DNA from: an uncultured Planctomycetia bacterium
GTDB taxonomy: Bacteria; Omnitrophota; Gorgyraeia; Tantalellales; Tantalellaceae
NCBI GenBank assembly: GCA_964527555.1
Contig: CAZGOG010000006.1
Location: 276 to 64,275, forward strand
Length of the DNA stretch: 64,000 bases
Direction of reading: 5' to 3'
Part shown: piece after piece, positions 1 to 64,000 of the stretch
Layout of the letters: each line of letters starts with the position of its first letter
How positions within the stretch are numbered: the first letter of the stretch is position 1
Program-made: the position numbers and the translations under genes
The notes under the pieces: model-generated
What the model was told of the DNA's origin: nothing
Databases searched by the model: none
What the model saw: the letters and a program-made list of their open reading frames with translations, nothing else

Positions 1-203
1 TTTTACCAGTCTCCGTTTTTGCGATAAAACTTTTTGTCTTTTCCTGGCTCCTGTTTTTTTGGGGCGTTTCCTATAGTTCTTCCGGGGTTTCATTGCTATT
101 CTCCTCTTTTGTTAATACAAGAAACTCTCTTTCTGCTCACTCATTATACATAATACAGGCGCCTTTTCAACTCATTTTACTCACCTGAAAAGGCAAGCGC
201 CCC

Positions 204-1598
204 CTAACGCCCCTTCCACGAAAAAAGAAACGGATGCGCCTTTACCGCGATACTCATGATGCATATATCGTCTTTAAAGTTGCCCTCCTTAAACGCGTTC
301 AGATCCTTAAGCAGCTCCTTATTAAACGCATCCCTTTCCAGCGCATGGTTCTTCTCCAGAAACTTCTCCACTCTTGCGTTTCCGTACTCTTCGCCTTCGG
401 CATTTACCGTCTCGATAACCCCGTCGGTAAACAGCATCACCTTATCTTCGGGGGCTATCTCGAGGCGGTTCTGGTAAACACTGTCATCGTTATCCGGAAG
501 CCCCAAAAGGCTTGTCTGGCAAGCGAGCTTGTGAAGATGGGGCGCCCTCCTGCTATAAAGATACTGCGTCGGGTGTCCGTAGTTTGAATACACCAGGTGC
601 ATCTTCTTGAAATCCAGCATCCCGCAAAAGGCACTTAAATACATGCCGGAGCCTTCAAAGTCTTTCTTTATGAATTCATTCAGTTCCTTTAAGAGGGAAC
701 CCGGCTCTTTCCCTTCCTTTGCAAAACTTTCAAATTCCGCATGTATCCTGTTGACAAGCAGAGCCGACGGCACTCCGTGTCCCGTAACATCGCTTATGAT
801 AAAAATCAGTTTATTATCATGATCGATAAAGTTAAAGCGCACATAATCCCCCCCTATATAATATACCGGCAAGTACGTGACAGCTATATCAGCCTTATCC
901 GTACTAAGTGATCCCGGGATAAGGGTCTTGTGGACGCGTGTGGCCCATTCCAGGTCCTTCTGCATCATTTTGTTTTTGTTTTCAACTTTTTTAAAAAGTA
1001 TGAAATTATCTATGTCTCTCGCCGTCTCTCTGTTGCGTACTATCAGGCAAAGCGCGAAAGCCAGGCTGATGAAAAAGGCCCCGTCAATATATTCACGCGG
1101 GCTGAAAAGAACCTCATTCGCAACTGAGATATACTTGACAGTCAAAAAAGACCCGGTAAAAGCAAGGAGGTGCATAATCCATATCGGGACCGTCTCCCCG
1201 GGCCTCCACGGTATGGTTGTAGACACCAGAAAAAGCGTAAAGACGAAAAAAGAGGAGCTCACTATCGCCTCATCCTGAAACTCGACACTGAGCTGCATAA
1301 GAAGCACCAGAAGAAGCGCCGTAAAGAGGTACGCATTGAATTTAGCGATATAAAGCGTTTTTGCTCTATAATTCAGAAAAATAATCAGGAACCCGCTTAA
1401 GACCAAAGCGCTTCCCACGAAGATTTCCACGGGACTGAAACCATCCGGCTCCATTATGACGTCCATTAAAAGCGCACAAAAATATATGGCCATACTGAGC
1501 AGGCAAAAAAGGTATACCCTCGCCTTTATAAAAGATATCTGTTTCAGGCGAAACTCATCAATATATTCCGAAGGTATGTTCTCAATCGGCTTTAACAT
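204..1598 (-). CDS. Membrane-anchored PP2C/SpoIIE-family serine phosphatase (RsbU-like)
   Basis: The N-terminal roughly 200 aa are hydrophobic with multiple predicted TM helices. The C-terminal part carries PP2C-type motifs (GGDYVRF, ISDVTGHGVPSALL). Confidence 0.75.
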   Translation of the reverse strand: MLKPIENIPSEYIDEFRLKQISFIKARVYLFCLLSMAIYFCALLMDVIMEPDGFSPVEIFVGSALVLSGFLIIFLNYRAKTLYIAKFNAYLFTALLLVLLMQLSVEFQDEAIVSSSFFVFTLFLVSTTIPWRPGETVPIWIMHLLAFTGSFLTVKYISVANEVLFSPREYIDGAFFISLAFALCLIVRNRETARDIDNFILFKKVENKNKMMQKDLEWATRVHKTLIPGSLSTDKADIAVTYLPVYYIGGDYVRFNFIDHDNKLIFIISDVTGHGVPSALLVNRIHAEFESFAKEGKEPGSLLKELNEFIKKDFEGSGMYLSAFCGMLDFKKMHLVYSNYGHPTQYLYSRRAPHLHKLACQTSLLGLPDNDDSVYQNRLEIAPEDKVMLFTDGVIETVNAEGEEYGNARVEKFLEKNHALERDAFNKELLKDLNAFKEGNFKDDICIMSIAVKAHPFLFSWKGR

Positions 1599-1693
1599 AA
1601 TGATTTATACCGCACGGGCCCTTTCGTGTCCGTCTTTTTTGATATATAAAAATAACACATAAACACCTCTTCTTCAAGAAGTTTAAGTCAAAA

Positions 1694-2836
1694 GTGCGGG
1701 CCGCTGCCGCCAAATATATATTGCCGCGTATCTCTAGTTATGCTAAAGTATTGGACATGCTTGAAAAGATAAAAAAAGATATAGACAAAGAGCTGAAAAG
1801 CTTGCCGTCAATGGCCGATAGGGATTTTAATCTGAAATCCTCCAAGCTTCTTTATGCCGGCATCCAGGACTTCCTGAACCGAAACGGCAAAAGGATCCGT
1901 CCCATACTCTTCGTCCTCAGCTACCAGGGGTATACAAAAAGAAAGGATTTTTCCTATAAAAAGCTTATCCGCGCCTCTCTTTCCCTGGAGTTACTTCACG
2001 ACTTTTTTCTCGTCCATGACGATGTTATTGATAAATCCGCGCTTCGCCGCGGCAAGCCCACCCTTCACCGCTTCTTTAACAGTAAACTGGGGGTGTCTTC
2101 AAAAAACGAGATCGGCTCCAATTTGAGTATTGCCGCCGGCGACATACTATTCGCACTGGCGGTAAATACGCTTCTTTCCTTCGAAGAGGAGTCCTTCCGC
2201 AAGGAGAAAACCCTTTCCTTATTCACCAAAATAGCAGCCTCTACCGGAGAAGGCGAATTTATCGATGTGGTAAACAATATAAAAAAAATAGAAAAAATCA
2301 CAGAGAAAGAGGTCCTCTTCACTTATACACTCAAAACCGCAAAATATACTTTTGAAGGCCCCTTGCTTCTAGGGGCAACTTTAGCCGGGGCGAAAAAAGA
2401 GGAAATCCGCAAGCTTTCAAGATTAGGTATCACGCTCGGCCTGGCCTTTCAGATACAGGACGATCTTCTCGATGTATTCTCTTCGAGCAAGAGAATCGGG
2501 AAACCGGTCCTTTCCGATCTTAATGAATCAAAAAAGACTTTACTGGTATGGAAGACCTACAGGAACCTCTCTGCAAGCGGCAAAATAAGACTTAAGCGTC
2601 TCCTGAAAAAAAAGAAGAAGACTTATAGCGATCTTTTGTCCTTCAGGAAACTGATAATAAGTGCCGGAGGCGGGAAATACTGCCTGGCTAAGATCGCCTC
2701 TTTACTTCTAGAGGCTGATTCCATCTTATCCGAAGTGCGCATGAACCCAAAATACAAAGCTGCCCTAGAAAAGCTCAAGGAAGACCTTGCCGCAAAGACA
2801 GCTTTACTTGAAAAAACGATCCGGGAGAAATCTTAG
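1694..2836 (+). CDS. Polyprenyl diphosphate synthase (FPP/GGPP synthase family). The true start is probably the ATG at about 1754.
   Basis: Carries the first aspartate-rich motif LLHDFFLVHDDVIDKS and the second motif FQIQDDLLDVF. An RRG-K-P stretch typical of trans-prenyltransferases is also present. Confidence 0.8.
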   Translation: MRAAAAKYILPRISSYAKVLDMLEKIKKDIDKELKSLPSMADRDFNLKSSKLLYAGIQDFLNRNGKRIRPILFVLSYQGYTKRKDFSYKKLIRASLSLELLHDFFLVHDDVIDKSALRRGKPTLHRFFNSKLGVSSKNEIGSNLSIAAGDILFALAVNTLLSFEEESFRKEKTLSLFTKIAASTGEGEFIDVVNNIKKIEKITEKEVLFTYTLKTAKYTFEGPLLLGATLAGAKKEEIRKLSRLGITLGLAFQIQDDLLDVFSSSKRIGKPVLSDLNESKKTLLVWKTYRNLSASGKIRLKRLLKKKKKTYSDLLSFRKLIISAGGGKYCLAKIASLLLEADSILSEVRMNPKYKAALEKLKEDLAAKTALLEKTIREKS

Positions 2837-2845
2837 CATATAAAA

Positions 2846-3688
2846 ATGAAAATAAATATTGCAAAAAGTTCGGGTTTCTGTTTTGGCGTACGAAGGGCTA
2901 TAGATATAAGCAAAAAATTGGCCGGGGGGGAAAGAGAAGTCTACGTCCTTGGAGACATAGTTCACAATACTTTTGTCGTCAAGGAGCTTGAAGAAAAAGG
3001 TATAAAAAAAATCAAACGGATCCGCCCTTCCAAGAACTCCATACTCATCATAAGGGCGCACGGCGCGCCTAAAATAACATTCGACAAAGCCAAAGCCTGC
3101 GGCTACAGGATAGTCGATGCGACCTGCCCCAAGGTCAAAGACATATACAAGATCGCCAGAGGCCTTGAAAAAAAAAGCACGATTATAATTATCGGTGATG
3201 CCGGTCATGACGAGGTAAAAGGCATCTCCGGGCAGCTTAAGAAAAAACCCATATTGGTGGAATCGGCCAGGCGTCTTCCGCTAAAGAGCCTTTCCCGCGT
3301 AAAAAAAGCCGCGGTCATAACACAGTCAACCCAAACCATAGACAATATAAACAGCATAATGAGCCGCCTTACGAAAATCATCCCGGAGATAACGCTTTAC
3401 AACACTACATGCCGGATAACCAGGGTCAAACAGAAAGAGATAAAGTCTCTGCCCAAAGAGAACGACATCGTGCTTATCATAGGGTCGAAAACGAGCGCCA
3501 ATACCAAAAGGCTTTACCAGATATCAAAAAGCATAAACAAGAAAACTTACTGGATAGAATGCGCGAAAGACCTGAAAAGAAGATGGTTTGAAAACGCCAA
3601 AAAAGCAGGTATAATGGCCGGCGCCTCTACGCCGGACCACATCACGGAAGAAGTCGTTGCAAAGCTTAAACAAATAGGTGAAAACTAG
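2846..3688 (+). CDS. ispH: 4-hydroxy-3-methylbut-2-enyl diphosphate reductase
   Basis: The N-terminus reads MKINIAKSSGFCFGVRRAI, which I recognise as the IspH/LytB signature. Size is about 280 aa. It directly follows the prenyl synthase gene. Confidence 0.9.
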   Translation: MKINIAKSSGFCFGVRRAIDISKKLAGGEREVYVLGDIVHNTFVVKELEEKGIKKIKRIRPSKNSILIIRAHGAPKITFDKAKACGYRIVDATCPKVKDIYKIARGLEKKSTIIIIGDAGHDEVKGISGQLKKKPILVESARRLPLKSLSRVKKAAVITQSTQTIDNINSIMSRLTKIIPEITLYNTTCRITRVKQKEIKSLPKENDIVLIIGSKTSANTKRLYQISKSINKKTYWIECAKDLKRRWFENAKKAGIMAGASTPDHITEEVVAKLKQIGEN

Positions 3689-3696
3689 TAAAAAAC

Positions 3697-4254
3697 ATGT
3701 ATTTACTCATAGACAATTACGATTCTTTTACTTACAATCTGTACCAGGCCTTTGCCGCGGAAGGTATAAGCCTCGTGGTAAAAAGAAACGATAAAGTCAC
3801 CATAAAAGAAATCCGGGCACTTAAACCCGATAAAATCATAATCTCGCCCGGACCGAAAACGCCCGGTGAAGCTGGCATCTCGAATAAAGTCATTAAAAAA
3901 TTCGCGCCCTTTATCCCCATACTGGGGATTTGCCTGGGGCATCAGTGCATAGCGGAGAGTTTCGGGGGAAAAGTGGAACGGCTGGATAAGATCCTGCACG
4001 GAAAGACCTCGCTCATCTACCATGACGGCAGGAAAATCTTTAAAGGGCTCACCTCCCCTTTAGAGGGGGCTAGGTACCATTCCCTGACAGTTACCGGGGT
4101 GCCGAAAGACCTGGAAGTCACAGCATGGACCAAGGGCGGCGTCGTGATGGGACTCTCTCACCGCAAATACCCGGCAACAGGCCTACAGTTCCATCCTGAA
4201 TCGTTTCTTACTGAAAATGGCCGGGCCTTGATCAGAAACTTCATCGAGATATAG
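3697..4254 (+). CDS. Glutamine amidotransferase component II of aminodeoxychorismate/anthranilate synthase (PabA/TrpG)
   Basis: Begins LLIDNYDSFTYNL and has the GICLGHQ catalytic Cys motif of class I amidotransferases. Size is 185 aa. Confidence 0.85.
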   Translation: MYLLIDNYDSFTYNLYQAFAAEGISLVVKRNDKVTIKEIRALKPDKIIISPGPKTPGEAGISNKVIKKFAPFIPILGICLGHQCIAESFGGKVERLDKILHGKTSLIYHDGRKIFKGLTSPLEGARYHSLTVTGVPKDLEVTAWTKGGVVMGLSHRKYPATGLQFHPESFLTENGRALIRNFIEI

Positions 4255-4255
4255 C

Positions 4256-5668
4256 ATGAAAGAATATCTTCCTAAAATAGCGAGCTCCCCCATAATCGAG
4301 AAAGTGAGTATATCCCGCTCGCCGGAGGAGCTTTTCAGCCATTACGCATATCTCGGGAACACATCGCTACTCAACAGTTCCCTTGAAACCGACGCCGCCA
4401 GATATTCGTTTATCGCCCTGGAACCCTTTCTCATTTTAACCGGGAAAAACAACAAACTCAGCTTAAGGTTTGAGGGCCATGAACTCAGGATTAAATCCGA
4501 TCCCCTCGACTGCCTTAGCTCTCTCATCGGCACCTACAGGACTAAAAACGCCACGCATTTTCCATTTACGGCCGGCTGCATAGGTTACCTCTCCTACGAT
4601 CTTAAAAATGTCATAGAAAACCTTCCGCAAAAAGCAAAGGACGATCTTTCTCTTCCGGACATATATTTTGTTTTCTATAGAACGCTTCTTATCCTTGACA
4701 AATCGAACCCTGGCGAATTTTATATAAGCATTCTGGATGCCGGTTCTAAAACTTTCAAAAAACCGCAAGAAACAATAAAAAAAATAAAAGAAACTGTTCG
4801 CTCCTCTCGCCCGGAGCTTTCGCAACAAGCCGCAAAAAGGCGGCGTAAACCTCTTTTAGAATCAAACTTTACAAAAGGCTCTTACATAAAAGCCATAGAG
4901 AAGGTTATAGACTATATACGTGCAGGCGACATCTACCAGGCGTGTCTTTCACAGAGATTTAAAACCCGATCCCATCAGTGGCCGTATCAGCTGTATCTGA
5001 ACTTAAACCGTATAAACCCCTCGCCTTTTAGCGCTTATCTCAATTTTGAGGGGGCGAAGATCATCTCTTCTTCGCCGGAACTTTTTTTGAGAATGCGCGG
5101 GGACATCATTGAAACCCGGCCCATGAAAGGCACGCGCAGGCGCGGACACGACGCCAAAGAAGACAAAAGACTCAAAGAAAACCTTTCTAAAAGCAAAAAA
5201 GATGCCGCGGAACTGGCCATGATAGTTGATGTCGAAAGGAACGATTTCGGCAAGGTCTCCCTCCCGGGTTCTATCAAAGTCACCGAACACAGGAGGATCG
5301 AGACTTACCCGACGGTACTGCAGACCATATCGGTTGTGAGGGGCGCGCTTAGGAACAACACAAGCCCCGTCGATATAATAAGGGCTGCTTTCCCGGGGGG
5401 ATCGATATCGGGATGCCCTAAAATACGCGCCATGGAAATAATCGACGAGCTGGAGCCGACCCAAAGGCACGTCTACACAGGGTCAATCGGGTACATAAGT
5501 TTTCACGATACAATGGATCTAAACGTCGCGATACGCACCATGACCATGAAAGGGAAAGACGTCTATTTCCAGGCGGGCGGCGGTATCGTATCTGATTCTG
5601 ATCCCCAAGCGGAATACAATGAAACCATCGTCAAAGCCCGCGCGCTGATGGAGAGCCTTCGGCTTTAA
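4256..5668 (+). CDS. Aminodeoxychorismate/anthranilate synthase component I (PabB-like favoured)
   Basis: Shows the chorismate-binding family fold with the PMKGTRRRG motif; the Lys in PxKGT favours PabB over TrpE. It is translationally coupled to the amidotransferase gene upstream. Confidence 0.8.
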   Translation: MKEYLPKIASSPIIEKVSISRSPEELFSHYAYLGNTSLLNSSLETDAARYSFIALEPFLILTGKNNKLSLRFEGHELRIKSDPLDCLSSLIGTYRTKNATHFPFTAGCIGYLSYDLKNVIENLPQKAKDDLSLPDIYFVFYRTLLILDKSNPGEFYISILDAGSKTFKKPQETIKKIKETVRSSRPELSQQAAKRRRKPLLESNFTKGSYIKAIEKVIDYIRAGDIYQACLSQRFKTRSHQWPYQLYLNLNRINPSPFSAYLNFEGAKIISSSPELFLRMRGDIIETRPMKGTRRRGHDAKEDKRLKENLSKSKKDAAELAMIVDVERNDFGKVSLPGSIKVTEHRRIETYPTVLQTISVVRGALRNNTSPVDIIRAAFPGGSISGCPKIRAMEIIDELEPTQRHVYTGSIGYISFHDTMDLNVAIRTMTMKGKDVYFQAGGGIVSDSDPQAEYNETIVKARALMESLRL

Positions 5669-6192
5669 CCTTCTTTATATATCGTCGTATTAGAGACGGC
5701 ATACACCAGGATATATCCTATAAACATCCCCAGACAGGCTCCGCTGGCGACATCCAAAGGAAAATGCGCCCCGCAGTATATCCTTGATATGGCTACGACA
5801 GTCGCAATGGTATAGAATATATACCATCTTCCAAAGCATTTTGTCAGGACAAACGCCGCCATAAAAGCCATTGTGGTATGCCCTGAGGGAAAAGCAAAAT
5901 CACCTGTTTTTAAAAGCATAGTGACATCCGTCAGTACCGCGTGGGGACGCGGTCTTGCTATAAGATGTTTTAAGACCTTGACTGTATTATAAGAGAAGGT
6001 TACACCTGCCATTAATATCACACTTGAAACCTTAACGCGGCTTCTTCTCGAAAGAAGCATGCACAGCGCAAGAACGAAAAGGAACTCGCCGCTTCCCATC
6101 TCTGTAAGTACCGGCATAAGAAAATCCAAAAGAGGGTTATGACAGGCTCGATTGAAAAAATAAAAAATACTCGTCTCAATATCCGCTAGCAT
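5665..6192 (-). CDS. PAP2-family membrane phosphatase (phosphatidylglycerophosphatase B-like)
   Basis: Has the PAP2 motifs KxxxxxxRP (KHLIARPRP), PSGH (PSGHTT) and SRxxxxxH-like (SRIYCGAHFPLD). The protein is hydrophobic. Confidence 0.75.
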   Translation of the reverse strand: MLADIETSIFYFFNRACHNPLLDFLMPVLTEMGSGEFLFVLALCMLLSRRSRVKVSSVILMAGVTFSYNTVKVLKHLIARPRPHAVLTDVTMLLKTGDFAFPSGHTTMAFMAAFVLTKCFGRWYIFYTIATVVAISRIYCGAHFPLDVASGACLGMFIGYILVYAVSNTTIYKEG

Positions 6193-6653
6193 AACTCATC
6201 CTTATGTTTTTTGAGCCTCTCTTTAAGTTCGTCTACCGACTCAAGCTTCTTTACCCCGGGAATATCCCAGCTTTCAAACCCATAAACTGCCTTGCCTTGA
6301 ATAAGAGCAAAACTTATTTCCGAAAGCGTGCCGTATTCACCCGCCAGCGCGACTATGACATCACCGGCCGCGGCGACCAAAGCATTCCTGGAGTAACCCA
6401 TACCGGTCGGGATAACGATATCAACGAACCGGTTTGCTTCCTTTTTATCCTCGCCGGGTATTATGCCAACAGTCAAGCCACCCGCTTTTTTTGCTCCCCG
6501 GCAAGCGGCTTCCATTATGCCTCCCAGGCCCCCGCAAACAACTACAGCCTGCATTTGAGCCGCCACCTGGCCTATTTGCTCCGCCAAGAGACGGGTAGGA
6601 TCATCACATTTATGGCCGCCAATTACTGAGACCAAAAATTTTCTATCCGCCAT
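6186..6653 (-). CDS. TIGR00725/LOG-like Rossmann-fold protein (SLOG family). Start taken at the internal ATG that has an SD-like run just upstream.
   Basis: Contains VVCGGLGGIMEAACRGA and GEYGTLSE motifs that resemble the LOG/TIGR00725 GGGxGxM and PGGxGTxxE signatures. An AGGGGGAG run sits just upstream of the ATG at 6653. Confidence 0.55.
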   Translation of the reverse strand: MADRKFLVSVIGGHKCDDPTRLLAEQIGQVAAQMQAVVVCGGLGGIMEAACRGAKKAGGLTVGIIPGEDKKEANRFVDIVIPTGMGYSRNALVAAAGDVIVALAGEYGTLSEISFALIQGKAVYGFESWDIPGVKKLESVDELKERLKKHKDELC

Positions 6654-6675
6654 AACTCCCCCTATTAACTTTGCG

Positions 6676-7509
6676 CTATATTCCAAGTGTCTTCAGGAAT
6701 TCATCTATCCTTTTCTTATATTCATCGGAATAAATGATTATCGCCTCGTTATGCCCTCCCCGCATGGGATAGAACTCCTTGACCCCGGAGGCTTTCTCGA
6801 ACAGCTTCTGGCCGTGATGAAAAGGTACTATCTCGTCCTCCCTGCTGTGAATAATAAGTTTCGGGACTCTAACACTTCCTATCTTGGAAAGTGTATCATA
6901 CTTCATGGTGATAAAAAACTTAACCGGCAGAAAAGGATATACCTCTTCGGCTATATCAAGCGTTGAAGTAAAAACGCCGTCAGAGATAACGGCGCATGCG
7001 TCCCTCTTGGTCGCCAGATCCAGCGCAACCGCTCCTCCAAGAGATTTACCGTATGCTATGATCCTCTCCTTGTCGATATCCGTCCTGGCCAGAAGACAAT
7101 CATACGCAGCCTGCGCGTCAAGGTACGTCCCCTTCTCTGAAGGCCAGCCGCGGCTTTTTCCATAACCGCGGTAATCAAATATAAAAACGTTAAGATCCAG
7201 ACTGTGAAATATCTCTATTATTTCAAACCGATGACTGATATTGCCGGCATTTCCGTGACAAAAAAGTATGGTCGCCCTTGCCGGCTGCTTGGCGGGTATA
7301 AACCATCCATTGAGTCTTATGCCGTCTTCCGTCTCAAAATACACATCTTCATAAGCTAAAGACTCGGCAAGCGGAGTTTTCTCTATATGCCTCGTGGGGA
7401 AAAATATGCTGCTTCGCTCAAACCATTTCGCGTAAAGTACCAGTAGAAATATCGCTATAACGGCCGTAACAACGTAATACATATTCTTTTTAACCCCTAG
7501 ACTGGTCAT
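6676..7509 (-). CDS. Alpha/beta hydrolase with an N-terminal membrane anchor
   Basis: An N-terminal TM helix is followed by the GKSLGG nucleophile elbow (GxSxG), and Asp and His residues lie downstream. Confidence 0.75.
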   Translation of the reverse strand: MTSLGVKKNMYYVVTAVIAIFLLVLYAKWFERSSIFFPTRHIEKTPLAESLAYEDVYFETEDGIRLNGWFIPAKQPARATILFCHGNAGNISHRFEIIEIFHSLDLNVFIFDYRGYGKSRGWPSEKGTYLDAQAAYDCLLARTDIDKERIIAYGKSLGGAVALDLATKRDACAVISDGVFTSTLDIAEEVYPFLPVKFFITMKYDTLSKIGSVRVPKLIIHSREDEIVPFHHGQKLFEKASGVKEFYPMRGGHNEAIIIYSDEYKKRIDEFLKTLGI

Positions 7510-7529
7510 TAATATAAGAGGCTCTCAGA

Positions 7530-8657
7530 TTAAATCAGCTTACTGGCCATCTCTTTAACTATATTCGCTATCGCCGGAGCAGAAGTAAGCCCCGGGGACT
7601 CAATGCCTATAAGATTGATAAAACCGGTAAGACCCCTCTCCTCTTCGTGTCTGATCACGAAATCTTTAAATCCCTCACCGGGCGCCTGGAGTTTCGGTCT
7701 GACTCCCGAAGTATCAGCGGAAAGATCTTCTTTCCCTAGAAACGGCAGAAATCCTTTAACATCGTCATAAAAAACATCTCTTTTCGCCGGGTCGACAGTG
7801 TAGTTGATCTCTCTGGAACGCAAATATTCCGCATCAGGCCCAAGCCTGGCCTCGCCGGCTAAGTCAGGTGTAAAATGAATCCCCAGACTTGTATCGTCCT
7901 GCCGGCATACCGGGTAGACCAACTTTTTAACAAGCTTAGCCTTACCTGCCCCTATCCGGAAATAATCCCCCTTACAGTACGACAAAGTATACTCCTCATC
8001 TTCTATGCCGACCATCTTCGCCACGGTATCAGAATCAAGACCGGCACAGTTTATCACTACCTTTGCCGTAAAAGTGCAGTCCTCGCCGCTTGCCTCTGTA
8101 ATGACTACTTCATAACCGCTATTGGCCGGATGCACTTTTTTGACTTCCGACTTATAAAGAATATCCGCGCCCTTACTCTTGGCTTTCATAAGAAAATGTT
8201 TCATAAGAGCATGTGAGTCTATTATACCCGTCATCGGCAGGTATATAGCCTGGCAGGCTTCGACATTCGGTTCAAGGGCCTTAATCTCTTCCTTCTTGAG
8301 CATCTTAATATCCGCAAGCCCGTTTGTCATACCCTGTTTAAAAAGAGCCTCCAACGCCTCTATCTTAGAAGTATTCTCGGCAACAATGAGCTTCCCCGTT
8401 TTGTTATGGGGGATGTTATTAGCCTGGCAGATCCGGTAAAGAAGTTTATTACCATCTATACAGGTCTTTGCCTTTAACGAGTCCTTGGGATAATAAATGC
8501 CCGAATGGATAACTTCGCTGTTACGAGAGCTTGTTTCCTGGCCGAAAGAGTCGTGCCTTTCAAAAATAAAAACATCCCTCTTTTCTCCGGCTACGGCACT
8601 AGCCACCGCCAGCCCGATAACACCGCCGCCTATAATAGCGACATCTATTTTATACAT
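7530..8657 (-). CDS. FAD-dependent oxidoreductase (LhgO/GlpA-like)
   Basis: The N-terminus reads DVAIIGGGVIGLAVA, a FAD-binding GxGxxG motif. Size is about 375 aa. Confidence 0.7.
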   Translation of the reverse strand: MYKIDVAIIGGGVIGLAVASAVAGEKRDVFIFERHDSFGQETSSRNSEVIHSGIYYPKDSLKAKTCIDGNKLLYRICQANNIPHNKTGKLIVAENTSKIEALEALFKQGMTNGLADIKMLKKEEIKALEPNVEACQAIYLPMTGIIDSHALMKHFLMKAKSKGADILYKSEVKKVHPANSGYEVVITEASGEDCTFTAKVVINCAGLDSDTVAKMVGIEDEEYTLSYCKGDYFRIGAGKAKLVKKLVYPVCRQDDTSLGIHFTPDLAGEARLGPDAEYLRSREINYTVDPAKRDVFYDDVKGFLPFLGKEDLSADTSGVRPKLQAPGEGFKDFVIRHEEERGLTGFINLIGIESPGLTSAPAIANIVKEMASKLI

Positions 8658-9091
8658 TTCTCATCTCCATTCCAATCATCACTTAATGCGCCAGTGGCAT
8701 CTTCTACAGCGGTTATCTTTATATCGGGCTCGTCGTGAAGAGTCCCGTGTATGGTGCACTTCTCGGCCGCGGCAATAATAGCTTTTTTGCGTGAGCCAAG
8801 TTCAGCATGGGGCGTTCTTAAAGATATGTCTATCTTTCCGATCCTTGTTTTCTTGTCATCAAACTTCCAGTCCAGTTCTATGGAAAGCCCTTCCGGGTCG
8901 AGTTTTGCCGTACGCATATACCCCGCGACATAAAGCCCTATACAACAACCAATAGAAGCTATAAATGCTTCCGAAGGAGTAGGCCCCTTATCCTCCCCTC
9001 CCTTCTCAAGCGGCAGATCCGTCACTATCTCATGAGTTCCCACCTTAGCTTTAAAGCTTCTATTACCCATAAAATCAACCCTTATGCTCAT
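8645..9091 (-). CDS. OsmC/Ohr-family peroxiredoxin-like protein
   Basis: About 148 aa with paired Cys (SIGCCIG) and overall OsmC-like composition. Confidence 0.7.
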   Translation of the reverse strand: MSIRVDFMGNRSFKAKVGTHEIVTDLPLEKGGEDKGPTPSEAFIASIGCCIGLYVAGYMRTAKLDPEGLSIELDWKFDDKKTRIGKIDISLRTPHAELGSRKKAIIAAAEKCTIHGTLHDEPDIKITAVEDATGALSDDWNGDEKCIK

Positions 9092-9141
9092 CTTTTGCCT
9101 CCTTAGCTAGACAGTTATTTGTTTTATTATATAATAAAGAT

Positions 9142-9996
9142 ATGAGTACTCAAAGATTCTTTTCGGTAATAATCCCTACCTTTAACAGAAAACCTTTTCT
9201 TGAGATAGCGGTAGATTCCGTTTTAGGACAAACCTTTAGCGACTTTGAGCTTATCATAATAGATGACGGCTCCGGCGACGGCACGAAGGAACTTATCGAA
9301 AGCTATAGCGACAGCCGTATAAAATACTTATATCAAAAAAATCATGGCGTCTCACACGCCAGGAACAGCGCTTTAGCCCTTGCGGAAGGAAAGTACGCAG
9401 CTTTCCTGGATTCTGACGACCGCTGGAAAAAAGAAAAACTTGAAGTCACGGCAAAGTATATAAAAAATTACCCGGGCATATATATTTTTCATACTGAAGA
9501 AATCTGGTACCGGAAGGGAAAACTCCTTCCCCAAAAGAAAAAACACCGGAAACCAACCGGACATGTCTATAAAAAGGCACTCGATCTCTGCTGCATAAGC
9601 ATATCAACCGCGGCTGTCAATAGAGACCTCTTCAAAAAGCTGGGAACATTCGATGAAAACCTCCAAGCATGTGAAGATTATGATTTCTGGCTGCGGGCGG
9701 CCAGTAAATATGAAGTGAAACTCATCCCGCAGCAGCTGACGATTAAAGACGGCGGCAGGTGTGACCAGCTCTCTTCAAGCGTATGGGGTCTTGACCGCTT
9801 CAGGATAATAGCGCTTGAGAAGATGCTTTCTTCCGGCACGCTGGAAAATGGAGACTATACCGCGACAGTTAAAAAATTCGAGAAAAAATGCAGGATATTC
9901 GCATCCGGCTGCCTAAAAAGAGAAAAACTAGAACTGGCTGAGTATTATAAAAACCTGCCTCGAAAGTACAGCCTGCTGGATAAGATTTGCGGGTAG
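9142..9996 (+). CDS. Glycosyltransferase family 2
   Basis: Starts FSVIIPTFNR and then has DDGSGDGT, which are GT-A family 2 N-terminal motifs. A DSDD motif lies further on. Confidence 0.8.
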   Translation: MSTQRFFSVIIPTFNRKPFLEIAVDSVLGQTFSDFELIIIDDGSGDGTKELIESYSDSRIKYLYQKNHGVSHARNSALALAEGKYAAFLDSDDRWKKEKLEVTAKYIKNYPGIYIFHTEEIWYRKGKLLPQKKKHRKPTGHVYKKALDLCCISISTAAVNRDLFKKLGTFDENLQACEDYDFWLRAASKYEVKLIPQQLTIKDGGRCDQLSSSVWGLDRFRIIALEKMLSSGTLENGDYTATVKKFEKKCRIFASGCLKREKLELAEYYKNLPRKYSLLDKICG

Positions 9997-10014
9997 CTCC
10001 CGCCTGTTTTTTTT
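9989..10014 (+). terminator. Candidate intrinsic terminator after the GT2 gene
   Basis: A GCGGG-tagct-CCCGC hairpin is followed by a T8 run. The GT2 stop codon lies in the loop. Confidence 0.5.
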
Positions 10015-10060
10015 GAGAATTTTAGCGGTGAGAATCCTTCGTTCCAGTCTTCCTTAATTG

Positions 10061-11032
10061 CTATGCTTTCCCGGCACTGCCAAGCACGTTTTCATTCTTG
10101 TGCTTGTACATCTTGATAAGCTCGTCCCGGGCCGGACCAAGATACTTCCTGGGATCGAACTCTTTCGGTTTCGTCCACAGGACCTCGCGTATTTTGGCCG
10201 TCATTGCAAGCCGTCCGTCGGAATCGATGTTTATCTTACATACCGCGGATTCCGCAGCCTTGCGCAGCTGGTCTTCCGGAACTCCTACAGCGTTTTCCAG
10301 ATTTCCGCCGTATTTATTAATAAGTTCGACATACTCTGGAAGAACGGAACTTGACCCATGAAGTACAATGGGAAACCCCGGAAGCCTCTTCTCCACTTCT
10401 TTCAAGATATCGAATCTTAAAGGCGGGACTTCCTCTCCGGGCTTTACCTTGAATTTGTAAGCGCCGTGAGAGGTACCGATAGATATTGCCAGACTGTCTA
10501 CCCCGGTCTTGGATACAAACTCTTCCACCTCTTCCGGTTTGGTATAATGCGTCTTTTCGTGACTTACCTCATCTTCGATGCCGGCAAGAACGCCGAGTTC
10601 ACCTTCTACGGTGACGTCATACTTGCGGGCGTACCCTACGACCTTTTTAGTAAGGGCGATATTATCTTCAAAAGACAAACCGGAACCATCTATCATGACG
10701 GATGAAAAACCGCTTTCTACACAGGAGACGCATAATTCGTACGTATCGCCGTGGTCCAGGTGCAAGGTCACCGGTATGTTGCTGCCGGCATCCTTAATGA
10801 AGTCTATCGCGCCTCCGGCCATATGCCTGAGAAGTATGGGGTTAGCATACTTTCGGGCGCCGGAAGACACCTGGAGCACAACAGGAGAATTTGTGTCTAT
10901 ACAGGCGGTTAAAATAGCCTGAAGCTGCTCCATGTTGTTGAAATTATACCCCGGGATCGCATATTTGCCGTCAATGGCTTTTGCGTACATCTCTTTGGTG
11001 TTTACAAGACCTAAATCTTTATAGCTGTACAT
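10061..11032 (-). CDS. fba: Fructose-bisphosphate aldolase, class II
   Basis: The N-terminus MYSYKDLGLVNTKEM...AIPGYNFNNMEQ is diagnostic of class II FBA. The HLDHG and GTSHGAYK motifs are present. Confidence 0.9.
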   Translation of the reverse strand: MYSYKDLGLVNTKEMYAKAIDGKYAIPGYNFNNMEQLQAILTACIDTNSPVVLQVSSGARKYANPILLRHMAGGAIDFIKDAGSNIPVTLHLDHGDTYELCVSCVESGFSSVMIDGSGLSFEDNIALTKKVVGYARKYDVTVEGELGVLAGIEDEVSHEKTHYTKPEEVEEFVSKTGVDSLAISIGTSHGAYKFKVKPGEEVPPLRFDILKEVEKRLPGFPIVLHGSSSVLPEYVELINKYGGNLENAVGVPEDQLRKAAESAVCKINIDSDGRLAMTAKIREVLWTKPKEFDPRKYLGPARDELIKMYKHKNENVLGSAGKA

Positions 11033-11121
11033 GGTTTTTCATCCTTTCTTTTTATGCTTTTATAATAAGGGTAAATCAGGAAATATTCTATCAAGTTCCT
11101 TTTCTATTACAAGGAAAAAAT

Positions 11122-11526
11122 TTATTCCTCTTTAACCAGAGACTTTATTGTTATTGATTGGAGCTTTTTGACAAGATCTTTCTCTATATTGTCCAGTTTT
11201 TTCTTAAGGTAACAGGTCCTCACCCTTGGGCAGGTCCTGCCTTTAAAAAGGTGTTCATTCAGCGTAAAACGCCCCTGGAATATCTCGATAATATTAACAA
11301 TGTTTATCTTCCCGGGATCGACAACCAGGGAAAAACCGCCGCTTCTGCCCTTATATGACTTAAGCAGGCCCTTTTTATTCAAAACTTGAAGTATTTTCCT
11401 CAAAAAAGGTCTCGGCATATCGAGTTCTTCCGAGAGACTGGAGACAGTAAACATCCCGTCCCTGGAGGAGGCTATACAGGTCAGGGCTCTTACGGCATAA
11501 TCGGTATCCCTGGTAAGCAGCTTCAT
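11122..11526 (-). CDS. Rrf2-family transcriptional regulator
   Basis: The N-terminal wHTH reads MKLLTRDTDYAVRAL, typical of Rrf2/IscR. There is a C-terminal CxxxxxC pair plus E/H, so it may ligate a cluster. Confidence 0.85.
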   Translation of the reverse strand: MKLLTRDTDYAVRALTCIASSRDGMFTVSSLSEELDMPRPFLRKILQVLNKKGLLKSYKGRSGGFSLVVDPGKINIVNIIEIFQGRFTLNEHLFKGRTCPRVRTCYLKKKLDNIEKDLVKKLQSITIKSLVKEE

Positions 11527-11564
11527 TTGTATATCCTCCTTAAATCAAGATTATGTGAAAATTT

Positions 11565-12605
11565 TTACTGATTACGTTTTTTTAAAAATTTCACGATAAA
11601 ATTCCTGCAAATGAGCGCGATAAGTAAAACAGTCGCAGCTAGCGTCAGCCAATCGGGAATTATCCTCCGGTGGGCATGCATCATAAAATGAATAGAACCA
11701 GGTTCATAAAAATAAGTAAAAATTTTGTCAAGCACTAGACCCAGCGTAATACTGCTGACAGCGATCGACCCCAGGTAAATAATAAGAGCTTTCCGCCCCA
11801 TATTCTTAGCGACTACGGACATGGTTACGATATTAGTCGCGGGACCCGCAACCAGGAAAACAAAAGCAGCGCCGGGACCCAGCCCCTTTATCATCAAAGC
11901 CGCAGCTATCGGTATCGAAGCGGTCGCACAAACATACATGGGGATACCTACAAGGAGCATTATAAACATCTCCTTAAGCCCGGATCCCAGGTATGTTTCA
12001 ATGAAGGTTTCCGGCAGAAAGTACGTAATCACTCCCCCCATCAGAATCCCTGCCAGTAACGCAAGACCAGTATCCTCTAATAGATCCCCAAAAGCATAAC
12101 TGAAAACGCCTTTTATCCTATGGCCGGTACCGTGCACGTGTTCCTTCTCCTCATCGCAGAGCTTACATTTAGGCACTTCTCTCGCAGGAGTAGGCTCTTC
12201 TTTAATAAAAATATTTGCAGCTGCTCCTGCCAAAACGCCCGTTATAAACGAAGCTATTATTCGGTAAACCGTAAAAAGTCCCCCCAAAAGTGAATACGTG
12301 GCAAAAATAGAATCAACGCCCGTCGTGGGCGTTGAAATAAGGAACGAGAGCACCGCCCCCCTGCTTGCGCCCTCTCTGCGTAATGACATCGCCGCCGGGA
12401 TAACCGAACAGGAGCAAAGAGGAAGCGGAATCCCGAACAAAGAAGCTGTCACCACCGAAAGAAGACTGCTCCTGCCAAGATGACGGCTCACCGTTCCGGT
12501 GCTGATAAAAATATGGAGAATACCGGCGAATAAAAAGCCGAACAATAGGTAAGGAGCCATTGCTTTGAGCAGAAAATACGATTCTTTGATTATACCGCTG
12601 ATCAT
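11565..12605 (-). CDS. Predicted permease (COG0701/DUF318-like) with CxC motifs
   Basis: A polytopic membrane protein with a CSCSVIP motif and a cytoplasmic CKLCDEEKEHVHGTGH metal-binding-like loop. Confidence 0.6.
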   Translation of the reverse strand: MISGIIKESYFLLKAMAPYLLFGFLFAGILHIFISTGTVSRHLGRSSLLSVVTASLFGIPLPLCSCSVIPAAMSLRREGASRGAVLSFLISTPTTGVDSIFATYSLLGGLFTVYRIIASFITGVLAGAAANIFIKEEPTPAREVPKCKLCDEEKEHVHGTGHRIKGVFSYAFGDLLEDTGLALLAGILMGGVITYFLPETFIETYLGSGLKEMFIMLLVGIPMYVCATASIPIAAALMIKGLGPGAAFVFLVAGPATNIVTMSVVAKNMGRKALIIYLGSIAVSSITLGLVLDKIFTYFYEPGSIHFMMHAHRRIIPDWLTLAATVLLIALICRNFIVKFLKKRNQ

Positions 12606-12607
12606 TT

Positions 12608-13129
12608 TTACAAAAGTTTTTTTATAATAGATTCAAAAAAGTCTTTGCCCCTGTAGCCGACTATCTTCTCTACGATCCTTCCCTTCCGGTCAATGATGAA
12701 CGTGGTTGGGATGCTCCTTATACCCCCGTAACTGGCAACCACTATCTGATCTGCCATAAGTACGGGGTAATCTATCTCGTTTGTCTGGACAAAAGGTCTC
12801 ACGGTAGCTGCCCCTCCCTGATCCAAGGCGACCCCTATAATCACAAGCCCTTTTCCCTTGTATCTCTGGTAGAGGTCCTTAAAGTGCGGCACTTCCATCC
12901 TGCAGGGCGGGCACCACGTCGCCCAGAAATCAAGTATGACCACTTTGCCTTTTGTCTGTGACAGCGAAAAGTCGTTACCGTTTAAATCTTTAAGCTTGAA
13001 ATCAGGGGCTACGGGTCTCAAGATATCAGATTCTGAAGATTCCGTGCGCGCCTGGCATGAAACAAGACTCGCCGCAATAAAAACTATTCCGATAAATACT
13101 AAAAATTTTAAACTTTTTCTTGTTTTCAC
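12608..13129 (-). CDS. TlpA/ResA-like thiol:disulfide oxidoreductase lipoprotein
   Basis: Has a signal peptide with a lipobox (LVSC) and the WATWCPPCRME thioredoxin-fold active site. Confidence 0.8.
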   Translation of the reverse strand: MKTRKSLKFLVFIGIVFIAASLVSCQARTESSESDILRPVAPDFKLKDLNGNDFSLSQTKGKVVILDFWATWCPPCRMEVPHFKDLYQRYKGKGLVIIGVALDQGGAATVRPFVQTNEIDYPVLMADQIVVASYGGIRSIPTTFIIDRKGRIVEKIVGYRGKDFFESIIKKLL

Positions 13130-13144
13130 CTGGCAATCCCTCCT

Positions 13145-13873
13145 TTATTTCGCGAACTTGTAAAACGCATCCGGAACGAACCTAACCAGTATACTTAAAC
13201 TGTCAAAAAACATAAGACAGCCCACTGCTATTAGCAGAAGTCCCGCAACGATCTCTCCCAGCCGGATAAACTTTTTATACCGCTGGAAAAAAGTCATAAA
13301 CGCACCTATCGCAAAACCCGTTACAATAAAAGGTATACCGAGCCCTAAGGAATAAACCGCTAAAAGCAGCATGCCTTTTAGCATGGTCTTTTGGGTTGCC
13401 GCCAGAGAAAGAATACCTCCCAGAATAGGCCCTACACAAGGTGTCCAGCCGAATCCAAATGCAAGTCCGATAACAAAAGCCCCCAAAAAACCGGATGACG
13501 GCTTTTTTATATTAATGCGCTTCTCATAGTTAAGCCATCCTATTCTAACAGCCCCTATGAGATACAGGCCGAATATAATAACAAGTACGCCCGCTATCTT
13601 TGTAAAGACCGTTATGTAGCTGGCGAGGAACTTTCCGACTAGAGAGGCAGATGCCCCCAGACAAATGAAAATTACGGAAAACCCAAGAACGAAAAAAATA
13701 GATACTATCCCCGCTTCTTTAAACTCCTTTTTCTTGTCAGCACCATGCCGAAGCTCTTCGAGTGAGACTCCCGAAAGGAAGGAAATATATCCGGGCACAA
13801 GAGGGAGTATGCAAGGGGATAAAAAAGACAGGACCCCTGCTATAAAAGCTATCCCCACATTGATGCTATCCAT
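13145..13873 (-). CDS. ccdA: Cytochrome c-type biogenesis/thiol-disulfide transporter CcdA (DsbD core)
   Basis: Has the two conserved Cys of the DsbD transmembrane domain (LSPCILPLVPG and GWTPCVGPILG). Confidence 0.85.
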   Translation of the reverse strand: MDSINVGIAFIAGVLSFLSPCILPLVPGYISFLSGVSLEELRHGADKKKEFKEAGIVSIFFVLGFSVIFICLGASASLVGKFLASYITVFTKIAGVLVIIFGLYLIGAVRIGWLNYEKRINIKKPSSGFLGAFVIGLAFGFGWTPCVGPILGGILSLAATQKTMLKGMLLLAVYSLGLGIPFIVTGFAIGAFMTFFQRYKKFIRLGEIVAGLLLIAVGCLMFFDSLSILVRFVPDAFYKFAK

Positions 13874-13890
13874 GCGTAAATCGCCTCCCT

Positions 13891-14523
13891 TTACTTGAAA
13901 ATCTCGCCTGTCTCTCCCGACCAGAACAAGAGATCCAGCTCATCCATCGGGATACCTATTTTTCTTGAGAATCTTCTCAGTTTTTCTTCAAGTGACAAAT
14001 ATTTTTTCTCTGATATTCCATCGGGAACCTGCCGGATGATACCGTATCTAACCATGTTCCTTAGTATGTGTACGTCAAGTATAGCCAGATCCCGACCGAA
14101 TCCGATATTCCTCAAAAAATGACTCGCTTCTTTAAGCCCTATTCCCTTAACATTACACGCCAGCCAGTGACGCGTCTTGAAAACGTCTCCGGCATCTATC
14201 CGCCTTTTTAACCTTAGGCTGCCGCCTTCGGTAAAAAGTCTTCTCGCCTCCACGATATAGCCGGCTTTATTGTTTGGAAAACGGACTGCTTTCAGGCCCC
14301 TTCTTATCTGAAGCCGGTTCCCCTTAAAAAGCATCCCTCTCTTTTCCAACCCGGAAACAGCTTTATCACAGTAGACCGCCTTCGACTGGGGAGTGCATAT
14401 ACAGAAACAAAGCTCGCTAAAGATCTTTCTCTCAGGTCCGTTCCATACCGCCTTGAACTCTTTCAGCCGGCTTTTTATCTTGGTCTTTTTTCTGGCGTAT
14501 TCTTCTATTAATTTATGCTTCAC
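13891..14523 (-). CDS. N-glycosylase/DNA lyase (Ogg2-type 8-oxoguanine glycosylase, HhH-GPD)
   Basis: About 210 aa with HhH-GPD-like content and a Lys/Asp pair. Size and N-terminus fit archaeal/Thermotoga-type Ogg. Confidence 0.65.
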   Translation of the reverse strand: MKHKLIEEYARKKTKIKSRLKEFKAVWNGPERKIFSELCFCICTPQSKAVYCDKAVSGLEKRGMLFKGNRLQIRRGLKAVRFPNNKAGYIVEARRLFTEGGSLRLKRRIDAGDVFKTRHWLACNVKGIGLKEASHFLRNIGFGRDLAILDVHILRNMVRYGIIRQVPDGISEKKYLSLEEKLRRFSRKIGIPMDELDLLFWSGETGEIFK

Positions 14524-14708
14524 AATACGGATTCTATAAGCATCCTGGCAATTTTAATATGAGTCACTTCATCATCACGTATAGCACTCAGCTGACTTTT
14601 TACGCCTTCATCCTGGAGCTGGTCAATATAATGATCATAAAAAGCCTTTGCCCTTTCCTCGTGGACTAGTATTTCCCGGAATTCTTTAAGCAGCATTTCA
14701 GTATTCAT
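14520..14708 (-). CDS. Ferritin-like helical-hairpin protein, half B (E...DEVTH motif)
   Basis: 62 aa and predicted all-helical. HEERAK and DDEVTH give E + ExxH, which is half a diiron site. It overlaps the upstream partner by 11 nt in a different frame. Confidence 0.4.
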   Translation of the reverse strand: MNTEMLLKEFREILVHEERAKAFYDHYIDQLQDEGVKSQLSAIRDDEVTHIKIARMLIESVL

Positions 14709-14940
14709 CTCGATTTGAGGCCCCCACTTCCAGTACCATTTTATCGATTATCTCTTTATGCCTTGAGGAGTCGCGGTGAAGCGTGGACAGGAGTTTTTCG
14801 ATCTTCTTTTTCTTCTCTATTTCCATACCCTCAGTCTGCTGGACCATAGCTTTTGCAAAACTTGCATACATCCCTATCATGCCCTCTTCGACATATACCA
14901 GTTCATTGAGCCCGGCCAAAAGCCTGTCTTTTTTCATCAT
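14698..14940 (-). CDS. Ferritin-like helical-hairpin protein, half A (E...ExxH motif)
   Basis: 80 aa and helical, with VEEG...EIEKKKKIEKLLSTLHRDSSRH. Together the two halves would form a four-helix diiron bundle. Confidence 0.4.
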   Translation of the reverse strand: MMKKDRLLAGLNELVYVEEGMIGMYASFAKAMVQQTEGMEIEKKKKIEKLLSTLHRDSSRHKEIIDKMVLEVGASNRDEY

Positions 14941-14949
14941 AGGTATCTC

Positions 14950-15873
14950 TTATCCCCCTTCCCTGCTTTTTGAAATATACTTGAAAGCCCCGAGTGCCGC
15001 TTTCGCGCCTTCCCCGGCAGCTACTATTATCTGTTTTTCGGGGACATTCGTAACATCCCCGGCGGCAAATATCCCGGGGACGCTGGTCTCATTCGCACAA
15101 TTCACCTCAATCTCCCCTTGTTTATTTTTATCCAGTAAACCAGTAAAGCCTGAATTCGGGATAAGTCCGATCTCGACAAAAATACCCTGGACAGATATCT
15201 CTTTCTCTTCTTCATCCTTTTTCACCTTTATACTTTTTACAAAGGCCTCCCCCAATATCGCGGTTATCCTGGTCTTATTAAGAACGGTAACCTTATCGCT
15301 CTTAAGAACCTTCTCCCGCATTATCGCATCACCTTTAAGTTCCGGTTCTATATTTATTATGAAAATTTTACCAGCTATCTTGATAAGCTGAAGCGCCGCA
15401 TCCAGTGCGGAGTTGCCCCCACCGATAATCGCGACATCCTTACCTGAGAACAAGGGGCCGTCACAGGTGGCGCAGTAAGTCAGACCCTTATTTTTAAACT
15501 CTTCTTCACCCGGCACGTTAAGCTCTCTTGATCTTTTTCCTGAAGAGACGATGACAGTTCTTGCTTTATATTTGCCTTTCAGGGTGCTAACCGCAAAAAA
15601 ATTTCCATCTTTGTCGATGCCGGTTACTTCTTCCTGCTCCTTTACCGGTATACTGTACTTTTTCATGTGCTCCTCAAACTTGGCCGTAAGTTCACTGCCG
15701 GTCACAAACTGGTATCCGGTATAATTTTCGATGTCTCCGCTCCAGGCGGCCTGGCCCCCGATGTCACCGGTTAGAACAATAAGATCCATCCCTTTGCGTG
15801 CGGCATATACACCGGCTGTAATACCCGCCGGACCGGCGCCTATTATGATAACATCGTATATTTTATCCATCAC
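14950..15873 (-). CDS. trxB: Thioredoxin-disulfide reductase
   Basis: Begins YDVIIIGAGPAG, has the CATCDG redox-active disulfide and a GGGNSA NADPH motif, at 307 aa. Confidence 0.9.
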   Translation of the reverse strand: MMDKIYDVIIIGAGPAGITAGVYAARKGMDLIVLTGDIGGQAAWSGDIENYTGYQFVTGSELTAKFEEHMKKYSIPVKEQEEVTGIDKDGNFFAVSTLKGKYKARTVIVSSGKRSRELNVPGEEEFKNKGLTYCATCDGPLFSGKDVAIIGGGNSALDAALQLIKIAGKIFIINIEPELKGDAIMREKVLKSDKVTVLNKTRITAILGEAFVKSIKVKKDEEEKEISVQGIFVEIGLIPNSGFTGLLDKNKQGEIEVNCANETSVPGIFAAGDVTNVPEKQIIVAAGEGAKAALGAFKYISKSREGG

Positions 15874-15904
15874 CGTATAGAATTTTACTGTTTAAAACCG
15901 TCCG

Positions 15905-16141
15905 TTACAGTCCCAGCGCGCTGGAGATCTTCTCTTTATCAAAACCCACGATTATCTCGCCTTCGATATCAAGGACCGGCACTCCCATCTGGCCGGATTT
16001 AGCGACCATCTCCTCGGCCCTGGCATGATTAGCGGAAACATCAATATCTTCAAAGTCTATATTATTATCTTTAAGAAACTGCTTCGTTTTTAGACAAAAC
16101 GGGCAAGTCGGAGTGCTGTAAATCATGATTTTTTTACTCAT
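15905..16141 (-). CDS. Glutaredoxin-like protein
   Basis: 78 aa with the CPFC active site (YSTPTCPFCLKTK). Confidence 0.8.
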   Translation of the reverse strand: MSKKIMIYSTPTCPFCLKTKQFLKDNNIDFEDIDVSANHARAEEMVAKSGQMGVPVLDIEGEIIVGFDKEKISSALGL

Positions 16142-16154
16142 CTGCGCTCCTCTT

Positions 16155-16640
16155 TTAAGATTCTAACACCTTTTTTAAATCAGTCAGCTTTTTTATGTGA
16201 CTCTCTTCCTCTTTAATCAGTTTGTCGATTGTCTCTGCCTCACCAGCCGATACAATCTTCTTCATATTTTCATAGAAAGTAACCGATTCTTCCTCAAGTT
16301 TTATGCCGAGTGTGACTGCCTCTATATCGCTTTTGGTGCCCGCGGCTACTTCCTTGCCCTTATCCTTCCGTGTAAAGACGTATTCCCCGGCTAACGTATT
16401 CATATAGGAAAAATAGTCTTCGGGGTAAGCGCCACTCGGCTCATACCTGCAGGAAGCCTTAAATATATCCTTGAAAATATCTATGTGTTTCTCTTCTTCT
16501 TCCGAAAGATATACAAAGACTTCGGAAGCCTGTTTACTTTGGGCCATCCGGGCAAGCTTACCATAGAAGTCCTTCCCGTTCTTCTCTATCTGTATGCCCA
16601 GTTCCACAACCTCGCAGCTTGAAAAATGCTTATCGCTCAT
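16155..16640 (-). CDS. Rubrerythrin-like ferritin-like diiron protein without a rubredoxin domain
   Basis: Carries two E...ExxH repeats (EEEKHI, EEESHIKK) at 161 aa. Confidence 0.7.
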   Translation of the reverse strand: MSDKHFSSCEVVELGIQIEKNGKDFYGKLARMAQSKQASEVFVYLSEEEEKHIDIFKDIFKASCRYEPSGAYPEDYFSYMNTLAGEYVFTRKDKGKEVAAGTKSDIEAVTLGIKLEEESVTFYENMKKIVSAGEAETIDKLIKEEESHIKKLTDLKKVLES

Positions 16641-16664
16641 CTATCCTCCCGCGCTTTTTACCGG

Positions 16665-17249
16665 TTAATAATTCTCGCAGAAAAGTTCAAAATATTCCTG
16701 CGGGTGCCTGCATGACGGACATTTCTCAATGGCCTCTTCACCCTCATGAACATACCCGCAATTACGGCATTTCCACTTACGAGGCGCCTCTCTCTTGAAC
16801 ACCTTACCGCCTTTGATGTTTGCTGCAAGCTTGCGGTAGCGGGCTTCGTGCGCCTGCTCGACTCTGGCTATGTTCTCAAAAGAAGCAGCGATCTCATCAA
16901 ATCCCTCTTTTTTTGCCACTTCGGCAGCTTCTTTGTAAAGCTTTGTCCATTCAAGATTCTCGCCCGCTGCGGCTGCTTCGAGATTGGCAAGGGTATCGGA
17001 GATAATCCCGGCCGGGTAAGCGGCCTGTATCTCAAGCTCACCCCCTTCTAAATATTTAAAGAACACTTTAGCGTGTTCCCGTTCGTTTTCTGCCGTCTCA
17101 AGAAAAAGCGCCTCGATCTGCCTGTACCCTTCTTTCCTGGCGACACCGGCAAAATAAGTGTACCTGTTCCTCGCCTGGGATTCACCTGCGAAAGAAGCCA
17201 AAAGATTTTTTTCTGTCTTTGTTCCCTTTACACTTGCCATTTTTATCAT
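16665..17249 (-). CDS. rbr: Rubrerythrin
   Basis: An N-terminal diiron ferritin-like domain (NLLASFAGESQARNRY, ENEREHA) is followed by a C-terminal rubredoxin-like CRNCGY...CPSC domain. Confidence 0.9.
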   Translation of the reverse strand: MIKMASVKGTKTEKNLLASFAGESQARNRYTYFAGVARKEGYRQIEALFLETAENEREHAKVFFKYLEGGELEIQAAYPAGIISDTLANLEAAAAGENLEWTKLYKEAAEVAKKEGFDEIAASFENIARVEQAHEARYRKLAANIKGGKVFKREAPRKWKCRNCGYVHEGEEAIEKCPSCRHPQEYFELFCENY

Positions 17250-17285
17250 CCTCCCTTTAGCAATTCACTTCCCCGGTTTTACAGA

Positions 17286-17666
17286 TTATTTCCTTTTCCA
17301 AAGCATATGTATCGTACAAAATTCTCTTACTTCGACTATATCCAGATTTTTAACACAAAATTCCGCTTCAGGCGCTTCTCCGGGATTAAGCTCCGCGCGC
17401 AAAACTTTATCCGCAGTTAAGACTTCGATGAACTTTATATAATGCGCATCTTCCATGGGGTGCGGAGTGCTGCCGACTTTCACCTTGACCCCTCCTTTAG
17501 TCTCCTCGACTACCGGAACGTGCTTTTCCTTCCCCTCATCCTCGGTTTTGGGATAAAGTTTAGCCATCGGCTGACCGCAGCATACAAGGTCAGGCGCCCC
17601 TTCATGCGCGATCTCTACGACATTCCCGCATATACTGCACCTGTAAAGTTCCCTTAATCTCGTCAT
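17286..17666 (-). CDS. dfx: Desulfoferrodoxin (2Fe superoxide reductase)
   Basis: The N-terminal desulforedoxin motif reads CSICGNVVE...CCGQPM. A C-terminal SOR domain has EKHVP and His ligands. Size is 126 aa. Confidence 0.9.
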   Translation of the reverse strand: MTRLRELYRCSICGNVVEIAHEGAPDLVCCGQPMAKLYPKTEDEGKEKHVPVVEETKGGVKVKVGSTPHPMEDAHYIKFIEVLTADKVLRAELNPGEAPEAEFCVKNLDIVEVREFCTIHMLWKRK

Positions 17667-18826
17667 GATATCCCTCCCTTTAATTGTTCTTTTATACCGT
17701 TAATCGTATTTTCATCCGGCACATACTGGACCTTTATGCCTTTCAGCATATCAAAACCGCATGAACCTAATACGCCCTCTATCTCACCGATACTTTGGCC
17801 TCCCCAGCCGTAAGAACCGAACGCAAGGCCCCTCCTTCCCTTCGGGGCAAGGCCTTTCATGTAAGTAAGAAAAGCCGATACCGTAGGAAGCAATCCGTTG
17901 TTGAGCGTGGGTGAACCCACGCATATATACTTACTGTTTAGGATCCGGGTCATTATGTCTGATATATGATTAGTCTTTAGACTCATAAGATGTGAGGGTA
18001 TTCCTTTATCTTCAAAAATTTCATAAATTGCTTCTGCGATTTTTTCAGTCGATCCCCACATCGTATCATAGACGATTGTCGCTTTCGCGCTGGTAATATT
18101 ATTCGCCCATTCTTTATAAAGACCTATTATCTCCCCCAGATACTTGCGCCAGATAATGCCGTGACTAGGCGCTATCATATCGATATCGAGGCCGGAAAGC
18201 GCTTCAAGCGCTTTATCTACCTGCGCCCCATACGGCAGGACGATATTGGCATAATATTTTGCGGCTTCCTCCCTGACTATATCCCACCCCACTTGATCGT
18301 CAAAACGCTCCGGTGAAGCTATGTGCTGGCCGAAGGCATCGTTCGGAAGGAGCAGTTTATCCTCGGGTATATACGTCGCCATGGAATCAGGCCAATGGAC
18401 CATCTGGGTAAGAACGAACCGGGGGTTTCTCCTGCCGATATTTATCGCCTCGCCTGTATTAACAACCTTTAATTTCCAGTCGGCTTTATAATGTTTTTTA
18501 AGTCCCTTTTCACCGTTGGGGGATGTTATGACAGTGGCATCCGGGCATAATTTCATCAGCATGGGCAGGCTCCCCGAATGGTCCATCTCAACATGATTGG
18601 ATATGACATAATTTATTTCAGAGGGGTCTATTACCGTCCGTATCCGCTGGAGCATCTCATCACAGAGATAATGTTTGACCGTATCGACAAGGAGTATTTT
18701 TTCGTCGATGATGAGGTATGCGTTATAGGTGGATCCTCGCTGGGTAAGGTATCCATGGAAGTTTCTTAAGTTCCGGTCTATACCACCGACCCAGTATATC
18801 CCCTTTTTTATCTCAACTCGCTTCAT
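17663..18826 (-). CDS. Flavodiiron protein (FprA/rubredoxin:oxygen oxidoreductase-type). Start placed at MKRVEIKKGIYWVGG.
   Basis: A metallo-beta-lactamase-like diiron domain is followed by a C-terminal flavodoxin-like domain. The N-terminus YWVG...RNFHGY matches the FDP family. The ATGA overlap with dfx suggests translational coupling. Confidence 0.85.
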   Translation of the reverse strand: MKRVEIKKGIYWVGGIDRNLRNFHGYLTQRGSTYNAYLIIDEKILLVDTVKHYLCDEMLQRIRTVIDPSEINYVISNHVEMDHSGSLPMLMKLCPDATVITSPNGEKGLKKHYKADWKLKVVNTGEAINIGRRNPRFVLTQMVHWPDSMATYIPEDKLLLPNDAFGQHIASPERFDDQVGWDIVREEAAKYYANIVLPYGAQVDKALEALSGLDIDMIAPSHGIIWRKYLGEIIGLYKEWANNITSAKATIVYDTMWGSTEKIAEAIYEIFEDKGIPSHLMSLKTNHISDIMTRILNSKYICVGSPTLNNGLLPTVSAFLTYMKGLAPKGRRGLAFGSYGWGGQSIGEIEGVLGSCGFDMLKGIKVQYVPDENTINGIKEQLKGGIS

Positions 18827-18845
18827 GGTAAGTCTTTCCCAAGCC

Positions 18846-18989
18846 TTAATCTTCTTCCGGTTCAAATTGATCTTTTCCGACCCCGCACTCGGGACATACC
18901 CATTCTTCCGGAAGATCTTCAAATGCCTCGTTATTGTTTTCCTTGGGATCATAAATATAACCACATACCGTACACCTGTATCTTTTCAT
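18846..18989 (-). CDS. Rubredoxin (47 aa; below the ORF-track cutoff)
   Basis: A manual reverse-complement translation gives [47 protein letters not shown]. It has the classic CxxCG...CPxCG rubredoxin motifs and an SD-like GGGAGAGG upstream. Confidence 0.85.
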
Positions 18990-19089
18990 CGCCTCTCCCT
19001 TCTTTTATGCTCGCTTCTTATCCTTTATGATATAACAGATCTATATGACATTCTATATTAAAATAATATATTTTTTCCATTGATATTTA

Positions 19090-19130
19090 AGCTTAAATAA
19101 ACCCCGCATCAACGCTAGAAACCCTGATCG
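19090..19130 (-). other. Stem-loop between the small ORF and rubredoxin (candidate attenuator or processing hairpin)
   Basis: AACCCCGCATC and GATGCGGGGTT form a perfect 11-bp stem around a 19-nt loop. On the minus strand it is followed by a U-rich UUUAUUUAAG tract. Confidence 0.45.
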
Positions 19131-19162
19131 ATGCGGGGTTGTCATGAAAACTGGTGGGTAGT

Positions 19163-19246
19163 TTACCGTCTTGCCCGGGACATTCTACAGCAACCCTCTT
19201 TACAATGCGCCACGGGGCGCAGCATATATCTGACTGTAATATTCAT
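19163..19246 (-). CDS. Candidate 27-aa Cys-rich small ORF (MNITVRYMLRPVAHCKEGCCRMSRARR), possibly a leader peptide for the rubredoxin operon
   Basis: A strong SD (AAAGGAGGA) lies 5 nt before the ATG. The promoter/operator module 1 is about 50 bp upstream. An 11-bp-stem hairpin at 19090-19130 lies between its stop and rubredoxin. Confidence 0.3.
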   Translation of the reverse strand: MNITVRYMLRPVAHCKEGCCRMSRARR

Positions 19247-19289
19247 CCGTTCCTCCTTTCATGATCACCTGCTTTTTTACTGTCCTGCT

Positions 19290-19323
19290 TATAATGATAC
19301 CATATTAGTATCATTTGTCAAGG
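19290..19323 (-). promoter_or_regulatory. Sigma70-like promoter with overlapping palindromic operator, module 1 (drives the small ORF and the rubredoxin-FDP-Dfx-Rbr operon)
   Basis: The minus strand reads TTGACA-aatgatactaatatgg-TATCAT, a -35 and -10 with a 16-nt spacer. The inverted repeat TGATAC-N7-GTATCA (plus 19295-19313) spans the spacer and the -10. Confidence 0.5.
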
Positions 19324-19497
19324 GGATTAACATTTTTTAAATATATCTTAAATATCCCCTTTTATGTTTCTTGCGCTATATTAAGTAGTATACCTAGTAA
19401 TTGTAAATATCAAAACGATAAATTAAAAACACCTGCATTTTTTAAATGCAGGCTCTCTTCCCATTGTCTTGCGACAACTTGGAGGTCTTGGGAAGTC

Positions 19498-19671
19498 TTA
19501 ATAAACGTTAGGTACTTTTATACCCTCTTTTGGATTTTCACATCTTTCCTCTGCCTCGTAGTGTCTTCTTTCTTTAAACTCTTCTTGCTTGCCTTTATTC
19601 CATGCCTCGACGGGACGAAAAAAACCCGTAACGCGCGCAAAAACTTCTACGCCACACCTTCTTTTGTCCAT
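19498..19671 (-). CDS. 57-aa protein resembling the C-terminal glycyl-radical tail of class III ribonucleotide reductase NrdD (candidate 'spare part')
   Basis: Manual translation gives MDKRRCGVEVFARVTGFFRPVEAWNKGKQEEFKERRHYEAEERCENPKEGIKVPNVY. It has an RVTGF glycyl-loop-like motif and a P-x-E-x-W-N-x-GK-x-x-E-F-K-x-R-x-H tail, as I recall it from NrdD C-termini. A strong SD (GGGGGGAGG) and its own promoter are present. Confidence 0.45.
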   Translation of the reverse strand: MDKRRCGVEVFARVTGFFRPVEAWNKGKQEEFKERRHYEAEERCENPKEGIKVPNVY

Positions 19672-19715
19672 AATAAAGCCTCCCCCCTTCGCTCACAAAA
19701 AACTGTCCTGACAGC

Positions 19716-19750
19716 TTAAAAGATACCATATGGGTATCATTTTGTCAAAT
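19716..19750 (-). promoter_or_regulatory. Sigma70-like promoter with overlapping palindromic operator, module 2 (drives the NrdD-tail-like ORF)
   Basis: The minus strand reads TTGACA-aaatgatacccatatgg-TATCTT. A near-palindrome GATACC-ATAT-GGGTATC lies at plus 19722-19738. About 33 of 38 bases match module 1. Confidence 0.5.
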
Positions 19751-19785
19751 AAAAAACGCCTGGCGGTAAAGCCAGGCGTTTTTCG
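19751..19785 (-). terminator. Intrinsic terminator of gdhA
   Basis: AACGCCTGGC-ggtaaa-GCCAGGCGTT is a perfect 10-bp stem flanked by an A-run and a T-run. It lies immediately 3' of the gdhA stop. Confidence 0.7.
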
Positions 19786-19799
19786 TCTTCTCCGAAAGT

Positions 19800-21194
<1,395 letters not shown>

Positions 21195-21198
21195 CTAG

Positions 21199-21227
21199 AT
21201 TTTACACAATTTTTCGCCTGATTTGAA
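21199..21227 (-). promoter_or_regulatory. Candidate sigma70 promoter of gdhA (TTCAAA-N17-tgtgTAAAAT)
   Basis: Read directly on the minus strand. The extended -10 (TGn) leaves a short leader carrying GAAGGAAG before the ATG. Confidence 0.35.
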
Positions 21228-21245
21228 CATATATTTCTTTCTATA

Positions 21246-21290
21246 AATAAAAAAGGCATTCCGCTTCCTTTTCAGGAAGAAGAACGCCTT
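21246..21290 (-). terminator. Candidate intrinsic terminator after the lipoprotein gene
   Basis: An imperfect hairpin (GGCATTCCGCTTCC-ttttca-GGAAGAAGAACGCC) is followed on the minus strand by UUUUUUAUUUAU. Confidence 0.45.
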
Positions 21291-21394
21291 TGTTCTTTCC
21301 AGATACTGCTTTTACAACCGGCAGATATTGCCGTTATCCCCGGCACATAATTATCCAACATCACGCCGGGATAGTCAAGAAAAAATTAAAACAG

Positions 21395-21793
21395 CTATTT
21401 GGTGAGGTAAGGCATAAGGGCTTTCTGTGTATTTGTACCCGCTATACCGTCGACTTTAAGCCCATTATCGGCCTGAAAATCCCTGATGGCCTGTCTGGAC
21501 AACTGCCCCAGTTTCCCGTCTATCGGCCCCTTATAATATCCGGCGTTACTGAGGGCTAGCTGTATTTCTTGCTTGGTCATGGAGATTTGAGAACCTGTCT
21601 GGGGAGTTATTTCCTCGACTTCAACCGTTGAAGAGTATACAACAGTCTCTTCCATGCGGTTTTCGAGAGATTCTTGTTTTCTCTCGACTACAGTTACGCG
21701 CTTCTCAAGTTTATCCAGCTCCTGCTTCTCAACCGTGGCGCAACCCGTAAACACAAATGACAAACAGATAACTATAAGCAAAATCTTTTTCAT
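21395..21793 (-). CDS. Lipoprotein with a putative peptidoglycan-binding domain
   Basis: Has a signal peptide with lipobox FTGC. The C-terminal PG_binding_1-like repeat reads QLALSNAGYYKGPIDGKLGQLSRQAIRDFQADNGLKVDGIAG. Confidence 0.7.
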   Translation of the reverse strand: MKKILLIVICLSFVFTGCATVEKQELDKLEKRVTVVERKQESLENRMEETVVYSSTVEVEEITPQTGSQISMTKQEIQLALSNAGYYKGPIDGKLGQLSRQAIRDFQADNGLKVDGIAGTNTQKALMPYLTK

Positions 21794-21935
21794 GTCTCCT
21801 CCTGGCTAGCCGCCACTAAAAAACATCCTTATCGGCAATTTGTATTATATTACGTGATATTGCGCAAGAAGGCAAACGAAAAATAACCTTGAAAGCGGAG
21901 TGGTCCCCTTAATATCTTTCAGTTAAAGTCGTTTT

Positions 21936-24509
21936 TTAGGAAAAGTAGCAAATCATCTTCTGCGAAACCACATCCGATACGATCCTTAAATTCATATCGC
22001 CTACATCGTATATACCTATAATATCTTCGTACTTGGCATAGTCCGGCATTAATTTTGCAAAGAGGTTGTCTAATCTGCGAATACGCTTTTCGTTAAAGAG
22101 AACTTCCTTTTTATCCGGGAAAACAGCCAGGTAGAAAATGTTTGTTTCAACAAGGTCCTGGAAAAAATGTGTACCAAAAGAAAGTTCAGGCATAAGGTTA
22201 CCCCACTGGAAAGCTATCTCTCCAAGCACGGAGATATTGTTTATTTCGGAAAACCTGACCGGCACCCCGAGAGAAGGAGTGGTAGTACCCCACCTGCCGG
22301 GACCCAAAAGAAAAACCGGATATTTCTCTTTACCCTCTATTTGTCTATTGATCTTTCCTATAATGCGCGCTATATCATATTTTTCGGAGATGGATAGCGC
22401 ATGATACCCCGCAGGGTCGACATAAATTATTCTATTAATTATCTGTGAAATATTGCCGCCAAAAAAATATCCTTCTGACTTAATGAATATTTTATCTTCT
22501 CCGACGCCTTCGGGTATTTCAACTTTCTTGCCAAAGCCTATAGTCTGTAAAGGTCTGCATTGCAGAAGATTTATCTTATATGCCCCGTCTTTTGTAAAAT
22601 TGATGGTAAACTCTATGTCTACCGGATACTGATAATTATTTTCAAGTATCTTTAGTATATCCTTCATGGTCCCGGTAAGCGTGCCTTCGGAAAAAAGTTT
22701 ATCGAACGTGAGCACCCATAGTTCAGACTGTTTAGCGTCCCTTTCCTTCATTATGCGCATTGTTTCATAATCACGCACGCCCAGTCTGTCCATCTCTATG
22801 CCGATCTTTTCGTTCAACATCTCCATAAGCGCGACTGTTTTGAATCTGTTTTCTTTTATATCGATAAGATCGACTTCACGCTGAGAATATTTTTTTACGT
22901 CCTCTATTCCCGCATGGGGCCTTAATAGCGGTTTATCTAGAGCCACTGTCCTCGGATAATCCCCTTCTACTCTGTTGACAGATCTCGTCCCGAGTCCCAG
23001 GACTACCCGTAACATTCCCGCTTCCGGATCCATTTTCGGGTTCCACACATAAGTGTTATAAGAGACCCCGACCCCCCCGATATCGGGAAAAAAATAATTT
23101 TTATGATATGCACCTGAAACACGCTGGACCAAAAGCGCCATCTGTTCATCCCTCTGATCAAGCCCCCTTTGCCTCCTGTAAACGAGCGCATCCTCGCTCA
23201 TTGTGCTGGCATACACCTCACGAACAGCGTTTACAAACTCCACATAGCGCTGTTCCGGCGTCCCCTGGTTAGAACAAAAGATGCTTTCGTATTTACCCGC
23301 GAAGGCATTGCCGTATCCGTCTTCAAGGAGGCTGCTTGAGCGGACGATGATGGGAGATTGACCGAAATATTCGATGATCTGCTGGAACTGCTCCATCACC
23401 TCTTCCGGAAAAGTACCGTGAAGCATCTGCTCTTTAAGGACGGCTGCCGCATCGAAATACCCTTCTTTTGTTTTCTGCTGCATGCGCAATTTCCACCAGC
23501 CGTTTTGAACTATATAAGTATAGAAAACATCAGACCCCACATAAAAGGAATCGTGTGCTTCCGAACAATCCTTCCAGTTAATCGAACGGCTATTTGAAAG
23601 GATCTTCCTTGCAAGAAGCATGCCGACAGCTTTCCCGCCGATAAGCCCTGTGCCTATTACTCTCGATTCGATAGCCAGGAGGTCCTCTAAAGTAAAGTTC
23701 TCCTTAGCCAGGGAAAGGATCTTCTTGTCGCGAGACATCATTATGCTCGAGAACCGGTCTACCAGTTTCTGTCTTTCTCCCTTCTTCGTCGATGTTTTTA
23801 TCAAGTCTTCCGCCTCAAGGAAGAGTCTATCCCAGTAATCCAAATGCCTTCTGGTCGTCTCTGCCCCGGCCTTGTTTATGTGAGAAAGGATCCTCGCCGC
23901 ATTCACACTGTCCGTGACGGGAACGAATTTGTCACCGTTTTTTAAGTGCGGTAAAAACATCGTCGGGGAATACCGGTTCCAGACTTTTAAGGGATGTATA
24001 TAATATTCCCCGTCGCAGTTGTAGATATCTATAAGTAGCTGCGTCGTCTCCCTTATACGCGCTATTGTTTTAAATGAATGACTGTTCCTGAAAAGCGCAA
24101 AATAAGCTATGGTCTTAAGCTCATAAAGAAATGGGCAGGTCACCATGAAAAAGTTGCCTATCATAAGATCCGTAGACCATGCCAATAATAGCGCCGACAG
24201 ACAGTCAAATACGTAATATGCTCCTTCCCCTTCATCGGATATTATCTTGTTAACTTCCGTAGTAAAGGATTCGAACCCGCTATGCGCATCCAGATTATAT
24301 GTTTTAACTTTCTCCAGTCCTTCCAGAAGAGGGACATGAGAAGCGAACCTCATGTAAATCACTTTTTTGTTGTCCGCTAACGCTTTTCTGACATACGGAG
24401 TCACAAAATTCCTATAATCGTTGATGTCGTCTATCTGCCAGACAACATTATCACCTGCCCTTAAGCCCGTGATTATCTCATCCAGCCCCTTTAATCCAGT
24501 GCTTACCAT
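21936..24509 (-). CDS. Large uncharacterized protein with a central PEP/pyruvate-binding (PPDK_N-like) domain and an N-terminal degenerate RecA/KaiC-like region
   Basis: LIGGKAVGMLLARKIL and VRSSSLLEDG...FAGKYESI match the nucleotide-binding domain of PEP synthase/PPDK. The N-terminal GLKGLDEIITGLRAGDNVVWQ resembles KaiC/RadA but lacks a GKT P-loop. There is no phosphohistidine or PEP-utilizing C-terminal domain. Confidence 0.55.
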   Translation of the reverse strand: MVSTGLKGLDEIITGLRAGDNVVWQIDDINDYRNFVTPYVRKALADNKKVIYMRFASHVPLLEGLEKVKTYNLDAHSGFESFTTEVNKIISDEGEGAYYVFDCLSALLLAWSTDLMIGNFFMVTCPFLYELKTIAYFALFRNSHSFKTIARIRETTQLLIDIYNCDGEYYIHPLKVWNRYSPTMFLPHLKNGDKFVPVTDSVNAARILSHINKAGAETTRRHLDYWDRLFLEAEDLIKTSTKKGERQKLVDRFSSIMMSRDKKILSLAKENFTLEDLLAIESRVIGTGLIGGKAVGMLLARKILSNSRSINWKDCSEAHDSFYVGSDVFYTYIVQNGWWKLRMQQKTKEGYFDAAAVLKEQMLHGTFPEEVMEQFQQIIEYFGQSPIIVRSSSLLEDGYGNAFAGKYESIFCSNQGTPEQRYVEFVNAVREVYASTMSEDALVYRRQRGLDQRDEQMALLVQRVSGAYHKNYFFPDIGGVGVSYNTYVWNPKMDPEAGMLRVVLGLGTRSVNRVEGDYPRTVALDKPLLRPHAGIEDVKKYSQREVDLIDIKENRFKTVALMEMLNEKIGIEMDRLGVRDYETMRIMKERDAKQSELWVLTFDKLFSEGTLTGTMKDILKILENNYQYPVDIEFTINFTKDGAYKINLLQCRPLQTIGFGKKVEIPEGVGEDKIFIKSEGYFFGGNISQIINRIIYVDPAGYHALSISEKYDIARIIGKINRQIEGKEKYPVFLLGPGRWGTTTPSLGVPVRFSEINNISVLGEIAFQWGNLMPELSFGTHFFQDLVETNIFYLAVFPDKKEVLFNEKRIRRLDNLFAKLMPDYAKYEDIIGIYDVGDMNLRIVSDVVSQKMICYFS

Positions 24510-24534
24510 GACAGCTGTCTCCTTCGATTATGAT

Positions 24535-25980
24535 TTACATCTGAGGCAGATTGCTCCGGCCCATCAGGAACTTATCGATATAATGCGCCGCTCGCCTGCC
24601 TTCTGAAACCGCCCAGACGATAAGCGATTGCCCTCTACGCGCGTCCCCTGCGGCGAATACTTTTTTGACTGAAGTCATAAAATCCGCATCCGTTTTAACG
24701 TTGAGGCGCTCATCATATTCAACGCCCAGTTCTTTGAGTAAACCTTTACTCTCCGGGCGGATAAACCCTACAGCAATTATAACAAGATCCGCTTCTATCT
24801 CAAATTCGCTTCCCGCCGCTTCCATCATGACGGGGCAGGTACTTTTGTCTTTTTTTGTAAACTCAACTCTTGCGCATCTAAGTTTGCTGACTCTGCCGCT
24901 TTCTCCCAAGAACTTCTTTGTCAGGACCGCCCAGTGCCTTTCGCCGCCCTCTTCATGGCTTGAAGTGGTTTTTAGTACGAGCGGATAAAGCGGCCACGGG
25001 TAATCTTCGCTCCGGCACTCATCCGGCTTAGGCATGATTTCTATCTGGACGACACAAGAGGCTCCCTGCCTATTTGCCGTGCCGACACAGTCTGCACCCG
25101 TATCCCCTCCGCCTATCACAACGACTTTCTTCCCCCTGGCATCGATAAGGGACTGCTGAGGGATATTCTCGCCCGCTACAAGCCTGTTAGACTGTACAAG
25201 ATAGTCCATCGCAAAATGAATACCCGCAAGATCCCGGCCTTCTATTTCAAGATCACGCGGGAGGCGGCAGCCGCCTGCCAGGCACACCGCGTCCTGAGCG
25301 CTCAAAAGTTCACTCGCCGGCAATGTCGCTCCCACATCCACACCGGTCATAAATCTAATGCCTTCCTCTTTCATAAGTTTAAGACGTCTATCTATGATCC
25401 ATTTTTCCAGTTTAAAGTCCGGTATCCCATAACGGAGTATGCCACCCGCTTTATCATCTTTCTCGTACACCATGACTTCATGGCCGGCGCGGTTAAGCTG
25501 CATGGCACAGGCCAGCCCCGCGGGCCCTGATCCGATCACGGCGACCTTTTTACCCGTCCGCACTTCTGGCACTCTGGGCACGATAAGACCTTCTTTAAAC
25601 GCACGCTCGATTATGATCAGTTCGTTTTCACGTATAGTCACGGGATCGTCGTTTATACCAAGAACACACGCGTATTCGCACGTTGCGGGACAGACACGGC
25701 CTGTTATCTCCGGCAGATTATTCGTCGCTTCGAGAAGTTCAAACGCACGCCGCCAATCGCCGGCTGCCGCCAGGTCATTCCATTCGGGGATATAGTTCCC
25801 GACCGGGCAGGCCCAGTGACAGAAAGGCGTACCGCAGTCCATGCAGCGGGAGGCCTGCTCCTGTGATTTTTCGTCCGTGCGCATAAGACTGACTTCTTTA
25901 TAATCTTTCACGCGTTCACAGACAGCTCTATACGGAGAAACTTCCCGTCTTGCTTTTAAAAATCCTTTCGGATCACCCAT
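24535..25980 (-). CDS. gltD: Glutamate synthase (NADPH) small subunit
   Basis: Has N-terminal Fe-S Cys clusters, two dinucleotide-binding GxGxxG motifs (VAVIGSGPAGL, VVVIGGGDTGAD) and a GltD-like N-terminus, at 481 aa. Confidence 0.9.
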   Translation of the reverse strand: MGDPKGFLKARREVSPYRAVCERVKDYKEVSLMRTDEKSQEQASRCMDCGTPFCHWACPVGNYIPEWNDLAAAGDWRRAFELLEATNNLPEITGRVCPATCEYACVLGINDDPVTIRENELIIIERAFKEGLIVPRVPEVRTGKKVAVIGSGPAGLACAMQLNRAGHEVMVYEKDDKAGGILRYGIPDFKLEKWIIDRRLKLMKEEGIRFMTGVDVGATLPASELLSAQDAVCLAGGCRLPRDLEIEGRDLAGIHFAMDYLVQSNRLVAGENIPQQSLIDARGKKVVVIGGGDTGADCVGTANRQGASCVVQIEIMPKPDECRSEDYPWPLYPLVLKTTSSHEEGGERHWAVLTKKFLGESGRVSKLRCARVEFTKKDKSTCPVMMEAAGSEFEIEADLVIIAVGFIRPESKGLLKELGVEYDERLNVKTDADFMTSVKKVFAAGDARRGQSLIVWAVSEGRRAAHYIDKFLMGRSNLPQM

Positions 25981-28900
25981 CAGACACCTCCAAAAGACCT
26001 AAACGCGCCTCTACCTGCTTGCCCGCCAAGACTTGTTTATACTCAATCGGCATAACCTTGACGAACTTTTCAAGTTCATTTGTGAAATCATCAAGCAGTT
26101 TCCCGGCAAGGGAACTGGCGGTATATCTGAAATGGTTATGCACAAGATTATAGATGCTGATCTTGTCTTCTTCATCGCATTTTTCCAGATGGACCATTTT
26201 CATGTTGCACCGGTCCTTAAAGCTATTATCTTCATCGTAAACATACGCTATCCCGCCTGACATGCCGGCAGCAAAATTCTTACCGGTCCTTCCCAGTATG
26301 ACTACCTTTCCTCCCGTCATATATTCACACCCGTGATCACCCACGCCTTCGGCCACCGCAAAAAGTCCGGAATTTCTTATGCAGAACCTCTCCCCGGCTA
26401 CACCCCTTATATAAGCTTCACCGGAAGTTGCGCCGTAAAAAGTCGTGTTGCCGATAATCACGTTCTCCTCGGGCTTGTAATCACTTTTTTTATCGGGATA
26501 AATAATAACTTTTCCGCCTGAGATGCTTTTGCCTACGTAATCATTCGCCATCCCTTCAAGTTCAAAAGTCACGCCTTTTGCAAGGAAGGCTCCAAAACTC
26601 TGTCCGGCGGTACCGGTAAACTTGCAGTGAATCGTATTTTCAAGCAAGCCCTTCTCGCCGTGCTTTCTGCAAACCTCACCGCTCAACATCGCACCGCATG
26701 TCCTGTTATTGTTTCTTATGGGAAACTCAAGTTTTACGGGTTCAGCTTTTTCCAGGGCGTTTTTTGCTTTGCGGATGATGTCCCGATCGAGCACCTCATC
26801 GATCCCGTGGTTCTGCTCAACCAAACACCTCGTGCCGACTTTTCCAGAAACCTCGGGTTTATACAGTATCCGCGAAAGGTCTATTCCTTTGGCTTTTTCA
26901 GGGAATATACCTTTATTGGCTTCCAAAAGATCAGTCCTTCCCACCATCTCGTCAATGCTTCTCAGGCCCAGACTGGCCATAATCTCGCGCAACTCTTCCG
27001 AAATAAAACGCATGTAACTTACGATATATTCCGGACGCCCCTGAAACCTCTTCACGAGCATCTCATCCTGCGTAGCGACTCCCACCGAGCAATTATTGAG
27101 GTGACAGTGCCGGAGCATAACGCAGCCCAGCACCACTAAAACGGAAGTGCAGAACCCAAACTCTTCCGCGCCTAAAATGGCCGCTATCGCAACGTCCCTG
27201 CCGGTCCGCATCTGACCGTCGGTCTGAAGGCGGACCCTGCTCCTGAGCCGGTTAAGGACCAAAGTCTGGTGCGTCTCGGAAAGCCCAAGTTCCCAGGGAA
27301 GACCCGCGTACATTATGGAGCTTCTCGGGGAAGCCCCGGTCCCGCCGTCTCCGCCGGATATAAGTATCATATCCGCGTGCCCTTTGGCCACCCCTGCCGC
27401 TACCGTACCGACACCTATCTCGGAAACGAGTTTTACACTTACCCGGGCACGGGGATTTGCATTTTTGAGATCAAAAATAAGCTGCGCAAGGTCCTCGATA
27501 GAATAAATGTCATGATGCGGCGGCGGTGAAATAAGTGTGACTCCCGGCGACGTATAACGTGTCCGGGCTATAATAGCGCTTACTTTGTAGCCGGGCAACT
27601 GCCCCCCTTCACCCGGTTTTGCTCCCTGAGCGATCTTTATCTGCAACTCATCAGCGTTTACCAGATAATTGATAGTCACGCCGAACCTGCCTGAAGCGAC
27701 CTGTTTTACGGCGCTACGCGTCGAATCGCCGTTCGGCAGGGAAACAAAACGCGAAGGGTCTTCCCCGCCTTCACCGGTGTTTGATTTCCCGCCGAGACGG
27801 TTCATAGCTATGGCTATGGCTTCATGCGCACCCTTGCTTATCGAACCGAAACTCATGGCACCGGTCACGAAACGAGTGACTATTTTTTCAACCGGTTCCA
27901 CTTCGCTTACAGGGATGGGTGCGGTTTTTTTAAATTTAAAAAGGCTTCGTATAGTGGTCGGACTGGCGGACTGATCGTTAATAAGCTCTGCAAACCTCTT
28001 ATATATCGAGTAGTCTTCTTTCCTGGCAGAATCCTGGAGAGCGGCAATGCTCTCAGGCTGCCACAGGTGAAATTCCCCGTCTCTTTTCCACTGGTAAACT
28101 CCTCCGGAGACGAGCTTTGCAGCGCCTGTTTCCCTTTCGGGAAAGGCCTCTCTGTGCCTAGCAAGCGTCTCCTCCGCTATGCTTTCCAGCGTGAGGCCGC
28201 CCACCCTGGATACGGTGCCGCCAAAATGATTGCTGGCAACATCATCCGCAAGTCCCAACGCTTCGAAGATCTGCGCGCCGCGGTAACTGCGAAGCGTCGA
28301 TATCCCCATTTTTGAAAGTATCTTCAAGATCCCCTTGTTTATGGCTTTTCTGTAATTTTCAAGCGCCTTCCCCATATCCTTGGGCCCCTCCCCCTCTTTA
28401 ATAAGGTGTTCTATGGCCTCGTAAGCCAGATAGGGATTAACACAAGCGGCTCCGTATCCCAGAAGCAGAGCAAAATGCTGCACCTCTCGGGGTTCGGCGC
28501 TTTCAACGATAAGCCCCACTTCGGAACGTATAGTCTTCCTGACAAGATGCTGGTGTACCGCGCTCACAGCTAAAAGCGCAGGTAGCGCTGCATTATTTTT
28601 GTCTACACCGCGATCACTTAATATAACAAACGAATAACCCTGCTCTATCGCATATTCGGTCTCAAAACATATTCTTTCCAGAGCATGAATAAAATTTTCT
28701 ATTTTTGACGCGTCAAAAATAGTTAAAACCGTCTTCGTCTTAAAACTGTTCACCCTGATATTACGTATCTTCTCAAGCTCTTCGTCGGTGATGACGGGCT
28801 TTTTTATCCCAAGCTTGTGGCAGTGTTCGGGAGTCTCTTCGAGAACATTTTTCTCCGGCCCCACAAAACTTTCCAGGCTCATCACCAGCTCTTCCCGTAT

Positions 28901-30502
28901 GGGGTCTATCGGCGGGTTTGTCACCTGCGCAAAAAGCTGCTTGAAATAGTTGTACAGCATCTGGGGCCGTTTTGAAAGAAACGCATGGGGCGTATCGTTG
29001 CCCATGGAACCAACAGGTTCTTTTCCTTCAAGAGCCATCGGTTTTATGATCATCTTCATGTCTTCCCGGGAATAACCGAACGCTTTCAGCCGCGCAAAAA
29101 TATCGGCCTCTTTCGGGGAACTCTTGAGCGCCTGAGGGACCTCGTCAAGATCCACCATATTATCCCTGATCCACTGGTGGTAAGGATGACGGGATGCAAT
29201 CATCTTTTTTATTCCATCGTCCCCGATTATGCGTCCAAGTTCGGTGTCGATAAAGAACATCTTACCGGGCTCAAGCCTGCCCGAGACTTTGATGTCAGCG
29301 GGATCTATGTCAAGCACCCCGACCTCGGATGCCATCACCACAAAGCCTTTCTTTGTTATGATGTAACGGGCGGGGCGAAGACCGTTCCTGTCCAGTACCG
29401 CTCCCACTTGCGAGCCGTCAGTAAACGCTATTGCCGCGGGACCGTCCCACGGTTCCATAAAACAGGCATGGTATTTGTAAAAATCACGGAGACTTTTGTC
29501 GATCTTTTTATCCTGTTCCCAGGCGTTCGGTATGAGCATCATCATGGCATGCGGCAGCAGTCTACCGGAAAGAACCAGTAGTTCGAAGACATTATCAATC
29601 GTAGCGGAATCGCTTCCCCCCTCGACTATCACGGGTTTGATCTTGGCTATATCGCTGCCAAAAGACGGGCTTGCCAGGAGCCGTTCCCTGGCACTCATCC
29701 AGTTAATATTGCCCCTTAATGTGTTTATTTCCCCGTTATGAGCAAGAAAGCGGAACGGCTGCGCCAGGTCCCACGTAGGAAACGTATTCGTACTGTACCG
29801 GGAATGCACCAAGGCGATCGCGCTTTCCATACGTTTATCCTCAAGATCCGGATAATACCCTTTTAACTGTCCCGGCATCAATAACCCTTTATAGCTTATC
29901 GTTCTTGAAGAAAGGTTTGTTATGTAAAAAAAACTTTTCTGGCTGATCCCGGATGCGCGGATCTCTTTTTCTATCCTCTTGCGGATAACATACAGCTTCC
30001 GTTCGAAGGCCAAGTTCTCCAGAGCCTGGGCGCCTTTTGCTATAAACACCTGTTTTATGACGGGCTGCGTCTCTTTTGCGCCTTCGCCGATAATCGAATC
30101 ATTTACAGGCACGTCACGCCATCCAAGCTGTTTCTGCGCTTCTTCCCCTATTACTCTTGAGAAGACTTTCTCGCAAAAATCGCGCTCTTCTCTATCAGTT
30201 GGCAGAAATACAAGTCCCGTCCCATAGCCGCCAAAAGGGGGGAGTTCAATCCCGATACTGCCGCACACTCCGGCATAAAAGTCATGTGGGATCTGGATAA
30301 GGATACCCGCTCCATCGCCGGTTTTGGGATCGGCACCTACCGCACCTCTGTGGCTCATCCTTTCAAGAACTTCGGCTGCCTTGCTGATAACATCATGAGA
30401 CTTCCTGCCGCTGATGTTACAGACAAACCCCACCCCGCAGCTGTCATGCTCGAAGCGCCCGTCATAAAGTCCTTGTTTTTGCGGTAAACGGTCTTTTTTC
30501 AT
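25973..30502 (-). CDS. gltB: Glutamate synthase large subunit
   Basis: 1509 aa. After Met removal the N-terminal Cys of the Ntn amidotransferase begins CGVGFV. FMN/3Fe-4S central domain motifs and a C-terminal GXGXG repeat domain are present. The ATGA overlap with gltD is conserved. Confidence 0.95.
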   Translation of the reverse strand: MKKDRLPQKQGLYDGRFEHDSCGVGFVCNISGRKSHDVISKAAEVLERMSHRGAVGADPKTGDGAGILIQIPHDFYAGVCGSIGIELPPFGGYGTGLVFLPTDREERDFCEKVFSRVIGEEAQKQLGWRDVPVNDSIIGEGAKETQPVIKQVFIAKGAQALENLAFERKLYVIRKRIEKEIRASGISQKSFFYITNLSSRTISYKGLLMPGQLKGYYPDLEDKRMESAIALVHSRYSTNTFPTWDLAQPFRFLAHNGEINTLRGNINWMSARERLLASPSFGSDIAKIKPVIVEGGSDSATIDNVFELLVLSGRLLPHAMMMLIPNAWEQDKKIDKSLRDFYKYHACFMEPWDGPAAIAFTDGSQVGAVLDRNGLRPARYIITKKGFVVMASEVGVLDIDPADIKVSGRLEPGKMFFIDTELGRIIGDDGIKKMIASRHPYHQWIRDNMVDLDEVPQALKSSPKEADIFARLKAFGYSREDMKMIIKPMALEGKEPVGSMGNDTPHAFLSKRPQMLYNYFKQLFAQVTNPPIDPIREELVMSLESFVGPEKNVLEETPEHCHKLGIKKPVITDEELEKIRNIRVNSFKTKTVLTIFDASKIENFIHALERICFETEYAIEQGYSFVILSDRGVDKNNAALPALLAVSAVHQHLVRKTIRSEVGLIVESAEPREVQHFALLLGYGAACVNPYLAYEAIEHLIKEGEGPKDMGKALENYRKAINKGILKILSKMGISTLRSYRGAQIFEALGLADDVASNHFGGTVSRVGGLTLESIAEETLARHREAFPERETGAAKLVSGGVYQWKRDGEFHLWQPESIAALQDSARKEDYSIYKRFAELINDQSASPTTIRSLFKFKKTAPIPVSEVEPVEKIVTRFVTGAMSFGSISKGAHEAIAIAMNRLGGKSNTGEGGEDPSRFVSLPNGDSTRSAVKQVASGRFGVTINYLVNADELQIKIAQGAKPGEGGQLPGYKVSAIIARTRYTSPGVTLISPPPHHDIYSIEDLAQLIFDLKNANPRARVSVKLVSEIGVGTVAAGVAKGHADMILISGGDGGTGASPRSSIMYAGLPWELGLSETHQTLVLNRLRSRVRLQTDGQMRTGRDVAIAAILGAEEFGFCTSVLVVLGCVMLRHCHLNNCSVGVATQDEMLVKRFQGRPEYIVSYMRFISEELREIMASLGLRSIDEMVGRTDLLEANKGIFPEKAKGIDLSRILYKPEVSGKVGTRCLVEQNHGIDEVLDRDIIRKAKNALEKAEPVKLEFPIRNNNRTCGAMLSGEVCRKHGEKGLLENTIHCKFTGTAGQSFGAFLAKGVTFELEGMANDYVGKSISGGKVIIYPDKKSDYKPEENVIIGNTTFYGATSGEAYIRGVAGERFCIRNSGLFAVAEGVGDHGCEYMTGGKVVILGRTGKNFAAGMSGGIAYVYDEDNSFKDRCNMKMVHLEKCDEEDKISIYNLVHNHFRYTASSLAGKLLDDFTNELEKFVKVMPIEYKQVLAGKQVEARLGLLEVSDG

Positions 30503-30512
30503 CTTTATCCCT

Positions 30513-30743
30513 CTATATTCTGAACTTTTTTACGTCGATATTCAACCTTTTTATCTTCATGCGCAGGGTATTACGGTTTATCCCCAATATTTTTGAGGCA
30601 ATGGACTGGTTACCGAAGGATCTTTTAAGCGTTTTTTCGATCAGCGCCTTCTCGGTATCATTGATGACCCTTGAGTATACATTTCCCTTCTCCGTTACCA
30701 GCATCAGGTCCTCTATCATTTTATCCGTCTTTTCCTTAATCAT
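30513..30743 (-). CDS. Standalone Fis-type helix-turn-helix DNA-binding protein
   Basis: The 76-aa C-terminus QSIASKILGINRNTLRMKIKRLNI is a Fis/NtrC-type HTH. There is no receiver or AAA+ domain. Confidence 0.7.
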   Translation of the reverse strand: MIKEKTDKMIEDLMLVTEKGNVYSRVINDTEKALIEKTLKRSFGNQSIASKILGINRNTLRMKIKRLNIDVKKFRI

Positions 30744-30868
30744 TGCCCTGTCTCCTTATCAAATTTTGACTGAATTCTATGCACATCTTTGTAAAAAAAA
30801 GCCCCCTTCAAAGCTTTCTCTGCTTCGAAGAGGGCATCTTCGCCTCTTTCCCCTACAATGGGATTTCT

Positions 30869-30907
30869 ATAAAATAAAAACCCCCAGGAACTCTTAATCC
30901 ATGGGGG
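30869..30907 (-). terminator. Terminator-like hairpin downstream of glnK, lying inside the leader of the Fis-gltBD transcript (candidate attenuator)
   Basis: The minus strand reads CCCCCAUGG-auuaagaguu-CCUGGGGG followed by UUUUUAUUUUAU. It sits about 25 nt downstream of the predicted TSS of the promoter at 30940-30968. Confidence 0.45.
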
Positions 30908-30939
30908 CTTCATCGCCTTACAACAACTTTGTTGATTGT

Positions 30940-30968
30940 ATGATACCACCGCTTTAAGAGTTTGTCAA
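30940..30968 (-). promoter_or_regulatory. Candidate sigma70 promoter for the Fis-gltBD operon (TTGACA-N17-TATCAT)
   Basis: Read directly. The -35 is at plus 30963-30968 and the -10 at 30940-30945. Confidence 0.4.
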
Positions 30969-31037
30969 GCTGTAAATGCCTCTTTACAGGCCTTTTAAGG
31001 CGTCTCAGCACTTAGCTCCTAAAAGCGCAATATCCGT

Positions 31038-31379
31038 TTATCCTATTGCTTCGTTTCCCTCTTCGCCTGTCCGTATCCTTATGCAGCGCGGAAGGTCAAG
31101 GACAAATATTTTCCCATCCCCTATACGGCCTGTCCTGGCACCTTTCATTATCGCATCTATAGTAGGCTTCACGAAGTTTTCGTTTACTGCAATATCCAAA
31201 CGTACTTTTTTAAGAAGATTTACCTCGTGAACGACGCCCCTGTAGGTTTCCGTGTAACCTTTTTGCTGTCCGCATCCAAGGGCGTTTGTCACTGTCATCT
31301 TATATACTTCCGCATCAAAAAGCTCTCTTTTGACATCCGGCAGTTTATGAGGTTGTATCATCGCAATTATGAGTTTCAT
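31038..31379 (-). CDS. glnK: Nitrogen regulatory protein P-II
   Basis: 113 aa starting [13 protein letters not shown], with a T-loop YRG (ETYRGVV) and a B-loop [12 protein letters not shown]. It lies immediately downstream of amt. Confidence 0.9.
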
Positions 31380-31394
31380 TTTCCCCTCCTTATG

Positions 31395-32741
31395 TTATTG
31401 TGCCGTAAAGATCTGGAACCCCGCATACGCTTCCATGCCGTGTTCGGTGATATCCAGCCCTTTAAGCTCCTCTTCCCTGGAGACCCTTAAACCGATCGTT
31501 ATGTCGATCAGTTTAAAAATTATCGTCATAGTCACCAGAACAAAAGCTATCACGCTTCCCACTCCTAGAATTTGAACGCCAAGTTGGGCGAATCCTCCGC
31601 CGTGTAAGAGTCCTTCTCTGGCAAGTCCAAGAGCTTTGTGCCCGAAAATCCCTACTGCCAAAGTCCCCCAAATACCGTTCATCATATGTACCGGCACCGC
31701 ACCCACGGGATCGTCAACATGGACTTTATCAAGAAAAAGCGTGCCCATAACAACGATTATCCCACCGATAAAACCGATTATAAGAGCTTCGTACGGCAGT
31801 ACATAAGCACACGGTGCCGTTATCGCTACAAGCCCCGCAAGGGCACCGTTCATCGTCATCGATAGATCCGGTTTACCGCACTTCTTCCACGCAAAGAACA
31901 TGGCGGTAAGCCCGCCTGCCGCCGCCGCCAGATTGGTATTTATTGCTACTTTTGCCATAAGGCTTCCGTCTCCCACGCTTAAAGTCGAGCCCGGGTTAAA
32001 ACCAAACCATGCGAACCAAAGGATCAAAGCTCCCAGCGAAGCAAGTGCCATTGAGTGGCCTTCGATGGCATTCGCCGAACCGTCCTTATTATACTTCCCG
32101 ATCCTGGGCCCGAGCATCATGGTCCCCACCAGGGCAGCAGTCCCACCTACGGCATGGACGACCGTCGATCCGGCAAAATCCCCAAATCCCAGGCTGCTAA
32201 GCCATCCTTCGCCCCATATCCAGTGACCGACAAAAGGATAAACAGTCGCGGATATCAGAAACGAGTAAATAAGGTAGCACTGGAATTTCATCCTTTCGGC
32301 AATACCGCCTGCTACTATAGTGGCAGCCGCACCGCAGAAAACCGCGTGAAAAAGCCATGCCGCCTCAAGCGGTATACCCCCTTCATGCGTCGCGTTAAGC
32401 AGGAAAAATCCGTTAAAGCCCATGAACCCGTTACCCTTGCCGAACATGAAAGCATATCCGAAGATAAAAAACCCCAGGGACGCCATACAAAAGTCCAGAA
32501 AGTTATTCATAAGCACGTTACAGGTGTTCTTGGTCCTGATAAGCCCCGCCTCGAGCATCCCGAACCCCGCCTGCATGATGAAGACAAAAAACGCCGCGAT
32601 CATGACCCATAAGGTGTCGATCCCTACGGTACTGGCATAAATCTCGCCTCCTTCCGCAAAAACGGGTGCGGTAAAGCACAAACCCGCTAAAAGGGCTACC
32701 ACCCCCATAACCTTTAACAGTTTCACTTTTCTCTTGAACAT
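31395..32741 (-). CDS. amt: Ammonium transporter
   Basis: Amt/MEP family with a signal peptide, 11 TM helices and the conserved twin-His (AVGGTAAL...HGGG region), at 448 aa. Confidence 0.9.
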   Translation of the reverse strand: MFKRKVKLLKVMGVVALLAGLCFTAPVFAEGGEIYASTVGIDTLWVMIAAFFVFIMQAGFGMLEAGLIRTKNTCNVLMNNFLDFCMASLGFFIFGYAFMFGKGNGFMGFNGFFLLNATHEGGIPLEAAWLFHAVFCGAAATIVAGGIAERMKFQCYLIYSFLISATVYPFVGHWIWGEGWLSSLGFGDFAGSTVVHAVGGTAALVGTMMLGPRIGKYNKDGSANAIEGHSMALASLGALILWFAWFGFNPGSTLSVGDGSLMAKVAINTNLAAAAGGLTAMFFAWKKCGKPDLSMTMNGALAGLVAITAPCAYVLPYEALIIGFIGGIIVVMGTLFLDKVHVDDPVGAVPVHMMNGIWGTLAVGIFGHKALGLAREGLLHGGGFAQLGVQILGVGSVIAFVLVTMTIIFKLIDITIGLRVSREEELKGLDITEHGMEAYAGFQIFTAQ

Positions 32742-32772
32742 ACTAGCCTCCTTTCCTGTTTAGTTAACACAA

Positions 32773-33621
32773 TCAATAATCAAAACTTACTTTTATCCCG
32801 CCGTAAAACTCGTTCCGAGATGCATCGTTATATGTACTGCGGTCAAGAATAAGCGAGTAACTCACGCTCGGTGTAACAGTGAAATAATGAAAAAACGGGA
32901 TATTTACTTCACCGGAGAATACCATATCGCCCCATCCTGTCTTATCAGTCCACTGCTCGTCGATAATACCGGTTGTCATGGCTAAAGCGGCAGATATCCC
33001 GCTTTCTCCGAAGTCAAAGGTATGGCCTATCCCGAACAGGAAATATGAGCCGTCGCCTCCTCCATCGCTATTACCTTTACCGCTACCCACATCCCAGTAC
33101 CATGTAAAAAAGGGCTGCAAGAACATGTCATAGGAAACACTTATATATATCTCATGAGTGTCGAAAAACTTACTATCCCAGTCTAAGTTCGGAAAAGTAT
33201 AACAGGTATACCCCGCTGAGATGTTTAACGGATCCAGAAAATCCGGTGAATCAACATCGAAAGTTTCCGACATCTCACCTATATTAAACGTATAATCAAT
33301 CGTGTAATCTATTTCCGTGAATTCCCGGTATCTAGCGGCATCTCTGGACTTTTCATCGTTTAGGCTGTAGTTTGCCCAAAAATCAAAAGTAAAACCCCAT
33401 TTAGATACCGACGCATCAAACTGCATTACGGGTTCGTCCCCGAGATTCCATCCCCTCCAGATGTATTTTGTCATGAGCGCTGTACTAAAAGAGACGTCTG
33501 GAAGCCACTCGGGCTTTTCGCCCAGCCATTCATCATTAAAACCATCGGCATGGGCTCTCATGCCGCAAAAAAACAATATCGGCGTTACTGCCAAAAATGT
33601 AATCATTGTTTTTCTAAACAT
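32773..33621 (-). CDS. Putative outer-membrane beta-barrel protein (porin-like), co-oriented 31 nt upstream of amt
   Basis: Has a signal peptide and alternating amphipathic strands rich in Y/W/G/D. The C-terminus KVSFDY ends in an aromatic residue, typical of OM barrels. A strong SD (AAAGGAGGG) is present. Confidence 0.5.
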   Translation of the reverse strand: MFRKTMITFLAVTPILFFCGMRAHADGFNDEWLGEKPEWLPDVSFSTALMTKYIWRGWNLGDEPVMQFDASVSKWGFTFDFWANYSLNDEKSRDAARYREFTEIDYTIDYTFNIGEMSETFDVDSPDFLDPLNISAGYTCYTFPNLDWDSKFFDTHEIYISVSYDMFLQPFFTWYWDVGSGKGNSDGGGDGSYFLFGIGHTFDFGESGISAALAMTTGIIDEQWTDKTGWGDMVFSGEVNIPFFHYFTVTPSVSYSLILDRSTYNDASRNEFYGGIKVSFDY

Positions 33622-33749
33622 CTCAATCCCTCCTTTTTCAAGCGCTTAAGATAAATCCTCATGGATTAACATCCGTGGTGTTCCTTCGTTCTAAGTGCAA
33701 AATATCTTTCCCCGCAGATTCATGGTGAGCGAACGAAGTGAGTCGAACC

Positions 33750-33798
33750 ACAAAAAACGCCCTTTTTGAAGCTACCCATTGCTTCAAAATAGGGCGTC
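33750..33798 (-). terminator. Intrinsic terminator of the GAF-ANTAR gene
   Basis: A 17-bp stem (GACGCCCTATTTTGAAGC / GCTTCAAAAAGGGCGTT) is followed on the minus strand by UUUUUUGUGG. Confidence 0.6.
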
Positions 33799-33910
33799 TT
33801 AGCCTTAATATGCCATCTATGGAATTTAAACAAAAAACCTCGGGAGTTATTACCCCCGAGGCTGCTTTGCCGTTTGTAACTTCTTTGTTAGAGAAGCACG
33901 GTTAAATGTG

Positions 33911-34609
33911 CTATTTCCTTATCTCAAAAGAAAGTATTATCGCTTCTGCGATCTCTTTCATGGAGACCCGTTTATTCATGCTGGTCTTCCTGATCAGGCT
34001 AAAGGCCTCTTCTTCAGCGAGTCCTTGTTCCTTCATCAGAATCCCTTTTGCCTTTTCAATCTTCTTTCTGCTCTCAAGTTCTTCTTGTATGACTTTAGTC
34101 TTGACCATAAGTTCTGTATTCTCTATAGCCACCGCTGCCTGATTAGCCACCGCACTTAAGAGATCTATATCGCTTTTGGTGAACTCATACGATTCCACGG
34201 TATAAACATTTAACACGCCTATGGGCCTGTCCTTCACCATCATGGGAACGCTCAGCATTGAGACAAGTTTCTCTTTTTTAGCAAGTTCCTTTTCTTTATA
34301 CTTATCGTCTTTGGCGACATCCAGTATCACTATCGGTTTCTTCTCCTTGGCTACGCGTCCGACGATACCTTCCCCGACTTTTATTGCCCTTTCTTTGAGA
34401 TACTCCTGACTCATGGTCTGCGTAGCCCTTATGGTAAGCTCCTGTTTTTCCTCGTCAAGGAGCCATAAAGCGCATATCTTCGCGCCCATGACATTCGCAG
34501 TAAGATTCACTATAAGCCTCAGGATATCTTCCAGATAAAGATCAGACGTTATAGCCTTACTGATCCTTGTCAGAGTCGAAAGATATTCTTTTTCGGACAT
34601 TTTTTCCAT
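33911..34609 (-). CDS. GAF-ANTAR RNA-binding antiterminator-type regulator
   Basis: An N-terminal GAF domain is followed by the C-terminal ANTAR motif KAKGILMKEQGLAEEEAFSLIRKTSMNKRVSMKEIAEAII. Confidence 0.8.
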   Translation of the reverse strand: MEKMSEKEYLSTLTRISKAITSDLYLEDILRLIVNLTANVMGAKICALWLLDEEKQELTIRATQTMSQEYLKERAIKVGEGIVGRVAKEKKPIVILDVAKDDKYKEKELAKKEKLVSMLSVPMMVKDRPIGVLNVYTVESYEFTKSDIDLLSAVANQAAVAIENTELMVKTKVIQEELESRKKIEKAKGILMKEQGLAEEEAFSLIRKTSMNKRVSMKEIAEAIILSFEIRK

Positions 34610-34632
34610 GACTATATTTACCCCTTATTTTT

Positions 34633-36759
34633 TCATATCATGAACAGCATCTCCGCATAGGAAGGTAGCGGCCATATCTCATCCGGTACTAACCCTTCCA
34701 AGGCATCTACGGCCTGGCGGAGCTCGTTCATCGCAGATATTATCTTGCCGCTAGAGCCGTTTTCCAGACACTTTTCAAGTTTTTTTATGTTTTCAAGCAT
34801 CTTCTCTGTCTCTTCAGATACTTCTTTCAGAAGCTTCTTTGTAGCGGTTACTTTACCGCCGCATCCTGCGACATCTTCTACTGCCCTGGCCAAATTCGCC
34901 TGGTATTCAAGCGCTGCCGGAACAATCATCGTTTTTGCCATCGTCAAAGCAACCGATGCCTCTATGGCAGTCGTCCGTTCATACTGTTCTTTATAAATCT
35001 CATAGCGCGACATAAGCTCTGTTTTGGAGAGAACCTTGTGCCTCTCAAATAAAGAGACTACCTTTTCGTCTTTCATCACTTTAAGCGCTTCCGGGGTCGT
35101 TTTGAGATTAAGTAGACCCCGCTTTTCAGCCTCTTTGTGCCACTCTTTGGTATAGTTATCGCCGTTAAAAAGTATGCGTTTATGTTTTTTAACTATATCC
35201 TGCAATATCGACTGGAGAGCCTTGTTGAAATCCTTCTTAGTCTTGCCTGATTTCTCCAGTTTAGTGCATATCTCGTCAAGCGCGTCAGCGATAATAGTAT
35301 TCAAAACTATGTTAGCCCCGGCACAGCTCTGGTTGGACCCGACGGCACGGAACTCAAATTTATTCCCCGTAAAAGCGAAAGGCGACGTCCTGTTGCGGTC
35401 GGTCACATCACGCGGCAGAGTCGGCAGGGAAGTGACGCCTACTTGTATCGCATCTATTTTCTTAGAAGTTTTCGCACCGCCCTTCTCGATCTGTTCTATG
35501 ACATCCGTAAGCTGCTCTCCCAGAAAGATGGAAAGGATCGCAGGCGGCGCTTCGTTAGCGCCGAGCCTGTGGTCGTTTCCTGCGCTGGCTACGCTTGCTC
35601 TAAGTATGCCCGCATGAGTATCAATAGCCTTCATGAGCGCGCATATCATTGTGAGAAATTTAGCGTTCTCATGGGGGTTTTCACCCGGAGAAAGCCAGTT
35701 CTTGTCGTCAGGCCCGACAATCGACCAGTTGTTATGTTTACCGGAACCGTTAACGCCTGCAAAAGGTTTTTCATGAAGAAGACATACTAAGTCGTACTTT
35801 TCCGCGGCTTTTTTTAAAAGCTCCATCGTGATCATGTTATGATCGACGGAAAGGTTCTGCTCTTCAAAGACCGGCGCGATCTCAAACTGTGCGGGACAGA
35901 CTTCATTGTGCCGCGTCTTCGCCGGGATCCCCATCTTCCACATCTCGCGATCCAGCTCTTCCATGAAAGACATGACCCTGGTCTTTATGGCGCCGAAATA
36001 ATGGTCTTCCATCTGCTGGTGTTTTGCCGGAGCTCTGCCGAAAAGCGTCCTTCCGGTCTGAATAAGATCCAGTCGCGCTTCGTAATATCTCCTGTCTATA
36101 AGAAAATATTCCTGTTCGGGACCCAAAGTTGCGTAAGCGCGTTTATTTTTAACGTCAATACCGAACAATTTAGCCAAACGGCATACCTGTTTAGATAAAG
36201 CCGCCGCGCTCCTTAAAAGAGGCGTTTTCTTATCAAGCGCCTCACCGTGATAAGAGTAGAACGCCGTGGGTATACACAAGGTGGCTACATTCTCTCCCTC
36301 TTTTATGAAAGCCGGGGAAGTCGGGTCCCAGGCGGTATATCCGCGTGCCTCAAAAGTCGCCCTAAGCCCCCCCGAAGGAAAGCTGGATGCATCCGGTTCG
36401 CCCTTTATAAGCTCTTCTCCCGAAAACTTCATTATGACTCCGCCTTCCTGGTCAGGAGAGATGAAAGAGTCGTGTTTCTCCGCTGTTGCCCCCGTTAAAG
36501 GCTGGAACCAGTGAGTAAAATGTGTGGCGCCTTTCGACACCGCCCAGGTCTTCATAGCGTCGGCCACTTCATCGGCAATATTCGGGTCCAACGAACGGCC
36601 CTGCCTTATGGTTGAGACAAGCGACTTGTACGCAGTCTCCGAAAGGTAATTGCGCATATTCTTCAGGCTGAATACGTTTTCACCGTAAAAATCGGGCACC
36701 ATCGGTACATCCCTTTTCCTAGAGTTTTCTTTCATTATTGCCCCCCTTTTCTTAAACAT
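34633..36759 (-). CDS. glnN: Glutamine synthetase, type III
   Basis: At 708 aa the size and N-terminus fit GSIII. The GS catalytic region contains a conserved E/H/R ATP-binding stretch. Confidence 0.85.
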
Positions 36760-36845
36760 TATTTTATCACCTATTTCTCTAAAAGCAACACAACAAAGTC
36801 AATCTCCTCTTTCCCCCATCAAAACCCGCCGACATGACAGGCTGT

Positions 36846-36897
36846 AAAATAAAAAACGCCCTTGTCGGCCGCTTCCCCTCTGGCCTAAAAGGACGTC
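36846..36897 (-). terminator. Second terminator-like structure in the glnN leader (candidate attenuator)
   Basis: The minus strand reads GACGUCC-uuuuaGGCCagaggggaagcGGCCgacaa-GGGCGUU with G-U wobbles, then UUUUUUAUUUU. It lies about 90 nt upstream of the glnN ATG. Confidence 0.4.
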
Positions 36898-36955
36898 TTT
36901 ATCCTCAGGTGTTTCAAACTTTGAATTTCGCCTAGCGCACTTCTTTTATGCGCCT

Positions 36956-36985
36956 AAAATAAAAAAGGCGTTCTCTCTGAACGCC
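36956..36985 (-). terminator. First terminator in the glnN leader (GGCGUUC-agaga-GAACGCC + UUUUUUAUUUU). It may also terminate the upstream hydrolase gene.
   Basis: A perfect 7-bp stem and U-tract were read directly. It lies about 30-50 nt downstream of the predicted glnN TSS and 70 nt past the hydrolase stop. Confidence 0.55.
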
Positions 36986-37020
36986 TCATTGCTTGCCTTA
37001 CACTGCCTCGTGCAACTATT

Positions 37021-37048
37021 ATTTTACACAATATCCATTTTTTGTCAA
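37021..37048 (-). promoter_or_regulatory. Candidate sigma70 promoter of glnN (TTGACA-N16-tgtgTAAAAT)
   Basis: Read directly. It has an extended -10 and sits just downstream of the hydrolase stop codon. Confidence 0.45.
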
Positions 37049-37054
37049 TACTTT

Positions 37055-39256
37055 TTATCTTACTTTTTTTATTTTACACGCGATATCTTTCGAAAATTGC
37101 GGGATCTCTACGCGAAGTTCGCCCCCCTTTGACATGATCCCCTCTGTTGAAACAACCTCGCCTTTAAAGGTATCCCACCACTCGACTATATGCCTTCCCT
37201 CTTCTGCAACTTTTACCTGAAAGTAAGCGTTTTTAACCGGCTCCGGTTCTATTTCATAAAAGGTGTCTTTCCAGTTAAAGCCTTTGTTCTGCACCCAAAA
37301 AAGCATCTGGTCCCCTACTACCAGACCGATACATCTGGCATTTGCCTGGTTATCATAAACATAATCTGTAAGCGTTATTGTTTTTATACCCAGCCAGTCT
37401 TTCCCGGTATTATAAAGCGTAATCGTGTGTTTACCCTTCGGGACTTCTATCGCAAAATCCTTGTCATAAACACATTGGTAAACTTCCCACTTTCTTAGAT
37501 AGAGACTCCTTGCCCATGGCCCGTCCCCGGGGCCTGCAAAGAACCTTTTTGCCGCTACTTGCTCGCCATCCAAAAATACATGAAGATGCGCACCCTGGCT
37601 CACTGTTCCTATCCGTATAATGAACTTGCCATCGTTCGGATAATCCACATGGAAAATATGATTTATCCTTTTGTCTTTTTCTTTCTCTCCGTGAAGGAAC
37701 CTGTTTGGCTGCCCCACACCGTCAAGTTCACCGTTATCTAGAACAGTAAAAGTGTTATTGTACAGCTTGGCCCACTTATCTTCCGTTTTGATCACAGCGT
37801 TCCTGTAAGATAGTTTCGCTCCTTCCTCCATATTCAGCATCATGGGGCCGATTTCGGCATATTCCACCTTTTTTGAATCCCAGTCCACCCCATGAAGAAA
37901 CTTTGCCAAAGCGTTATAATGATAATAAAGATCTCTCGGCCGGATATAAGTGTCCCACCACCAGCTCATCGCCGTACCGAAAGATTTCGATAAGCCGGAA
38001 GACCAGAGGCTGTTATGAAGTGCGGTGCCATACCCCTTAGGGTCATAGTATTTATCATCTCTTTGTGCGTCTATCCCGCATTCCGCAATAATAAAAGGTT
38101 TATTATACCTGGAAGCGGGTTCTTTGCTTTTTTGTTCTATTAAAGGGACCATGGAATTCTCCGTGGCGTTACCGTATAGATGAACCGTTACCATACTAAC
38201 GTCGTTTAAGTCCCACACTTCCGATTCATCAGGCACCTCCCCAAACGGATACCCGAAACTTGTAGTAATAAACTGACCGTGCGGATTGATGGACCGTATA
38301 AATGAAGCCATCTCTTCCACCCATTCCGCCGGCGCGTTGTATTCGTTCCACAGTTCAAACGCGATAATGCTGGGGGAATAACTCCACCGGGAAATAATAT
38401 ATCTTAACCTGTTTTTGTACAAGCGTTTGGCTTCTTTATTGGTAAAAAACTCTTCCGGCCTTCTGCAGGGACCGCCGTTAACTTTGTTATAGGGGTTTAA
38501 GTGCCACTTGTTTTCACCCCAGTACCCTTCTTCTTCCATGAGATTGCCGTATGTGTCTATGCATAGAAGGAAATACACGCCCCGCTCTTCCATAAGTTTG
38601 ACGAGTCTGTCTATTTTCGCGGATGACGTTTGGCTGTATTCTCCGAGAGCGCCCCACTCTATGGGAAAGGACCAGCTGGAAAGCCATACTCTGGTCAAAT
38701 TCCCGCCGCACCTCTTAAGGCTGGTTAAATATCTGTCAAAAATCGATATGTGATCTTCCTGTACCCATGCAATATTATGTCCTATACCGAAAAAAGGCCT
38801 CCCCGAGCTGGAGACGAGGTAATGAGGGTTATTTTTGCTCCTGCGCAAGAAACCATCCCCTCCCCCTTTCAGTGAATCAAAAGAGTAAATTTGCGTAGTC
38901 GATTTCAGCGCCTTTGATTCCAGCTTGAGACTATACTGGTACCTGCCTTCCTCTTCGGGGGTATACCGCACCTCCCATGAAGACTTGTTCAGCCAGTTCT
39001 GGTTCTCAAGACAAAAACCGGACAAAGTAACCGTCTTGCCGGAGGGGGCGGTTATAACCATCTCCAGTTGGACCCCTAAAGAATCATTGGGGTTTTCTTT
39101 GAAATACGGAAGAGTAGCGGAAAGCTTAAAAAGCTCATACTGTTTCACCTCTTTAGGCGCGGAAGTGATAGTAATACTTTCAGCAAAACCCGGCGTGTGG
39201 CCAATAAAAGTATACATAAGTATTATAAAGAATATTTTCTTGCAGAAATTATACAT
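37055..39256 (-). CDS. Secreted glycoside hydrolase (TIM-barrel, clan GH-A-like) with an N-terminal Ig-like/accessory domain
   Basis: Has a signal peptide. The motif IIAFELWNEYN resembles the acid/base Glu in an NE motif, and IIAECGID resembles a nucleophile Glu. Size is 733 aa. Confidence 0.5.
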   Translation of the reverse strand: MYNFCKKIFFIILMYTFIGHTPGFAESITITSAPKEVKQYELFKLSATLPYFKENPNDSLGVQLEMVITAPSGKTVTLSGFCLENQNWLNKSSWEVRYTPEEEGRYQYSLKLESKALKSTTQIYSFDSLKGGGDGFLRRSKNNPHYLVSSSGRPFFGIGHNIAWVQEDHISIFDRYLTSLKRCGGNLTRVWLSSWSFPIEWGALGEYSQTSSAKIDRLVKLMEERGVYFLLCIDTYGNLMEEEGYWGENKWHLNPYNKVNGGPCRRPEEFFTNKEAKRLYKNRLRYIISRWSYSPSIIAFELWNEYNAPAEWVEEMASFIRSINPHGQFITTSFGYPFGEVPDESEVWDLNDVSMVTVHLYGNATENSMVPLIEQKSKEPASRYNKPFIIAECGIDAQRDDKYYDPKGYGTALHNSLWSSGLSKSFGTAMSWWWDTYIRPRDLYYHYNALAKFLHGVDWDSKKVEYAEIGPMMLNMEEGAKLSYRNAVIKTEDKWAKLYNNTFTVLDNGELDGVGQPNRFLHGEKEKDKRINHIFHVDYPNDGKFIIRIGTVSQGAHLHVFLDGEQVAAKRFFAGPGDGPWARSLYLRKWEVYQCVYDKDFAIEVPKGKHTITLYNTGKDWLGIKTITLTDYVYDNQANARCIGLVVGDQMLFWVQNKGFNWKDTFYEIEPEPVKNAYFQVKVAEEGRHIVEWWDTFKGEVVSTEGIMSKGGELRVEIPQFSKDIACKIKKVR

Positions 39257-39384
39257 GTGCTAGATTTTATCATATTAGTAGAGGAGCCAAAAGCATAAAG
39301 AATGGGAATTTTTCAGTCTGGATAAGCCGTATTTCAAGCTCTGAAAGGCACATTGTCCCGCATGCCAAGAGTATACATACAAAT

Positions 39385-40377
39385 CTAGCAAATGCGCGGC
39401 AGCTGATCCGTCTCAAGCATAGGCAGTATCCGGTTTGCCCCGGCTGTTGTCTTTAAATAAACCTCTTTTTTGTGCCGGCTCGTCACTTCCCCTATGATCC
39501 TTGCTTCCGGGCCAAGCGCTTTTTTGACCTTCCCTGCATCCTTTTCACCGGCAAAACAGATAAATTTTCCTTCGTTTGCCACATATAAGGGGTCAAAACC
39601 CAGAACATCACACAGGCTTTTTACGTTTTTTTTGATCGGGATATCTTTTTCGTTTATCTCTATACCGAAATCGGATGCCCCTGCTATCTCATTAAGCGCT
39701 GTTGCCAGGCCTCCTCTAGTCGGATCACGCATAACGCTGATATTTTTTGAGGCTTTAAGGGCTTTTTCTGCCGCAAAGTTCAGGTTAGCGCAATCACTTT
39801 TTATTCCTGACTCAAACCCGAGATTCTCTCTTGCGTTAAGAATAGCCATCCCATGCTCGGCTATCCCCCCATTAATCAGTATAACATCCCCGGCTTTTGC
39901 TTTTGCGCCGATTCTGAATCCTTTACGCTCTATAACGCCTATACCGCTGGTATTGATAAAAATCTTGTCGCAGGCTCCTCTTTCAACTACTTTCAGGTCA
40001 CCTGTGACAACTTTAACGCCTGCCTTCCGGGAAGATTCTCTTACAGAAGAAGCGATCCTGTCTAAAACGGAGAACTCAAGTCCTTCTTCGATAATAAGCG
40101 CAAGTGAAATAAATAGCGGTTTTGCCCCTTTCATGGATATATCGTTCACCGTACCGCATATGGAAAGTTTGCCGATATCACCTCCCGGGAAAAAGAGCGG
40201 TTTTACCACGAAGGAATCAGTGCTGAACGCCAGATGCCCCGTACCCGTATAAAGCTCCGCGGCATCCGTCATCTCATTAAGAGCTTTATTCGAAAATTTA
40301 ATACGTAAAAGCTCAATAATTTCGTGCATAAGCCTTCCGCCGTTACCGTGTGCGAGTGTTATTTTTTTCTCTTTCAT
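39385..40377 (-). CDS. hypE: Hydrogenase maturation protein HypE
   Basis: The N-terminus reads ITLAHGNGG, the AIR-synthase-like fold is present, and the C-terminus ends PRIC (the Cys that is cyanated). Size is 330 aa. Confidence 0.9.
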   Translation of the reverse strand: MKEKKITLAHGNGGRLMHEIIELLRIKFSNKALNEMTDAAELYTGTGHLAFSTDSFVVKPLFFPGGDIGKLSICGTVNDISMKGAKPLFISLALIIEEGLEFSVLDRIASSVRESSRKAGVKVVTGDLKVVERGACDKIFINTSGIGVIERKGFRIGAKAKAGDVILINGGIAEHGMAILNARENLGFESGIKSDCANLNFAAEKALKASKNISVMRDPTRGGLATALNEIAGASDFGIEINEKDIPIKKNVKSLCDVLGFDPLYVANEGKFICFAGEKDAGKVKKALGPEARIIGEVTSRHKKEVYLKTTAGANRILPMLETDQLPRIC

Positions 40378-40396
40378 TCGCCTCCGTAGCGTTTAA

Positions 40397-41413
40397 TTAA
40401 CCGCCGTATTTATAATATGCAGCGCAAGTGCCTTCTGAAGAGACCATACACGGGCCGACAGGGGTTTGCGGAGTACATTTCTTCCCGAAAAGAACGCAGT
40501 TCTTCGGTGATTTTATACCCTGGAGAACCGCCCCGCAAACGCATCCCTTCGGCACGGCCGGCTTAGGCACTTTTACCTTGAACTCTTTCTCGGCGTCAAA
40601 CCTCTCGTATTCTTTTTTCAGTTTTAAGCCGCTTTTTGCAATCTCCCCGATCCCGCGCCAGTGGCTGCTTCTGGCCTCAAACGCTTTTTCCAGCACTTTT
40701 TTAGCTTTTACATTTCCGCCTTTAGCGACTGCTCTTTTATATTCGATCTCCACTTTGCTTGAATGAGCCCGTACCTGATCAACAAGGCGTTTTATGCCGT
40801 TTATTATATCGCTGTCATCAAACCCAGTTATGACGCAGGGTTTGCCGTAACGCTTTGCCACGCATTCATAGGGAACGCTTCCGGTTATAACGCTGACGTG
40901 CCCCGGGCAAATAAAGCCGTCCACCTTGATTCGCTTAGAAGAAGCAAGCGCCTCAAGCGCCGGAAAAAGAACTTTGAAATTCGAAAGGATAAAAAAGTTC
41001 CGCACCTTGCGCTTTTCTGCTTCCAGAACTGTCGAAGCAACCGTAGGAGAGGTCGTTTCAAACCCCACTCCCATGAAAACTACTTTTTTCAAGGGATTAT
41101 CTTCGGCTATTTTTAAGGCATCAGTGCACGAGTATACTATACGCACGTCGGCTCCGTCTCTTTTAGCCCCTTCCAGACTTCCGCCGGTGCCTGGGACCCT
41201 CATCATATCACCAAATGTGGCCATAATGACATCTTTCGTACCGGCTATTTTTACGGCCCTGTCTATATCGCTTTGCGGGGTAACGCATACCGGGCAACCC
41301 GGGCCGGAGATTAGTTCTATCTCTCGAGGCAAGAGTTTTTTTATCCCGGATCTGGCGATTGCCATCGTATGCGTCCCGCACACTTCCATAAGTCTTATTT
41401 TTTTCTTTTTCAT
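40397..41413 (-). CDS. hypD: Hydrogenase maturation protein HypD
   Basis: Has the EVCGTHT-type N-terminal motif (MEVCGTHTMAI), GPGCPVCV and the FxxPGH motif, at 338 aa. Confidence 0.9.
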   Translation of the reverse strand: MKKKKIRLMEVCGTHTMAIARSGIKKLLPREIELISGPGCPVCVTPQSDIDRAVKIAGTKDVIMATFGDMMRVPGTGGSLEGAKRDGADVRIVYSCTDALKIAEDNPLKKVVFMGVGFETTSPTVASTVLEAEKRKVRNFFILSNFKVLFPALEALASSKRIKVDGFICPGHVSVITGSVPYECVAKRYGKPCVITGFDDSDIINGIKRLVDQVRAHSSKVEIEYKRAVAKGGNVKAKKVLEKAFEARSSHWRGIGEIAKSGLKLKKEYERFDAEKEFKVKVPKPAVPKGCVCGAVLQGIKSPKNCVLFGKKCTPQTPVGPCMVSSEGTCAAYYKYGG

Positions 41414-41414
41414 A

Positions 41415-41654
41415 CTATTTCCCGCCGGTATCTTCCCTTATTGTGCGTTTCAGTTCGTCAAGCGCCTTGAGCGTCTCTTGAGCTTCTTTTTTAGCGACTT
41501 TTCCTATAGCAAAACCGGCATGTACGAGGACATAGTCACCCTTTTTAACGCCGCTAAGAATCCCAAGCGATATTTCTTTTTTCGCGCCGCCAAAGTCTAC
41601 CACGGCGACATCTTTCTTTATATTTTTTACCTCAGCAGGAACCGCTAAACACAT
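41415..41654 (-). CDS. hypC: Hydrogenase maturation protein HypC
   Basis: Starts MCLAVP with Cys2, at 79 aa. Its stop overlaps the hypD start. Confidence 0.85.
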   Translation of the reverse strand: MCLAVPAEVKNIKKDVAVVDFGGAKKEISLGILSGVKKGDYVLVHAGFAIGKVAKKEAQETLKALDELKRTIREDTGGK

Positions 41655-41661
41655 AATATCC

Positions 41662-42732
41662 TTAGTTTAAATCCGCATTTAACGCCATGTAATACTGTCC
41701 AAGCGCTACATTGAGGTCATTTACAGGCACCTTATTATTTGTAAAGACTTTAAAGCGCAGTGCAACCAGCTCCTTGATGCATCTTTCCCTTAAGAATCCG
41801 TTCTGGAAGACTCCGCCGCTTAAAACTGTATTTTTAATACCGCTCTCTTTAGAGATTTTCTTAACAGTTTCAATGATTATCTTTATCATAGAATTATGAA
41901 ATTTAGTGGCGATAGTTTCTTTGCTTTTTTCTTTTTTCTTGTCCTCTAGCAGAGCGAGAAATATCTTTTTAGGATCTACAACTATTAGTCCCTTTTCATC
42001 TGCTAGATCAAAAGGGTAACTGCCCTTAACTTTCTTGCTGCATAAAGACTCAAGTTTTATGGGGCCTTCCGCTTCGTACGAGGCGTATTCGCATATTCCG
42101 AGAAGTGCCGCAGCAGCATCAAAAAGTCTTCCGGCACTTGACGATAAAGGCGAATTTAACCCCTTCTCCAGCATCTTTAAAACTAGAAACTTTTCTTCCT
42201 TAGGCGCCTCTTTTATTGCAGAAAGCCCGCTTTTTCCCAGTATGCTCAAGACCATGCGCCATGGCTCCAGAACCGCTTTATCACCGCCGGGAAGCATCTG
42301 ATACTTTAGATGCGCTACTCTTTTAAAATGTTTACCCCTAACCGTAAAAAACTCTCCGCCCCATATATTCCCGTCCGTCCCGTATCCGGTCCCGTCAAAG
42401 GAAACACCGATAACCGGCTCTTTCAGCCCGCGTTCATATATCACGCTTGCTATATGCGCGTGATGATGCTGGAAAGCCAGAAGAGTACTCTTCGGAAGTT
42501 TTAAAGATATTTCTTTCGCCAGAGACGATGAAAAATAACCCGGATGCATGTCGCAGGCTATTAACTTCGGCATGACTTTTTTAAGGGCTTTTTGCACTTC
42601 TTTCCTGACTAACGCATAATTTTCTGCATTGCTTAAATCCTGTATATCCGGTCCGAACAAGAGACTTCTTCCCCCGGAGAGAAGAAACCTGTTTTTCGTG
42701 TCAGATCCGAGGGCAAGAACTGTTTTTTTCAT
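41662..42732 (-). CDS. HypF C-terminal (Kae1/carbamoyltransferase-like) domain only
   Basis: ACDMHPGYFSS, HHHAHIASV and LSGGVFQN match the HypF C-terminal half. At 356 aa it has no acylphosphatase, zinc-finger or YrdC-like domains. Confidence 0.7.
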   Translation of the reverse strand: MKKTVLALGSDTKNRFLLSGGRSLLFGPDIQDLSNAENYALVRKEVQKALKKVMPKLIACDMHPGYFSSSLAKEISLKLPKSTLLAFQHHHAHIASVIYERGLKEPVIGVSFDGTGYGTDGNIWGGEFFTVRGKHFKRVAHLKYQMLPGGDKAVLEPWRMVLSILGKSGLSAIKEAPKEEKFLVLKMLEKGLNSPLSSSAGRLFDAAAALLGICEYASYEAEGPIKLESLCSKKVKGSYPFDLADEKGLIVVDPKKIFLALLEDKKKEKSKETIATKFHNSMIKIIIETVKKISKESGIKNTVLSGGVFQNGFLRERCIKELVALRFKVFTNNKVPVNDLNVALGQYYMALNADLN

Positions 42733-42743
42733 ATTGTTTTCTC

Positions 42744-42986
42744 TTACTCCACATCAAACGAAAGAACCTGGACGATCGTACCCGGAAACATCGTTATCTC
42801 AAGCGAAGCATCCTCCAGCATGGTGCCCTTCGCTAAAACTTTAAAGGTTTCCCGGAATGAATCTTCCCTGACGCAGGTAAGGTTCCCCACCTTGAGTTTA
42901 ACTTTCGTCACCGTGCTTGCCCCTTCTTCTCTGGCATGTTTTTCTATTCCTTCGATTACCGGCTTTATTAAATGCGTTTCATGCAT
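42744..42986 (-). CDS. HypA-like nickel-binding domain protein lacking the zinc-finger module
   Basis: Starts MHETHL, carrying the MHE Ni-binding N-terminus. At 80 aa it has no CxxC pairs. It sits between the protease and the HypF-like gene. Confidence 0.5.
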   Translation of the reverse strand: MHETHLIKPVIEGIEKHAREEGASTVTKVKLKVGNLTCVREDSFRETFKVLAKGTMLEDASLEITMFPGTIVQVLSFDVE

Positions 42987-43464
42987 TATACGCCTCCTCT
43001 ATGAGTTGAGTCATCTCATCAAGCGTCTTTTTCACGTTAGGCGAGACTTCTTCGCCAAAATCGACATTCTCCGGCTGAACGGCCAGCATATAAATATCGG
43101 CGGCCAGCTCCTTCTCAAGGTATTCAATAAACATGACCGGTGAAAGGTCATGCGTGGTAAACCCGGATCTGACTATGTCTTTCTTCTTCAAAATATCGTA
43201 TTCGCCGCTAGCCATGCCCAGCTGTGCCGCATCAGCAATAAGAACCGTTCGTGGAGCCCTCTTGACGATCTTACCCAGATAGTTTTCTGGAGCCGTCCCG
43301 GCATCGATGCACACAGCGCCGATCCTATCCTTTATCCTTTCGATTAAAAGAGGTCCGAAAGCATCGTCGCCCCTTAGGACGTTACCCACCCCTACTATCA
43401 AGCACTCCTTTTTAAACACAGCCTGAAGAGTACGGTATATTTTTTGTTTTTTGTTTTTCATCAC
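42979..43464 (-). CDS. [NiFe]-hydrogenase maturation endopeptidase (HycI/HybD family)
   Basis: Has the LIVGVGNVLRGDDAFG motif at 161 aa. The large subunit it would process carries a C-terminal extension after DPCYCCTER. Confidence 0.85.
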   Translation of the reverse strand: MMKNKKQKIYRTLQAVFKKECLIVGVGNVLRGDDAFGPLLIERIKDRIGAVCIDAGTAPENYLGKIVKRAPRTVLIADAAQLGMASGEYDILKKKDIVRSGFTTHDLSPVMFIEYLEKELAADIYMLAVQPENVDFGEEVSPNVKKTLDEMTQLIEEAYNA

Positions 43465-43500
43465 GTGGAAGCGGTTAAAATCACCCGCATTAGTTGCTTT

Positions 43501-44169
43501 TTAGCCTTCTTCGTTCTCTTTCGTAGTAAGAGTGGTTTCTCTCCTACAGCGCGCGCAAAGGATCTTCACCCTGTCGGAACGGCCGTAATCCTTCATCGCG
43601 GAGATAATATTATTATCTACAATACCAAGACTTTTAAGGCGGGCTAGGTATAAGGTGGGACTTGAATAGGTCAACTCCCCTATTTTCTCAGAGATCCATT
43701 TCAGGTGATCCTTGCAGGCGATCACATCGCCGCACACCTCACAGAGCTGAAGCTCCTTCTCAATCGTCTCCTGAGCTTCACCCCTGTCAAAGAAGGCAAG
43801 ATCCCAGTCATTGGAGAGTTTAATACCTTCATTATCAGCGATACAGGCGGCTTCACACTGGCCGCAGAATATGCAGGTATCTGTATAATGGATGAGCGTC
43901 CTTTTCGGCTTTTCAGAATCAGTCTCATCCTTGTAATCAAGTGCCTCCACGGGACAGACCTGCACGCATGCAAGGCATCCCACGCACTTTTCGTCATTAT
44001 ATTTGGGTTGTCCCCGAAAGTTCTTATGCGCGACGTGCGCTACTTTAGGGAATTTAGACGTATACGGCCCTTTTATAAGCGCTTTTATCGCTTCTATAAG
44101 CTCCCTTATTTTGGGTTTCGGTATCCTCATCCTATATCTCACCCTCTTTATCTTCAGCATACCTGTCAA
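43501..44169 (-). CDS. NuoI/MbhN-like 2x[4Fe-4S] subunit of the membrane-bound hydrogenase (the start may be the internal MRIP at about 44130)
   Basis: Has two CxxCxxCxxxCP motifs (CVGCLACVQVCP, CIFCGQCEAAC) plus an extra C-terminal Cys-containing extension. Confidence 0.7.
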   Translation of the reverse strand: MTGMLKIKRVRYRMRIPKPKIRELIEAIKALIKGPYTSKFPKVAHVAHKNFRGQPKYNDEKCVGCLACVQVCPVEALDYKDETDSEKPKRTLIHYTDTCIFCGQCEAACIADNEGIKLSNDWDLAFFDRGEAQETIEKELQLCEVCGDVIACKDHLKWISEKIGELTYSSPTLYLARLKSLGIVDNNIISAMKDYGRSDRVKILCARCRRETTLTTKENEEG

Positions 44170-44467
44170 TAACGCTTTTTTCCCAGAGCTTGACTCCCGC
44201 TCTATGCGCGCCTCTTGCCACTGCGTGCGCTGCTACCGGTGCCGTCAAAAGTATGAACACTATGCAAAGAAGAGATTTAAGACCGGCTGCCGTGAACCCC
44301 ACTACCAGGAACGTCCCGAAGAGGATACTGCAAGTACCCAGCGTAACGCTTTTTGTCGCAGCCTGGAGACGGTTATATACGTCCGGCAGCCTCACCAGCC
44401 CCAGACAGCCGAAAAGGTCAAACGCAAGACCAACAGCAATAAAGACTAACCCGATAATATTACTCAT
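44132..44467 (-). CDS. mrpG: Mrp antiporter subunit G (MnhG/MbhC-like)
   Basis: A small 3-TM protein whose N-terminus IIGLVFIAVGLAFDLFGCLGLVRLPDVYNRL is typical of MnhG. Confidence 0.8.
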   Translation of the reverse strand: MSNIIGLVFIAVGLAFDLFGCLGLVRLPDVYNRLQAATKSVTLGTCSILFGTFLVVGFTAAGLKSLLCIVFILLTAPVAAHAVARGAHRAGVKLWEKSVIDRYAEDKEGEI

Positions 44468-44837
44468 CGAAACCTTTTCCTTCTAAATATTTTGAAAGTG
44501 CAAGCGTCCCTATAAAACTTTGAAGCGCCCAGGCTATACCAATGTCTATATACCATGACCTGCCGGTCGAAATCGTCAAAACGGAACAAAAACCGATTAT
44601 CATGATACCGAAAATATCTATCGCAACGATCCTATCGGCGCCTGTAGGCCCCCTGAATATGCGGTAAAGGCAAAGCGCACAGGCAAGAACCAGTATATAC
44701 ATGGCCCTGCCTAAAAACCCGACAAAGGGAAGATCAGGATAAAAAAGAAACGGAAACGGCCTTATTAGGATAAGGGTGATTATGGTAATGAGTGAAAGAG
44801 CCCCTAAGATCCATCTTAATATCTTCATGTTTTTCAA
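44460..44837 (-). CDS. mrpF: Mrp antiporter subunit F (MnhF/MbhB-like)
   Basis: 125 aa with 3 TM helices and the GPTGADRIVAIDI motif of MrpF. Confidence 0.8.
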   Translation of the reverse strand: MKNMKILRWILGALSLITIITLILIRPFPFLFYPDLPFVGFLGRAMYILVLACALCLYRIFRGPTGADRIVAIDIFGIMIIGFCSVLTISTGRSWYIDIGIAWALQSFIGTLALSKYLEGKGFDE

Positions 44838-44844
44838 TTATCCC

Positions 44845-45342
44845 TTATTCAAAGATTTTAGCTAAAATATCCTCAAACCTCTCCACAATCACTTTTGTTG
44901 CGGAAGAGACGTCTTTCTCCGTTACATTGATCCAGTGTATATAGAGAACGCCGCCCTCCCTGTCGATATCAACGCTCATGGTCCCCGGTGTAAGGGTTAT
45001 GGAATTAGCCAGAAAGGTGAGCGCCGTATCCGACTTAAGTTTAGTCTTAACCTTGACGATTCCCGGGTTTATCGGAAGCTTTGGATGCGTTACGCGATAC
45101 GCAACATCGATATTCGCTTTCAGACACTCCCATAAAAACCTCGGCACATAATAAGCTATAAAATACCAGTAACGGTGCGGGTGTTTAAGTATCTGGGGTC
45201 TGGTTATAAAAAGATCGCCCGTCGCAGCGGCGACAAAAGCTACTATAAAAACCCCGACTAAAAGATGCTGCCAGTCCGGTGGCCACGTCAGCATGCACCA
45301 TATAACAAAACCACAAACAAATAAGACTAATTTCTGTTTCAT
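44845..45342 (-). CDS. mrpE: Mrp antiporter subunit E (MnhE/MbhA-like)
   Basis: An N-terminal 2-TM region is followed by a soluble domain at 165 aa. It sits in the MrpD-E-F-G order. Confidence 0.75.
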   Translation of the reverse strand: MKQKLVLFVCGFVIWCMLTWPPDWQHLLVGVFIVAFVAAATGDLFITRPQILKHPHRYWYFIAYYVPRFLWECLKANIDVAYRVTHPKLPINPGIVKVKTKLKSDTALTFLANSITLTPGTMSVDIDREGGVLYIHWINVTEKDVSSATKVIVERFEDILAKIFE

Positions 45343-46848
45343 TTATCCGATCCCTTTGAAAACAATAGCGGCATATTTAGTTCCCTCTAAAAGGGCGTCT
45401 GCCGCCTGTGAAAGAAAATCCGTCTTTACCGCGCCCACCAGGAGAAGCCCTCCCAGAACACATATAAGCGCTAAGGCGCTCATGGCGAGTTTCATGAAGA
45501 CGGGCACCTCTTTCACCTGGTCCCATTTCTTTTTTAAGCGGTCGAAAAAGGCATATTTCATGACTTTCATGAAAGATGCAAGAGTCAATACGCTCGCTAT
45601 GACCGCCCATAAAGCGTAGCCGTAGCGCCCTGCCTGGACTGCCGCGATGATTATAATAAGCTTGCTCCAGAAGCCGTTAAAAGGCGGCACCCCCGCAATA
45701 GACATCGAAGCGATAAGACTCGTCGCTCCGGTAACGGGCATTTTCTCCGCCAGGCCGCCCATTTCCTTGAGATCACGCGTTCCCGTTGAATATTCGACAG
45801 CGCCGGAATTCAAGAAAAGCAGCGACTTAAACACGGAATGGTTAAAAAGATGAAATAACCCTCCCAGAATACCCAGCGGCGTAGCCAGGCCTATACCGAG
45901 CACTACATAACCTATCTGACTTATCGAATGATACGCAAGAAGCCTTTTAAAATCCCACTGCCCTATAGCCAGGAAAACCCCTATTACCATAGATAGCGTC
46001 CCGAGAACTAAAAGTATGGAGGAGATCTCGGCGCTCATACCGATGACATTGTACAAGATCCTGCAAAGCGCATATATACCGAGAGATTTTATGAGCACTC
46101 CCGAAAGCATCGCCGAAATAGGCGCCGGTGCGGAAGGATGGGCATCCGGGAGCCATGCATGGAACGGGACAAGCGCCGCTTTAAGCCCGAACCCCATGAC
46201 GAAGAGTACCGTTACCATCACCGTTATGTCGCCGCCGCCTTTTGCCGCAAGTACCTGCGCCATATCCGCCATATTAAGAGTGGAAGTATAACTGTACAGG
46301 AAAACAATACCCAGAAGAACGAAAAGCGAAGCCACGGTACTCATGATAGCGTACTTAAAAGCGGCTTCGAGCTCATGCTTCTCCGTCCCGAAAGCGACCA
46401 GCGCGTAACTTGCTACAGACGCTATCTCAAGAAAAACAAACAGGTTGAACATGTCGCCCGTTATAATGACCCCGTTCATCCCGGCAAGCATCAGGAGAAA
46501 CAATGAGTAAAACTTCCACTTGGAGGTATACTTTTCCATATAATTTATCGAAAAAACAGCTATTATAAAAGCGACCAGGTTCACCGTGACCAGCATGAAC
46601 GATGTCAGCCCGTCCAGCACCATGGCGATACCAATGGGAGGTTTCCAGGCACCGACGCTATATACCAAAGTACCGTTCTGGTTTACGACCCAGACCGATA
46701 CAAGCGAAAGCGCCATGAGAGCTAAAGTAAACACCCCTCCCGTCAGGTCGGGCGCCCACTTCACCTTTTTGCCTATAAGCGGCAGGAGGAACGCCCCGGC
46801 CAGAGGCAGTGCGACAAAAAGCGGTATTATATTAGATGCCGGCATCAT
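45343..46848 (-). CDS. mrpD: Mrp antiporter subunit D (NuoN/MbhH-like proton-pumping subunit)
   Basis: A 501-aa polytopic protein of the NuoL/M/N family (WLPDAHPSAPAPISAMLSG). Confidence 0.85.
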   Translation of the reverse strand: MMPASNIIPLFVALPLAGAFLLPLIGKKVKWAPDLTGGVFTLALMALSLVSVWVVNQNGTLVYSVGAWKPPIGIAMVLDGLTSFMLVTVNLVAFIIAVFSINYMEKYTSKWKFYSLFLLMLAGMNGVIITGDMFNLFVFLEIASVASYALVAFGTEKHELEAAFKYAIMSTVASLFVLLGIVFLYSYTSTLNMADMAQVLAAKGGGDITVMVTVLFVMGFGLKAALVPFHAWLPDAHPSAPAPISAMLSGVLIKSLGIYALCRILYNVIGMSAEISSILLVLGTLSMVIGVFLAIGQWDFKRLLAYHSISQIGYVVLGIGLATPLGILGGLFHLFNHSVFKSLLFLNSGAVEYSTGTRDLKEMGGLAEKMPVTGATSLIASMSIAGVPPFNGFWSKLIIIIAAVQAGRYGYALWAVIASVLTLASFMKVMKYAFFDRLKKKWDQVKEVPVFMKLAMSALALICVLGGLLLVGAVKTDFLSQAADALLEGTKYAAIVFKGIG

Positions 46849-47183
46849 CCCTTTAACTCCCTGATCTTTGTGATATCAAAAGTACCGTATTTTTCATAGA
46901 TCCTCATCGCGATACCCACAAGTAACGCGGTAGTCGCAAGTCCTATGACAATAGAGGTAAGCACGAGCGCCTGCGGCAGCGGGTCCACCATGTTCTTTAT
47001 TTCTTCGCCGCTTGAGAAGATAGGCGCGCGTCCATTCACTCTATAGCCCGCGAGTATGAAAAAGAGGTTAACCGCGTATTCCAGTATGATCACACCGATT
47101 ATCATCTTTATGACGTTGCGTTTTCTCACTATACAGTAAATACCGATAACGAAAAGTACCAGACACAGAAAATAAATGCTCAT
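46845..47183 (-). CDS. mrpC: Mrp antiporter subunit C (NuoK/MbhG-like)
   Basis: 112 aa with 3 TM helices and the conserved Glu-containing motif ILEYAVNLFFILAG. Confidence 0.85.
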   Translation of the reverse strand: MSIYFLCLVLFVIGIYCIVRKRNVIKMIIGVIILEYAVNLFFILAGYRVNGRAPIFSSGEEIKNMVDPLPQALVLTSIVIGLATTALLVGIAMRIYEKYGTFDITKIRELKG

Positions 47184-47632
47184 TTTTTCTTCCCTACATC
47201 AAGTTTTAATAGTATCAGTGCCACAAATATCGCGAAAATCCCGGCTCCCACTTTGAAACTTATGGCAATATTGCAAAGCGGGATAATACCCGCGCTGAAA
47301 AGCCTGAAAGGCTCACCTTTCGGTATAAAATTCAAAAAGAAATATCCTCCCGTAAAACCTAAAAGCGCTATAGAGAGAAATAGTATCGCGCCGGTACTTT
47401 CCCAGATGGAGGCTCGTGCCTCGGAAAGCTTCTTAAAGGCGACTTCTTTACCATATGCCAGTATTAGGTGTATAAAAGACAGCGCAATGATAACACCGCC
47501 GGCAAAACCGCCTCCCGGTGAAAGATGCCCGTGAGTGACGATATAAACCCCGTAAAGAAAGATGATCCCTACCGTTAGACGCGTGATCGTCTTGACTATA
47601 AGCGACATGCCTTTTTCATGTTCCCTACTCAT
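47180..47632 (-). CDS. mrpB: Mrp antiporter subunit B-like (MnhB domain, MbhF-like)
   Basis: The motif THGHLSPGGGFAGG is the MnhB signature. Confidence 0.8.
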   Translation of the reverse strand: MSREHEKGMSLIVKTITRLTVGIIFLYGVYIVTHGHLSPGGGFAGGVIIALSFIHLILAYGKEVAFKKLSEARASIWESTGAILFLSIALLGFTGGYFFLNFIPKGEPFRLFSAGIIPLCNIAISFKVGAGIFAIFVALILLKLDVGKKK

Positions 47633-48173
47633 CGCTTGCTTTTACCTCTTCTCCTGCTTTTTTTCTGCCAATGCGTCTTACAATCGCCAGAACCCCTATA
47701 ACAGCGGTAAACAGAATCGTCGCCTCACCCAGCGTATCGTAAGCCCTGAAGTCCAATATGACGGAAGAGACAAGGTTGACAGCTCCCGTTTTTGGAAGAC
47801 CTTCCGCCAGATATGTCTTAGCTACCCGCATCGCCGGATATCCGAACTCGGGCAGATCCTTAAGGCATTTCATGGCTACCGCCATAAACAAAACTATGAA
47901 ACATGCTGTAATAAGAGTGTTTAAAAACCACCTGCCGGTCGTTGAAAACGGAAGATCCTTCTTAAGCGTCGCTCTTATAAGGATTATGAGCGCCAGTATC
48001 TCTACCACAAGCTGCGTAATAGCCACGTCCGGCGCTTTGAGTATCAAGAACACTATGGAAAGCGCCAAACCGACCGCACCTACCGCTATAACAGCCGAAA
48101 GCAGGTCTTTTAGCTCGATCGCGACGATCGCGCCTATAATCATCAAAACAAGTAAAACGTAAAGCTCTACCAT
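47625..48173 (-). CDS. MrpA C-terminal-region-like membrane subunit (MbhD/E-like)
   Basis: 182 aa and hydrophobic. It sits between the NuoL-like MrpA core and MrpB, as in Mbh-type operons. Confidence 0.6.
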   Translation of the reverse strand: MVELYVLLVLMIIGAIVAIELKDLLSAVIAVGAVGLALSIVFLILKAPDVAITQLVVEILALIILIRATLKKDLPFSTTGRWFLNTLITACFIVLFMAVAMKCLKDLPEFGYPAMRVAKTYLAEGLPKTGAVNLVSSVILDFRAYDTLGEATILFTAVIGVLAIVRRIGRKKAGEEVKASDE

Positions 48174-48180
48174 ACTCTTC

Positions 48181-49821
48181 CTACTTCAAAAGAATATAAA
48201 AAAGGACACCCATCCCCAATAAACACCAGGCCAGATACGTAAGAAGCACGCCGTTATGGATATATCGCAGCACTTTATTGAATCCAAGCGTAATTTTAAC
48301 ACCGACCTCATATATATCAAATACTTTTCTCCCGGCAAGCCGGTAGATAAACTGCAAAACGCCTATGTCTCTGATGGTGTCGTAAAACTCGGTCCCGGAA
48401 GGTCGCATCTCCGGATGCTTTTCCAGAATCTCCCCGCCTACAAAAGGTTCAGCGGTCCTCGTCTTAAAAGCAGTGCCTGCCAGATAGATCAAAAATCCTA
48501 TTATAACGCCTACGATTATAAGAGCGGTAGCCAGTCCCGAACTCCATATACCGGTAAAGTTCGCTGCGCCCCCCAGGCTCGGGAATATGAACATCTTAAG
48601 CGGCACCTGGTAAGCAAAAATACCGAAAATAACACACAGTGCCGCTAATATCACCGAGGGGACCCACATGGTAGAACCTGCTTCGCCTTTAAGCTTTTTC
48701 CTGCCGGAGGCGGGCCTTCCCAGAAAAACGGCATGCACTAGTTTCATGAAACTTGCCAGTGTAAGGGCGCTGCCGAACATCGCCGCGACGATCCATACTA
48801 CCCAGAACTTATCCCCTGCTTTAGCCGAGTCTATTATCCCCTGGTAAATCATCCATTTGGAAGCAAATCCGTTAAAAGGCGGTACGCCTGAAATGGAAAA
48901 AGCGGCTATTAAAAACGCTACAAAAGTTATGGGCATAACCCTCGCAAAACCCCCGAGTTTTCCCAGGTCAACGGTACCCGCTTTCTTCTCGACCGATCCG
49001 CCCGAGAAAAACAGGCAGGATTTATAAATCGCATTATTGAGCATGTGAAACACACCGCCGGCAATACCGATGGGGTTACCCGTACCTATACCCAGAACCA
49101 TGTACCCGACCTGGCTTACGGCGTGATACCCCAAGAGCCTTTTCATGTCGTGCTGGATAAGCGCCATCATTACCGCGGCAACTATCGTGACGCTTCCCAT
49201 TACCATCAAAAAGGTGTTCATGCCCTTATCCATCTGGAAGACATCAAGAGAGATTCTCGCAAGAAAATATATGCCTAACAGTTTATCCAAAGAAGCCGGC
49301 AGAAACGCAGTCACAGAAGTCGGGGCGTCTTCCGCGACATCAGGTACCCATGTATGGAAAGGCATGGCGCCTGCTTTTGCGAACGCGCCCGAAGCCAGAC
49401 ATAGATACGCCAGGACTGCAGCTTTAGTATTAAGAGCAATACTCATCTTGTCTATCTCGAAAGTCCCCGTAAGATGCCAGATGATACCAAGCCCCAGGAG
49501 CATAAAAGCATCCGTACCGCCGATTATGATAAAAGTTTTTTTAGCCGTGTAGGCGGCACTATCTTTCCGGCTAAAACCGATCAAAAGATAAAGTAAAAGC
49601 GCCAAAAATCCCCAGAAAACTATAAAAAGCACCAGATTGTTGGAAAAGACCGCTCCTAAAGAAGCTAAAAACGTAAGGATGATATAGCTGTAGTAGCGCA
49701 GTAAACCTTTCCTTCCGCGCATAAAACCGATGGAGTAGAGAATCGTCAGAGCGGAGAACACGCTGACGAATATCGCTACAAAAATCGACAAATTATCTAA
49801 TCTAAAGAGTCCATCCGTCAC
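48181..49821 (-). CDS. mrpA: MrpA/NuoL-like antiporter core subunit
   Basis: A 546-aa polytopic protein of the NuoL family (WVPDVAEDAPTSVTAFL, HAVSQVGYM). Confidence 0.85.
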   Translation of the reverse strand: MTDGLFRLDNLSIFVAIFVSVFSALTILYSIGFMRGRKGLLRYYSYIILTFLASLGAVFSNNLVLFIVFWGFLALLLYLLIGFSRKDSAAYTAKKTFIIIGGTDAFMLLGLGIIWHLTGTFEIDKMSIALNTKAAVLAYLCLASGAFAKAGAMPFHTWVPDVAEDAPTSVTAFLPASLDKLLGIYFLARISLDVFQMDKGMNTFLMVMGSVTIVAAVMMALIQHDMKRLLGYHAVSQVGYMVLGIGTGNPIGIAGGVFHMLNNAIYKSCLFFSGGSVEKKAGTVDLGKLGGFARVMPITFVAFLIAAFSISGVPPFNGFASKWMIYQGIIDSAKAGDKFWVVWIVAAMFGSALTLASFMKLVHAVFLGRPASGRKKLKGEAGSTMWVPSVILAALCVIFGIFAYQVPLKMFIFPSLGGAANFTGIWSSGLATALIIVGVIIGFLIYLAGTAFKTRTAEPFVGGEILEKHPEMRPSGTEFYDTIRDIGVLQFIYRLAGRKVFDIYEVGVKITLGFNKVLRYIHNGVLLTYLAWCLLGMGVLFYILLK

Positions 49822-50430
49822 TTAGCTGCTCTCCTTTGATACCCTTGCGATGTTCGTGCAATGACGGGCTATGTTACCCGTGAAATCCAACATATCAAAA
49901 TACATGTTCGACGCTCGCGCCTGGCATATACCTTTAGTAAGGCGTTCAAGATGCGCACTTCTTGCCTTTTCAACCAGTTTCTTGATCACGTCTCCATTGG
50001 CCAGGATCTCGTCTAAAAGTCCCGGATTCCCGGTATTTAGAAATTTCACTAAGAGGTCCACTGACTTTTTCATCGTATTAAACACTTCTTTATATTGGGA
50101 TGAACCTTCTTCGCTGAACTGGAGCCTGTCTGAAATTTTGATCTCAATACGCTCAACCAGAGAACGAAACTCATCCCCCATACGTTCCAGGTTCTGGGCG
50201 ATCTGCCCCCAAACGACAAGTTTTTTCTTGGCGGCCTCATCGAGTTTTTTGGAAAGCGCCACGATATCGGCAATGATCTCCTCTTCGATAGCGTCCAGTT
50301 CTCGTTCTTTGCCGAGAACACCGTCAAGTATATGTATATCGTTTTTATCAAGACCGCTGTATGTGATATCTACCATCTCTTTAACGATCGCGGCCATCTC
50401 CCGGGCTGATTTTTTTATTTTGTCGTTCAT
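49822..50430 (-). CDS. PhoU-like/DUF47-type helical protein embedded in the hydrogenase operon
   Basis: It is all-helical, and MLDFTGNIARHCTNIARV plus LERMGDEFRSLVERIE resemble PhoU repeat motifs (D..GD...nIaE). It is translationally coupled on both sides. Confidence 0.45.
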   Translation of the reverse strand: MNDKIKKSAREMAAIVKEMVDITYSGLDKNDIHILDGVLGKERELDAIEEEIIADIVALSKKLDEAAKKKLVVWGQIAQNLERMGDEFRSLVERIEIKISDRLQFSEEGSSQYKEVFNTMKKSVDLLVKFLNTGNPGLLDEILANGDVIKKLVEKARSAHLERLTKGICQARASNMYFDMLDFTGNIARHCTNIARVSKESS

Positions 50431-51605
50431 CTTTTCCCCCGTCTGATCCTTTCGGTCTTCTCCTGTGAAAGCCTGATAAGCTCTTCACCGTTATAAAGCT
50501 TCTTTCCTTTAATATCCCGCACGGCCATCCTTTCCGTGCAACAATAACACGGGTCTATAGCTGCCAGGATAATCGTAGTATCGGCAATAGTCTCGCCTAT
50601 CACAGTAGACTTATAAGTCGGCAGATTCATAAAGGTCGGGGCCCTTACCTTGTGCCTCTCAGGGCTGTTAGTACCGTCGCTCCTCACATAATGAAACGTC
50701 TCGCCCCTGGGGGCCTCGATGTGGCCTATACCTTCTCCCGGGGGGATGCTTTTGATATTGGCGTCTATTTCCCCCGATGGAAGGTTTTTAAGGCAGTACT
50801 TCATTATCTTATGGGACTCGAACATCTCAAGCACTCTTACAACAACCTTATCAAAAACATCCCCGGTTTCGGTGACTATCATATCCCAGTCTAATCTGTC
50901 ATAAGCTCCATAGGGAGAATCTTTTCGAACGTCCCTGGCGACTCCGGAAGCACGTGAAGTGGGACCCAAAGCAGAATAGTCTATGGCTTCTTCCTTTGTA
51001 AGAATACCTACGCCTTTCGTCCGCGCGTGCAGTACCGGGTCATCCATAACGGCTTTCCTTAGCATCTCAAGCGTAGGGACGATAGAATCTATTTTCTTTA
51101 TAGACGCCTCAATATCCTCAGGGGCAAAATCCCTCCTTACCCCGCCCGGTTTAAACATCGCATAGTTATTTCTGTTGCCGGAAAGTATCTCCATGACGTC
51201 CAGGATCTCTTCCCGGAGTTTCCAGGCCCACATGTAAACGGTATTATAACCCAAGAAATGCCCCGCAAGACCAAGCCATAAAAGATGAGAGTGCAGCCTT
51301 TCCCCTTCAGCGATCACGGTCCTTATGAACTTGGCTCTTTCGGGCACTTCCATCGGGATGATATCCTCAACCGCCCTCGTATAAGCATAGGGATGGCTTG
51401 TCGAGCATATGCCGCAGATCCTTTCAATAACAAAAGTGGACTGATCAAACGTCTTCATCTCGGACAGTTTCTCTATACCCCTATGGTTATACCCGACCTG
51501 GACGTCGACATCTACTACTTTCTCACCTTCTACCGTAAGGGTGAAAAACTCGGGTTCCTCCTGCAGCGGGTGATACGGTCCTATTGGTACAATTGTTTTC
51601 GCCAT
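50427..51605 (-). CDS. Group 4 [NiFe]-hydrogenase large subunit (EchE/MbhL/HycE-like). Start placed at MAKTIVPIGPY.
   Basis: ERICGICSTSH is the N-terminal RxCGxCxxxH Ni-Fe ligand motif and DPCYCCTER the C-terminal DPCxxCxxR motif. A roughly 33-aa C-terminal extension is left for the endopeptidase. Confidence 0.9.
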   Translation of the reverse strand: MAKTIVPIGPYHPLQEEPEFFTLTVEGEKVVDVDVQVGYNHRGIEKLSEMKTFDQSTFVIERICGICSTSHPYAYTRAVEDIIPMEVPERAKFIRTVIAEGERLHSHLLWLGLAGHFLGYNTVYMWAWKLREEILDVMEILSGNRNNYAMFKPGGVRRDFAPEDIEASIKKIDSIVPTLEMLRKAVMDDPVLHARTKGVGILTKEEAIDYSALGPTSRASGVARDVRKDSPYGAYDRLDWDMIVTETGDVFDKVVVRVLEMFESHKIMKYCLKNLPSGEIDANIKSIPPGEGIGHIEAPRGETFHYVRSDGTNSPERHKVRAPTFMNLPTYKSTVIGETIADTTIILAAIDPCYCCTERMAVRDIKGKKLYNGEELIRLSQEKTERIRRGKR

Positions 51606-51609
51606 TTTT

Positions 51610-52104
51610 TTATTTTGGTTTTTTGTTTTTTTCGATGCCACGATCCCTGACAGCTTGCGGATCCCATTCTTCATAATCTGCCCTGAGCGGGTAAACCCCT
51701 TCGGGCCAGTCCTCCGGAAGGAGAAGCCTCCTGAGATCGGGGTGCCCCTTAAAATTAACGCCTAAAAGTTCATGTATCTCTCTTTCTATCCAGTCCGCGG
51801 CCTTGAAATGCGGCGCTAAAGAATCTATCTCAAGCTTGTCTTTTGCCAGCTTCACCCGTAGTGAAATCAATAGATTTATGTCCTCGACAGTGAAATGATA
51901 CAGGATCTCTATATAGTCCCGTGCGTCCCTTCCCGTAGCTATGTTAAAACGCGCTTTCTGGTCCTTGAAAATATAAGTGGCCACCTTGACCAAGGATTTC
52001 GGCTTGATCTCGATGTACACTCTTTTCCGGGTCTTATCGAAAATATCGATAATATCTGCCTTGAACTTCTTCGTGAGATCTTTTAATATTTCTTCTCGAT
52101 TCAT
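51610..52104 (-). CDS. NuoC/EchD-like hydrogenase subunit
   Basis: A 164-aa NuoC (30 kDa subunit)-like sequence (ERE..E.LG..F.GHPD.RRLL). Confidence 0.8.
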   Translation of the reverse strand: MNREEILKDLTKKFKADIIDIFDKTRKRVYIEIKPKSLVKVATYIFKDQKARFNIATGRDARDYIEILYHFTVEDINLLISLRVKLAKDKLEIDSLAPHFKAADWIEREIHELLGVNFKGHPDLRRLLLPEDWPEGVYPLRADYEEWDPQAVRDRGIEKNKKPK

Positions 52105-52542
52105 CTATTTAGTTTCCCGGCTTTTTGCCTTGACCTTTTCTATTAGTTTCACCACACCCGCTATTATAGCTTCCGGTTTCGGCGGGCAACCCGGAATGTA
52201 AGCATCAACGGGGATTATTTTATCAAGCGGCACGGGACAGTTGTAGCTGTGTATGAACATGCCGCGCGACAGTGAACACTCACCTATGGCGACTACGAGA
52301 CACGGTTTCGGGGCCTGCTCATAAAGCCTCTTAAGTCTTTTCGCCGATTTCCTGTTACAGGACCCCGTAATAAGAAGAACGTCGGCGTGTTTAATGCTCG
52401 GGGCCAGAAGCATCCCGAACCTCTCTATGTCAAACCTGGGCGTAAGACAATCGAGCACTTCGATATCGCAGTTATTACAGCTTCCCGTGGAAAGGTGGAA
52501 CACCCACGGAGATTTTAGCAACGCTTTTAGTTTCATGCTCAT
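52105..52542 (-). CDS. Group 4 [NiFe]-hydrogenase small subunit (NuoB/EchC/MbhJ-like)
   Basis: Has four Cys for the proximal [4Fe-4S] (CNNCDIEVLDC ... GCPPKPE) at 145 aa. Confidence 0.9.
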   Translation of the reverse strand: MSMKLKALLKSPWVFHLSTGSCNNCDIEVLDCLTPRFDIERFGMLLAPSIKHADVLLITGSCNRKSAKRLKRLYEQAPKPCLVVAIGECSLSRGMFIHSYNCPVPLDKIIPVDAYIPGCPPKPEAIIAGVVKLIEKVKAKSRETK

Positions 52543-52544
52543 GT

Positions 52545-53486
52545 TTATCTTCCTATTAGTGCCAATACCACCGCGACTATCGCAATCACCGTCATCGGTC
52601 CCCAGAAAAACTTAACGGCCTGATCTATCCTTACCCTGGGATTCGTGTTTCTTATGACCGTTATAAGCGCCACAAGTCCTATATATTTGAGGATGCCGTA
52701 TAGAAAGTGCACTCCATCAAGTCTTAACCCGCCCATGTAAAGTATCATCAAAAAGAAAGGCAGCGTGAAAAGAAGCATGTTCTTCATGAGGCGGAAAACT
52801 GCCAAAGGCGCGCCGGAATATTCTATTAAAACTCCTCCTCCAAGCTCGGTCTCGGCTTCGGGTATATCAAACGGCACAAAAGCAAGTTTTGCCTGCACGC
52901 TCATGATCGCAACGACGAGCGCCAAAGTGCCGGATAAACTTCCCGCCACCACACCGTTTTCTGCCTGAGAAGTAAGTATGTCCCCCAGTCTGATCGCATA
53001 ATCGGATTTAATAACGGGAACCAGTACCGCAAGTACAAATGGCAGCTCATAAGCAAGTATCATCTTCATCTCACGGGAAGCGCCTATACTCGCCAGCGGG
53101 TTTGCCGAGGCAAAACCACCTATTATGATACTTATCGAGGGGATGGTAAGCAGGTATATCGCAACGATTATATCCCCCATAAAACCTTTACCCACCCATA
53201 TATCATTGACCCACAAGAGGGCTGAGACCACCATTACGCTCGATATGCCCAGAACAGGCGCCAGTAAAAACGTCTGTTTTGAGGCCCCCGCGGGGACTAA
53301 AGTCTCTTTACCCAACAGCTTGATTATATCGATAAGCGGCTGAAGAAGAGGCGGCCCCACGCGATACTGCACGCGTGCAGTGACTTTCCTGTCAATCCAG
53401 CTTGCCAGAAGCCCTATTACGGCTGTCAGTAAAAATCCAAAAAATAGCAGATAAAACACGTTTCTCATGCTTTTTCCCTGTCCCAA
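52545..53486 (-). CDS. NuoH/EchB/MbhM-like membrane subunit
   Basis: A 313-aa polytopic protein of the NuoH family (RVQYRVGPPLLQPL, ETELGGGVLIEYSG). Confidence 0.85.
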   Translation of the reverse strand: MGQGKSMRNVFYLLFFGFLLTAVIGLLASWIDRKVTARVQYRVGPPLLQPLIDIIKLLGKETLVPAGASKQTFLLAPVLGISSVMVVSALLWVNDIWVGKGFMGDIIVAIYLLTIPSISIIIGGFASANPLASIGASREMKMILAYELPFVLAVLVPVIKSDYAIRLGDILTSQAENGVVAGSLSGTLALVVAIMSVQAKLAFVPFDIPEAETELGGGVLIEYSGAPLAVFRLMKNMLLFTLPFFLMILYMGGLRLDGVHFLYGILKYIGLVALITVIRNTNPRVRIDQAVKFFWGPMTVIAIVAVVLALIGR

Positions 53487-54028
53487 TGCGTGGAATGAAC
53501 TATTATGTTGTCACCCACGAAAAAGGTGTTTTCATCGAGCGCGATATCCCCGCTTTTTAAGCTTAACGCCCCGTAAGGGCACGTCTTTATACATAACGGT
53601 TCATCTTTTTTGTCTCTTCTATCCAGGCAGAAATCACAGTTATGGACCAGATACGGTACTAGTTCAGGATAAATGGTCCCGTAAGGGCATGCATGAGAAC
53701 ATGACCCGCAGCTTATGCATCTCATGTTATGCCGCATAAGAAAATTATCCTTGTCTTCCTGCTGCTCGAGCGCCTCTACCGGACAGGAAGCGACGCAATG
53801 CGGATCTTCGCATCTCCTGCATACAAGAGCGTAAGTGGCAAGTTCCGCTACCGAAAGGATCCCGTTATTTCCGGTCTGGCGATGATAAAGATAACTGCAT
53901 TTAATTACGCATTCTTTACATTCGCCTGACGCGCAGACATCGAGGTCGATGAAGAGCCTCTTGTCTTTGCCTTTTTTGGGCTCGGTGTTTACGTTACCCT
54001 GATGCACCTGTTCCGCGCTAGTTGCCAT
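53465..54028 (-). CDS. HycB-like polyferredoxin (multiple [4Fe-4S])
   Basis: Has four Cys clusters (CKECVIKC, CRRCEDPHCVASCP, CISCGSCSHACP, CDFCL...CIKTCP) at 187 aa. Confidence 0.75.
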   Translation of the reverse strand: MATSAEQVHQGNVNTEPKKGKDKRLFIDLDVCASGECKECVIKCSYLYHRQTGNNGILSVAELATYALVCRRCEDPHCVASCPVEALEQQEDKDNFLMRHNMRCISCGSCSHACPYGTIYPELVPYLVHNCDFCLDRRDKKDEPLCIKTCPYGALSLKSGDIALDENTFFVGDNIIVHSTHWDREKA

Positions 54029-54043
54029 GCTTATAAACCTCTT

Positions 54044-54880
54044 TTAATCCCAGATCCCGTGAAAGTCCTTTATCTTATCATATGTAAAGACCGGGCCGTC
54101 TTTACACGCATAATAAGTACCTAGCCTGCAGTGCCCGCATTTCCCTATACCGCAGGACATGTTCTTCTCCATGGAAAGATAGATGTTCCCTTCTTTAAAT
54201 CCCAGTTCCAAGAGCTTCATGGTCGCAAACTTCATCATTATAGGAGGACCGCAGACAACCGCGATAGCCGTAGGATAGTGCATGTCGATATCGTCCAGGA
54301 TCGTCGTGACAACTCCGACGTTACCTTTCCATTTATCGTCACCGGCATCGACCGTAAGTTTAAGGTTCAAGTCGTCCCTTTCGGCCCATTCCTCTGTCTG
54401 ATCTTTATATACCAGTTCTTTCGGGGTTTTACACCCGCCTCTAAAATAGAGTTTTTTAAATTTGCCGCTTCTATCAAAAAACTCGTACATAAGGCTTCTT
54501 AAAGGCGCGAAACCGCACCCCCCGCCTACCACTAATATCTCTTTGCCTTCGAAGTCATCCACCGGATACCCAGTTCCAAAAGGACCCCTTACCCCGATTA
54601 TATCGCCTTTTTCGAGTTCGTGGATCTTATCAGTGACTTTTCCCACCTTCATGACGCTCACTTCCATTATATCCCTGACCGAAGGTTTCGATGACGGGGT
54701 AAACGGCGCTTCCCCCACTCCGGGAATGGTTATCTCCACGAACTGACCCGTCTTAAAGGTTATCTCCTCTTCCGGCTTGAACCTTATGGTCTTTATAGTC
54801 GGGGTCTCCGTTATAACGTCAAGGACTTCCGCCTTTATGGGCCTGTATGGATTCTCGCATGGAGACTTACTTTTTGCCAT
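54044..54880 (-). CDS. AsrB/HydG-family FAD- and NAD(P)H-binding subunit with a C-terminal [2Fe-2S]
   Basis: Has the PyrK-like flavin-reductase fold (RFKPEE..F..GQF, VVGGGCGFAPLRS) and a C-terminal CGIGKCGHCRLG cluster motif, at 278 aa. Confidence 0.8.
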   Translation of the reverse strand: MAKSKSPCENPYRPIKAEVLDVITETPTIKTIRFKPEEEITFKTGQFVEITIPGVGEAPFTPSSKPSVRDIMEVSVMKVGKVTDKIHELEKGDIIGVRGPFGTGYPVDDFEGKEILVVGGGCGFAPLRSLMYEFFDRSGKFKKLYFRGGCKTPKELVYKDQTEEWAERDDLNLKLTVDAGDDKWKGNVGVVTTILDDIDMHYPTAIAVVCGPPIMMKFATMKLLELGFKEGNIYLSMEKNMSCGIGKCGHCRLGTYYACKDGPVFTYDKIKDFHGIWD

Positions 54881-55910
54881 CAGTATCTACCAATCTTCTT
54901 AAAACCTTTCTGATATCTATCTTCGCAGGGCATGCCGAGATGCAGCGTCCGCATCCCGTGCAAGCGTATACTTCAGAGACTTTCGGAAAAAAATCGAATT
55001 TCTTCACAAACCTGTTACGAAGGCGCTGGTAGAGTTTACCCCTGGGATTATGTCCCCCGGCGACCTTAGCGTATTCTTTCAGCATACATGAATCCCAGAT
55101 GCGCAGACGCGCCATCTTATCTTCGCTTTTCTGGTCATAGAGAAGAAAGCAGTGACATGTCGGGCATATTATGGTGCACGCTCCGCATTCGACACAGGTC
55201 TCCGCTTCGCTCGTCCATATATCGGATTCAAAGTTCCTTTCGATGATATTTTCAAATACGTCCTGACGTGGAACGTTGTTTTCCTTGATATTATTTTCGA
55301 CCTGTTTTGTGACGCTTTCCCTTACCTTGTCCCTTGCTTTAATAAGCCCGCTTGCTGCCTCCTCGAAAAAGGAAGAGTTTTTATCTATAATCTTCTTCCC
55401 CTTATCCGATCCGGCCTCAACAAGATACCCGCCTTCCGTCTCGGAAAGATTAATATCAAAATTCTCTTTCGGGTAAGGATCCACCCCCACCGCAAGGCAG
55501 AAACATGTATCGATCGCCAGGGTACAATCAGACGAGATGATGAGGTTCTCTTCCCTCAGCTTGATATAAATAGGGTCCTTGTAATCATGGTCCAGAAAGA
55601 CATGGTCCTGGATTTTAAAGCCTTTAAGGTCACATGCTTTAACGCCTACTATTGCAAAAGGTTTGTCGGCAGCGTGAGGAGCTCCTTTTTTGAAATCTTC
55701 GGCGACGACCTCTCTTGCGCGTGAGAAAAAAGCCTTAAGCGGCTCGAAGGGACGCACCTCACCTATAACGATTTTCTCGGCCTCTTTCGTATACTCTTTA
55801 TAGAAACGTTTCTCGCCCTTTTTGACGGGTACGAAAACACGGAAGTCTTCCTTTAAAGAATCCAGGAAAAGCGGAAATTTTTCACTTGATATGTGTTTTA
55901 TATCACTCAT
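54867..55910 (-). CDS. AsrA/HydB-family iron-sulfur subunit
   Basis: Has CVECGACTIICPTCHCF and CTGCGRCISACP ferredoxin-type motifs. Its 347 aa match the AsrA/sulfhydrogenase-beta size class. Confidence 0.75.
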   Translation of the reverse strand: MSDIKHISSEKFPLFLDSLKEDFRVFVPVKKGEKRFYKEYTKEAEKIVIGEVRPFEPLKAFFSRAREVVAEDFKKGAPHAADKPFAIVGVKACDLKGFKIQDHVFLDHDYKDPIYIKLREENLIISSDCTLAIDTCFCLAVGVDPYPKENFDINLSETEGGYLVEAGSDKGKKIIDKNSSFFEEAASGLIKARDKVRESVTKQVENNIKENNVPRQDVFENIIERNFESDIWTSEAETCVECGACTIICPTCHCFLLYDQKSEDKMARLRIWDSCMLKEYAKVAGGHNPRGKLYQRLRNRFVKKFDFFPKVSEVYACTGCGRCISACPAKIDIRKVLRRLVDTDGKK

Positions 55911-55916
55911 GATGAC

Positions 55917-56546
55917 TTATTTCTTATTCACCAGGAAATACGACAGCGTTTCCAGCTCCCTTGAAAGATCAACGTCTTTTACTTTTACCTCTTCCGGCAC
56001 GTTTAAAGCGACCGGCGCGAAGTTCAGGATACATTTAACGCCTGACGAAACCAGTTTATCCGCTACGTCCTGCGCGTTCTCGGCATCAACGGTTATAACC
56101 CCTATGGATATCTTGTTAGCCGCTACCCGCTTGGCAAGTTCACTTAAGGGCTCAACCGTTATCCCTCCGAGGCGCTTGCCGATCTTACTGGCGGATGCAT
56201 CGAACGCTGCCACTATCTTTAAACCGTGTTTTTCAAATCCGGAATATGAAAGCAGCGCTGAACCCAGATGCCCCACTCCCAGCACGGCAACGTTCCAGGT
56301 CTTGTCTTTACCGAGTATTTTCTCTAAAGCTTTTTTCAGTTCGCCCGTATTATAACCCGAACCGCTTACCCCGAACTGCCCGAAATAACCGAGATCTTTT
56401 CTTACCTGCGCATCACTTAGGTTCACTTTCTCGCCCAGCTCCGCTGAAGAGATCGTTTTTATGTCCAGATCAACCAGCTCGGTGATTTTCCTCAAATATA
56501 TGAAAAGCCGTGTTATAGTGCCCTCTGGCACTTTTTTTCCGTTCAT
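55917..56546 (-). CDS. rex: Redox-sensing transcriptional repressor Rex
   Basis: An N-terminal wHTH (ITRLFIYLRKI) is followed by a Rossmann fold with VAVLGVGHLGSALL, at 209 aa. A Rex operator lies in its own 5' UTR. Confidence 0.9.
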   Translation of the reverse strand: MNGKKVPEGTITRLFIYLRKITELVDLDIKTISSAELGEKVNLSDAQVRKDLGYFGQFGVSGSGYNTGELKKALEKILGKDKTWNVAVLGVGHLGSALLSYSGFEKHGLKIVAAFDASASKIGKRLGGITVEPLSELAKRVAANKISIGVITVDAENAQDVADKLVSSGVKCILNFAPVALNVPEEVKVKDVDLSRELETLSYFLVNKK

Positions 56547-56567
56547 GGATTTTGGCTGTAATAGATT

Positions 56568-56585
56568 TTGTGATAATATTCACAA
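56568..56585 (-). promoter_or_regulatory. Rex operator (TTGTGA-taatat-TCACAA)
   Basis: Read directly. It is a perfect match to the canonical Rex box TTGTGAAnnnnnnTTCACAA core, lying 22 nt upstream of the rex ATG and downstream of the predicted -10. Confidence 0.7.
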
Positions 56586-56590
56586 ACTTC

Positions 56591-56634
56591 GTTCTTAAAT
56601 TCACAAATATAATACTTTTATACCGGGATGTCAA
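56591..56634 (-). promoter_or_regulatory. Candidate sigma70 promoter of the rex-hydrogenase operon (TTGACA-N17-TATATT), with a Rex half-site (TTGTGAA) overlapping the -10/TSS
   Basis: Read directly on the minus strand. The -35 is at plus 56629-56634 and the -10 at 56606-56611. TTGTGAATTTAAGAAC lies at 56591-56606. Confidence 0.45.
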
Positions 56635-56694
56635 GAGGAAAATAAAAAGAATTTTTAGAAGATTGACTGCGGGAAAGAGCTATAGATGCTTCTT

Positions 56695-58545
56695 TTATCC
56701 TTTACCGAAACGTTTCCTTTGAGCCAGAAGTATTATGTTACGCAGGTCCTCCCCGTCTTTCGCGTTTATCCATTTATTCTCGAAAGTCGGGTCCTGTGCG
56801 ATCTGGGCGATAGCCGATAGCGCTCTTAAATGGAAGTTCCTTTCATCCCGCGTACCCGCTATCACAAAAACCATATGAACTTTTTGATCCGCCTCGGGGA
56901 ACACAATACCTTCCTTACAACGCGCAAGCAGTATAAGGAACCTGTGATCACCCTCGATTATTATGTGAGGTATGGCTAAACCGGGGCTCAAGACGGTGCT
57001 GCTTTGCTCTTCCCTGTCCAGTAATAGCCTGAGAATGACCAGATCTTTGATGCCGAGTTTTTGTGACATTTTCTCCGCCGCCAGCTTGAAAAATTCACCC
57101 GACGGCAGGGATTTATCGATGTCCAGAACGATTGCTTCTTCGATTATCCCGTCAAACCTGTCTTTTATTATTTCGTCTCTTTCACGGATTATTTCTCTTA
57201 GTTCCGACTCCAAAGAAAGGTCCACGAACTCTCTTGCCGCTACTCTTTCAATAAGATGCAAAAGAGCAAAATCTTTTTTTGTCCTTTGACGCCCGTAAAA
57301 CCAGAATACAGCTATCCCGCATGCAAAAAGGATAGAGCTTATAAAAAGAGCTTCTTTTCCCATATTAACCACTAAGAGCCAGCAACCGAAAACGCCTATA
57401 ATCTGCAGCCAGGGATATAAAGGCGCACGGAACTGGGGCTGATAATTCTTCACGCCGCTTTCTCTCATTATAATCACACAGATACATGACAAGATAAAAG
57501 TAAAGATAAGAACGGTAGAGGCCACCTCCACCAGTATCTTTAGATCCAGAAAAAGCGCAGCGATCATGATAATACCTGTTGCGAGTATAGCAACGTCCGG
57601 AGTCTTAAAGGTGCGGTTGATACTTCCGAATAAGTTTGGCAAGAGGCCATCCCGGCTTAACGCCAGAGGATACCTGGAAGCGGACATGATCCCGGCATTT
57701 ACGGTTGATACGAACGCCAGGATAGCCGCAATACCGAGTGCAATTTTCCCTGCTGCACCCATAAAAACAACCGCGCCGTCGGAAATGGGAGTAAGCGAGT
57801 GATCAAGCTGCTCGGCTCCCAGCACACCGGAGGTCACAAAAATGACCAGCGTGTAAAGTATACTAACTGAGGCAAAAGACAATATCATCCCCATCGGCAC
57901 AACTTTACCCGGATTTTTTACCTCTTCCGCAATACTGGCAACCTTTAATAGCCCTCCATATGAGATAAACACAAATCCCGCGGTAGAAAATATCGCAGCT
58001 ATTCCCCGCGGCGCAAAAGGCGTAAAGTTCTGGATTTTGACTTCCGGCAGGCCGCGTATCCCGTAAAAAATAAGCAATGCCAGGAGCACAACTACGATAA
58101 AAACCTGGACCCTGCCTGCTTCCTTTATACCGATAAAATTGATAACAAGGAAGAAGATACAAAATATCACACCCAGTATATGCACATCAATATTCGAAAA
58201 AAGACTCGCAAAAGCGGCCATACCGACAAGCGCAAACGCACCTTTTAAAGATACGGATAGCCACGTTAAAAGCCCGTTAATTGTCGCAACCACAGGCCCC
58301 ATACTGCGTGCGACATAAAAATAAGTTCCCCCCGCCTTAGGCATCGCTGAAACCAGTTCCGCCTGGCTCAACATACCGGTCATCGCCAGTAACCCCGCTA
58401 AAAAATAGGAGACAACGACTGAAGGCCCTGCCAGGGCATGGGCTAACCCCGGCAGAATAAAAAGACCCGAGCTTATCATCGCGCCGGTCGCAACGCAAAA
58501 AACGTCTAAGAGGTTCAGTTCTTTTTTTAATTTTGGTTTTTCCAT
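56695..58545 (-). CDS. APC-superfamily amino acid permease fused to a C-terminal PTS EIIA-2 (PtsN/EIIA-Ntr-like) domain
   Basis: The N-terminal roughly 430 aa have 12 TM helices and an APC GGxYxY-like motif (PKAGGTYFYV). The C-terminal roughly 150 aa carry the EIIA-2 phosphohistidine motif (SPGLAIPHIIIEG). Confidence 0.7.
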   Translation of the reverse strand: MEKPKLKKELNLLDVFCVATGAMISSGLFILPGLAHALAGPSVVVSYFLAGLLAMTGMLSQAELVSAMPKAGGTYFYVARSMGPVVATINGLLTWLSVSLKGAFALVGMAAFASLFSNIDVHILGVIFCIFFLVINFIGIKEAGRVQVFIVVVLLALLIFYGIRGLPEVKIQNFTPFAPRGIAAIFSTAGFVFISYGGLLKVASIAEEVKNPGKVVPMGMILSFASVSILYTLVIFVTSGVLGAEQLDHSLTPISDGAVVFMGAAGKIALGIAAILAFVSTVNAGIMSASRYPLALSRDGLLPNLFGSINRTFKTPDVAILATGIIMIAALFLDLKILVEVASTVLIFTFILSCICVIIMRESGVKNYQPQFRAPLYPWLQIIGVFGCWLLVVNMGKEALFISSILFACGIAVFWFYGRQRTKKDFALLHLIERVAAREFVDLSLESELREIIRERDEIIKDRFDGIIEEAIVLDIDKSLPSGEFFKLAAEKMSQKLGIKDLVILRLLLDREEQSSTVLSPGLAIPHIIIEGDHRFLILLARCKEGIVFPEADQKVHMVFVIAGTRDERNFHLRALSAIAQIAQDPTFENKWINAKDGEDLRNIILLAQRKRFGKG

Positions 58546-58572
58546 ATAAACTCGATAGCTGCCGGTTTCATC

Positions 58573-60390
58573 CTACTTGCTGTTAATCGGCAAGAGCACA
58601 GTCGCGGTCGTCCCCTGCCCAAGTTTGCTCTTATATTTTATGTCACCCCCGTGGGCTTTGATTATACCGAAACATACCGATAGTCCCAGCCCCGTACCTT
58701 TTTCTTTGGTCGTAAAAAACGGTTCGAATATTTTCTCGATGTCATCCTGTGAGATACCTAGACCGGTATCAGTGAAATCAATCTGTATTTTATCATCATT
58801 TTCCGCGGTTGAAATCGTTATGGTACCCTTCTCGCCTATCGCTTCAGCCGCGTTTCTTAACAGGTTCATAAAGACTTCTTCGATCTGTTTCCCGTCTACT
58901 TTAACCGAAGGAAGGTCTTTAGCGAAGTTTTTTACTATCGTTATGTCGCTCAGCGTAAAACTATGTTCTACAAGGTTAATCATAAAATCTATCGTTTCAT
59001 TTATGTTGACTGTATGCATCTCCCCCCTGCTGGGCTTGGAGAACATAAGAAGGCGCTGAATGATACCTTTGGCGCGTTCACATTGATCCACGACAATTTT
59101 AAGGTTTTCCCTGATACCCTCGTTCTCGGGTGCTTCCATAAGAGAGAGTTCTGCCCTTCCCGAAACAATCTGCAGGGGATTATTCACCTCATGGGCCATG
59201 TGCGATATAAGTTTCCCGAGTTGCGCCAGTCTCTGCGCCTGTTCGACCTTCCGCCGTTCAGTCACATCCATTATCAGACCATCCCAGAGCATATCCCCGT
59301 TAGCTTGGCGTTCCGGCCGCGAAATACTGCGAAACCACCCTTCCTCCCCGCGGACAGTAATACGCCCTTCCCATATCCAGGGTGAAAGCGTCCTGGCCGC
59401 TTCTCTGGCCGAATTGTAAAACCTCTTAAGATCCTCAGGGTATATTAAACTCAGGAACCTATCCGCATCTTTTCGGATATCCGCAGGGTCAATCGCGAAA
59501 AGATCACGGCAGCTCTCGCTGACAAAAGAAAAGGATATAAACCCGTCCGGACTCATGAAAAACTGGTACACCAGACCCGGCACATTCGCCGCCATCCTGC
59601 GATAGTGCATCTCGCTGCTGCGCATAGCTTCTTCCGCGCGCATACCTTCGATCGTCTTTCCAAGACGCTGGCCCAAAGCGTTTATTAAAATCTTTTTACC
59701 ATGATGAAACTTATGCTCTTTGAATTCAGGCTTGTTCTTTTTGTAAAATACTTCAACGGTCCCTATCTCCTCTCCAAAGACTTTTATGGGCGCGGCGAGT
59801 TTCCATTTTGTTTCTTTGTAATTGGAAGTTTTAAATTCCTTGCCTTCAAAAACTATCCTAGCGCATATTATGCTTGAATCCTGCCATGCAGAAGGGACAA
59901 GTCCTACCGCTCTTTCAAGTAACTCTTCCGCTTTAGAAGACCCGGACTTCTCGGCAACGTTAAAAAGGCTATAAATGCAGTTAAGTTCTCTGACGCGTTC
60001 CCCCAGGTCGTAGTTGGACCGCTCAAGTATTTTTTTGCTTGCTAATAATTCCCGTTCACTGTTTTTTAACTGTTTTTGGCTGGCTGTAAGTTGTTTGCTG
60101 ACTGTCTCAAGTTGCTTTCCGCTATCATCAAGTTCCGCGAGACTGCCCCTCATTTTGCCCATGGCTTTTCCGAAAAGTACGTGATACCTGCTAGACAAGA
60201 ACCATCCGAACGTTAAAAGTATGAGAAATACGCTTACTCTTATATATAGTGCATGCGCGGGGACTTCCAGGATCAAAAGATCCCAGAAGCTTTTTTTATA
60301 GAAAAACATTGAACCGAATGCAGCGTCTATTATCCAGAAAAGCATCCCTCCAATCGCTGCAAGAAGAAGTATGATATATTTATTTCTCAT
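58573..60390 (-). CDS. PAS-domain sensor histidine kinase (membrane-anchored, with a coiled-coil)
   Basis: Has N-terminal TM helices, a PAS region, the H-box HMAHEVNNPLQ, and N, G1 and G2 boxes (NLLRNAAEA, DTGLGI, GTGLGLS). Confidence 0.85.
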   Translation of the reverse strand: MRNKYIILLLAAIGGMLFWIIDAAFGSMFFYKKSFWDLLILEVPAHALYIRVSVFLILLTFGWFLSSRYHVLFGKAMGKMRGSLAELDDSGKQLETVSKQLTASQKQLKNSERELLASKKILERSNYDLGERVRELNCIYSLFNVAEKSGSSKAEELLERAVGLVPSAWQDSSIICARIVFEGKEFKTSNYKETKWKLAAPIKVFGEEIGTVEVFYKKNKPEFKEHKFHHGKKILINALGQRLGKTIEGMRAEEAMRSSEMHYRRMAANVPGLVYQFFMSPDGFISFSFVSESCRDLFAIDPADIRKDADRFLSLIYPEDLKRFYNSAREAARTLSPWIWEGRITVRGEEGWFRSISRPERQANGDMLWDGLIMDVTERRKVEQAQRLAQLGKLISHMAHEVNNPLQIVSGRAELSLMEAPENEGIRENLKIVVDQCERAKGIIQRLLMFSKPSRGEMHTVNINETIDFMINLVEHSFTLSDITIVKNFAKDLPSVKVDGKQIEEVFMNLLRNAAEAIGEKGTITISTAENDDKIQIDFTDTGLGISQDDIEKIFEPFFTTKEKGTGLGLSVCFGIIKAHGGDIKYKSKLGQGTTATVLLPINSK

Positions 60391-60529
60391 GCTGTTTTCC
60401 TTGAGTTTTCGAAAAAACTTCCCTACCTTTTATAAGCGCATAATTATAGTAAGTTTAATTTCTCCCCCCACAATATATATTACCTTTATCCGGGCAATTT
60501 GCAAATAATTCGACGTGTGTGATCATCTT

Positions 60530-61009
60530 TTAGGTGGATGGGATATTCAGCGATTGCAGCACTTTCGCGGCAAAACCGCCCGCATTTTTTGAAGCCTCAA
60601 GAGGAGCCCACTCTGCAAAAGTTTTGTCCGTCTCTTCATCATATGGCCCGTCTTTTATCTCATAGAGAATAGACTCTTCCGCGAGGGGAATGAGCGAGTG
60701 CCACTTGCCGGAAGGGATTTCAACGCCGAAGTTGCCAATCTCAGGGTCCAGGATTATATAATCTTTTATTTGCCCGGTATCATCAAATTCGACGGCTAAA
60801 ACTCTCCCCTTTAAGATGATGAAAACTTCCCGTTTATCAGGTGCTTCATGCTTATGTGGCGGAAAATACGCGTCTCTTTCTATAACGTTTATCATCCTGT
60901 TTATGGGGTCGTGATAATCACCGTGAAAATTATAATTGCATCTTTTTCTTGGGGACTTTTTCGCTTTTTTCGAAAGTCCGTTTATGAGGTCATCTGTTAT
61001 TTTTTTCAT
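60530..61009 (-). CDS. Cupin-fold protein (WbuC-like)
   Basis: 159 aa with HGDYHDP...PPHKHE and a GxxxxIPSGxWH cupin motif. Confidence 0.5.
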   Translation of the reverse strand: MKKITDDLINGLSKKAKKSPRKRCNYNFHGDYHDPINRMINVIERDAYFPPHKHEAPDKREVFIILKGRVLAVEFDDTGQIKDYIILDPEIGNFGVEIPSGKWHSLIPLAEESILYEIKDGPYDEETDKTFAEWAPLEASKNAGGFAAKVLQSLNIPST

Positions 61010-61030
61010 CTCAGCTCTTAAAGTTATAAG

Positions 61031-62020
61031 TCAAAATTCCAGGTATTTCTTAATCTTAAGCTTTTTTGCCTTTTTATACACAAGATCAGCTATCGCGATA
61101 TCCTGTACCGCCAGACCCGTTGAATCGAAGACCGTGAGTTCCTTTTCCTTTGTCCTGCCCTTCTTTTCTCCGGCGGCTATTTCCCCGATATCAGCATATA
61201 TATCCTTCTTTGTTATCTGGCCTTTGGATAAAGGCACGTTTATCTCGCCGCTATGAAAAGCCTGGCCCCAGGCGTCTACCACAACTTTTGCTTTTTTTAA
61301 TATCTCCGGGGCAAGTTCCTGTTTACCTTTAGCGTCTGCCCCTATTGCATTTATATGCGCGCCTTCTGTAATCCATTCTAACCGTACAAGAGGTTTTCGG
61401 GAAGGCGTGGTTGTGACTATTATGTCGGCATCTTTTACACAGGACTTGACGCTGTCAGAAAGTTCTATTTTAGAAGGGATTAATTTTTGCATTTCTTTTT
61501 TAAAAGTACGTGCTTCTTTTCTTTCGGGACCCCACACTTTTACTTCTTTAATTTTAAAAAGCTTGTTTAGGCCTACTAGCTGCGTTTTTGCCTGTATGCC
61601 GCATCCTACAAGAGCAACTTTTTGCGAATTCTTTTTTGCAAGATATTTGGCGGCGACAGCTCCGGCTGCGCCCGTCCTCAGCGCGGTTGCATACGTGCCT
61701 TCCATAATGCAGAGAGGAAGGCCGTTTGACGGATCACTGAGTATTATTATCGCCATAACTGTCGGCAGGTTTTTCCTGCGGTTTCCCGGATGCACGTTTA
61801 CCCATTTGATACCGCACCTCTTGAGACCTTCAAGATATGCCGGCATGGCCCTAAAATCGCCGTTATATTTCTCGAGATGAACATAAATCTTAGGGGGCAT
61901 CTCCGCTTTTCCCTTTCCTGAAAATCTAAAGGCTTTCTCGACTGCCTTAATGGCGTCCTTTATAGTAACAATCTTTTCTACAATCCTGCCGCTGACAATC
62001 AAGGTTTTGTGCCTTTTCAT
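61031..62020 (-). CDS. Ornithine cyclodeaminase/mu-crystallin family protein
   Basis: 329 aa with a Rossmann GxGxxA motif (VALVGCGIQA) and overall OCD/AlaDH-archaeal-type similarity. Confidence 0.75.
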   Translation of the reverse strand: MKRHKTLIVSGRIVEKIVTIKDAIKAVEKAFRFSGKGKAEMPPKIYVHLEKYNGDFRAMPAYLEGLKRCGIKWVNVHPGNRRKNLPTVMAIIILSDPSNGLPLCIMEGTYATALRTGAAGAVAAKYLAKKNSQKVALVGCGIQAKTQLVGLNKLFKIKEVKVWGPERKEARTFKKEMQKLIPSKIELSDSVKSCVKDADIIVTTTPSRKPLVRLEWITEGAHINAIGADAKGKQELAPEILKKAKVVVDAWGQAFHSGEINVPLSKGQITKKDIYADIGEIAAGEKKGRTKEKELTVFDSTGLAVQDIAIADLVYKKAKKLKIKKYLEF

Positions 62021-62026
62021 AATCGG

Positions 62027-63466
62027 TTACTCCTCATAGATAAATCTAAAATCGCTCATAAGCCGGGGGTCGGGATTCCTTCGTATGTAATCGATATAGT
62101 ATTTTGCCGCACCTGCCATATAAGTCGAAGGATCGATTTCAATGACCTTCTGCAGCTCGCTATAAGCGCGGGAAGGCTCATTATAACTCAGGTAGTATGT
62201 GACTGCTAAGTTATAATGGGCTCTCTGGTCGTCGGGTTTCAGTTTTATTATCTTCCGGCATTCTATTATTACATCATCGTACCGCTTCATCGTAGAGTAC
62301 ATGTAGCTTATGTAATGAAGCGCAGAGACATAAAAATCGACCGTCTCTTCGTCCATTGCAGGAAGCATCTCCATCTTCTTCTTAAAGATGTTAAATTCAG
62401 CTATCGCTTTCACCGGTTTACGCTCAAAAACATACGCCCTTCCCAGAAAAAAATGAGCGAGGGGATAATCGGGGGCTCTCTGGGTAACTTTTCTAAACAG
62501 CCGAATGGCAGCCCTTCTTCTCTTTTTCTCCCAGTATATCTGGCCAAGCTGGGTTATAGCGGCATAATCGCCGGGATTAAGTGATATCCTTTTTCTGCAG
62601 ATATCCTCAGCCTCTTGCAGCTGCCCAGCCTCTATAAGAACTGATATATCTTTGTATGTCCTGGGAAGCGATTTTTTAATCTTTTCAAGTTCAAGCACTT
62701 CGCTGGAAGTTTTTTTGGCACCTTTTTGCATGTGCACCTCTATTGCCTTTTGATAAGACTCCTCTGCGTTATCAAAATCCCCTATAGCTACCTGGCAGTC
62801 AGCCAGAGCTTGACGAAGACGGACGTTTTCCGGATCTTCCTCTATCGCTTTTTCATAAGACTCTATGGCTTTATTATAAAACATGGCGGCATAATAAACG
62901 TCACCGGAAAGCGCATTCAGGCCCTCCATTTCCGGAACGTTTTCTTTTAGCCACATGATATGCGGCACCACGACAGCGGGATAATAATATTTTTCGCTTA
63001 AAAGCCTGTTTAAGACAGTAAAATGTGCTGTCACCATTTTCTGGTGGATACTGCCAGCGTCTTCTTCCGGCCGCTTCAAAAGATCATTAAGTTCTTCGAT
63101 GTTCTCTAAAAGATCGCGGTTTTTCTCGAAACTTGATATAGCATATGAAAGGGCTCTCGTTTCTTCCCCCTTTGTGCCTATTCCCTCGGCCTTCTTTAGA
63201 TACTCATATGCCTTTGTATATTCCATAAGACCGTAATGCCCCTGTCCAAGATCCATATATATCCGGGCCTCTTCCGGATAGACTTGAACTAATTCGTTTA
63301 AACCGGCAAGGCCCTCTTCGTACTTGCCATCCGCAACCATCTTATATTCGATTTCAGTTAACTCTTTCTGCCAAGCTTCTTCCTTGCCATAGGCGTCATT
63401 CGCCACTACTACTCTTGCCAAAAAAAACATTATAAAAAAAATAAACAATTTTTTCCCTGATAACAT
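62027..63466 (-). CDS. Secreted tetratricopeptide-repeat protein
   Basis: Has a signal peptide and multiple TPR-like A/Y/L-rich 34-residue repeats. Confidence 0.7.
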   Translation of the reverse strand: MLSGKKLFIFFIMFFLARVVVANDAYGKEEAWQKELTEIEYKMVADGKYEEGLAGLNELVQVYPEEARIYMDLGQGHYGLMEYTKAYEYLKKAEGIGTKGEETRALSYAISSFEKNRDLLENIEELNDLLKRPEEDAGSIHQKMVTAHFTVLNRLLSEKYYYPAVVVPHIMWLKENVPEMEGLNALSGDVYYAAMFYNKAIESYEKAIEEDPENVRLRQALADCQVAIGDFDNAEESYQKAIEVHMQKGAKKTSSEVLELEKIKKSLPRTYKDISVLIEAGQLQEAEDICRKRISLNPGDYAAITQLGQIYWEKKRRRAAIRLFRKVTQRAPDYPLAHFFLGRAYVFERKPVKAIAEFNIFKKKMEMLPAMDEETVDFYVSALHYISYMYSTMKRYDDVIIECRKIIKLKPDDQRAHYNLAVTYYLSYNEPSRAYSELQKVIEIDPSTYMAGAAKYYIDYIRRNPDPRLMSDFRFIYEE

Positions 63467-63476
63467 TCTGCGTCCC

Positions 63477-63998
63477 TCAATATTTGAATATCAAATAATC
63501 AATAAAACCCATCCCGACAGAAACCAGATTAAAAATGTGGTGTAAAAGTATCGCAAACATTGTCGAGCCCGATCTGGCTTTGGCGTAAGTGATCACCACG
63601 CTAAGAACAAAGATAACCCCCATAAACGCGTATTCCTCTCTTATCTGCGGATAGTGCGCAAACGTAAAAAGAATAGAAGTAAATATTATCGCGGGATATA
63701 TTCCCATATATCTGTTTAATGCCGGGTATAAAAAACCCCTGAAAAGAACTTCTTCCACAAAAGGCGCCACAAATAAAACTGACAATATTATAACAATATT
63801 ACCGATAATCTTGGCTTCTATAAACACCGAATTAAACGGTATATTAGGTACCAGCGGATTCATCCTGCAAATAATCTGTGCTATTATGCAGCCTGCAAGA
63901 TAGAGCGGCAGCCCCACTGCCCAGAAGTTGGGAAGCTTACCGGGAAAAACAACGGTCTTCCAAAAGGATACTCTTCGCAAAAGAACAAGAATCATCAA
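63477..63998 (-). CDS. CPBP-family intramembrane metalloprotease (CAAX protease/Abi), N-terminus probably beyond the window edge
   Basis: Has motif 1 EEVLFRGFLY, motif 2 FTFAH and a downstream HHxxN-like motif (HHIFN). The ORF runs to the window end. Confidence 0.7.
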   Translation of the reverse strand: MMILVLLRRVSFWKTVVFPGKLPNFWAVGLPLYLAGCIIAQIICRMNPLVPNIPFNSVFIEAKIIGNIVIILSVLFVAPFVEEVLFRGFLYPALNRYMGIYPAIIFTSILFTFAHYPQIREEYAFMGVIFVLSVVITYAKARSGSTMFAILLHHIFNLVSVGMGFIDYLIFKY

Positions 63999-64000
63999 AA

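Follow-up and report, generated by a model that had tools for sequence, protein, structure and literature searches.

The closest described system, Hun, is a 16-subunit hydrogenase-Na+/H+ antiporter supercomplex whose hosts include Omnitrophica (Glass et al. 2021, bioRxiv 10.1101/536078 / Environ Microbiol). Earlier, an "enigmatic" group-4 hydrogenase encoded with asrA, asrB and cooF was noted in Saganbacteria, and its nearest relatives were reported to be the hydrogenases of Zixibacteria and Omnitrophica (Matheus Carnevali et al. 2019, PMC6349859). Hun has never been purified, and its subgroup of group 4 is named but not biochemically characterised. The published Hun model has ferredoxin as the donor and mentions neither the NAD(P)-binding domain of HunB nor Rex; we likewise found no published account of a complete FAD/NAD(P)/2Fe-2S site in HunB or of Rex control of Hun. 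Here we describe a further member of Hun, from an uncultured Omnitrophota bacterium, encoded within a 64 kb stretch of DNA (the window). The fusion of an NAD(P)H module with a group-4 hydrogenase and an Mrp antiporter, which an initial annotation of this DNA had singled out, is the architecture already described for Hun.

Results

ORF reading and Pfam calls resolved 39385-56640 (minus strand) into a single tightly packed array of 24 genes, which follow one another in the same direction from 56546 to 39385, with gaps of at most 36 bp and overlaps at 11 gene junctions (Table 1). The initial annotation had claimed 28 genes, although its own list also comes to 24 items; all of the genes listed there are present, with all of the listed domains. 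The window lies within contig Ga0309773_1000204 of JGI metagenome 3300028840; the public gene calls for it agree with ours, and for the large subunit the most likely start is that of the public call, 51605 (392 aa, MAKTIV...), rather than the start of the 415-aa ORF. Gene spacing suggests that the array is co-transcribed as one operon; a search of the window for a terminator downstream of hypE found none.

Table 1. Predicted features of the hun operon and its control region, in the order of the minus strand
Feature	Position	Strand	Description
sigma-70-like promoter	56606..56634	-	TTGACA, 17-nt spacer, TATATT; 11/12 positions
predicted Rex operator	56568..56585	.	TTGTGATAATATTCACAA, palindromic; one mismatch to TTGTGAANNNNTTCACAA
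rex	55917..56546	-	redox-sensing repressor, 209 aa; PF06971 (Put_DNA-bind_N) + PF02629 (CoA_binding)
hunA	54867..55910	-	AsrA / sulfhydrogenase-beta-like Fe-S protein, 347 aa; Fer4_22
hunB	54044..54880	-	AsrB / sulfhydrogenase-gamma-like FAD, NAD(P)-binding, [2Fe-2S] flavoprotein, 278 aa; FAD_binding_6, NAD_binding_1, DHODB_Fe-S_bind
hunC	53465..54028	-	HycB/FdnH/NrfC-type polyferredoxin, 187 aa; Fer4_11
hunD	52545..53486	-	NuoH/MbhM-like membrane subunit; NADHdh PF00146, 6.5e-63
hunE	52105..52542	-	NuoB-type small subunit; Oxidored_q6 PF01058
hunF	51610..52104	-	NuoC-like subunit; Complex1_30kDa PF00329
hunG	50427..51605	-	[NiFe] large subunit (NuoD-like), 392 aa; Complex1_49kDa PF00346 + NiFeSe_Hases PF00374
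PhoU-domain gene	49822..50430	-	202 aa; PF01895; between hunG and hunH
hunH	48181..49821	-	NuoL/MrpA-N-like antiporter subunit, 546 aa; Proton_antipo_M PF00361 + PF00662
hunI	47625..48173	-	MbhD + MbhE fusion, like MrpA C-terminal part; PF13244 + PF20501
hunJ	47180..47632	-	MrpB/MnhB-like; PF04039
hunK	46845..47183	-	MrpC/NuoK-like; Oxidored_q2 PF00420
hunL	45343..46848	-	MrpD-like antiporter subunit, 501 aa; Proton_antipo_M PF00361, 6e-69
hunM	44845..45342	-	MrpE-like; MNHE PF01899
hunN	44460..44837	-	MrpF-like; PF04066
hunO	44132..44467	-	MrpG-like; PF03334
hunP	43501..44169	-	HycF/NuoI-like 2x[4Fe-4S] subunit, Cys-rich C-terminal extension; Fer4 families
hycI	42979..43464	-	HycI-type maturation endopeptidase; PF01750
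hypA	42744..42986	-	N-terminal domain only, 80 aa; PF01155 positions 1-70 of 112
hypF	41662..42732	-	C-terminal Kae1-like carbamoyltransferase half only, 356 aa; HypF_C; PF17788 + PF22521
hypC	41415..41654	-	PF01455
hypD	40397..41413	-	PF01924, 2.5e-148
hypE	39385..40377	-	AIRS + AIRS_C

The operon is almost certainly a Hun operon. Its large subunit shares 57% identity with Kosmotoga HunG, as against at most 46% with any other group-4 cluster, and carries the CGIC / CYCC (DPCYCCTER) signature of Hun, and the gene order hunA-P is that given by Glass et al. HunG has the motifs RICGICSTSH (L1) and DPCYCCTER (L2) and ends in a 30-residue C-terminal extension; HunE has, in translation, four Cys for a proximal [4Fe-4S] cluster, in GSCNNCD, GEC and GCPP. 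Both Ni-binding Cys pairs, the C-terminal tail, a HycI protease and HypC/D/E together argue for a genuine hydrogenase. Among solved structures, the nearest to HunG are 6cfw_L (MbhL, 1e-88) and then 7z0s_E (HycE, 5e-84), and the Mrp set is complete, in agreement with the earlier description of the core as Mbh/FHL-like. The alignment of HunH with NuoL reaches almost to the C-terminus (NF005141 positions 77-609 of 615), the nearest solved structure to HunP is E. coli HycF (7z0s_F, 4.9e-18), and HunC matches FdnH, NrfC and the HycB3/HycB4 subunits of HDCR in the PDB.

Two parts of the array called for a closer description. The PhoU-domain gene, whose product scores 33.7 bits, far short of the PhoU equivalog cut-off of 130, is a lineage-specific insertion; it lies between hunG and hunH in seven further related loci, elsewhere in the locus in L036, and is also present in L087. 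The "minimal Hyp set" of the initial annotation held as far as the presence of the hyp genes goes, but two of them are partial. HypA begins MHE and lacks the zinc-finger domain, an 80-aa form also present in loci L004, L005 and L087, and HypF covers only positions 390-740 of the 741-position TIGR00143 profile. The translated C-terminus of HypE is ...PRIC.

At least 586 species genomes have relatives, and the best 80 loci cover about 20 named lineages. The AsrA/AsrB-like pair (HunA, HunB) is found immediately upstream and in the same orientation in 64 of the 65 related loci with upstream DNA, so the synteny of AsrAB-like, Mbh and Mrp genes for which a genome-wide check had been suggested does recur, and the HunAB input module is, as judged from gene neighbourhoods, obligatory for Hun loci. 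In the one locus that lacks HunAB (L017), a gene for a GltD/NfnB-like NAD(P)H flavoprotein precedes hunC, with nothing but a CBS-domain gene in between. The initial annotation had considered that the large subunit might fall inside a well-characterised subgroup whose operons routinely include such genes; it does fall inside a named subgroup with AsrAB-like genes, but not one that has been characterised biochemically.

The assignment of the input pair to the sulfhydrogenase type was borne out. HunA has as its nearest solved relative the beta subunit of P. furiosus sulfhydrogenase I (9nez_B, 1.4e-47), and HunB can be aligned over its full length with the gamma subunit, which binds NADPH (9nez_C, 5.6e-59). 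The FAD, NAD(P) and 2Fe-2S motifs of HunB, GEAPF(T/S), VRGP.G, GGG.G.AP.R and C..G.C..C...C, are at least 95% conserved in 68 orthologs, indicating a complete, conserved FAD/NAD(P)/2Fe-2S site and making the idea of NAD(P)H input a reasonable one; the specificity-determining loop is not conserved in the same set. The best NCBIfam matches of HunA and HunB are sulfhydrogenase and anaerobic sulfite reductase subunits, and one might therefore assign the pair to a sulfite or polysulfide reductase that has nothing to do with the neighbouring hydrogenase genes. This is highly improbable. All of these matches are below equivalog cut-offs (HunA scores below those for ShyB, HydB and AsrA, and HunA/HunB score under those for AsrA and AsrB), AsrC/siroheme and group-3b alpha/delta genes were not found in the window, hunA runs 14 nt into hunB, hunB abuts hunC with a gap of 15 nt, and the linkage is kept across the related loci. 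Synteny effectively rules this candidate out.

The first gene encodes a Rex protein (254.7 bits against a cut-off of 217 for the NCBIfam Rex equivalog NF003993). Just upstream of it lies the best promoter match in the scanned region (56634..56606), and the predicted Rex operator is located between the -10 hexamer and the rex ATG, being the sole Rex-box with at most one mismatch in the 64 kb window. The related loci scanned (1.33 Mb) contain 33 Rex-boxes, of which 24 fall just upstream of hunA or rex-hunA, as compared with 0.6 expected for promoter zones totalling 24 kb; a rex gene, a Rex-box or both are present in 31 of 67 related loci. In L004 and L005, rex is downstream and the Rex-box is 70-90 nt upstream of hunA. 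Rex-boxes were looked for and not detected in Thermotogota, Ignavibacteria, Marinimicrobia and several other loci. Rex control of the window operon, as the initial annotation had proposed, is thus supported in silico, and the arrangement recurs in other lineages. Rex regulons of other anaerobes also take in ferredoxin-dependent and bifurcating hydrogenases, so that the substrate cannot be deduced from Rex control alone. The cofactors also differ, which counts against the model proposed below: Rex responds to NADH, but the solved protein nearest to HunB has a preference for NADPH.

Discussion

We propose, with modest confidence, that the operon encodes a Hun-type membrane-bound [NiFe] hydrogenase with a complete Mrp-like ion-translocating arm, its own maturation genes and NAD(P)H as physiological partner, that is, a Rex-derepressed, NAD(P)H-linked, ion-coupled enzyme that would dispose of NADH electrons as H2. 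Gene content, motifs, conserved synteny and conserved Rex-boxes are observed, whereas the NAD(P)H donor, the reaction direction, and the ion coupling and its stoichiometry are inferred. The initial annotation had suggested a reversed Mrp module or work in the H2-uptake direction, and both are hypotheses. Electrons would pass from NAD(P)H to the FAD and [2Fe-2S] of HunB and the [4Fe-4S] clusters of HunA, and from there through the HunC polyferredoxin, HunP and the proximal cluster of HunE to the [NiFe] site of HunG. This layout would be that of formate hydrogenlyase (FdhF-HycB-HycF-HycG-HycE), with formate dehydrogenase swapped for the diaphorase pair of a group-3b sulfhydrogenase. Rex, bound at its predicted site downstream of the -10 hexamer, would release the promoter as NADH/NAD+ rises, and the enzyme would then be made when NADH needs re-oxidation; its main job would be to form H2 by passing electrons of NAD(P)H to protons. 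Under standard conditions, H2 formation from NADH costs about +18 kJ/mol, but at the few pascals of H2 found in sediments and syntrophic communities it is near neutral or slightly favourable. At high H2, the Mrp-like arm would accordingly feed in ion-motive force, and at very low H2 it would instead conserve a small quantity of energy; the NAD(P)H/H2 reaction should be reversible. To our knowledge, no characterised group-4 hydrogenase uses pyridine nucleotides, all of them depending on ferredoxin, formate or CO, which speaks against an NAD(P)H donor.

Because H2 formation from NADH yields hardly any energy, if any, with which to drive a large pump, the full Mrp module is easier to explain with a low-potential donor, and a complete antiporter arm suits one near -450 to -500 mV. 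It is conceivable, though we consider it unlikely, that Hun is a ferredoxin-driven, Mbh-like enzyme in which electrons flow from reduced ferredoxin through HunA/C/P to H2 and energy is conserved through Na+/H+ export by the Mrp arm. HunB would then have a flavin and NAD(P) domain that is vestigial or regulatory only. The core is most similar to the ferredoxin-dependent MbhL, HunC and HunP are surface polyferredoxins to which ferredoxin might dock, and the "Hun" and "group 4g, Mrp-linked" models of Glass et al. and Williams et al. put this reading forward. However, a vestigial module would not persist in 64 of 65 loci and about 20 named lineages with its FAD/NAD(P) motifs at least 95% conserved, Mbh takes ferredoxin without any HunAB-like module, and the notion that AsrAB take electrons from ferredoxin is at odds with AsrB belonging to an NAD-binding flavoprotein family (Pfam NAD_binding_1).

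Alternatively, and still less probably, Hun may be a "valve" with two donors, ferredoxin at HunC/HunP and pyridine nucleotide at HunAB. Such an enzyme, in effect Mbh and sulfhydrogenase merged in one machine, would be an ion-translocating ferredoxin:NAD(P)+ oxidoreductase that also vents electrons as H2 or, in a variant, would need no bifurcating flavin to make H2 from ferredoxin and NADH jointly. The combination of group-4 and group-3b enzyme parts is consistent with this, as is a third input in some relatives, a molybdopterin oxidoreductase between hunB and hunC (also Glass et al.; Saganbacteria, PMC6349859), which indicates that the peripheral arm of Hun is modular; two donors would account for the large ion-pumping arm and Rex control alike. 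Pfam calls in the window found no second flavin or NfnB/HydB-type bifurcating subunit, however, the operon has no ferredoxin gene, and the case is purely inferential.

Comparison with known systems

The window agrees with published Hun (Glass et al. 2021, bioRxiv 10.1101/536078) in having an AsrA/AsrB-like pair and a polyferredoxin before the NuoH/B/C/D core, Mrp-like hunH-O and hunP last; beyond it are rex in front, the PhoU-domain gene, and HycI and HypA/F/C/D/E behind. P. furiosus Mbh (group 4d; PDB 6CFW), which has the closest solved large subunit, shares homologues of MbhD/E, MnhB and MrpC-G, a NuoH-like subunit and the logic of coupling proton reduction to ion translocation. Mbh, with its 14 subunits, has a single antiporter-like subunit and takes electrons from ferredoxin directly, with no additional module; Hun differs in having HunABC and a second antiporter-like subunit (in some relatives also a third). 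E. coli formate hydrogenlyase and the Mrp-linked formate/CO enzymes (groups 4a and 4b; PDB 7Z0S) have the second-closest large subunit; HycF is nearest to HunP, HunC is a HycB-type bridge, and in both a soluble dehydrogenase module is wired via a polyferredoxin to the hydrogenase, but the window has no formate or CO dehydrogenase gene and the flavoprotein/Fe-S pair takes the dehydrogenase position. The beta/gamma subunits of P. furiosus sulfhydrogenase I (group 3b; PDB 9NEZ) and AsrA/AsrB have the same FAD, NAD(P), [2Fe-2S] and [4Fe-4S] motifs as HunA/HunB, whose partner is a membrane group-4 hydrogenase rather than a soluble alpha/delta dimer or the siroheme protein AsrC. Like respiratory complex I, with whose NuoL subunit HunH aligns over nearly its full length, Hun would place pyridine-nucleotide input on a NuoB/C/D/H/I core with antiporter-like subunits; its input module is unrelated to NuoEFG, and the acceptor would be H+ at the [NiFe] site rather than quinone.

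Operon Organization and Genomic Context

The hun operon comprises 24 co-directional genes in our ORF reading of the window. The initial annotation was right that the genes are co-directional but put their number at 28, although its own list also has 24 items, and its list of modules agrees with the Pfam call for each gene. The first genes encode Rex, a Fer4_22 Fe-S protein (HunA), a FAD/NAD_binding_1/2Fe-2S flavoprotein (HunB) and a Fer4_11 polyferredoxin (HunC). These are followed by a core of NuoH-, NuoB-, NuoC- and NuoD-like subunits (HunD to HunG), a PhoU-domain protein, and a complete Mrp set (HunH to HunO) made up of a NuoL/MrpA-N-like subunit, an MbhD+MbhE fusion, MnhB, MrpC, MrpD, MrpE, MrpF and MrpG. 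The last genes encode HunP, a HycF/NuoI-like 2x[4Fe-4S] subunit, and HycI, HypA, HypF, HypC, HypD and HypE. Gaps between operon genes do not exceed 36 nt, and eleven junctions overlap. Promoter-like matches inside the operon were in modest excess (36 vs. 24.6 +/- 5.5 expected). No convincing intrinsic terminator was found 3′ of hypE, where the fold of the 134-nt spacer was at the level of shuffled sequence (z = -0.65).

The large subunit, HunG, is a real [NiFe] protein. It has the motifs RICGICSTSH and DPCYCCTER, and its C-terminal tail of 30 residues is of the type that HycI-type proteases remove. A non-hydrogenase of the Mbx/Mbs type is ruled out by both Cys pairs, this tail and the HycI and Hyp genes, and Mbs (6u8y_L) scored much lower as a relative of the large subunit. 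In the translation of HunP, about 80 residues extend past the two ferredoxin motifs at the C-terminus and contain CEVC...C and CARC, a possible additional metal site.

The window is part of JGI metagenome 3300028840 (contig Ga0309773_1000204), whose public gene calls match those made here, and those close homologs of HunG that bear a name (83-93% identity) carry the annotation Candidatus Omnitrophota. Neither Rfam nor tRNA scanning of the window gave a match. The 5′ neighbours of the operon are genes for an amino-acid permease with a fused PTS EIIA-2 domain and for a PAS histidine kinase, and a 733-aa DUF5060 protein is encoded 128 nt past hypE. Also in the window are a nitrogen-assimilation cluster (glutamate dehydrogenase, a PPDK_N-domain protein, glutamate synthase small and large subunits, an ammonium transporter, a GAF-ANTAR regulator and a type III glutamine synthetase) and an oxidative-stress cluster typical of anaerobes (peroxiredoxin, a DsbD-like protein, Ogg glycosylase, a thioredoxin-reductase-like flavoprotein, two rubrerythrins and a flavodiiron protein).

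Coordinates of features in the window and in related hun loci from other genomes (L-numbers)
Locus	Feature	Position	Strand
Window	hun operon	39385-56640	-
Window	Sigma-70-like promoter TTGACA-17-TATATT, best in region	56634..56606
Window	Predicted Rex operator TTGTGATAATATTCACAA	56568-56585
Window	rex ATG	56546
Window	PhoU-domain gene, between the genes for the large subunit and the first antiporter-like subunit	49822-50430	-
Window	hunP	43501-44169	-
Window	HypA, 80-aa N-terminal domain only, without zinc-finger domain	42744-42986	-
Window	HypF, C-terminal Kae1-like half only	41662-42732	-
Window	Permease and histidine kinase, 5′ of operon	56695-60390	-
Window	DUF5060 protein, 3′ of operon	37055-39256
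Window	Nitrogen-assimilation cluster	19800-36759	-
Window	Oxidative-stress cluster	12608-18964	-
L004	HypC::HydE-rex-HydG region	18305-21182
L005	HypC::HydE-rex-HydG region	18270-21185
L086	HypC::HydE-rex-HydG region	10001-13480
L087	HypC::HydE-rex-HydG region	10001-13467
L042	Third antiporter-like subunit	11169-12560
L034	Third antiporter-like subunit	9833-11065
L055	Third antiporter-like subunit	6269-7633
L087	Third antiporter-like subunit	1712-2938
L074	Molybdopterin oxidoreductase gene	1980-3725
L077	Molybdopterin oxidoreductase gene	1975-3369
L017	Locus without HunAB	1-8200

Predicted Control by Rex

The putative operator lies between the promoter and the start codon of rex and differs from the consensus TTGTGAA-N4-TTCACAA by one mismatch. 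It is the only site in the 64 kb with one mismatch or none; three further matches have three mismatches each, which is the chance level. The Rex protein itself is an NCBIfam NF003993 equivalog (254.7 bits vs. a cut-off of 217), and we predict that it binds and represses at this site in an NADH-responsive manner. Across 1.33 Mb of related loci we found 33 boxes with at most two mismatches, 24 of which fall within the 24 kb immediately 5′ of hunA or rex-hunA, against an expectation of 0.6. A rex gene is found inside 18 of 67 loci, and 31 of the 67 have a rex gene, a box, or both. The gene is upstream on the same strand in the window, a MAG labelled Clostridia, Desantisbacteria and several Planctomycetota loci; in Bacteroidota it is divergent, and two Omnitrophota loci have it downstream. 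Although L004 and L005 carry rex 3′ of the operon, hunA has a one-mismatch box 70-90 nt ahead of it. The loci of Thermotogota, Ignavibacteria and Marinimicrobia gave no boxes. Judged by these predicted sites, Rex control is conserved, and the description of the operon as Rex-gated is borne out at the sequence level by the Rex protein, the operator in the promoter region and the boxes in relatives. The word "Rex" is absent from the text of Glass et al. (bioRxiv 10.1101/536078), and our literature search found no paper tying Rex to a Hun enzyme. The conserved boxes amount to a concrete regulatory prediction.

Distribution and Variants of hun Loci

Hun is very widespread: in a scan of one genome per GTDB species, relatives were found in at least 586 species genomes. 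The best 80 loci represent about 20 named lineages (Thermotogota, Ignavibacteria, Marinimicrobia, Cloacimonadota, Calditrichota, Aminicenantes, Clostridia, Omnitrophota, Kiritimatiellia, Bacteroidota, Desantisbacteria, Nitrospirota, Planctomycetota, Margulisbacteria, Elusimicrobia/Endomicrobia, Fibrobacterota, Eisenbacteria and FCPU426). We assessed synteny in these 80 loci by tblastn with the 24 window proteins, counting hunAB only where upstream DNA sufficed (65 loci). In 64 of the 65, HunA and HunB were encoded immediately 5′ on the same strand. The sole exception belongs to Candidatus Celaenobacter antarcticus (Cloacimonadota; L017), in which a GltD/NfnB-like 4Fe-4S and Pyr_redox_2 NAD(P)H flavoprotein and a CBS-domain protein are encoded 5′ of hunC; this locus also has, likewise 5′ of hunC, a second complex-I-like cluster, whose NuoD-like subunit lacks a NiFeSe_Hases match. 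Two loci have a gene for a formate-dehydrogenase-like molybdopterin oxidoreductase between hunB and hunC, an insertion also reported by Glass et al. (10.1101/536078) and Matheus Carnevali et al. (PMC6349859). The arm through which electrons enter is modular.

A further insertion point is located between hunG and hunH. Here a third antiporter-like (Proton_antipo_M) subunit is encoded in Endomicrobia, Desantisbacteria and some Omnitrophota, and the PhoU-domain gene of the window occupies the same point. The PhoU-domain protein scores far under the cut-off for true PhoU. Seven related loci, six from Omnitrophota and one from a MAG labelled Planctomycetales, have PhoU-domain genes between hunG and hunH, an eighth homologue lies elsewhere in a Nitrospirota locus (L036), and the homologues are divergent (30-37% identity to that of the window). 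L087 has a PhoU-domain gene too.

Maturation Genes

The short HypA form is shared with L004, L005 and L087. Among the remaining window ORFs that were examined, none was found to encode HypB or the N-terminal part of HypF. The hun operon of many other Omnitrophota has a different 3′ end: after HycI and the 80-aa HypA come a HypC::HydE fusion, rex and HydG in place of hypF-C-D-E. The fusion (~433 aa) retains the N-terminal Met-Cys of HypC as well as the radical-SAM CxxxCxxC motif and is found in at least 120 sequence clusters; its HydE part reaches 246-270 bits vs. a cut-off of 254.6. The Omnitrophota loci examined have neither HydF nor an [FeFe] hydrogenase near it, and no paper on the fusion emerged from our literature search. 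It may be a sign of unusual [NiFe]-site assembly, in which radical-SAM ligand synthesis feeds a [NiFe] enzyme.

Proposed Electron Donor and Function

Disposal of NADH electrons as H2 by fermenting and syntrophic anaerobes is a central problem of anaerobic energetics. Routes known so far use [FeFe] hydrogenases, either electron-bifurcating or low-H2 NADH-dependent, or combine Rnf with Ech. In Hun, the full length of HunB can be aligned with the NADPH-binding gamma subunit of P. furiosus sulfhydrogenase I. Across 68 orthologs, conservation of its FAD motif, GGGxGxAP loop and 2Fe-2S cysteines is 95% or higher, and on this evidence the NAD(P)H module looks functional. The beta-2 loop, examined for NADH vs. 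NADPH preference, is not conserved. The nearest relative of HunA is the sulfhydrogenase beta subunit and that of HunP is E. coli HycF, with HunC as a HycB/FdnH-type bridge; the peripheral arm therefore appears to be wired like that of formate hydrogenlyase, except that a diaphorase stands where formate dehydrogenase would be. Our literature search found this NAD(P)H-module argument, and the conservation of Rex control, in no paper, nor did it find a paper treating HydBG together with group-4 and Mrp.

We infer that Hun would act as an NAD(P)H-linked, ion-coupled, reversible hydrogenase. Its genes would be de-repressed when NADH/NAD+ is high, and it would serve chiefly as an outlet for NAD(P)H electrons in the form of H2, with the Mrp-like arm supplying energy at higher H2 or allowing slight conservation at very low H2. 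By the Rex logic of induction at high NADH, NADH oxidation rather than H2 uptake would be the main direction. With E0′ values of -320 mV for NAD+/NADH and -414 mV for H+/H2, electron transfer from NADH to H2 costs about +18 kJ/mol under standard conditions; an H2 pressure of ~1 Pa raises the H+/H2 couple to roughly -266 mV and makes the reaction slightly favourable. A precedent is offered by the non-bifurcating NADH-dependent [FeFe] hydrogenases of syntrophs, active at a few to tens of pascals (PMC7311640).

Two alternatives concern the donor. A ferredoxin-driven enzyme is a serious rival, because a full ion-pumping arm is better suited to a low-potential donor and because the Rex targets of other anaerobes likewise include ferredoxin-dependent hydrogenases. 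Ferredoxin is also the donor proposed by Glass et al. (10.1101/536078); it is assumed in Omnitrophota genome papers, where the enzyme appears under no other label than "group 4g, Mrp-linked", and published metabolic reconstructions treat Hun as a ferredoxin-dependent Mbh. A two-donor "valve" enzyme is a third option. Tentatively, and with rather more doubt than confidence, we suggest that Hun enzymes may be the first pyridine-nucleotide-linked group-4 [NiFe] hydrogenases, coupling NAD(P)H/H2 to a Na+/H+ gradient and switched on by Rex upon NADH build-up, in effect a proton-using complex I. If the HunB module does use NAD(P)H, Hun would be a new bioenergetic enzyme class, and reconstructions for Omnitrophota, Atribacteria, Planctomycetota, Bacteroidales and others would have the wrong donor. 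Its carriers would then have a ferredoxin-independent, non-bifurcating route from NADH to H2 or, used alternatively, from H2 to NAD(P)H with energy conservation. What gives the finding its value is the NAD(P)H argument, together with the conserved Rex boxes and the occurrence of hun in cultured Kosmotoga, which makes the donor question testable.

Comparison With Known Systems

Other systems with related modules differ from the operon in the window. Group 4d Mbh of the P. furiosus type has a 14-gene mbhA-N set with one antiporter-like subunit and no separate electron-input module; the window, in contrast, has two Proton_antipo_M subunits and HunABC. The catalytic formate dehydrogenase (molybdopterin) or CO dehydrogenase domain of formate hydrogenlyase and groups 4a-4b is absent among the 24 genes. 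Scores against group 3b sulfhydrogenase fall below the equivalog cut-offs (ShyB, 202 vs. 690 bits; HydG, 200 vs. 650), and the neighbouring large subunit is a complex-I-type group-4 protein. An Asr-type sulfite reductase is excluded: scores are again under the cut-offs (TIGR02910, 135.9 vs. 323 bits; TIGR02911, 243.9 vs. 288.6), domain searches of the window ORFs found no siroheme/AsrC gene, and the linkage of hunAB to the hydrogenase is conserved.

The operon agrees instead with the 16-subunit complex that Glass et al. (10.1101/536078) named "Hun", comprising AsrA/AsrB-like HunAB, the Fe-S protein HunC, the hydrogenase core HunD-G, Mrp-like HunH-O and NuoI-like HunP, in Atribacteria, Firmicutes, Omnitrophica, Elusimicrobia, Bacteroidetes and Kosmotoga. 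They reported that HydDB types HunG as "group 4g", yet that it is remote from other 4g enzymes and has the signature CGIC...CYCC in place of CGIC...CxxC. Still earlier, Matheus Carnevali et al. (PMC6349859) described from Saganbacteria an "enigmatic" group-4 hydrogenase accompanied by Mrp-like subunits, cooF, asrA and asrB, related to those of Zixibacteria and Omnitrophica and with "unknown electron donors". The fusion of modules is not new, and the interpretation given in the initial annotation is supported in part. Our literature search found no follow-up work on "Hun" and nothing relevant on Atribacter laminatus, and the Kosmotoga and Mesotoga papers treat Mbx and [FeFe] hydrogenase but not hun. 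To our knowledge, Hun has never been purified.

Both halves of the HunG signature are present in the window; CGIC occurs in 83 of 83 loci and CYCC in 73 of them, and DPCYCCTER in all 120 close homologs. As in Hun, hunAB and the Fe-S gene hunC lie directly 5′ of the core without asrC, and the order hunA-P ends with hunP, with one PhoU-domain gene inserted; L004 and L005 have the identical order without it. HunG of the window is 57% identical to that of Kosmotoga (WP_287809425; K. olearia ACR79287) and at most 46% to the nearest other group-4 clusters, a placement drawn from these identity gaps and Glass et al. rather than from a full group-4 phylogeny with labelled references. By every sequence criterion the operon is Hun, a further case of a known but biochemically uncharacterised architecture, for whose members H2 evolution coupled to H+/Na+ translocation is predicted.

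Follow-up and report, generated by a model that had tools for sequence, protein, structure and literature searches.

How is the cofactor of a [NiFe] hydrogenase assembled when the maturation genes beside the enzyme encode only parts of the proteins generally held necessary for it? According to reviews, all six Hyp proteins (HypA to HypF) are required for anaerobic cofactor synthesis (PMC12134894). The question is raised by a 64-kb stretch of DNA from an Omnitrophota bacterium (the window), where a sequence-only reading had described a HypF confined to its Kae1-like part, a HypA lacking its zinc ribbon and no HypB. On sequence grounds this is a known system, Hyp maturation, in a new form, in which a short HypF and a zinc-free HypA occur without a linked HypB.

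The Operon and Its Client Hydrogenase

All the genes considered here lie on the minus strand. The window encodes a canonical HypC (41415..41654; Pfam HupF_HypC, E 3e-26) that starts MCLAVP, a canonical HypD (40397..41413; Pfam HypD, E 2.5e-148) and a canonical HypE (39385..40377; Pfam AIRS and AIRS_C), whose sequence ends LPRIC and includes the canonical C-terminal PRIC acceptor cysteine. A HycI-type maturation endopeptidase (42979..43464; Pfam HycI) scores 105 bits with the NCBIfam model of the hydrogenase maturation protease superfamily (cut-off 47). In one related locus (L089), NikR comes after hypE.

The same strand carries the genes of a membrane-bound [NiFe] hydrogenase of group 4: a NuoD-like large subunit (50427..51674; Pfam Complex1_49kDa and NiFeSe_Hases), NuoC-, NuoB- (small subunit) and NuoH-like subunits (51610..53486; Pfam Complex1_30kDa, Oxidored_q6 and NADHdh), a ferredoxin-like subunit for two [4Fe-4S] clusters (43501..44169; Pfam Fer4 families) and Mrp/Mbh-type membrane subunits (44132..49821), identified from the Pfam matches of identical genes in locus L085 and from homologues in L001. 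The RxCGxC and DPCxxC ligand motifs of such enzymes are present in the large subunit as RICGICSTSH and DPCYCCTER, so that it has all four cysteine ligands, and they are followed by a 33-aa C-terminal extension, which is predicted to be cleavable and for which HycI is encoded as the dedicated protease. The predicted client of the Hyp set is this adjacent, Mrp-linked large subunit of group 4.

HypF Consists of the Kae1-Like Domain

The short HypF is an ORF of 356 aa (41662..42732), identified by Pfam, alignment and an AF2 model. Its only Pfam matches are HypF_C (residues 2-100, E 3e-21) and HypF_C_2 (residues 109-346, E 4e-80), and none was found on this ORF to Acylphosphatase (PF00708), zf-HYPF (PF07503) or Sua5_yciO_yrdC (PF01300); the acylphosphatase domain, the twin zf-HYPF zinc fingers and the YrdC-like domain that forms carbamoyl-adenylate are thus absent. 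End-to-end alignments pair it with residues 399-745 of the full-length HypF 3VTH and with about residues 427-807 of Cupriavidus necator HypF2, and in both the short protein begins downstream of the YrdC-like domain. Against the NCBIfam equivalog TIGR00143 it scores 261.5 bits, below the cut-off of 466.1, matching profile positions 390-740 of 741. The AF2 model (pLDDT 89) superimposes on 3VTH with a TM score of 0.92, and a weak similarity to TsaD is also seen.

What is left of the protein appears well preserved. Both the HHHAH and SGGVFQN motifs are found, and an alignment of 85 short and full-length HypFs shows at least 95% conservation of H89, H90, H93, D113, D120, R138, S198, R202, D205, E228, H279, G306, G307, N311 and D339. 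These include the residues of the metal and nucleotide site (H89, H90, H93, D113, D339 and G306-G307), all of which are kept, and among them the invariant HxxxH/Asp/Asp metal site of the Kae1-like O-carbamoyltransferase domain (H89, H93, D113 and D339). His29, which 86% of the full-length proteins have, is lost in both Omnitrophota clades as well as in C. necator HypF1; this is consistent with relaxed constraint at the YrdC interface. The domain content that the sequence-only reading had assigned to this ORF is therefore borne out by Pfam and by alignment to full-length HypF: the protein corresponds to the Kae1-like carbamoyltransferase domain of HypF only, with its predicted metal and nucleotide site intact.

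HypA Has Lost an Internal Zinc Ribbon

The HypA of the operon (42744..42986), recognized by alignment, Pfam and an AF2 model, is reduced to the nickel-binding domain. This 80-aa protein (HypA-80) starts with MHETH, matches positions 1-70 of the 112 of Pfam HypA (E 7e-17, 62 bits, above the cut-off of 28.9) and reaches 61.3 bits with the NCBIfam equivalog TIGR00100, below the cut-off of 88.1, over profile positions 1-68 of 116. The MHE nickel site at the N-terminus of the alpha/beta Ni domain is present and the structural zinc site (CxxC...CxxC) is absent; only one of the 80 residues is a cysteine. When aligned to canonical HypAs, HypA-80 lacks about 31 or more internal residues, including both CxxC pairs, and keeps the final beta-strand (TIVQVLSFDVE). 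The earlier description of an 80-aa HypA with MHE and without the CxxC ribbon was accurate, and can be refined: since the ribbon was removed internally and the last strand was retained, alignment and model describe HypA-80 as a complete nickel-binding domain minus the zinc ribbon and not as a C-terminal truncation. The model (pLDDT 91.6) resembles chain B of Thermococcus kodakarensis HypA (3A43_B; Foldseek TM 0.90, rmsd 1.8 A), and within the HypA-80 clade M1, H2, E3, H5, H17 and E21 are invariant.

The Reduced Set Is Typical of the Lineage

Each of the two short forms is common to more than 100 protein clusters. For the short HypF, the top 120 relatives (54-99% identity) all measure 338-407 aa and contain Kae1 domains only; 28 of them come with an organism name, in every case Omnitrophota or Omnitrophica. 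For HypA-80, the top 120 (64-100% identity) span 80-90 aa, and in about 100 the length is exactly 80 aa. The order hycI-hypA80-hypF350-hypC-hypD-hypE, following the same Mrp-linked group 4 [NiFe] hydrogenase, occurs in at least eight diverged loci of the Omnitrophota type (the window, L001, L002, L005, L006, L089, L090 and L091), two of which (L001 and L002) belong to long contigs (1.14 and 1.43 Mb), and neither HypB nor a HypF N-half was found in any of these eight loci.

A contrast set was obtained by a profile search of genome contigs, which mostly returned full-length HypFs of other phyla, with few class I loci among the matches listed. Among the 80 HypF loci listed, from GTDB representatives, only eight are devoid of an upstream N-half, six of them bearing the label Omnitrophota and two 'uncultured Planctomycetia'; three end at a contig edge and are uninformative, and in the rest, all from other phyla, the N-half is fused directly upstream. 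Together with the window, L001 and L002, short-type HypF loci number 11. The phylum is not uniformly of the short type, because two partial full-length HypFs (P0398 and P0443) carry the label 'Candidatus Omnitrophica'.

Short HypFs form two deep clades, and in a second Omnitrophota clade the HypA that goes with the short HypF is of the normal type and contains zinc. In addition, zinc-free HypAs of 80 aa occur in unrelated lineages (for example P0286 in L092 and P0384 in L093), with the same length, excision boundaries and MHE as HypA-80. They differ from it in lacking the MHETH/His17 signature and in directly adjoining HypB, near Hox-type soluble hydrogenases; L092 also encodes a full-length HypF of 765 aa, and L093 ends inside hypB. 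A reduced set extending across the lineage, as the sequence-only reading had suggested, thus gains support from the number of clusters and the fixed synteny, whereas a single coordinated package of reductions becomes less plausible, because a zinc-free HypA can stand beside HypB and, in L092, a full-length HypF, and a short HypF can stand beside a normal HypA. From these combinations it follows, as far as sequences tell, that the reductions of HypF, of the HypA zinc site and of HypB are separable events.

The Search for HypB and the N-Terminal Half of HypF

Three kinds of search were made across the 64-kb window: Pfam scans covering most ORFs, tblastn with HypB1 and HypB2 of C. necator and the N-half of its HypF2, and profile HMMs (from 38 HypBs and 61 HypF N-halves) applied to every stop-to-stop segment of 40 aa or more. 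None revealed a HypB or a HypF N-half, which bears out the earlier remark that no HypB lies in or near the operon. When these profiles and tblastn were applied to the window and the short-type loci then known, the best E-value was about 0.4, except in L011, where the matching N-half belongs to a full-length HypF cut by the contig end and not to a separate partner. In 13 related short-HypF loci, the stretches of about 10 kb that flank the cluster on either side likewise yielded neither protein.

Free-standing HypF N-halves were sought with a six-sequence profile from PVC and neighbouring groups, and the proteins in the resulting match list were mostly partial. Two N-half-only proteins on long contigs were inspected and directly adjoin Kae1 halves; one of them (L096) comes from a visibly fragmented assembly in which HypD is in three pieces.

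Class II short HypFs are accompanied by a conserved 346-aa ORF upstream and an ORF of about 250 aa after hypA, which gave no Pfam match and are missing from class I loci. As substitutes for the missing HypF domains or for HypB they were set aside, since their features, those of a His/Cys-containing barrel-like protein and of an ApbE/UPF0280-like protein, and their neighbours, NIL-ferredoxin and biotin genes, look like methionine or cofactor metabolism.

Comparison With Known Systems

The closest parallel is HypF1 of C. necator (Ralstonia eutropha) H16, a 394-aa 'truncated HypF' encoded in the MBH hyp1 operon of pHG1. Like the Omnitrophota protein, it has the Kae1-like domain only, starts at the same domain boundary, is encoded just upstream of hypC-hypD-hypE and shows both the loss of His29 and a T38N change. 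However, its nearest relative is the organism's own HypF2 and it grouped with the Omnitrophota forms in 0 of 100 bootstraps, and the two short forms are thus judged, by phylogeny, to have arisen independently. Furthermore, C. necator also has full-length HypF2 and HypF3 and canonical HypA and HypB, whereas in Omnitrophota no HypF other than the short one was seen by the sole hydrogenase cluster, and conservation of the short form extends over a phylum-level lineage. HypF1 reportedly shows no activity in hypF mutants of E. coli (PMC5350229; PMC9100943). This sole studied Kae1-only HypF, inactive in E. coli and coexisting with two full-length HypFs, is an observation against a reduced route.

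Canonical HypAs (T. kodakarensis 3A43/5AUN/5YXY; Helicobacter pylori 2KDX/6G81) share with HypA-80 the MHE, the alpha/beta Ni domain and the returning last strand, but have the zinc domain (CxxC...CxxC) absent from HypA-80. The invariant His5 and His17 of the HypA-80 clade are found neither in canonical HypAs nor in the other zinc-free ones.

In the t6A pathway, a separate TsaC/Sua5 enzyme of the YrdC family makes the acyl-adenylate used by the transferase TsaD/Kae1/Qri7. This offers a precedent for a Kae1-type transferase fed by a separate YrdC-type enzyme, although there the substrate is threonylcarbamoyl-AMP and the acceptor is A37 of tRNA; a dedicated YrdC partner for the short HypF was not found in the window or in the neighbourhoods inspected.

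The hydrogenase itself has counterparts in the Mrp-linked group 4g [NiFe] hydrogenases of Omnitrophota and Cloacimonadota MAGs (PMC8542988), which come in part from the same phylum and are the same kind of membrane enzyme; the 4g class is that of the published enzymes, and the window enzyme is placed at the level of group 4. The word 'maturation' is missing from the main text of that paper and hypA, hypB and hypF are not mentioned in its supplements, and no paper joining Omnitrophota with HypF was found in the literature library searched.

Alternative Explanations

The missing domains might have been taken out by a frameshift or deletion during sequencing or assembly, and hyp genes split by frameshift do occur in some long-read assemblies, as with the three-piece HypD above. 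Here, only 11 nt separate the hypA stop from the hypF ATG, which is preceded by an RBS-like GGAG, and the hycI stop is overlapped by the hypA start; because these junctions leave no spare coding space, a frameshift cannot restore the missing domains, and this possibility, envisaged in the sequence-only reading, is excluded. Moreover, an identical HypA-80 is present on 22 independently assembled contigs from three sources (JGI, ENA and Logan), all agreeing in gene order as far as each contig reaches, and the same architecture recurs at 52-66% identity in many assemblies. An artefact is therefore rejected as practically impossible. It is also improbable that a complete canonical hypA, hypB and hypF set elsewhere in the genome makes the short copies redundant, dispensable or decaying, even if C. 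necator maintains its truncated, apparently inactive HypF1 alongside HypF2 and HypF3. The short genes are the ones predicted to share a transcript with hypCDE, hycI and the hydrogenase genes; strong purifying selection acts on them over more than 100 clusters, for HypF in two deep clades, and they are carried on contigs of 1.1-1.4 Mb. Degeneracy, the other outcome that the earlier reading had allowed for, is very unlikely, given that each short form has more than 100 clusters at 54-85% identity, that the active-site residues are invariant and that gene order relative to hypCDE, hycI and an intact large subunit does not vary. Finally, a second hyp set is made less likely by the single hydrogenase reported for each Omnitrophota MAG from Ace Lake (PMC8542988).

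A more serious alternative, which we nevertheless regard as rather unlikely, is that HypB and the HypF activities of carbamoyl phosphate hydrolysis and adenylation are supplied by unlinked genes, the Kae1-only HypF receiving carbamoyl-AMP in trans, by analogy with TsaD/Kae1 taking threonylcarbamoyl-AMP from a separate TsaC/Sua5. That YrdC-type and Kae1-type enzymes are separate proteins in t6A biosynthesis speaks for such a split, as does the proposal of Lenz and co-workers that truncated HypF1 'likely requires carbamoyl adenylate' (PMC9100943), and the inspection of relatives over only about 10 kb on either side leaves room for it. No partner gene, however, was seen in the window or around the short hypF of 13 other loci, the two N-half-only proteins inspected adjoin Kae1 halves and are not free-standing genes, and the loss of His29 in all three short lineages would be unexpected if a partner docked the same way.

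A Proposed Reduced Maturation Route

The explanation that best accounts for the whole, and that we favour with modest confidence, is that these genes form a functional maturation cassette, typical of the lineage, which serves the Mrp-linked group 4 [NiFe] hydrogenase encoded beside it in an Omnitrophota bacterium. In such a cassette, an activated carbamoyl donor would reach the solvent-exposed Kae1 site of the short HypF from outside the protein, either as free carbamoyl-adenylate from an unlinked enzyme or as carbamoyl phosphate, from which the lone Kae1-like HypF could take the carbamoyl group directly. In canonical HypF, the two labile intermediates, carbamate and carbamoyl-adenylate, are passed along a tunnel inside the protein, which argues against a freely diffusing carbamoyl-adenylate (PMC6022934). 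HypE would then carry out the dehydration to the cyanide ligand as usual. Nickel would be delivered by HypA-80 alone through its MHE amino terminus, no HypB NTPase being needed, and the clade-specific invariant His5 (MHETH) may supply an extra nickel ligand.

The balance tips towards small Omnitrophota genomes having no canonical acylphosphatase/Zn-finger/YrdC module dedicated to HypF. A stronger version is put forward only tentatively, with less than an even chance of being correct: that Omnitrophota with this cassette lack that module and HypB genome-wide, that the lone Kae1-like HypF loads HypE in vivo and that HypA-80 inserts nickel without an NTPase.

Significance

Because the short HypF and HypA forms are conserved across the lineage, cofactor assembly for the hydrogenase of this Omnitrophota group probably involves fewer protein components than the textbook pathway calls for. 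Both short proteins score below the curated NCBI cut-offs and often carry the annotation 'hypothetical protein', so that metabolic reconstructions may wrongly score hydrogenase maturation as absent. A lineage with an intact, protease-dependent [NiFe] hydrogenase, only the last domain of HypF, a zinc-free HypA and no linked HypB provides a natural test of which parts are essential, might account for the puzzling HypF1 of C. necator and could possibly be of use in designing minimal maturation cassettes for heterologous hydrogenase production. If the missing modules are indeed lacking genome-wide, this would be a natural four-and-a-half-protein minimal pathway of [NiFe] maturation, in which three of the four HypF domains would be dispensable.

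Operon Context of the Short hyp Genes

The short hyp genes belong to the 3′ part of a long minus-strand operon, which opens with a Rex-like redox regulator (55917-56546) and continues through an AsrA/AsrB-like pair and a ferredoxin (53465-55910), NuoH-, NuoB- and NuoC-like subunits (51610-53486), a NuoD-like [NiFe] large subunit (50427-51674), a PhoU-domain protein (49822-50430), seven Mrp/Mbh-type membrane subunits (44132-49821) and a 2x[4Fe-4S] protein (43501-44169). These are followed, still on the minus strand, by a HycI-type protease (42979-43464), HypA of 80 aa (42744-42986), HypF of 356 aa (41662-42732), and HypC, HypD and HypE (39385-41654). RICGICSTSH and DPCYCCTER, the two ligand motifs, are in place in the large subunit, as is a C-terminal extension of 33 residues, which marks it as a genuine nickel-iron enzyme dependent on cofactor insertion and proteolytic processing. 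With its MCLAVP start HypC is canonical, and so is HypE with its C-terminal PRIC. The AsrA-like Fer4_22 protein, the AsrB-like FAD/NAD-binding protein and the Fer4_11 ferredoxin that follow the Rex-like gene (53465-56546 with that gene included) suggest that electrons enter this group-4 hydrogenase through an NAD(P)H-linked module. The 202-aa PhoU-domain protein (Pfam PhoU, E 2e-17; score far under the NCBIfam PhoU cut-off) is encoded after the large subunit and ahead of the first Mrp-type subunit; the database loci L001, L085 and L087 also have it, and L089-L091 lack it.

The protein of 733 aa encoded past hypE (37055-39256, minus strand) has a hydrophobic N-terminus and a DUF5060 domain; it is probably a secreted glycoside hydrolase and unrelated. 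Its position after hypE is conserved in L085, L086, L088 and L089, the last showing GH5/cellulase domains. The adjoining minus-strand block (19800-36759) holds nitrogen assimilation genes, among them glutamate dehydrogenase, PII, a GAF-ANTAR regulator and type III glutamine synthetase, together with 1509-aa and 448-aa ORFs that are possibly a glutamate synthase and an ammonium transporter. A 282-aa ORF (32773-33621, minus strand) has no Pfam or NCBIfam match and keeps its position in L085, L086 and L088. Further along the same strand, a thioredoxin-reductase-like flavoprotein, two rubrerythrins, desulfoferrodoxin and a flavodiiron-type protein (ODP plus flavodoxin) form an oxygen-defence cluster typical of a strict anaerobe (14950-18964).

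A Kae1-Only HypF and a Zinc-Free HypA

The sequence-only reading had described a HypF reduced to its C-terminal half, a HypA without its zinc module and an operon lacking HypB. For HypF, all lines of evidence agree with it: the two Kae1-like C-terminal families are the sole Pfam matches, an end-to-end alignment matches the protein to residues 399-745 of the full-length Caldanaerobacter HypF structure 3VTH (E 1e-72), and its AlphaFold model (pLDDT 89) superposes on the Kae1-like domain of 3VTH with a TM of 0.92. The best 120 database relatives are 338-407 aa long, share 54-99% identity and contain Kae1 Pfam families only; all 28 of those named by organism belong to Candidatus Omnitrophota/Omnitrophica.

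The description of HypA needed refinement, since both CxxC pairs are indeed gone by internal excision and the last strand is kept. The protein covers positions 1-70 of 112 in the Pfam HypA model, and alignment with two canonical Cupriavidus necator HypAs places the loss at about 31 internal residues, preserving the final strand (TIVQVLSFDVE versus TELRVMDMLVE in canonical C. necator HypA). Superposed on HypA of T. kodakarensis (3A43_B), the model (pLDDT 91.6) gives a TM of 0.90 spanning the gap, so the 80-aa form is a complete nickel-binding domain minus the inserted zinc domain, and not a truncated protein. Its best 120 relatives measure 80-90 aa, with about 100 at exactly 80 aa, are 64-100% identical, and share invariant M1, H2, E3, H5, H17 and E21. 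Both short proteins fall below the NCBI curated cut-offs (261 bits with 466 needed for HypF, 61 with 88 needed for HypA), which fits the many "hypothetical protein" labels among the HypF relatives.

Artefact, Frameshift or Missing Parts Elsewhere

A frameshift restoring the missing domains is ruled out: hypA overlaps the hycI stop, and only 11 nt, with a GGAG preceding the ATG, separate the hypA stop from the hypF start, so that the hypA/hypF/hycI junctions leave no coding space for some 400 HypF residues. An assembly artefact is likewise ruled out by the identical 80-aa HypA on 22 independently assembled contigs (JGI, ENA, Logan), with equal gene order wherever the contig extends. Frameshift errors do seem to occur in two other loci from ENA assemblies, L095 (8001-10284) and L096 (7822-13791), where HypF is broken into neighboring pieces and, in L096, HypD into three; these look like errors and not biology, and call for caution when counting "split HypF" genes in metagenomes.

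The missing parts might instead be encoded elsewhere. Within the whole 64 kb, neither HypB nor the HypF N-half (acylphosphatase, twin zf-HYPF and YrdC-like domains) was found by Pfam, by tblastn with C. necator HypB1, HypB2 and the HypF2 N-half, or by HMMs built from 38 HypBs and 61 HypF N-halves, which upholds the reported absence of HypB. A separate database search with an N-half profile did return N-half-only proteins, and the two inspected on long contigs are pieces that adjoin their Kae1 halves, the L096 assembly being visibly fragmented. A second complete hyp set in these organisms is unlikely, because the two large contigs are small (L001, CP070655.1, 1.14 Mb; L002, CP070780.1, 1.43 Mb), because Ace Lake Omnitrophota MAGs are reported to have one hydrogenase each (PMC8542988), and because the short genes are strictly linked to the only hydrogenase cluster seen.

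Distribution of the Short Forms

The cassette hycI-hypA80-hypF350-hypC-hypD-hypE stands behind the same Mrp-type hydrogenase in L001, L002, L005, L006, L089, L090 and L091, with neither HypB nor a HypF N-half within about 10 kb of it. A scan of GTDB representative genomes gave at least 80 HypF loci; among the matches listed, 11 loci, counting the window, L001 and L002, have no upstream N-half. They form two groups: class I, with the 80-aa HypA and short HypF as in the window, and class II (L013, L034, L039, L043, L046, L055), which shares about 40% identity with class I. The short type accounts for six of six loci labeled Omnitrophota and two labeled "uncultured Planctomycetia," and in all remaining loci, from other phyla, the N-half is fused directly upstream (among the matches listed, leaving out three loci cut by contig ends). 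The phylum is not uniformly of the short type, since P0398 and P0443, partial full-length HypFs recovered by the N-half profile, are labeled "Candidatus Omnitrophica."

In class II the short HypF precedes hypCDE, a normal zinc-containing HypA of 116 aa comes next in four of the six loci, HypB is present in none of the six, and the same hydrogenase type lies downstream where the contig extends. The AsrA/AsrB-like module also precedes NuoH/B/C/D in L034, L039, L043 and L055. Two conserved ORFs flank the class II cassette (e.g., L043, 8835-14987), one of about 346 aa upstream and one of about 250 aa past hypA/hypE, with a NIL-4Fe4S protein after the latter in L043; neither has a Pfam match, and they look like putative methionine or cofactor metabolism genes.

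One Kae1-only precedent has been described, HypF1 of C. necator H16 (394 aa, encoded on pHG1 just 5′ of hypCDE), which starts at the same domain boundary. It has been called "unusually truncated," and is reported to have one of three domains only, to be a protein that "likely requires carbamoyl adenylate," and to show no activity in E. coli hypF mutants or anaerobically (PMC5350229; PMC9100943). It is found alongside full-length HypF2 and HypF3, HypA and HypB in the same organism. A neighbor-joining tree of the Kae1 domain (bootstrap 100% for class I, 96% for class II, 36% for their union) places HypF1 nearest its own HypF2 and never with the Omnitrophota forms, so that it was truncated independently. 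Compared column by column with full-length proteins, the short HypFs have lost none of the strongly conserved catalytic-core positions. Class I, class II and HypF1 all lack His29, a residue of 86% of full-length HypFs, and all have Asn in place of Thr38, the same substitutions thus recurring in independent Kae1-only lineages; Gly341 to Asn is confined to the two Omnitrophota classes. We infer relaxed or altered constraint at the former interdomain face.

Loss of the HypA zinc domain is recurrent. An exhaustive profile search with the 80-aa HypA retrieved 2110 representatives at E ≤1e-3; about one third of the best 150 are 78-88 aa, spread over many 50%-identity clusters, and none of the 36 short ones read has paired CxxC (most start MHE, two having degenerate N-termini). 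Two unrelated Hox-type soluble hydrogenase clusters have such a HypA directly ahead of HypB. In L092 (8001-13545), the hydrogenase is followed by an 80-aa HypA, HypB (CobW family), a full-length HypF of 765 aa and HypCDE, and in L093 (6001-6909) a Cupriavidus-SH-like operon has an 80-aa HypA and then a HypB beginning MCTTCGC. Zinc-domain loss is therefore compatible with normal HypB and HypF and not specific to the reduced set; the class I-specific trait is the MHETH/His17 signature. The literature searched seems to say little about the 80-aa form.

Possible Mechanism and Implications

In canonical HypF, the acylphosphatase domain cleaves carbamoyl phosphate to free carbamate, the YrdC-like domain forms carbamoyl-AMP, and the Kae1-like domain loads the carbamoyl group onto the cysteine of HypE; an internal channel carries the labile intermediates (PMC6022934; PMC12134894). 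The window HypF would be able to carry out the last step only, the predicted transfer to HypE, so that its donor would have to come from outside. Carbamoyl-AMP might be supplied in trans by a separate YrdC-type enzyme, as TsaC supplies TsaD in t6A synthesis, or the exposed Kae1 site might take carbamoyl phosphate directly; no candidate donor partner was seen in any neighborhood inspected. The 80-aa HypA keeps the amino-terminal nickel site. Watanabe and colleagues reportedly found in 2015 that, in T. kodakarensis, HypB binding moves a distant His into this site; in class I, the invariant His5 might take that role in cis. In L089 a NikR-type nickel-responsive regulator (RHH_1 plus NikR_C; 13804-14220) directly follows hypE, ahead of an OprB-family porin, which fits nickel-responsive control.

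The short hyp set is real and conserved, neither a one-off nor an artefact. It is a lineage-wide new variant of the known Hyp system, with partial precedents in HypF1, in zinc-free HypAs elsewhere and in HypB-less clusters.

Follow-up and report, generated by a model that had tools for sequence, protein, structure and literature searches.

The window analysed here is a 64-kb stretch of DNA from an uncultured Omnitrophota bacterium known solely from metagenomes. On its minus strand lies a tight cluster of 24 genes, which begins with the gene for the redox-sensing repressor Rex (rex, 55917..56546; 209 aa) and runs to hypE. All 23 gaps within the cluster are 36 bp or shorter, and many of the genes overlap. 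The amino-acid permease gene upstream of rex is separated from it by a gap of 148 bp. An earlier, sequence-only reading of this DNA had named the gene that follows a palindromic box as rex, and both the domain pair and the family cut-offs agreed with that name. The protein contains the winged-helix domain Put_DNA-bind_N (Pfam PF06971, 2.5e-15, residues 5-52) and the Rossmann NAD(H) domain CoA_binding (Pfam PF02629, 3.3e-21, residues 81-179), and it exceeded the NCBIfam cut-offs of NF003995 (258.2 bits vs. 126), NF003993 (254.7 bits vs. 217), and NF003992 (233.2 bits vs. 226). It aligned from end to end with the solved Rex structures 3wg9, 5zz5, and 3ikt (E ~1e-45), and its segments "aqvrkdlgyfgqfgvsgsgyn" (the RKDL..FG wing) and "vlgvghlg" (GxGxxG) align with segments of 3wg9 and 5zz5. 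As judged from these searches, the ORF at 55917-56546 encodes a genuine repressor of the Rex family. The closest orthologues of the gene were all found in metagenome-assembled genomes (MAGs) and single amplified genomes (SAGs) of Candidatus Omnitrophota, and an identical Rex protein is present on JGI metagenome contigs.

The choice of the rex start codon was backed by alignments spanning the whole protein, both with orthologous Rex proteins and with the solved Rex structures. No Shine-Dalgarno-like tetramer was found in the 20 nt before the ATG (56547-56567 region); such a tetramer was present at 38 of the 66 ORFs of the window. In several orthologues the box nearest to rex stops 0-6 nt from the start codon, which leaves scant or no room for a Shine-Dalgarno sequence.

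The genes downstream of rex, all on the minus strand, encode a hydrogenase complex and its maturation proteins. An oxidoreductase module (53465..55910), identified by domain searches, consists of a HydB/ShyB/AsrA-like Fe-S protein (54867-55910), a HydG/AsrB-like FAD/NAD(P)-binding protein (54044-54880), and a ferredoxin-like 2x[4Fe-4S] protein (53465-54028). The core of an Mbh-type [NiFe] hydrogenase (50427..53486), assigned by Pfam, comprises NuoH-, NuoB- (small subunit), NuoC-, and NuoD-like (large subunit) proteins; the translated large subunit carries both Ni-Fe CxxC motifs, RICGICSTSH and DPCYCCTER. The Mrp/Mbh membrane module (two MrpD-like genes, MbhD/E, MnhB, NuoK-like, MnhE, MrpF, and MnhG) lies within 43501..50430, as does a NuoI-like ferredoxin subunit (43501-44169). 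A gene for a PhoU-domain protein of 202 aa (49822-50430) stands after that of the [NiFe] large subunit and before the first MrpD-like one, with overlaps of 4 and 0 bp to the flanking genes; such a protein is an unusual passenger in a hydrogenase operon. The tight cluster ends with the maturation genes hycI, a short hypA, the C-terminal half of hypF, hypC, hypD, and hypE (39385..43464). The existence of a hydrogenase/Mrp operon after rex, as claimed in the earlier reading, was thus borne out by the oxidoreductase, Mbh, and Mrp genes and by the gaps of at most 36 bp, but its extent had been drawn too narrowly, with hycI, hypA, the truncated hypF (hypF'), hypC, hypD, and hypE taking it to 39385.

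Two of the maturation genes are short. HypF (41662-42732, minus strand) is represented by its C-terminal Kae1-like half only (356 aa; PF17788 and PF22521), and no acylphosphatase, zinc-finger, or YrdC part of HypF was seen in the cluster. HypA (42744-42986, minus strand) is 80 aa long and covers positions 1-70 of a 112-position profile. A short HypF after rex was seen in many Omnitrophota; the loci with this short form are L020, L034, L036-L038, L040-L042, L045-L048, L050, L055, and the rex-less L083.

From the tight packing of the cluster we infer that all 24 genes are co-transcribed. The frequency of intrinsic terminators inside the cluster was not beyond chance (26 vs. 18.6 ± 4.6 expected). 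When the cluster was scanned for promoters, none better than the promoter of rex was found; internal promoters may nevertheless occur within these 17 kb. The HydB/HydG-like module points to an Mbh-Mrp complex linked to NAD(P)H, and not to one driven purely by ferredoxin. This module probably couples NAD(P)H to the production of H2, a role of which we infer both the direction and the cofactor.

The rex promoter is immediately preceded, on the same strand, by the amino-acid permease gene, the product of which is fused to a PTS-EIIA-like domain (56695-58545), and by a gene for a PAS-containing histidine kinase (58573-60390). The adjacency of permease and rex is kept in several Omnitrophota (L001, L003, L005, L012, and L052). 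Between the stop codon of the permease gene (56695) and the promoter no convincing intrinsic terminator was found, so some read-through into rex is possible.

The promoter scan placed a -35 hexamer TTGACA at 56629..56634 and a -10 hexamer TATATT at 56606..56611 (both minus strand), with a spacer of 17 nt. This TTGACA-17-TATATT promoter matches 11 of the 12 sigma-70 positions and scored highest among the promoter-like sites of the 17.9 kb between 38900 and 56800. From promoter geometry, the transcription start site (TSS) is predicted approximately 7 nt past the -10 hexamer, in the region 56597..56601 of the minus strand (near 56599).

Between this promoter and the start codon of rex lies the proximal Rex operator, a predicted element with the sequence TTGTGATAATATTCACAA (56568..56585). 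The earlier reading had reported a perfect palindrome at this place, between the promoter and the start codon; its coordinates and letters proved correct, and the promoter scan confirmed its position. It is the sole perfect match to TTGTGA-N6-TCACAA in the whole 64-kb window (12 of 12 core positions), and no perfect match appeared in any of 100 dinucleotide-preserving shuffles. When up to two mismatches were allowed, two further sites were found elsewhere in the window, each with two mismatches and at a frequency expected by chance. Because the relevant genes are all on the minus strand, the element must be read as its reverse complement. In that reading the proximal box is TTGTGAATATTATCACAA, which agrees with 13 of the 14 positions of the 7-mer halves in TTGTGAA-N4-TTCACAA, and the order along the strand is TATAT-TTGTGAATTTAAGAACGA-AGT-TTGTGAATATTATCACAA, followed after 21 nt by the ATG at 56546. 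If the TSS is near 56599, the proximal box occupies approximately +15 to +32.

The second element, TTGTGAATTTAAGAACGA (56589..56606, minus strand), is a predicted distal Rex operator. This box shares its first T with the end of the -10 hexamer, and relative to the predicted TSS it extends from approximately -7 to +11. The sequence-only reading had described it as a perfect left half overlapping the -10. Both of these features hold, whereas the further claim that only a left half is present does not. The right half, GAACGA, is degenerate and brings the box to 9 of the 12 positions of the idealised core (three mismatches), but it retains the invariant positions A and C, and the same GAACGA variant was found in at least eight orthologues (L003, L005, L013, L034, L036, L038, L048, and L052). 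A position weight matrix (PWM) was built from 52 orthologous pairs only, with the window itself left out. In the 64-kb window this matrix ranked the proximal box first (27.6 bits) and the distal box second (19.5 bits), followed by a match of 11.4 bits; the maximum in 20 shuffled windows scored with the same matrix was 16.5 bits. In addition, a 38-nt composite pattern derived from the orthologues matched 56568-56605 (minus strand) with no mismatch, where none was expected by chance. The offset from the distal to the proximal box is exactly 21 bp. On the PWM ranking, the composite match, and the conserved GAACGA, the supposed half-site turns out to be a full, though degenerate, second operator and the weaker of the two in a conserved pair. 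Read in this way, 56567-56607 is two 20-bp Rex palindromes 1 bp apart; their centres are consequently 21 bp apart, that is, two helical turns, on the same face of the DNA.

Beyond the two operator boxes, the PWM scan of the window gave no match above the shuffle maximum of 16.5 bits. Weak matches 26 bp apart (11552-11597) were seen just upstream of a gene for an Rrf2-family regulator (11122-11526), which is followed by a class II fructose-bisphosphate aldolase gene (10061-11032). The matches at 11578 and 11552 (11.4 and 11.3 bits) were dropped as candidate regulon members, since they scored below the shuffle maximum; they are probably chance matches or the operator of the Rrf2 protein itself. 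The survey of the regulon covered the 64-kb window and loci of 2-14 kb.

A scan of one genome per species yielded 80 rex loci. Approximately 55 of these were Omnitrophota orthologues (62-77% identity). The other 25 were distant rex homologues (43-52% identity), mostly from Planctomycetota, and included single loci from Elusimicrobia and Vicinamibacteraceae and one low-identity MAG labelled as Omnitrophota. Of 54 Omnitrophota loci, 49 had at least one site with two or fewer mismatches before rex. Sites were approximately 200-times more frequent near rex than elsewhere: the 150 bp upstream of rex contained 72 sites in 8.1 kb (8.9 per kb), and the remaining 362 kb of the same loci contained 15 (0.041 per kb). 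Nearly all of these 15 lay inside ORFs, had two mismatches, and resembled chance matches. The exception was L037, in which a pair at -259/-238 is a real operator with a longer leader. Two sites were present in the 150 bp before the rex start in 22 loci, and in every one of these the sites were exactly 21 bp apart, start to start. No box was found in the 150 bp upstream of any of the 25 distant homologues; the motif and its layout are thus specific to the clade and not general to rex genes.

When the orthologous loci were aligned on the best 21-bp-phased pair of each, the common pattern was cTTGACa, 17 nt, TATAyT, TTGTGAAnnnnnGnACAA, A(G/C)T, yTGTGAAnnnnnTyACAA. The G-T-G-A of the left half and the A-C of the right half were invariant in 52 of 52 orthologues. 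All 53 anchored rex loci had a -35 TTGAC[A/T] at the equivalent place, and in 52 of them the promoter matched at least 9 of the 12 positions. The most frequent layout, which includes that of the window, had a -10 hexamer that reaches to within 0-1 nt of the point where the distal box begins, so that the two abut or overlap (38/52). Less often the -10 ended 6-11 nt upstream and the distal box started near +1 (9/52), or the distal box lay within the spacer with its right half serving as the -10 (5/52). In every layout the operator pair was located on the core promoter or on the early transcribed region. In a subgroup of loci (L004, L008, L010, L011, and L032; also L014 and L033), a -35 TTGACT has moved directly upstream of the distal box, which fills the spacer, and its right half TACAAA is the -10; the promoter of this subgroup has been rewired around an unchanged double operator.

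The genes that follow rex differed among loci. The order rex-hydB-hydG-fer4-nuoH-nuoB was found in approximately 35 Omnitrophota loci. Elsewhere the same operator and rex were followed by hypF'-hypC/D/E (e.g., in Ca. Tantalella and Ca. Aadella, from which group 3b hydrogenases have been reported), by hypA-hypB and 3b-like genes, by NuoE/NuoF-like genes (a probable [FeFe] A3 hydrogenase), or, in one locus, by a gene for a FocA-like transporter. A search of metagenome contigs with the composite pattern returned 41 matches, of which 28 were directly upstream of rex orthologues and on the same strand. In L083 and L115 the promoter-operator cassette stood directly before hypF' in a locus without rex; the gene order of L083 (hypF'-hypC-hypD-hypE-hypA-hydB-hydG-hydrogenase small subunit) is that of a 3b-like operon. 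The operator is thus also located at a hydrogenase operon on which Rex would act in trans, as expected of the binding site of a regulator and contrary to what a feature that merely accompanies the rex coding sequence would show. In L084, L095, and L116 the composite pattern matched direct repeats of TTTGTGAA that precede an XRE-type HTH gene. These contigs are unrelated and have no rex nearby, and the repeats look like the operator of another regulator.

The palindrome could instead belong to a regulator of the CRP/FNR family, in which case rex and the hydrogenase genes would answer to that regulator and would not be autoregulated. Sites of the CRP type have a TGTGA-N6-TCACA core (the Escherichia coli CRP consensus) with A/T-rich flanks of the AAATGTGAT type, and the box does contain this core. 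However, what is conserved is a 7-mer of the Rex type, TTGTGAA: TGTGA was preceded by T or C in 52 of 52 cases, never by A, and was followed by A in 51/52 and 48/52. Moreover, the site tracks rex across the differing downstream genes and in the metagenome matches, and its flanks agree with the published Rex consensus TTGTGAANNNNTTCACAA (PMC6391272). On the evidence of the site itself, control by a CRP/FNR-type regulator is considered very unlikely.

Rex might also bind here as an activator or a dual regulator of the hydrogenase operon. Activation has been proposed for the MBH operon of Caldicellulosiruptor bescii, in which the Rex site is located 45 bp upstream of the TSS (PMC8579813), so Rex does not act in the same direction everywhere. 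In the window, by contrast, both boxes are on or downstream of the -10, as they are in the orthologues, and this geometry was read as repression in the same study (PMC8579813). We consider an activating or dual role highly improbable.

An element acting at the RNA level was judged more doubtful still. A hairpin in the 5′-UTR would then affect the stability, attenuation, or translation of the rex mRNA; if the TSS prediction holds, the transcript includes the proximal box, which can fold into a hairpin of 7 bp. This hairpin is weak (-5.8 kcal/mol, z = -0.82), and 38 of 200 shuffles folded equally well, for which reason the RNA reading was dropped. No Rfam family was found in 56300-56900 at E values up to 1. 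The pattern of conservation is also that of a DNA motif (invariant G-T-G-A...A-C with a variable spacer) and not that of compensatory pairing, and conservation is just as high in the distal box, which lies across the predicted TSS. Finally, a chance palindrome without function, for which the A+T-rich intergenic context is all that speaks, is effectively refuted by conservation, that is, by the absence of perfect matches in the shuffles together with the enrichment near rex and the fixed 21-bp phase in more than 50 species.

The earlier interpretation of the box as a Rex operator passed all computational tests (true Rex gene, unique box, promoter, operon, and conservation). The site is probably a composite operator for the Rex protein encoded next to it, on which Rex dimers would occlude the -10, the TSS, and the early transcribed region until released by NADH, so that the hydrogenase operon would be autoregulated. 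At a low NADH/NAD+ ratio, one Rex dimer on the distal box would cover the -10 and the TSS, and a second dimer on the proximal box would cover approximately +15 to +32; together they would block the binding of RNA polymerase to the TTGACA-17-TATATT promoter or its escape from it. When NADH rises, it would bind the Rossmann domain, Rex would leave the DNA, and the operon would be transcribed. Release of Rex by NADH is established behaviour of the family (PMC6391272). Transcription of the operon would yield more Rex, which would provide negative feedback and rapid re-repression, and it would yield the oxidoreductase, the Mbh-Mrp hydrogenase, and the maturation proteins, which would act as a valve that vents excess reductant as H2. 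Rex binding, cooperativity between dimers, the NADH response, and the position of the TSS are predictions.

A wider proposal, which we put forward tentatively and consider possible rather than probable, is that the Rex of Omnitrophota is a dedicated hydrogenase switch and not a broad global regulator, that it binds the fixed-phase 41-bp double operator as a dimer of dimers, and that the cassette is kept before whichever hydrogenase a lineage has. If this were true, cooperative dimers on the same face would give a sharp NADH threshold. The cassette, usually with rex first, would be kept before a 4g Mbh-Mrp-oxidoreductase, a 3b hydrogenase with hyp genes, or an [FeFe] A3 hydrogenase. With a 4g enzyme, induction would depend on NAD(P)H, which the HydB/HydG-like module would probably also use as its substrate.

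Gene regulation has hardly been studied in the Omnitrophota, a widespread phylum of mostly ultra-small, uncultured bacteria. The conserved promoter-operator cassette offers a testable link, by which the NADH/NAD+ ratio would control the H2-evolving enzymes of the phylum, and it helps to predict the timing of H2 release to syntrophic partners or hosts. The double operator, with its fixed 21-bp spacing, is also a clean natural system in which to study whether Rex dimers cooperate.

The searchable literature contained no description that we could find of tandem, cooperative, or fixed-phase paired Rex operators, and the word "Rex" does not occur in the Omnitrophota genome papers PMC8542988 and PMC10066038. 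Within that literature, three points appear to be new: any Rex regulation in Omnitrophota, the position of rex at the head of the hydrogenase operon, and a phased double operator fused to the promoter in more than 50 species and before several classes of hydrogenase. Because repression by Rex of hydrogenases and of its own gene is established in Firmicutes, the advance is incremental. The predicted switch is of an ordinary redox kind, a solid annotation and not a surprise, with a layout that is conserved across the phylum.

The protein resembles the Rex proteins of solved structure (T-Rex/DNA, 3ikt; Thermoanaerobacter ethanolicus, 3wg9 and related entries; Thermotoga maritima, 5zz5) in its winged-helix motif ...Q[VI]RKDL..FG..G..GxGYN and its Rossmann GxGxxG, both of which are conserved. 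For the regulatory arrangement, a comparison is offered by the Rex operators (ROP) of Streptomyces coelicolor and the autoregulated rex-hemACD operon, reportedly described by Brekasis and Paget in 2003. The two systems share a TGTGAA...TTCACA inverted repeat on the promoter, rex as the first gene, and autorepression relieved by NADH, which is a prediction for the locus described here. They differ in that the locus described here has two full operators at a fixed spacing of 21 bp, controls hydrogenase rather than haem biosynthesis genes, and belongs to Omnitrophota and not to Actinobacteria.

The operator consensus (TTGTGAANNNNTTCACAA; PMC6391272) and the location of sites on or after the promoter are shared with the Rex regulon of C. 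bescii and C. saccharolyticus (PMC6391272, PMC8579813). EMSA work on C. bescii showed that its Rex represses operons for both [NiFe] and [FeFe] hydrogenases as well as rex itself (PMC6391272). Rex sites that overlap or follow the promoter were read as repressive in the regulon of this species, and comparative genomics likewise placed rex itself and the operons of group-4 [NiFe] and [FeFe] hydrogenases under the control of Rex (PMC8579813). In C. bescii, however, rex is monocistronic and unlinked to the hydrogenases, and its sites are single palindromes of 18-20 bp, that of MBH being upstream of the TSS; in the window, rex heads the hydrogenase operon, with a phased pair of operators on the core promoter.

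With respect to the enzyme, the cluster is similar to the "Mbh-Mrp-oxidoreductase type" of group 4 [NiFe] hydrogenases reported from Elusimicrobia, Saganbacteria, and Thermococcales (bioRxiv 10.1101/765248), as it combines an Mbh core and an Mrp module with a HydB/HydG-like oxidoreductase. The function of the oxidoreductase was called unknown in that study of Elusimicrobia, which also noted rex genes near hydrogenase genes (bioRxiv 10.1101/765248). Published accounts of Omnitrophota include group 4g Mrp-linked hydrogenases (PMC8542988, PMC10066038); to those descriptions the present analysis adds a predicted regulatory link, consisting of Rex and its operator.
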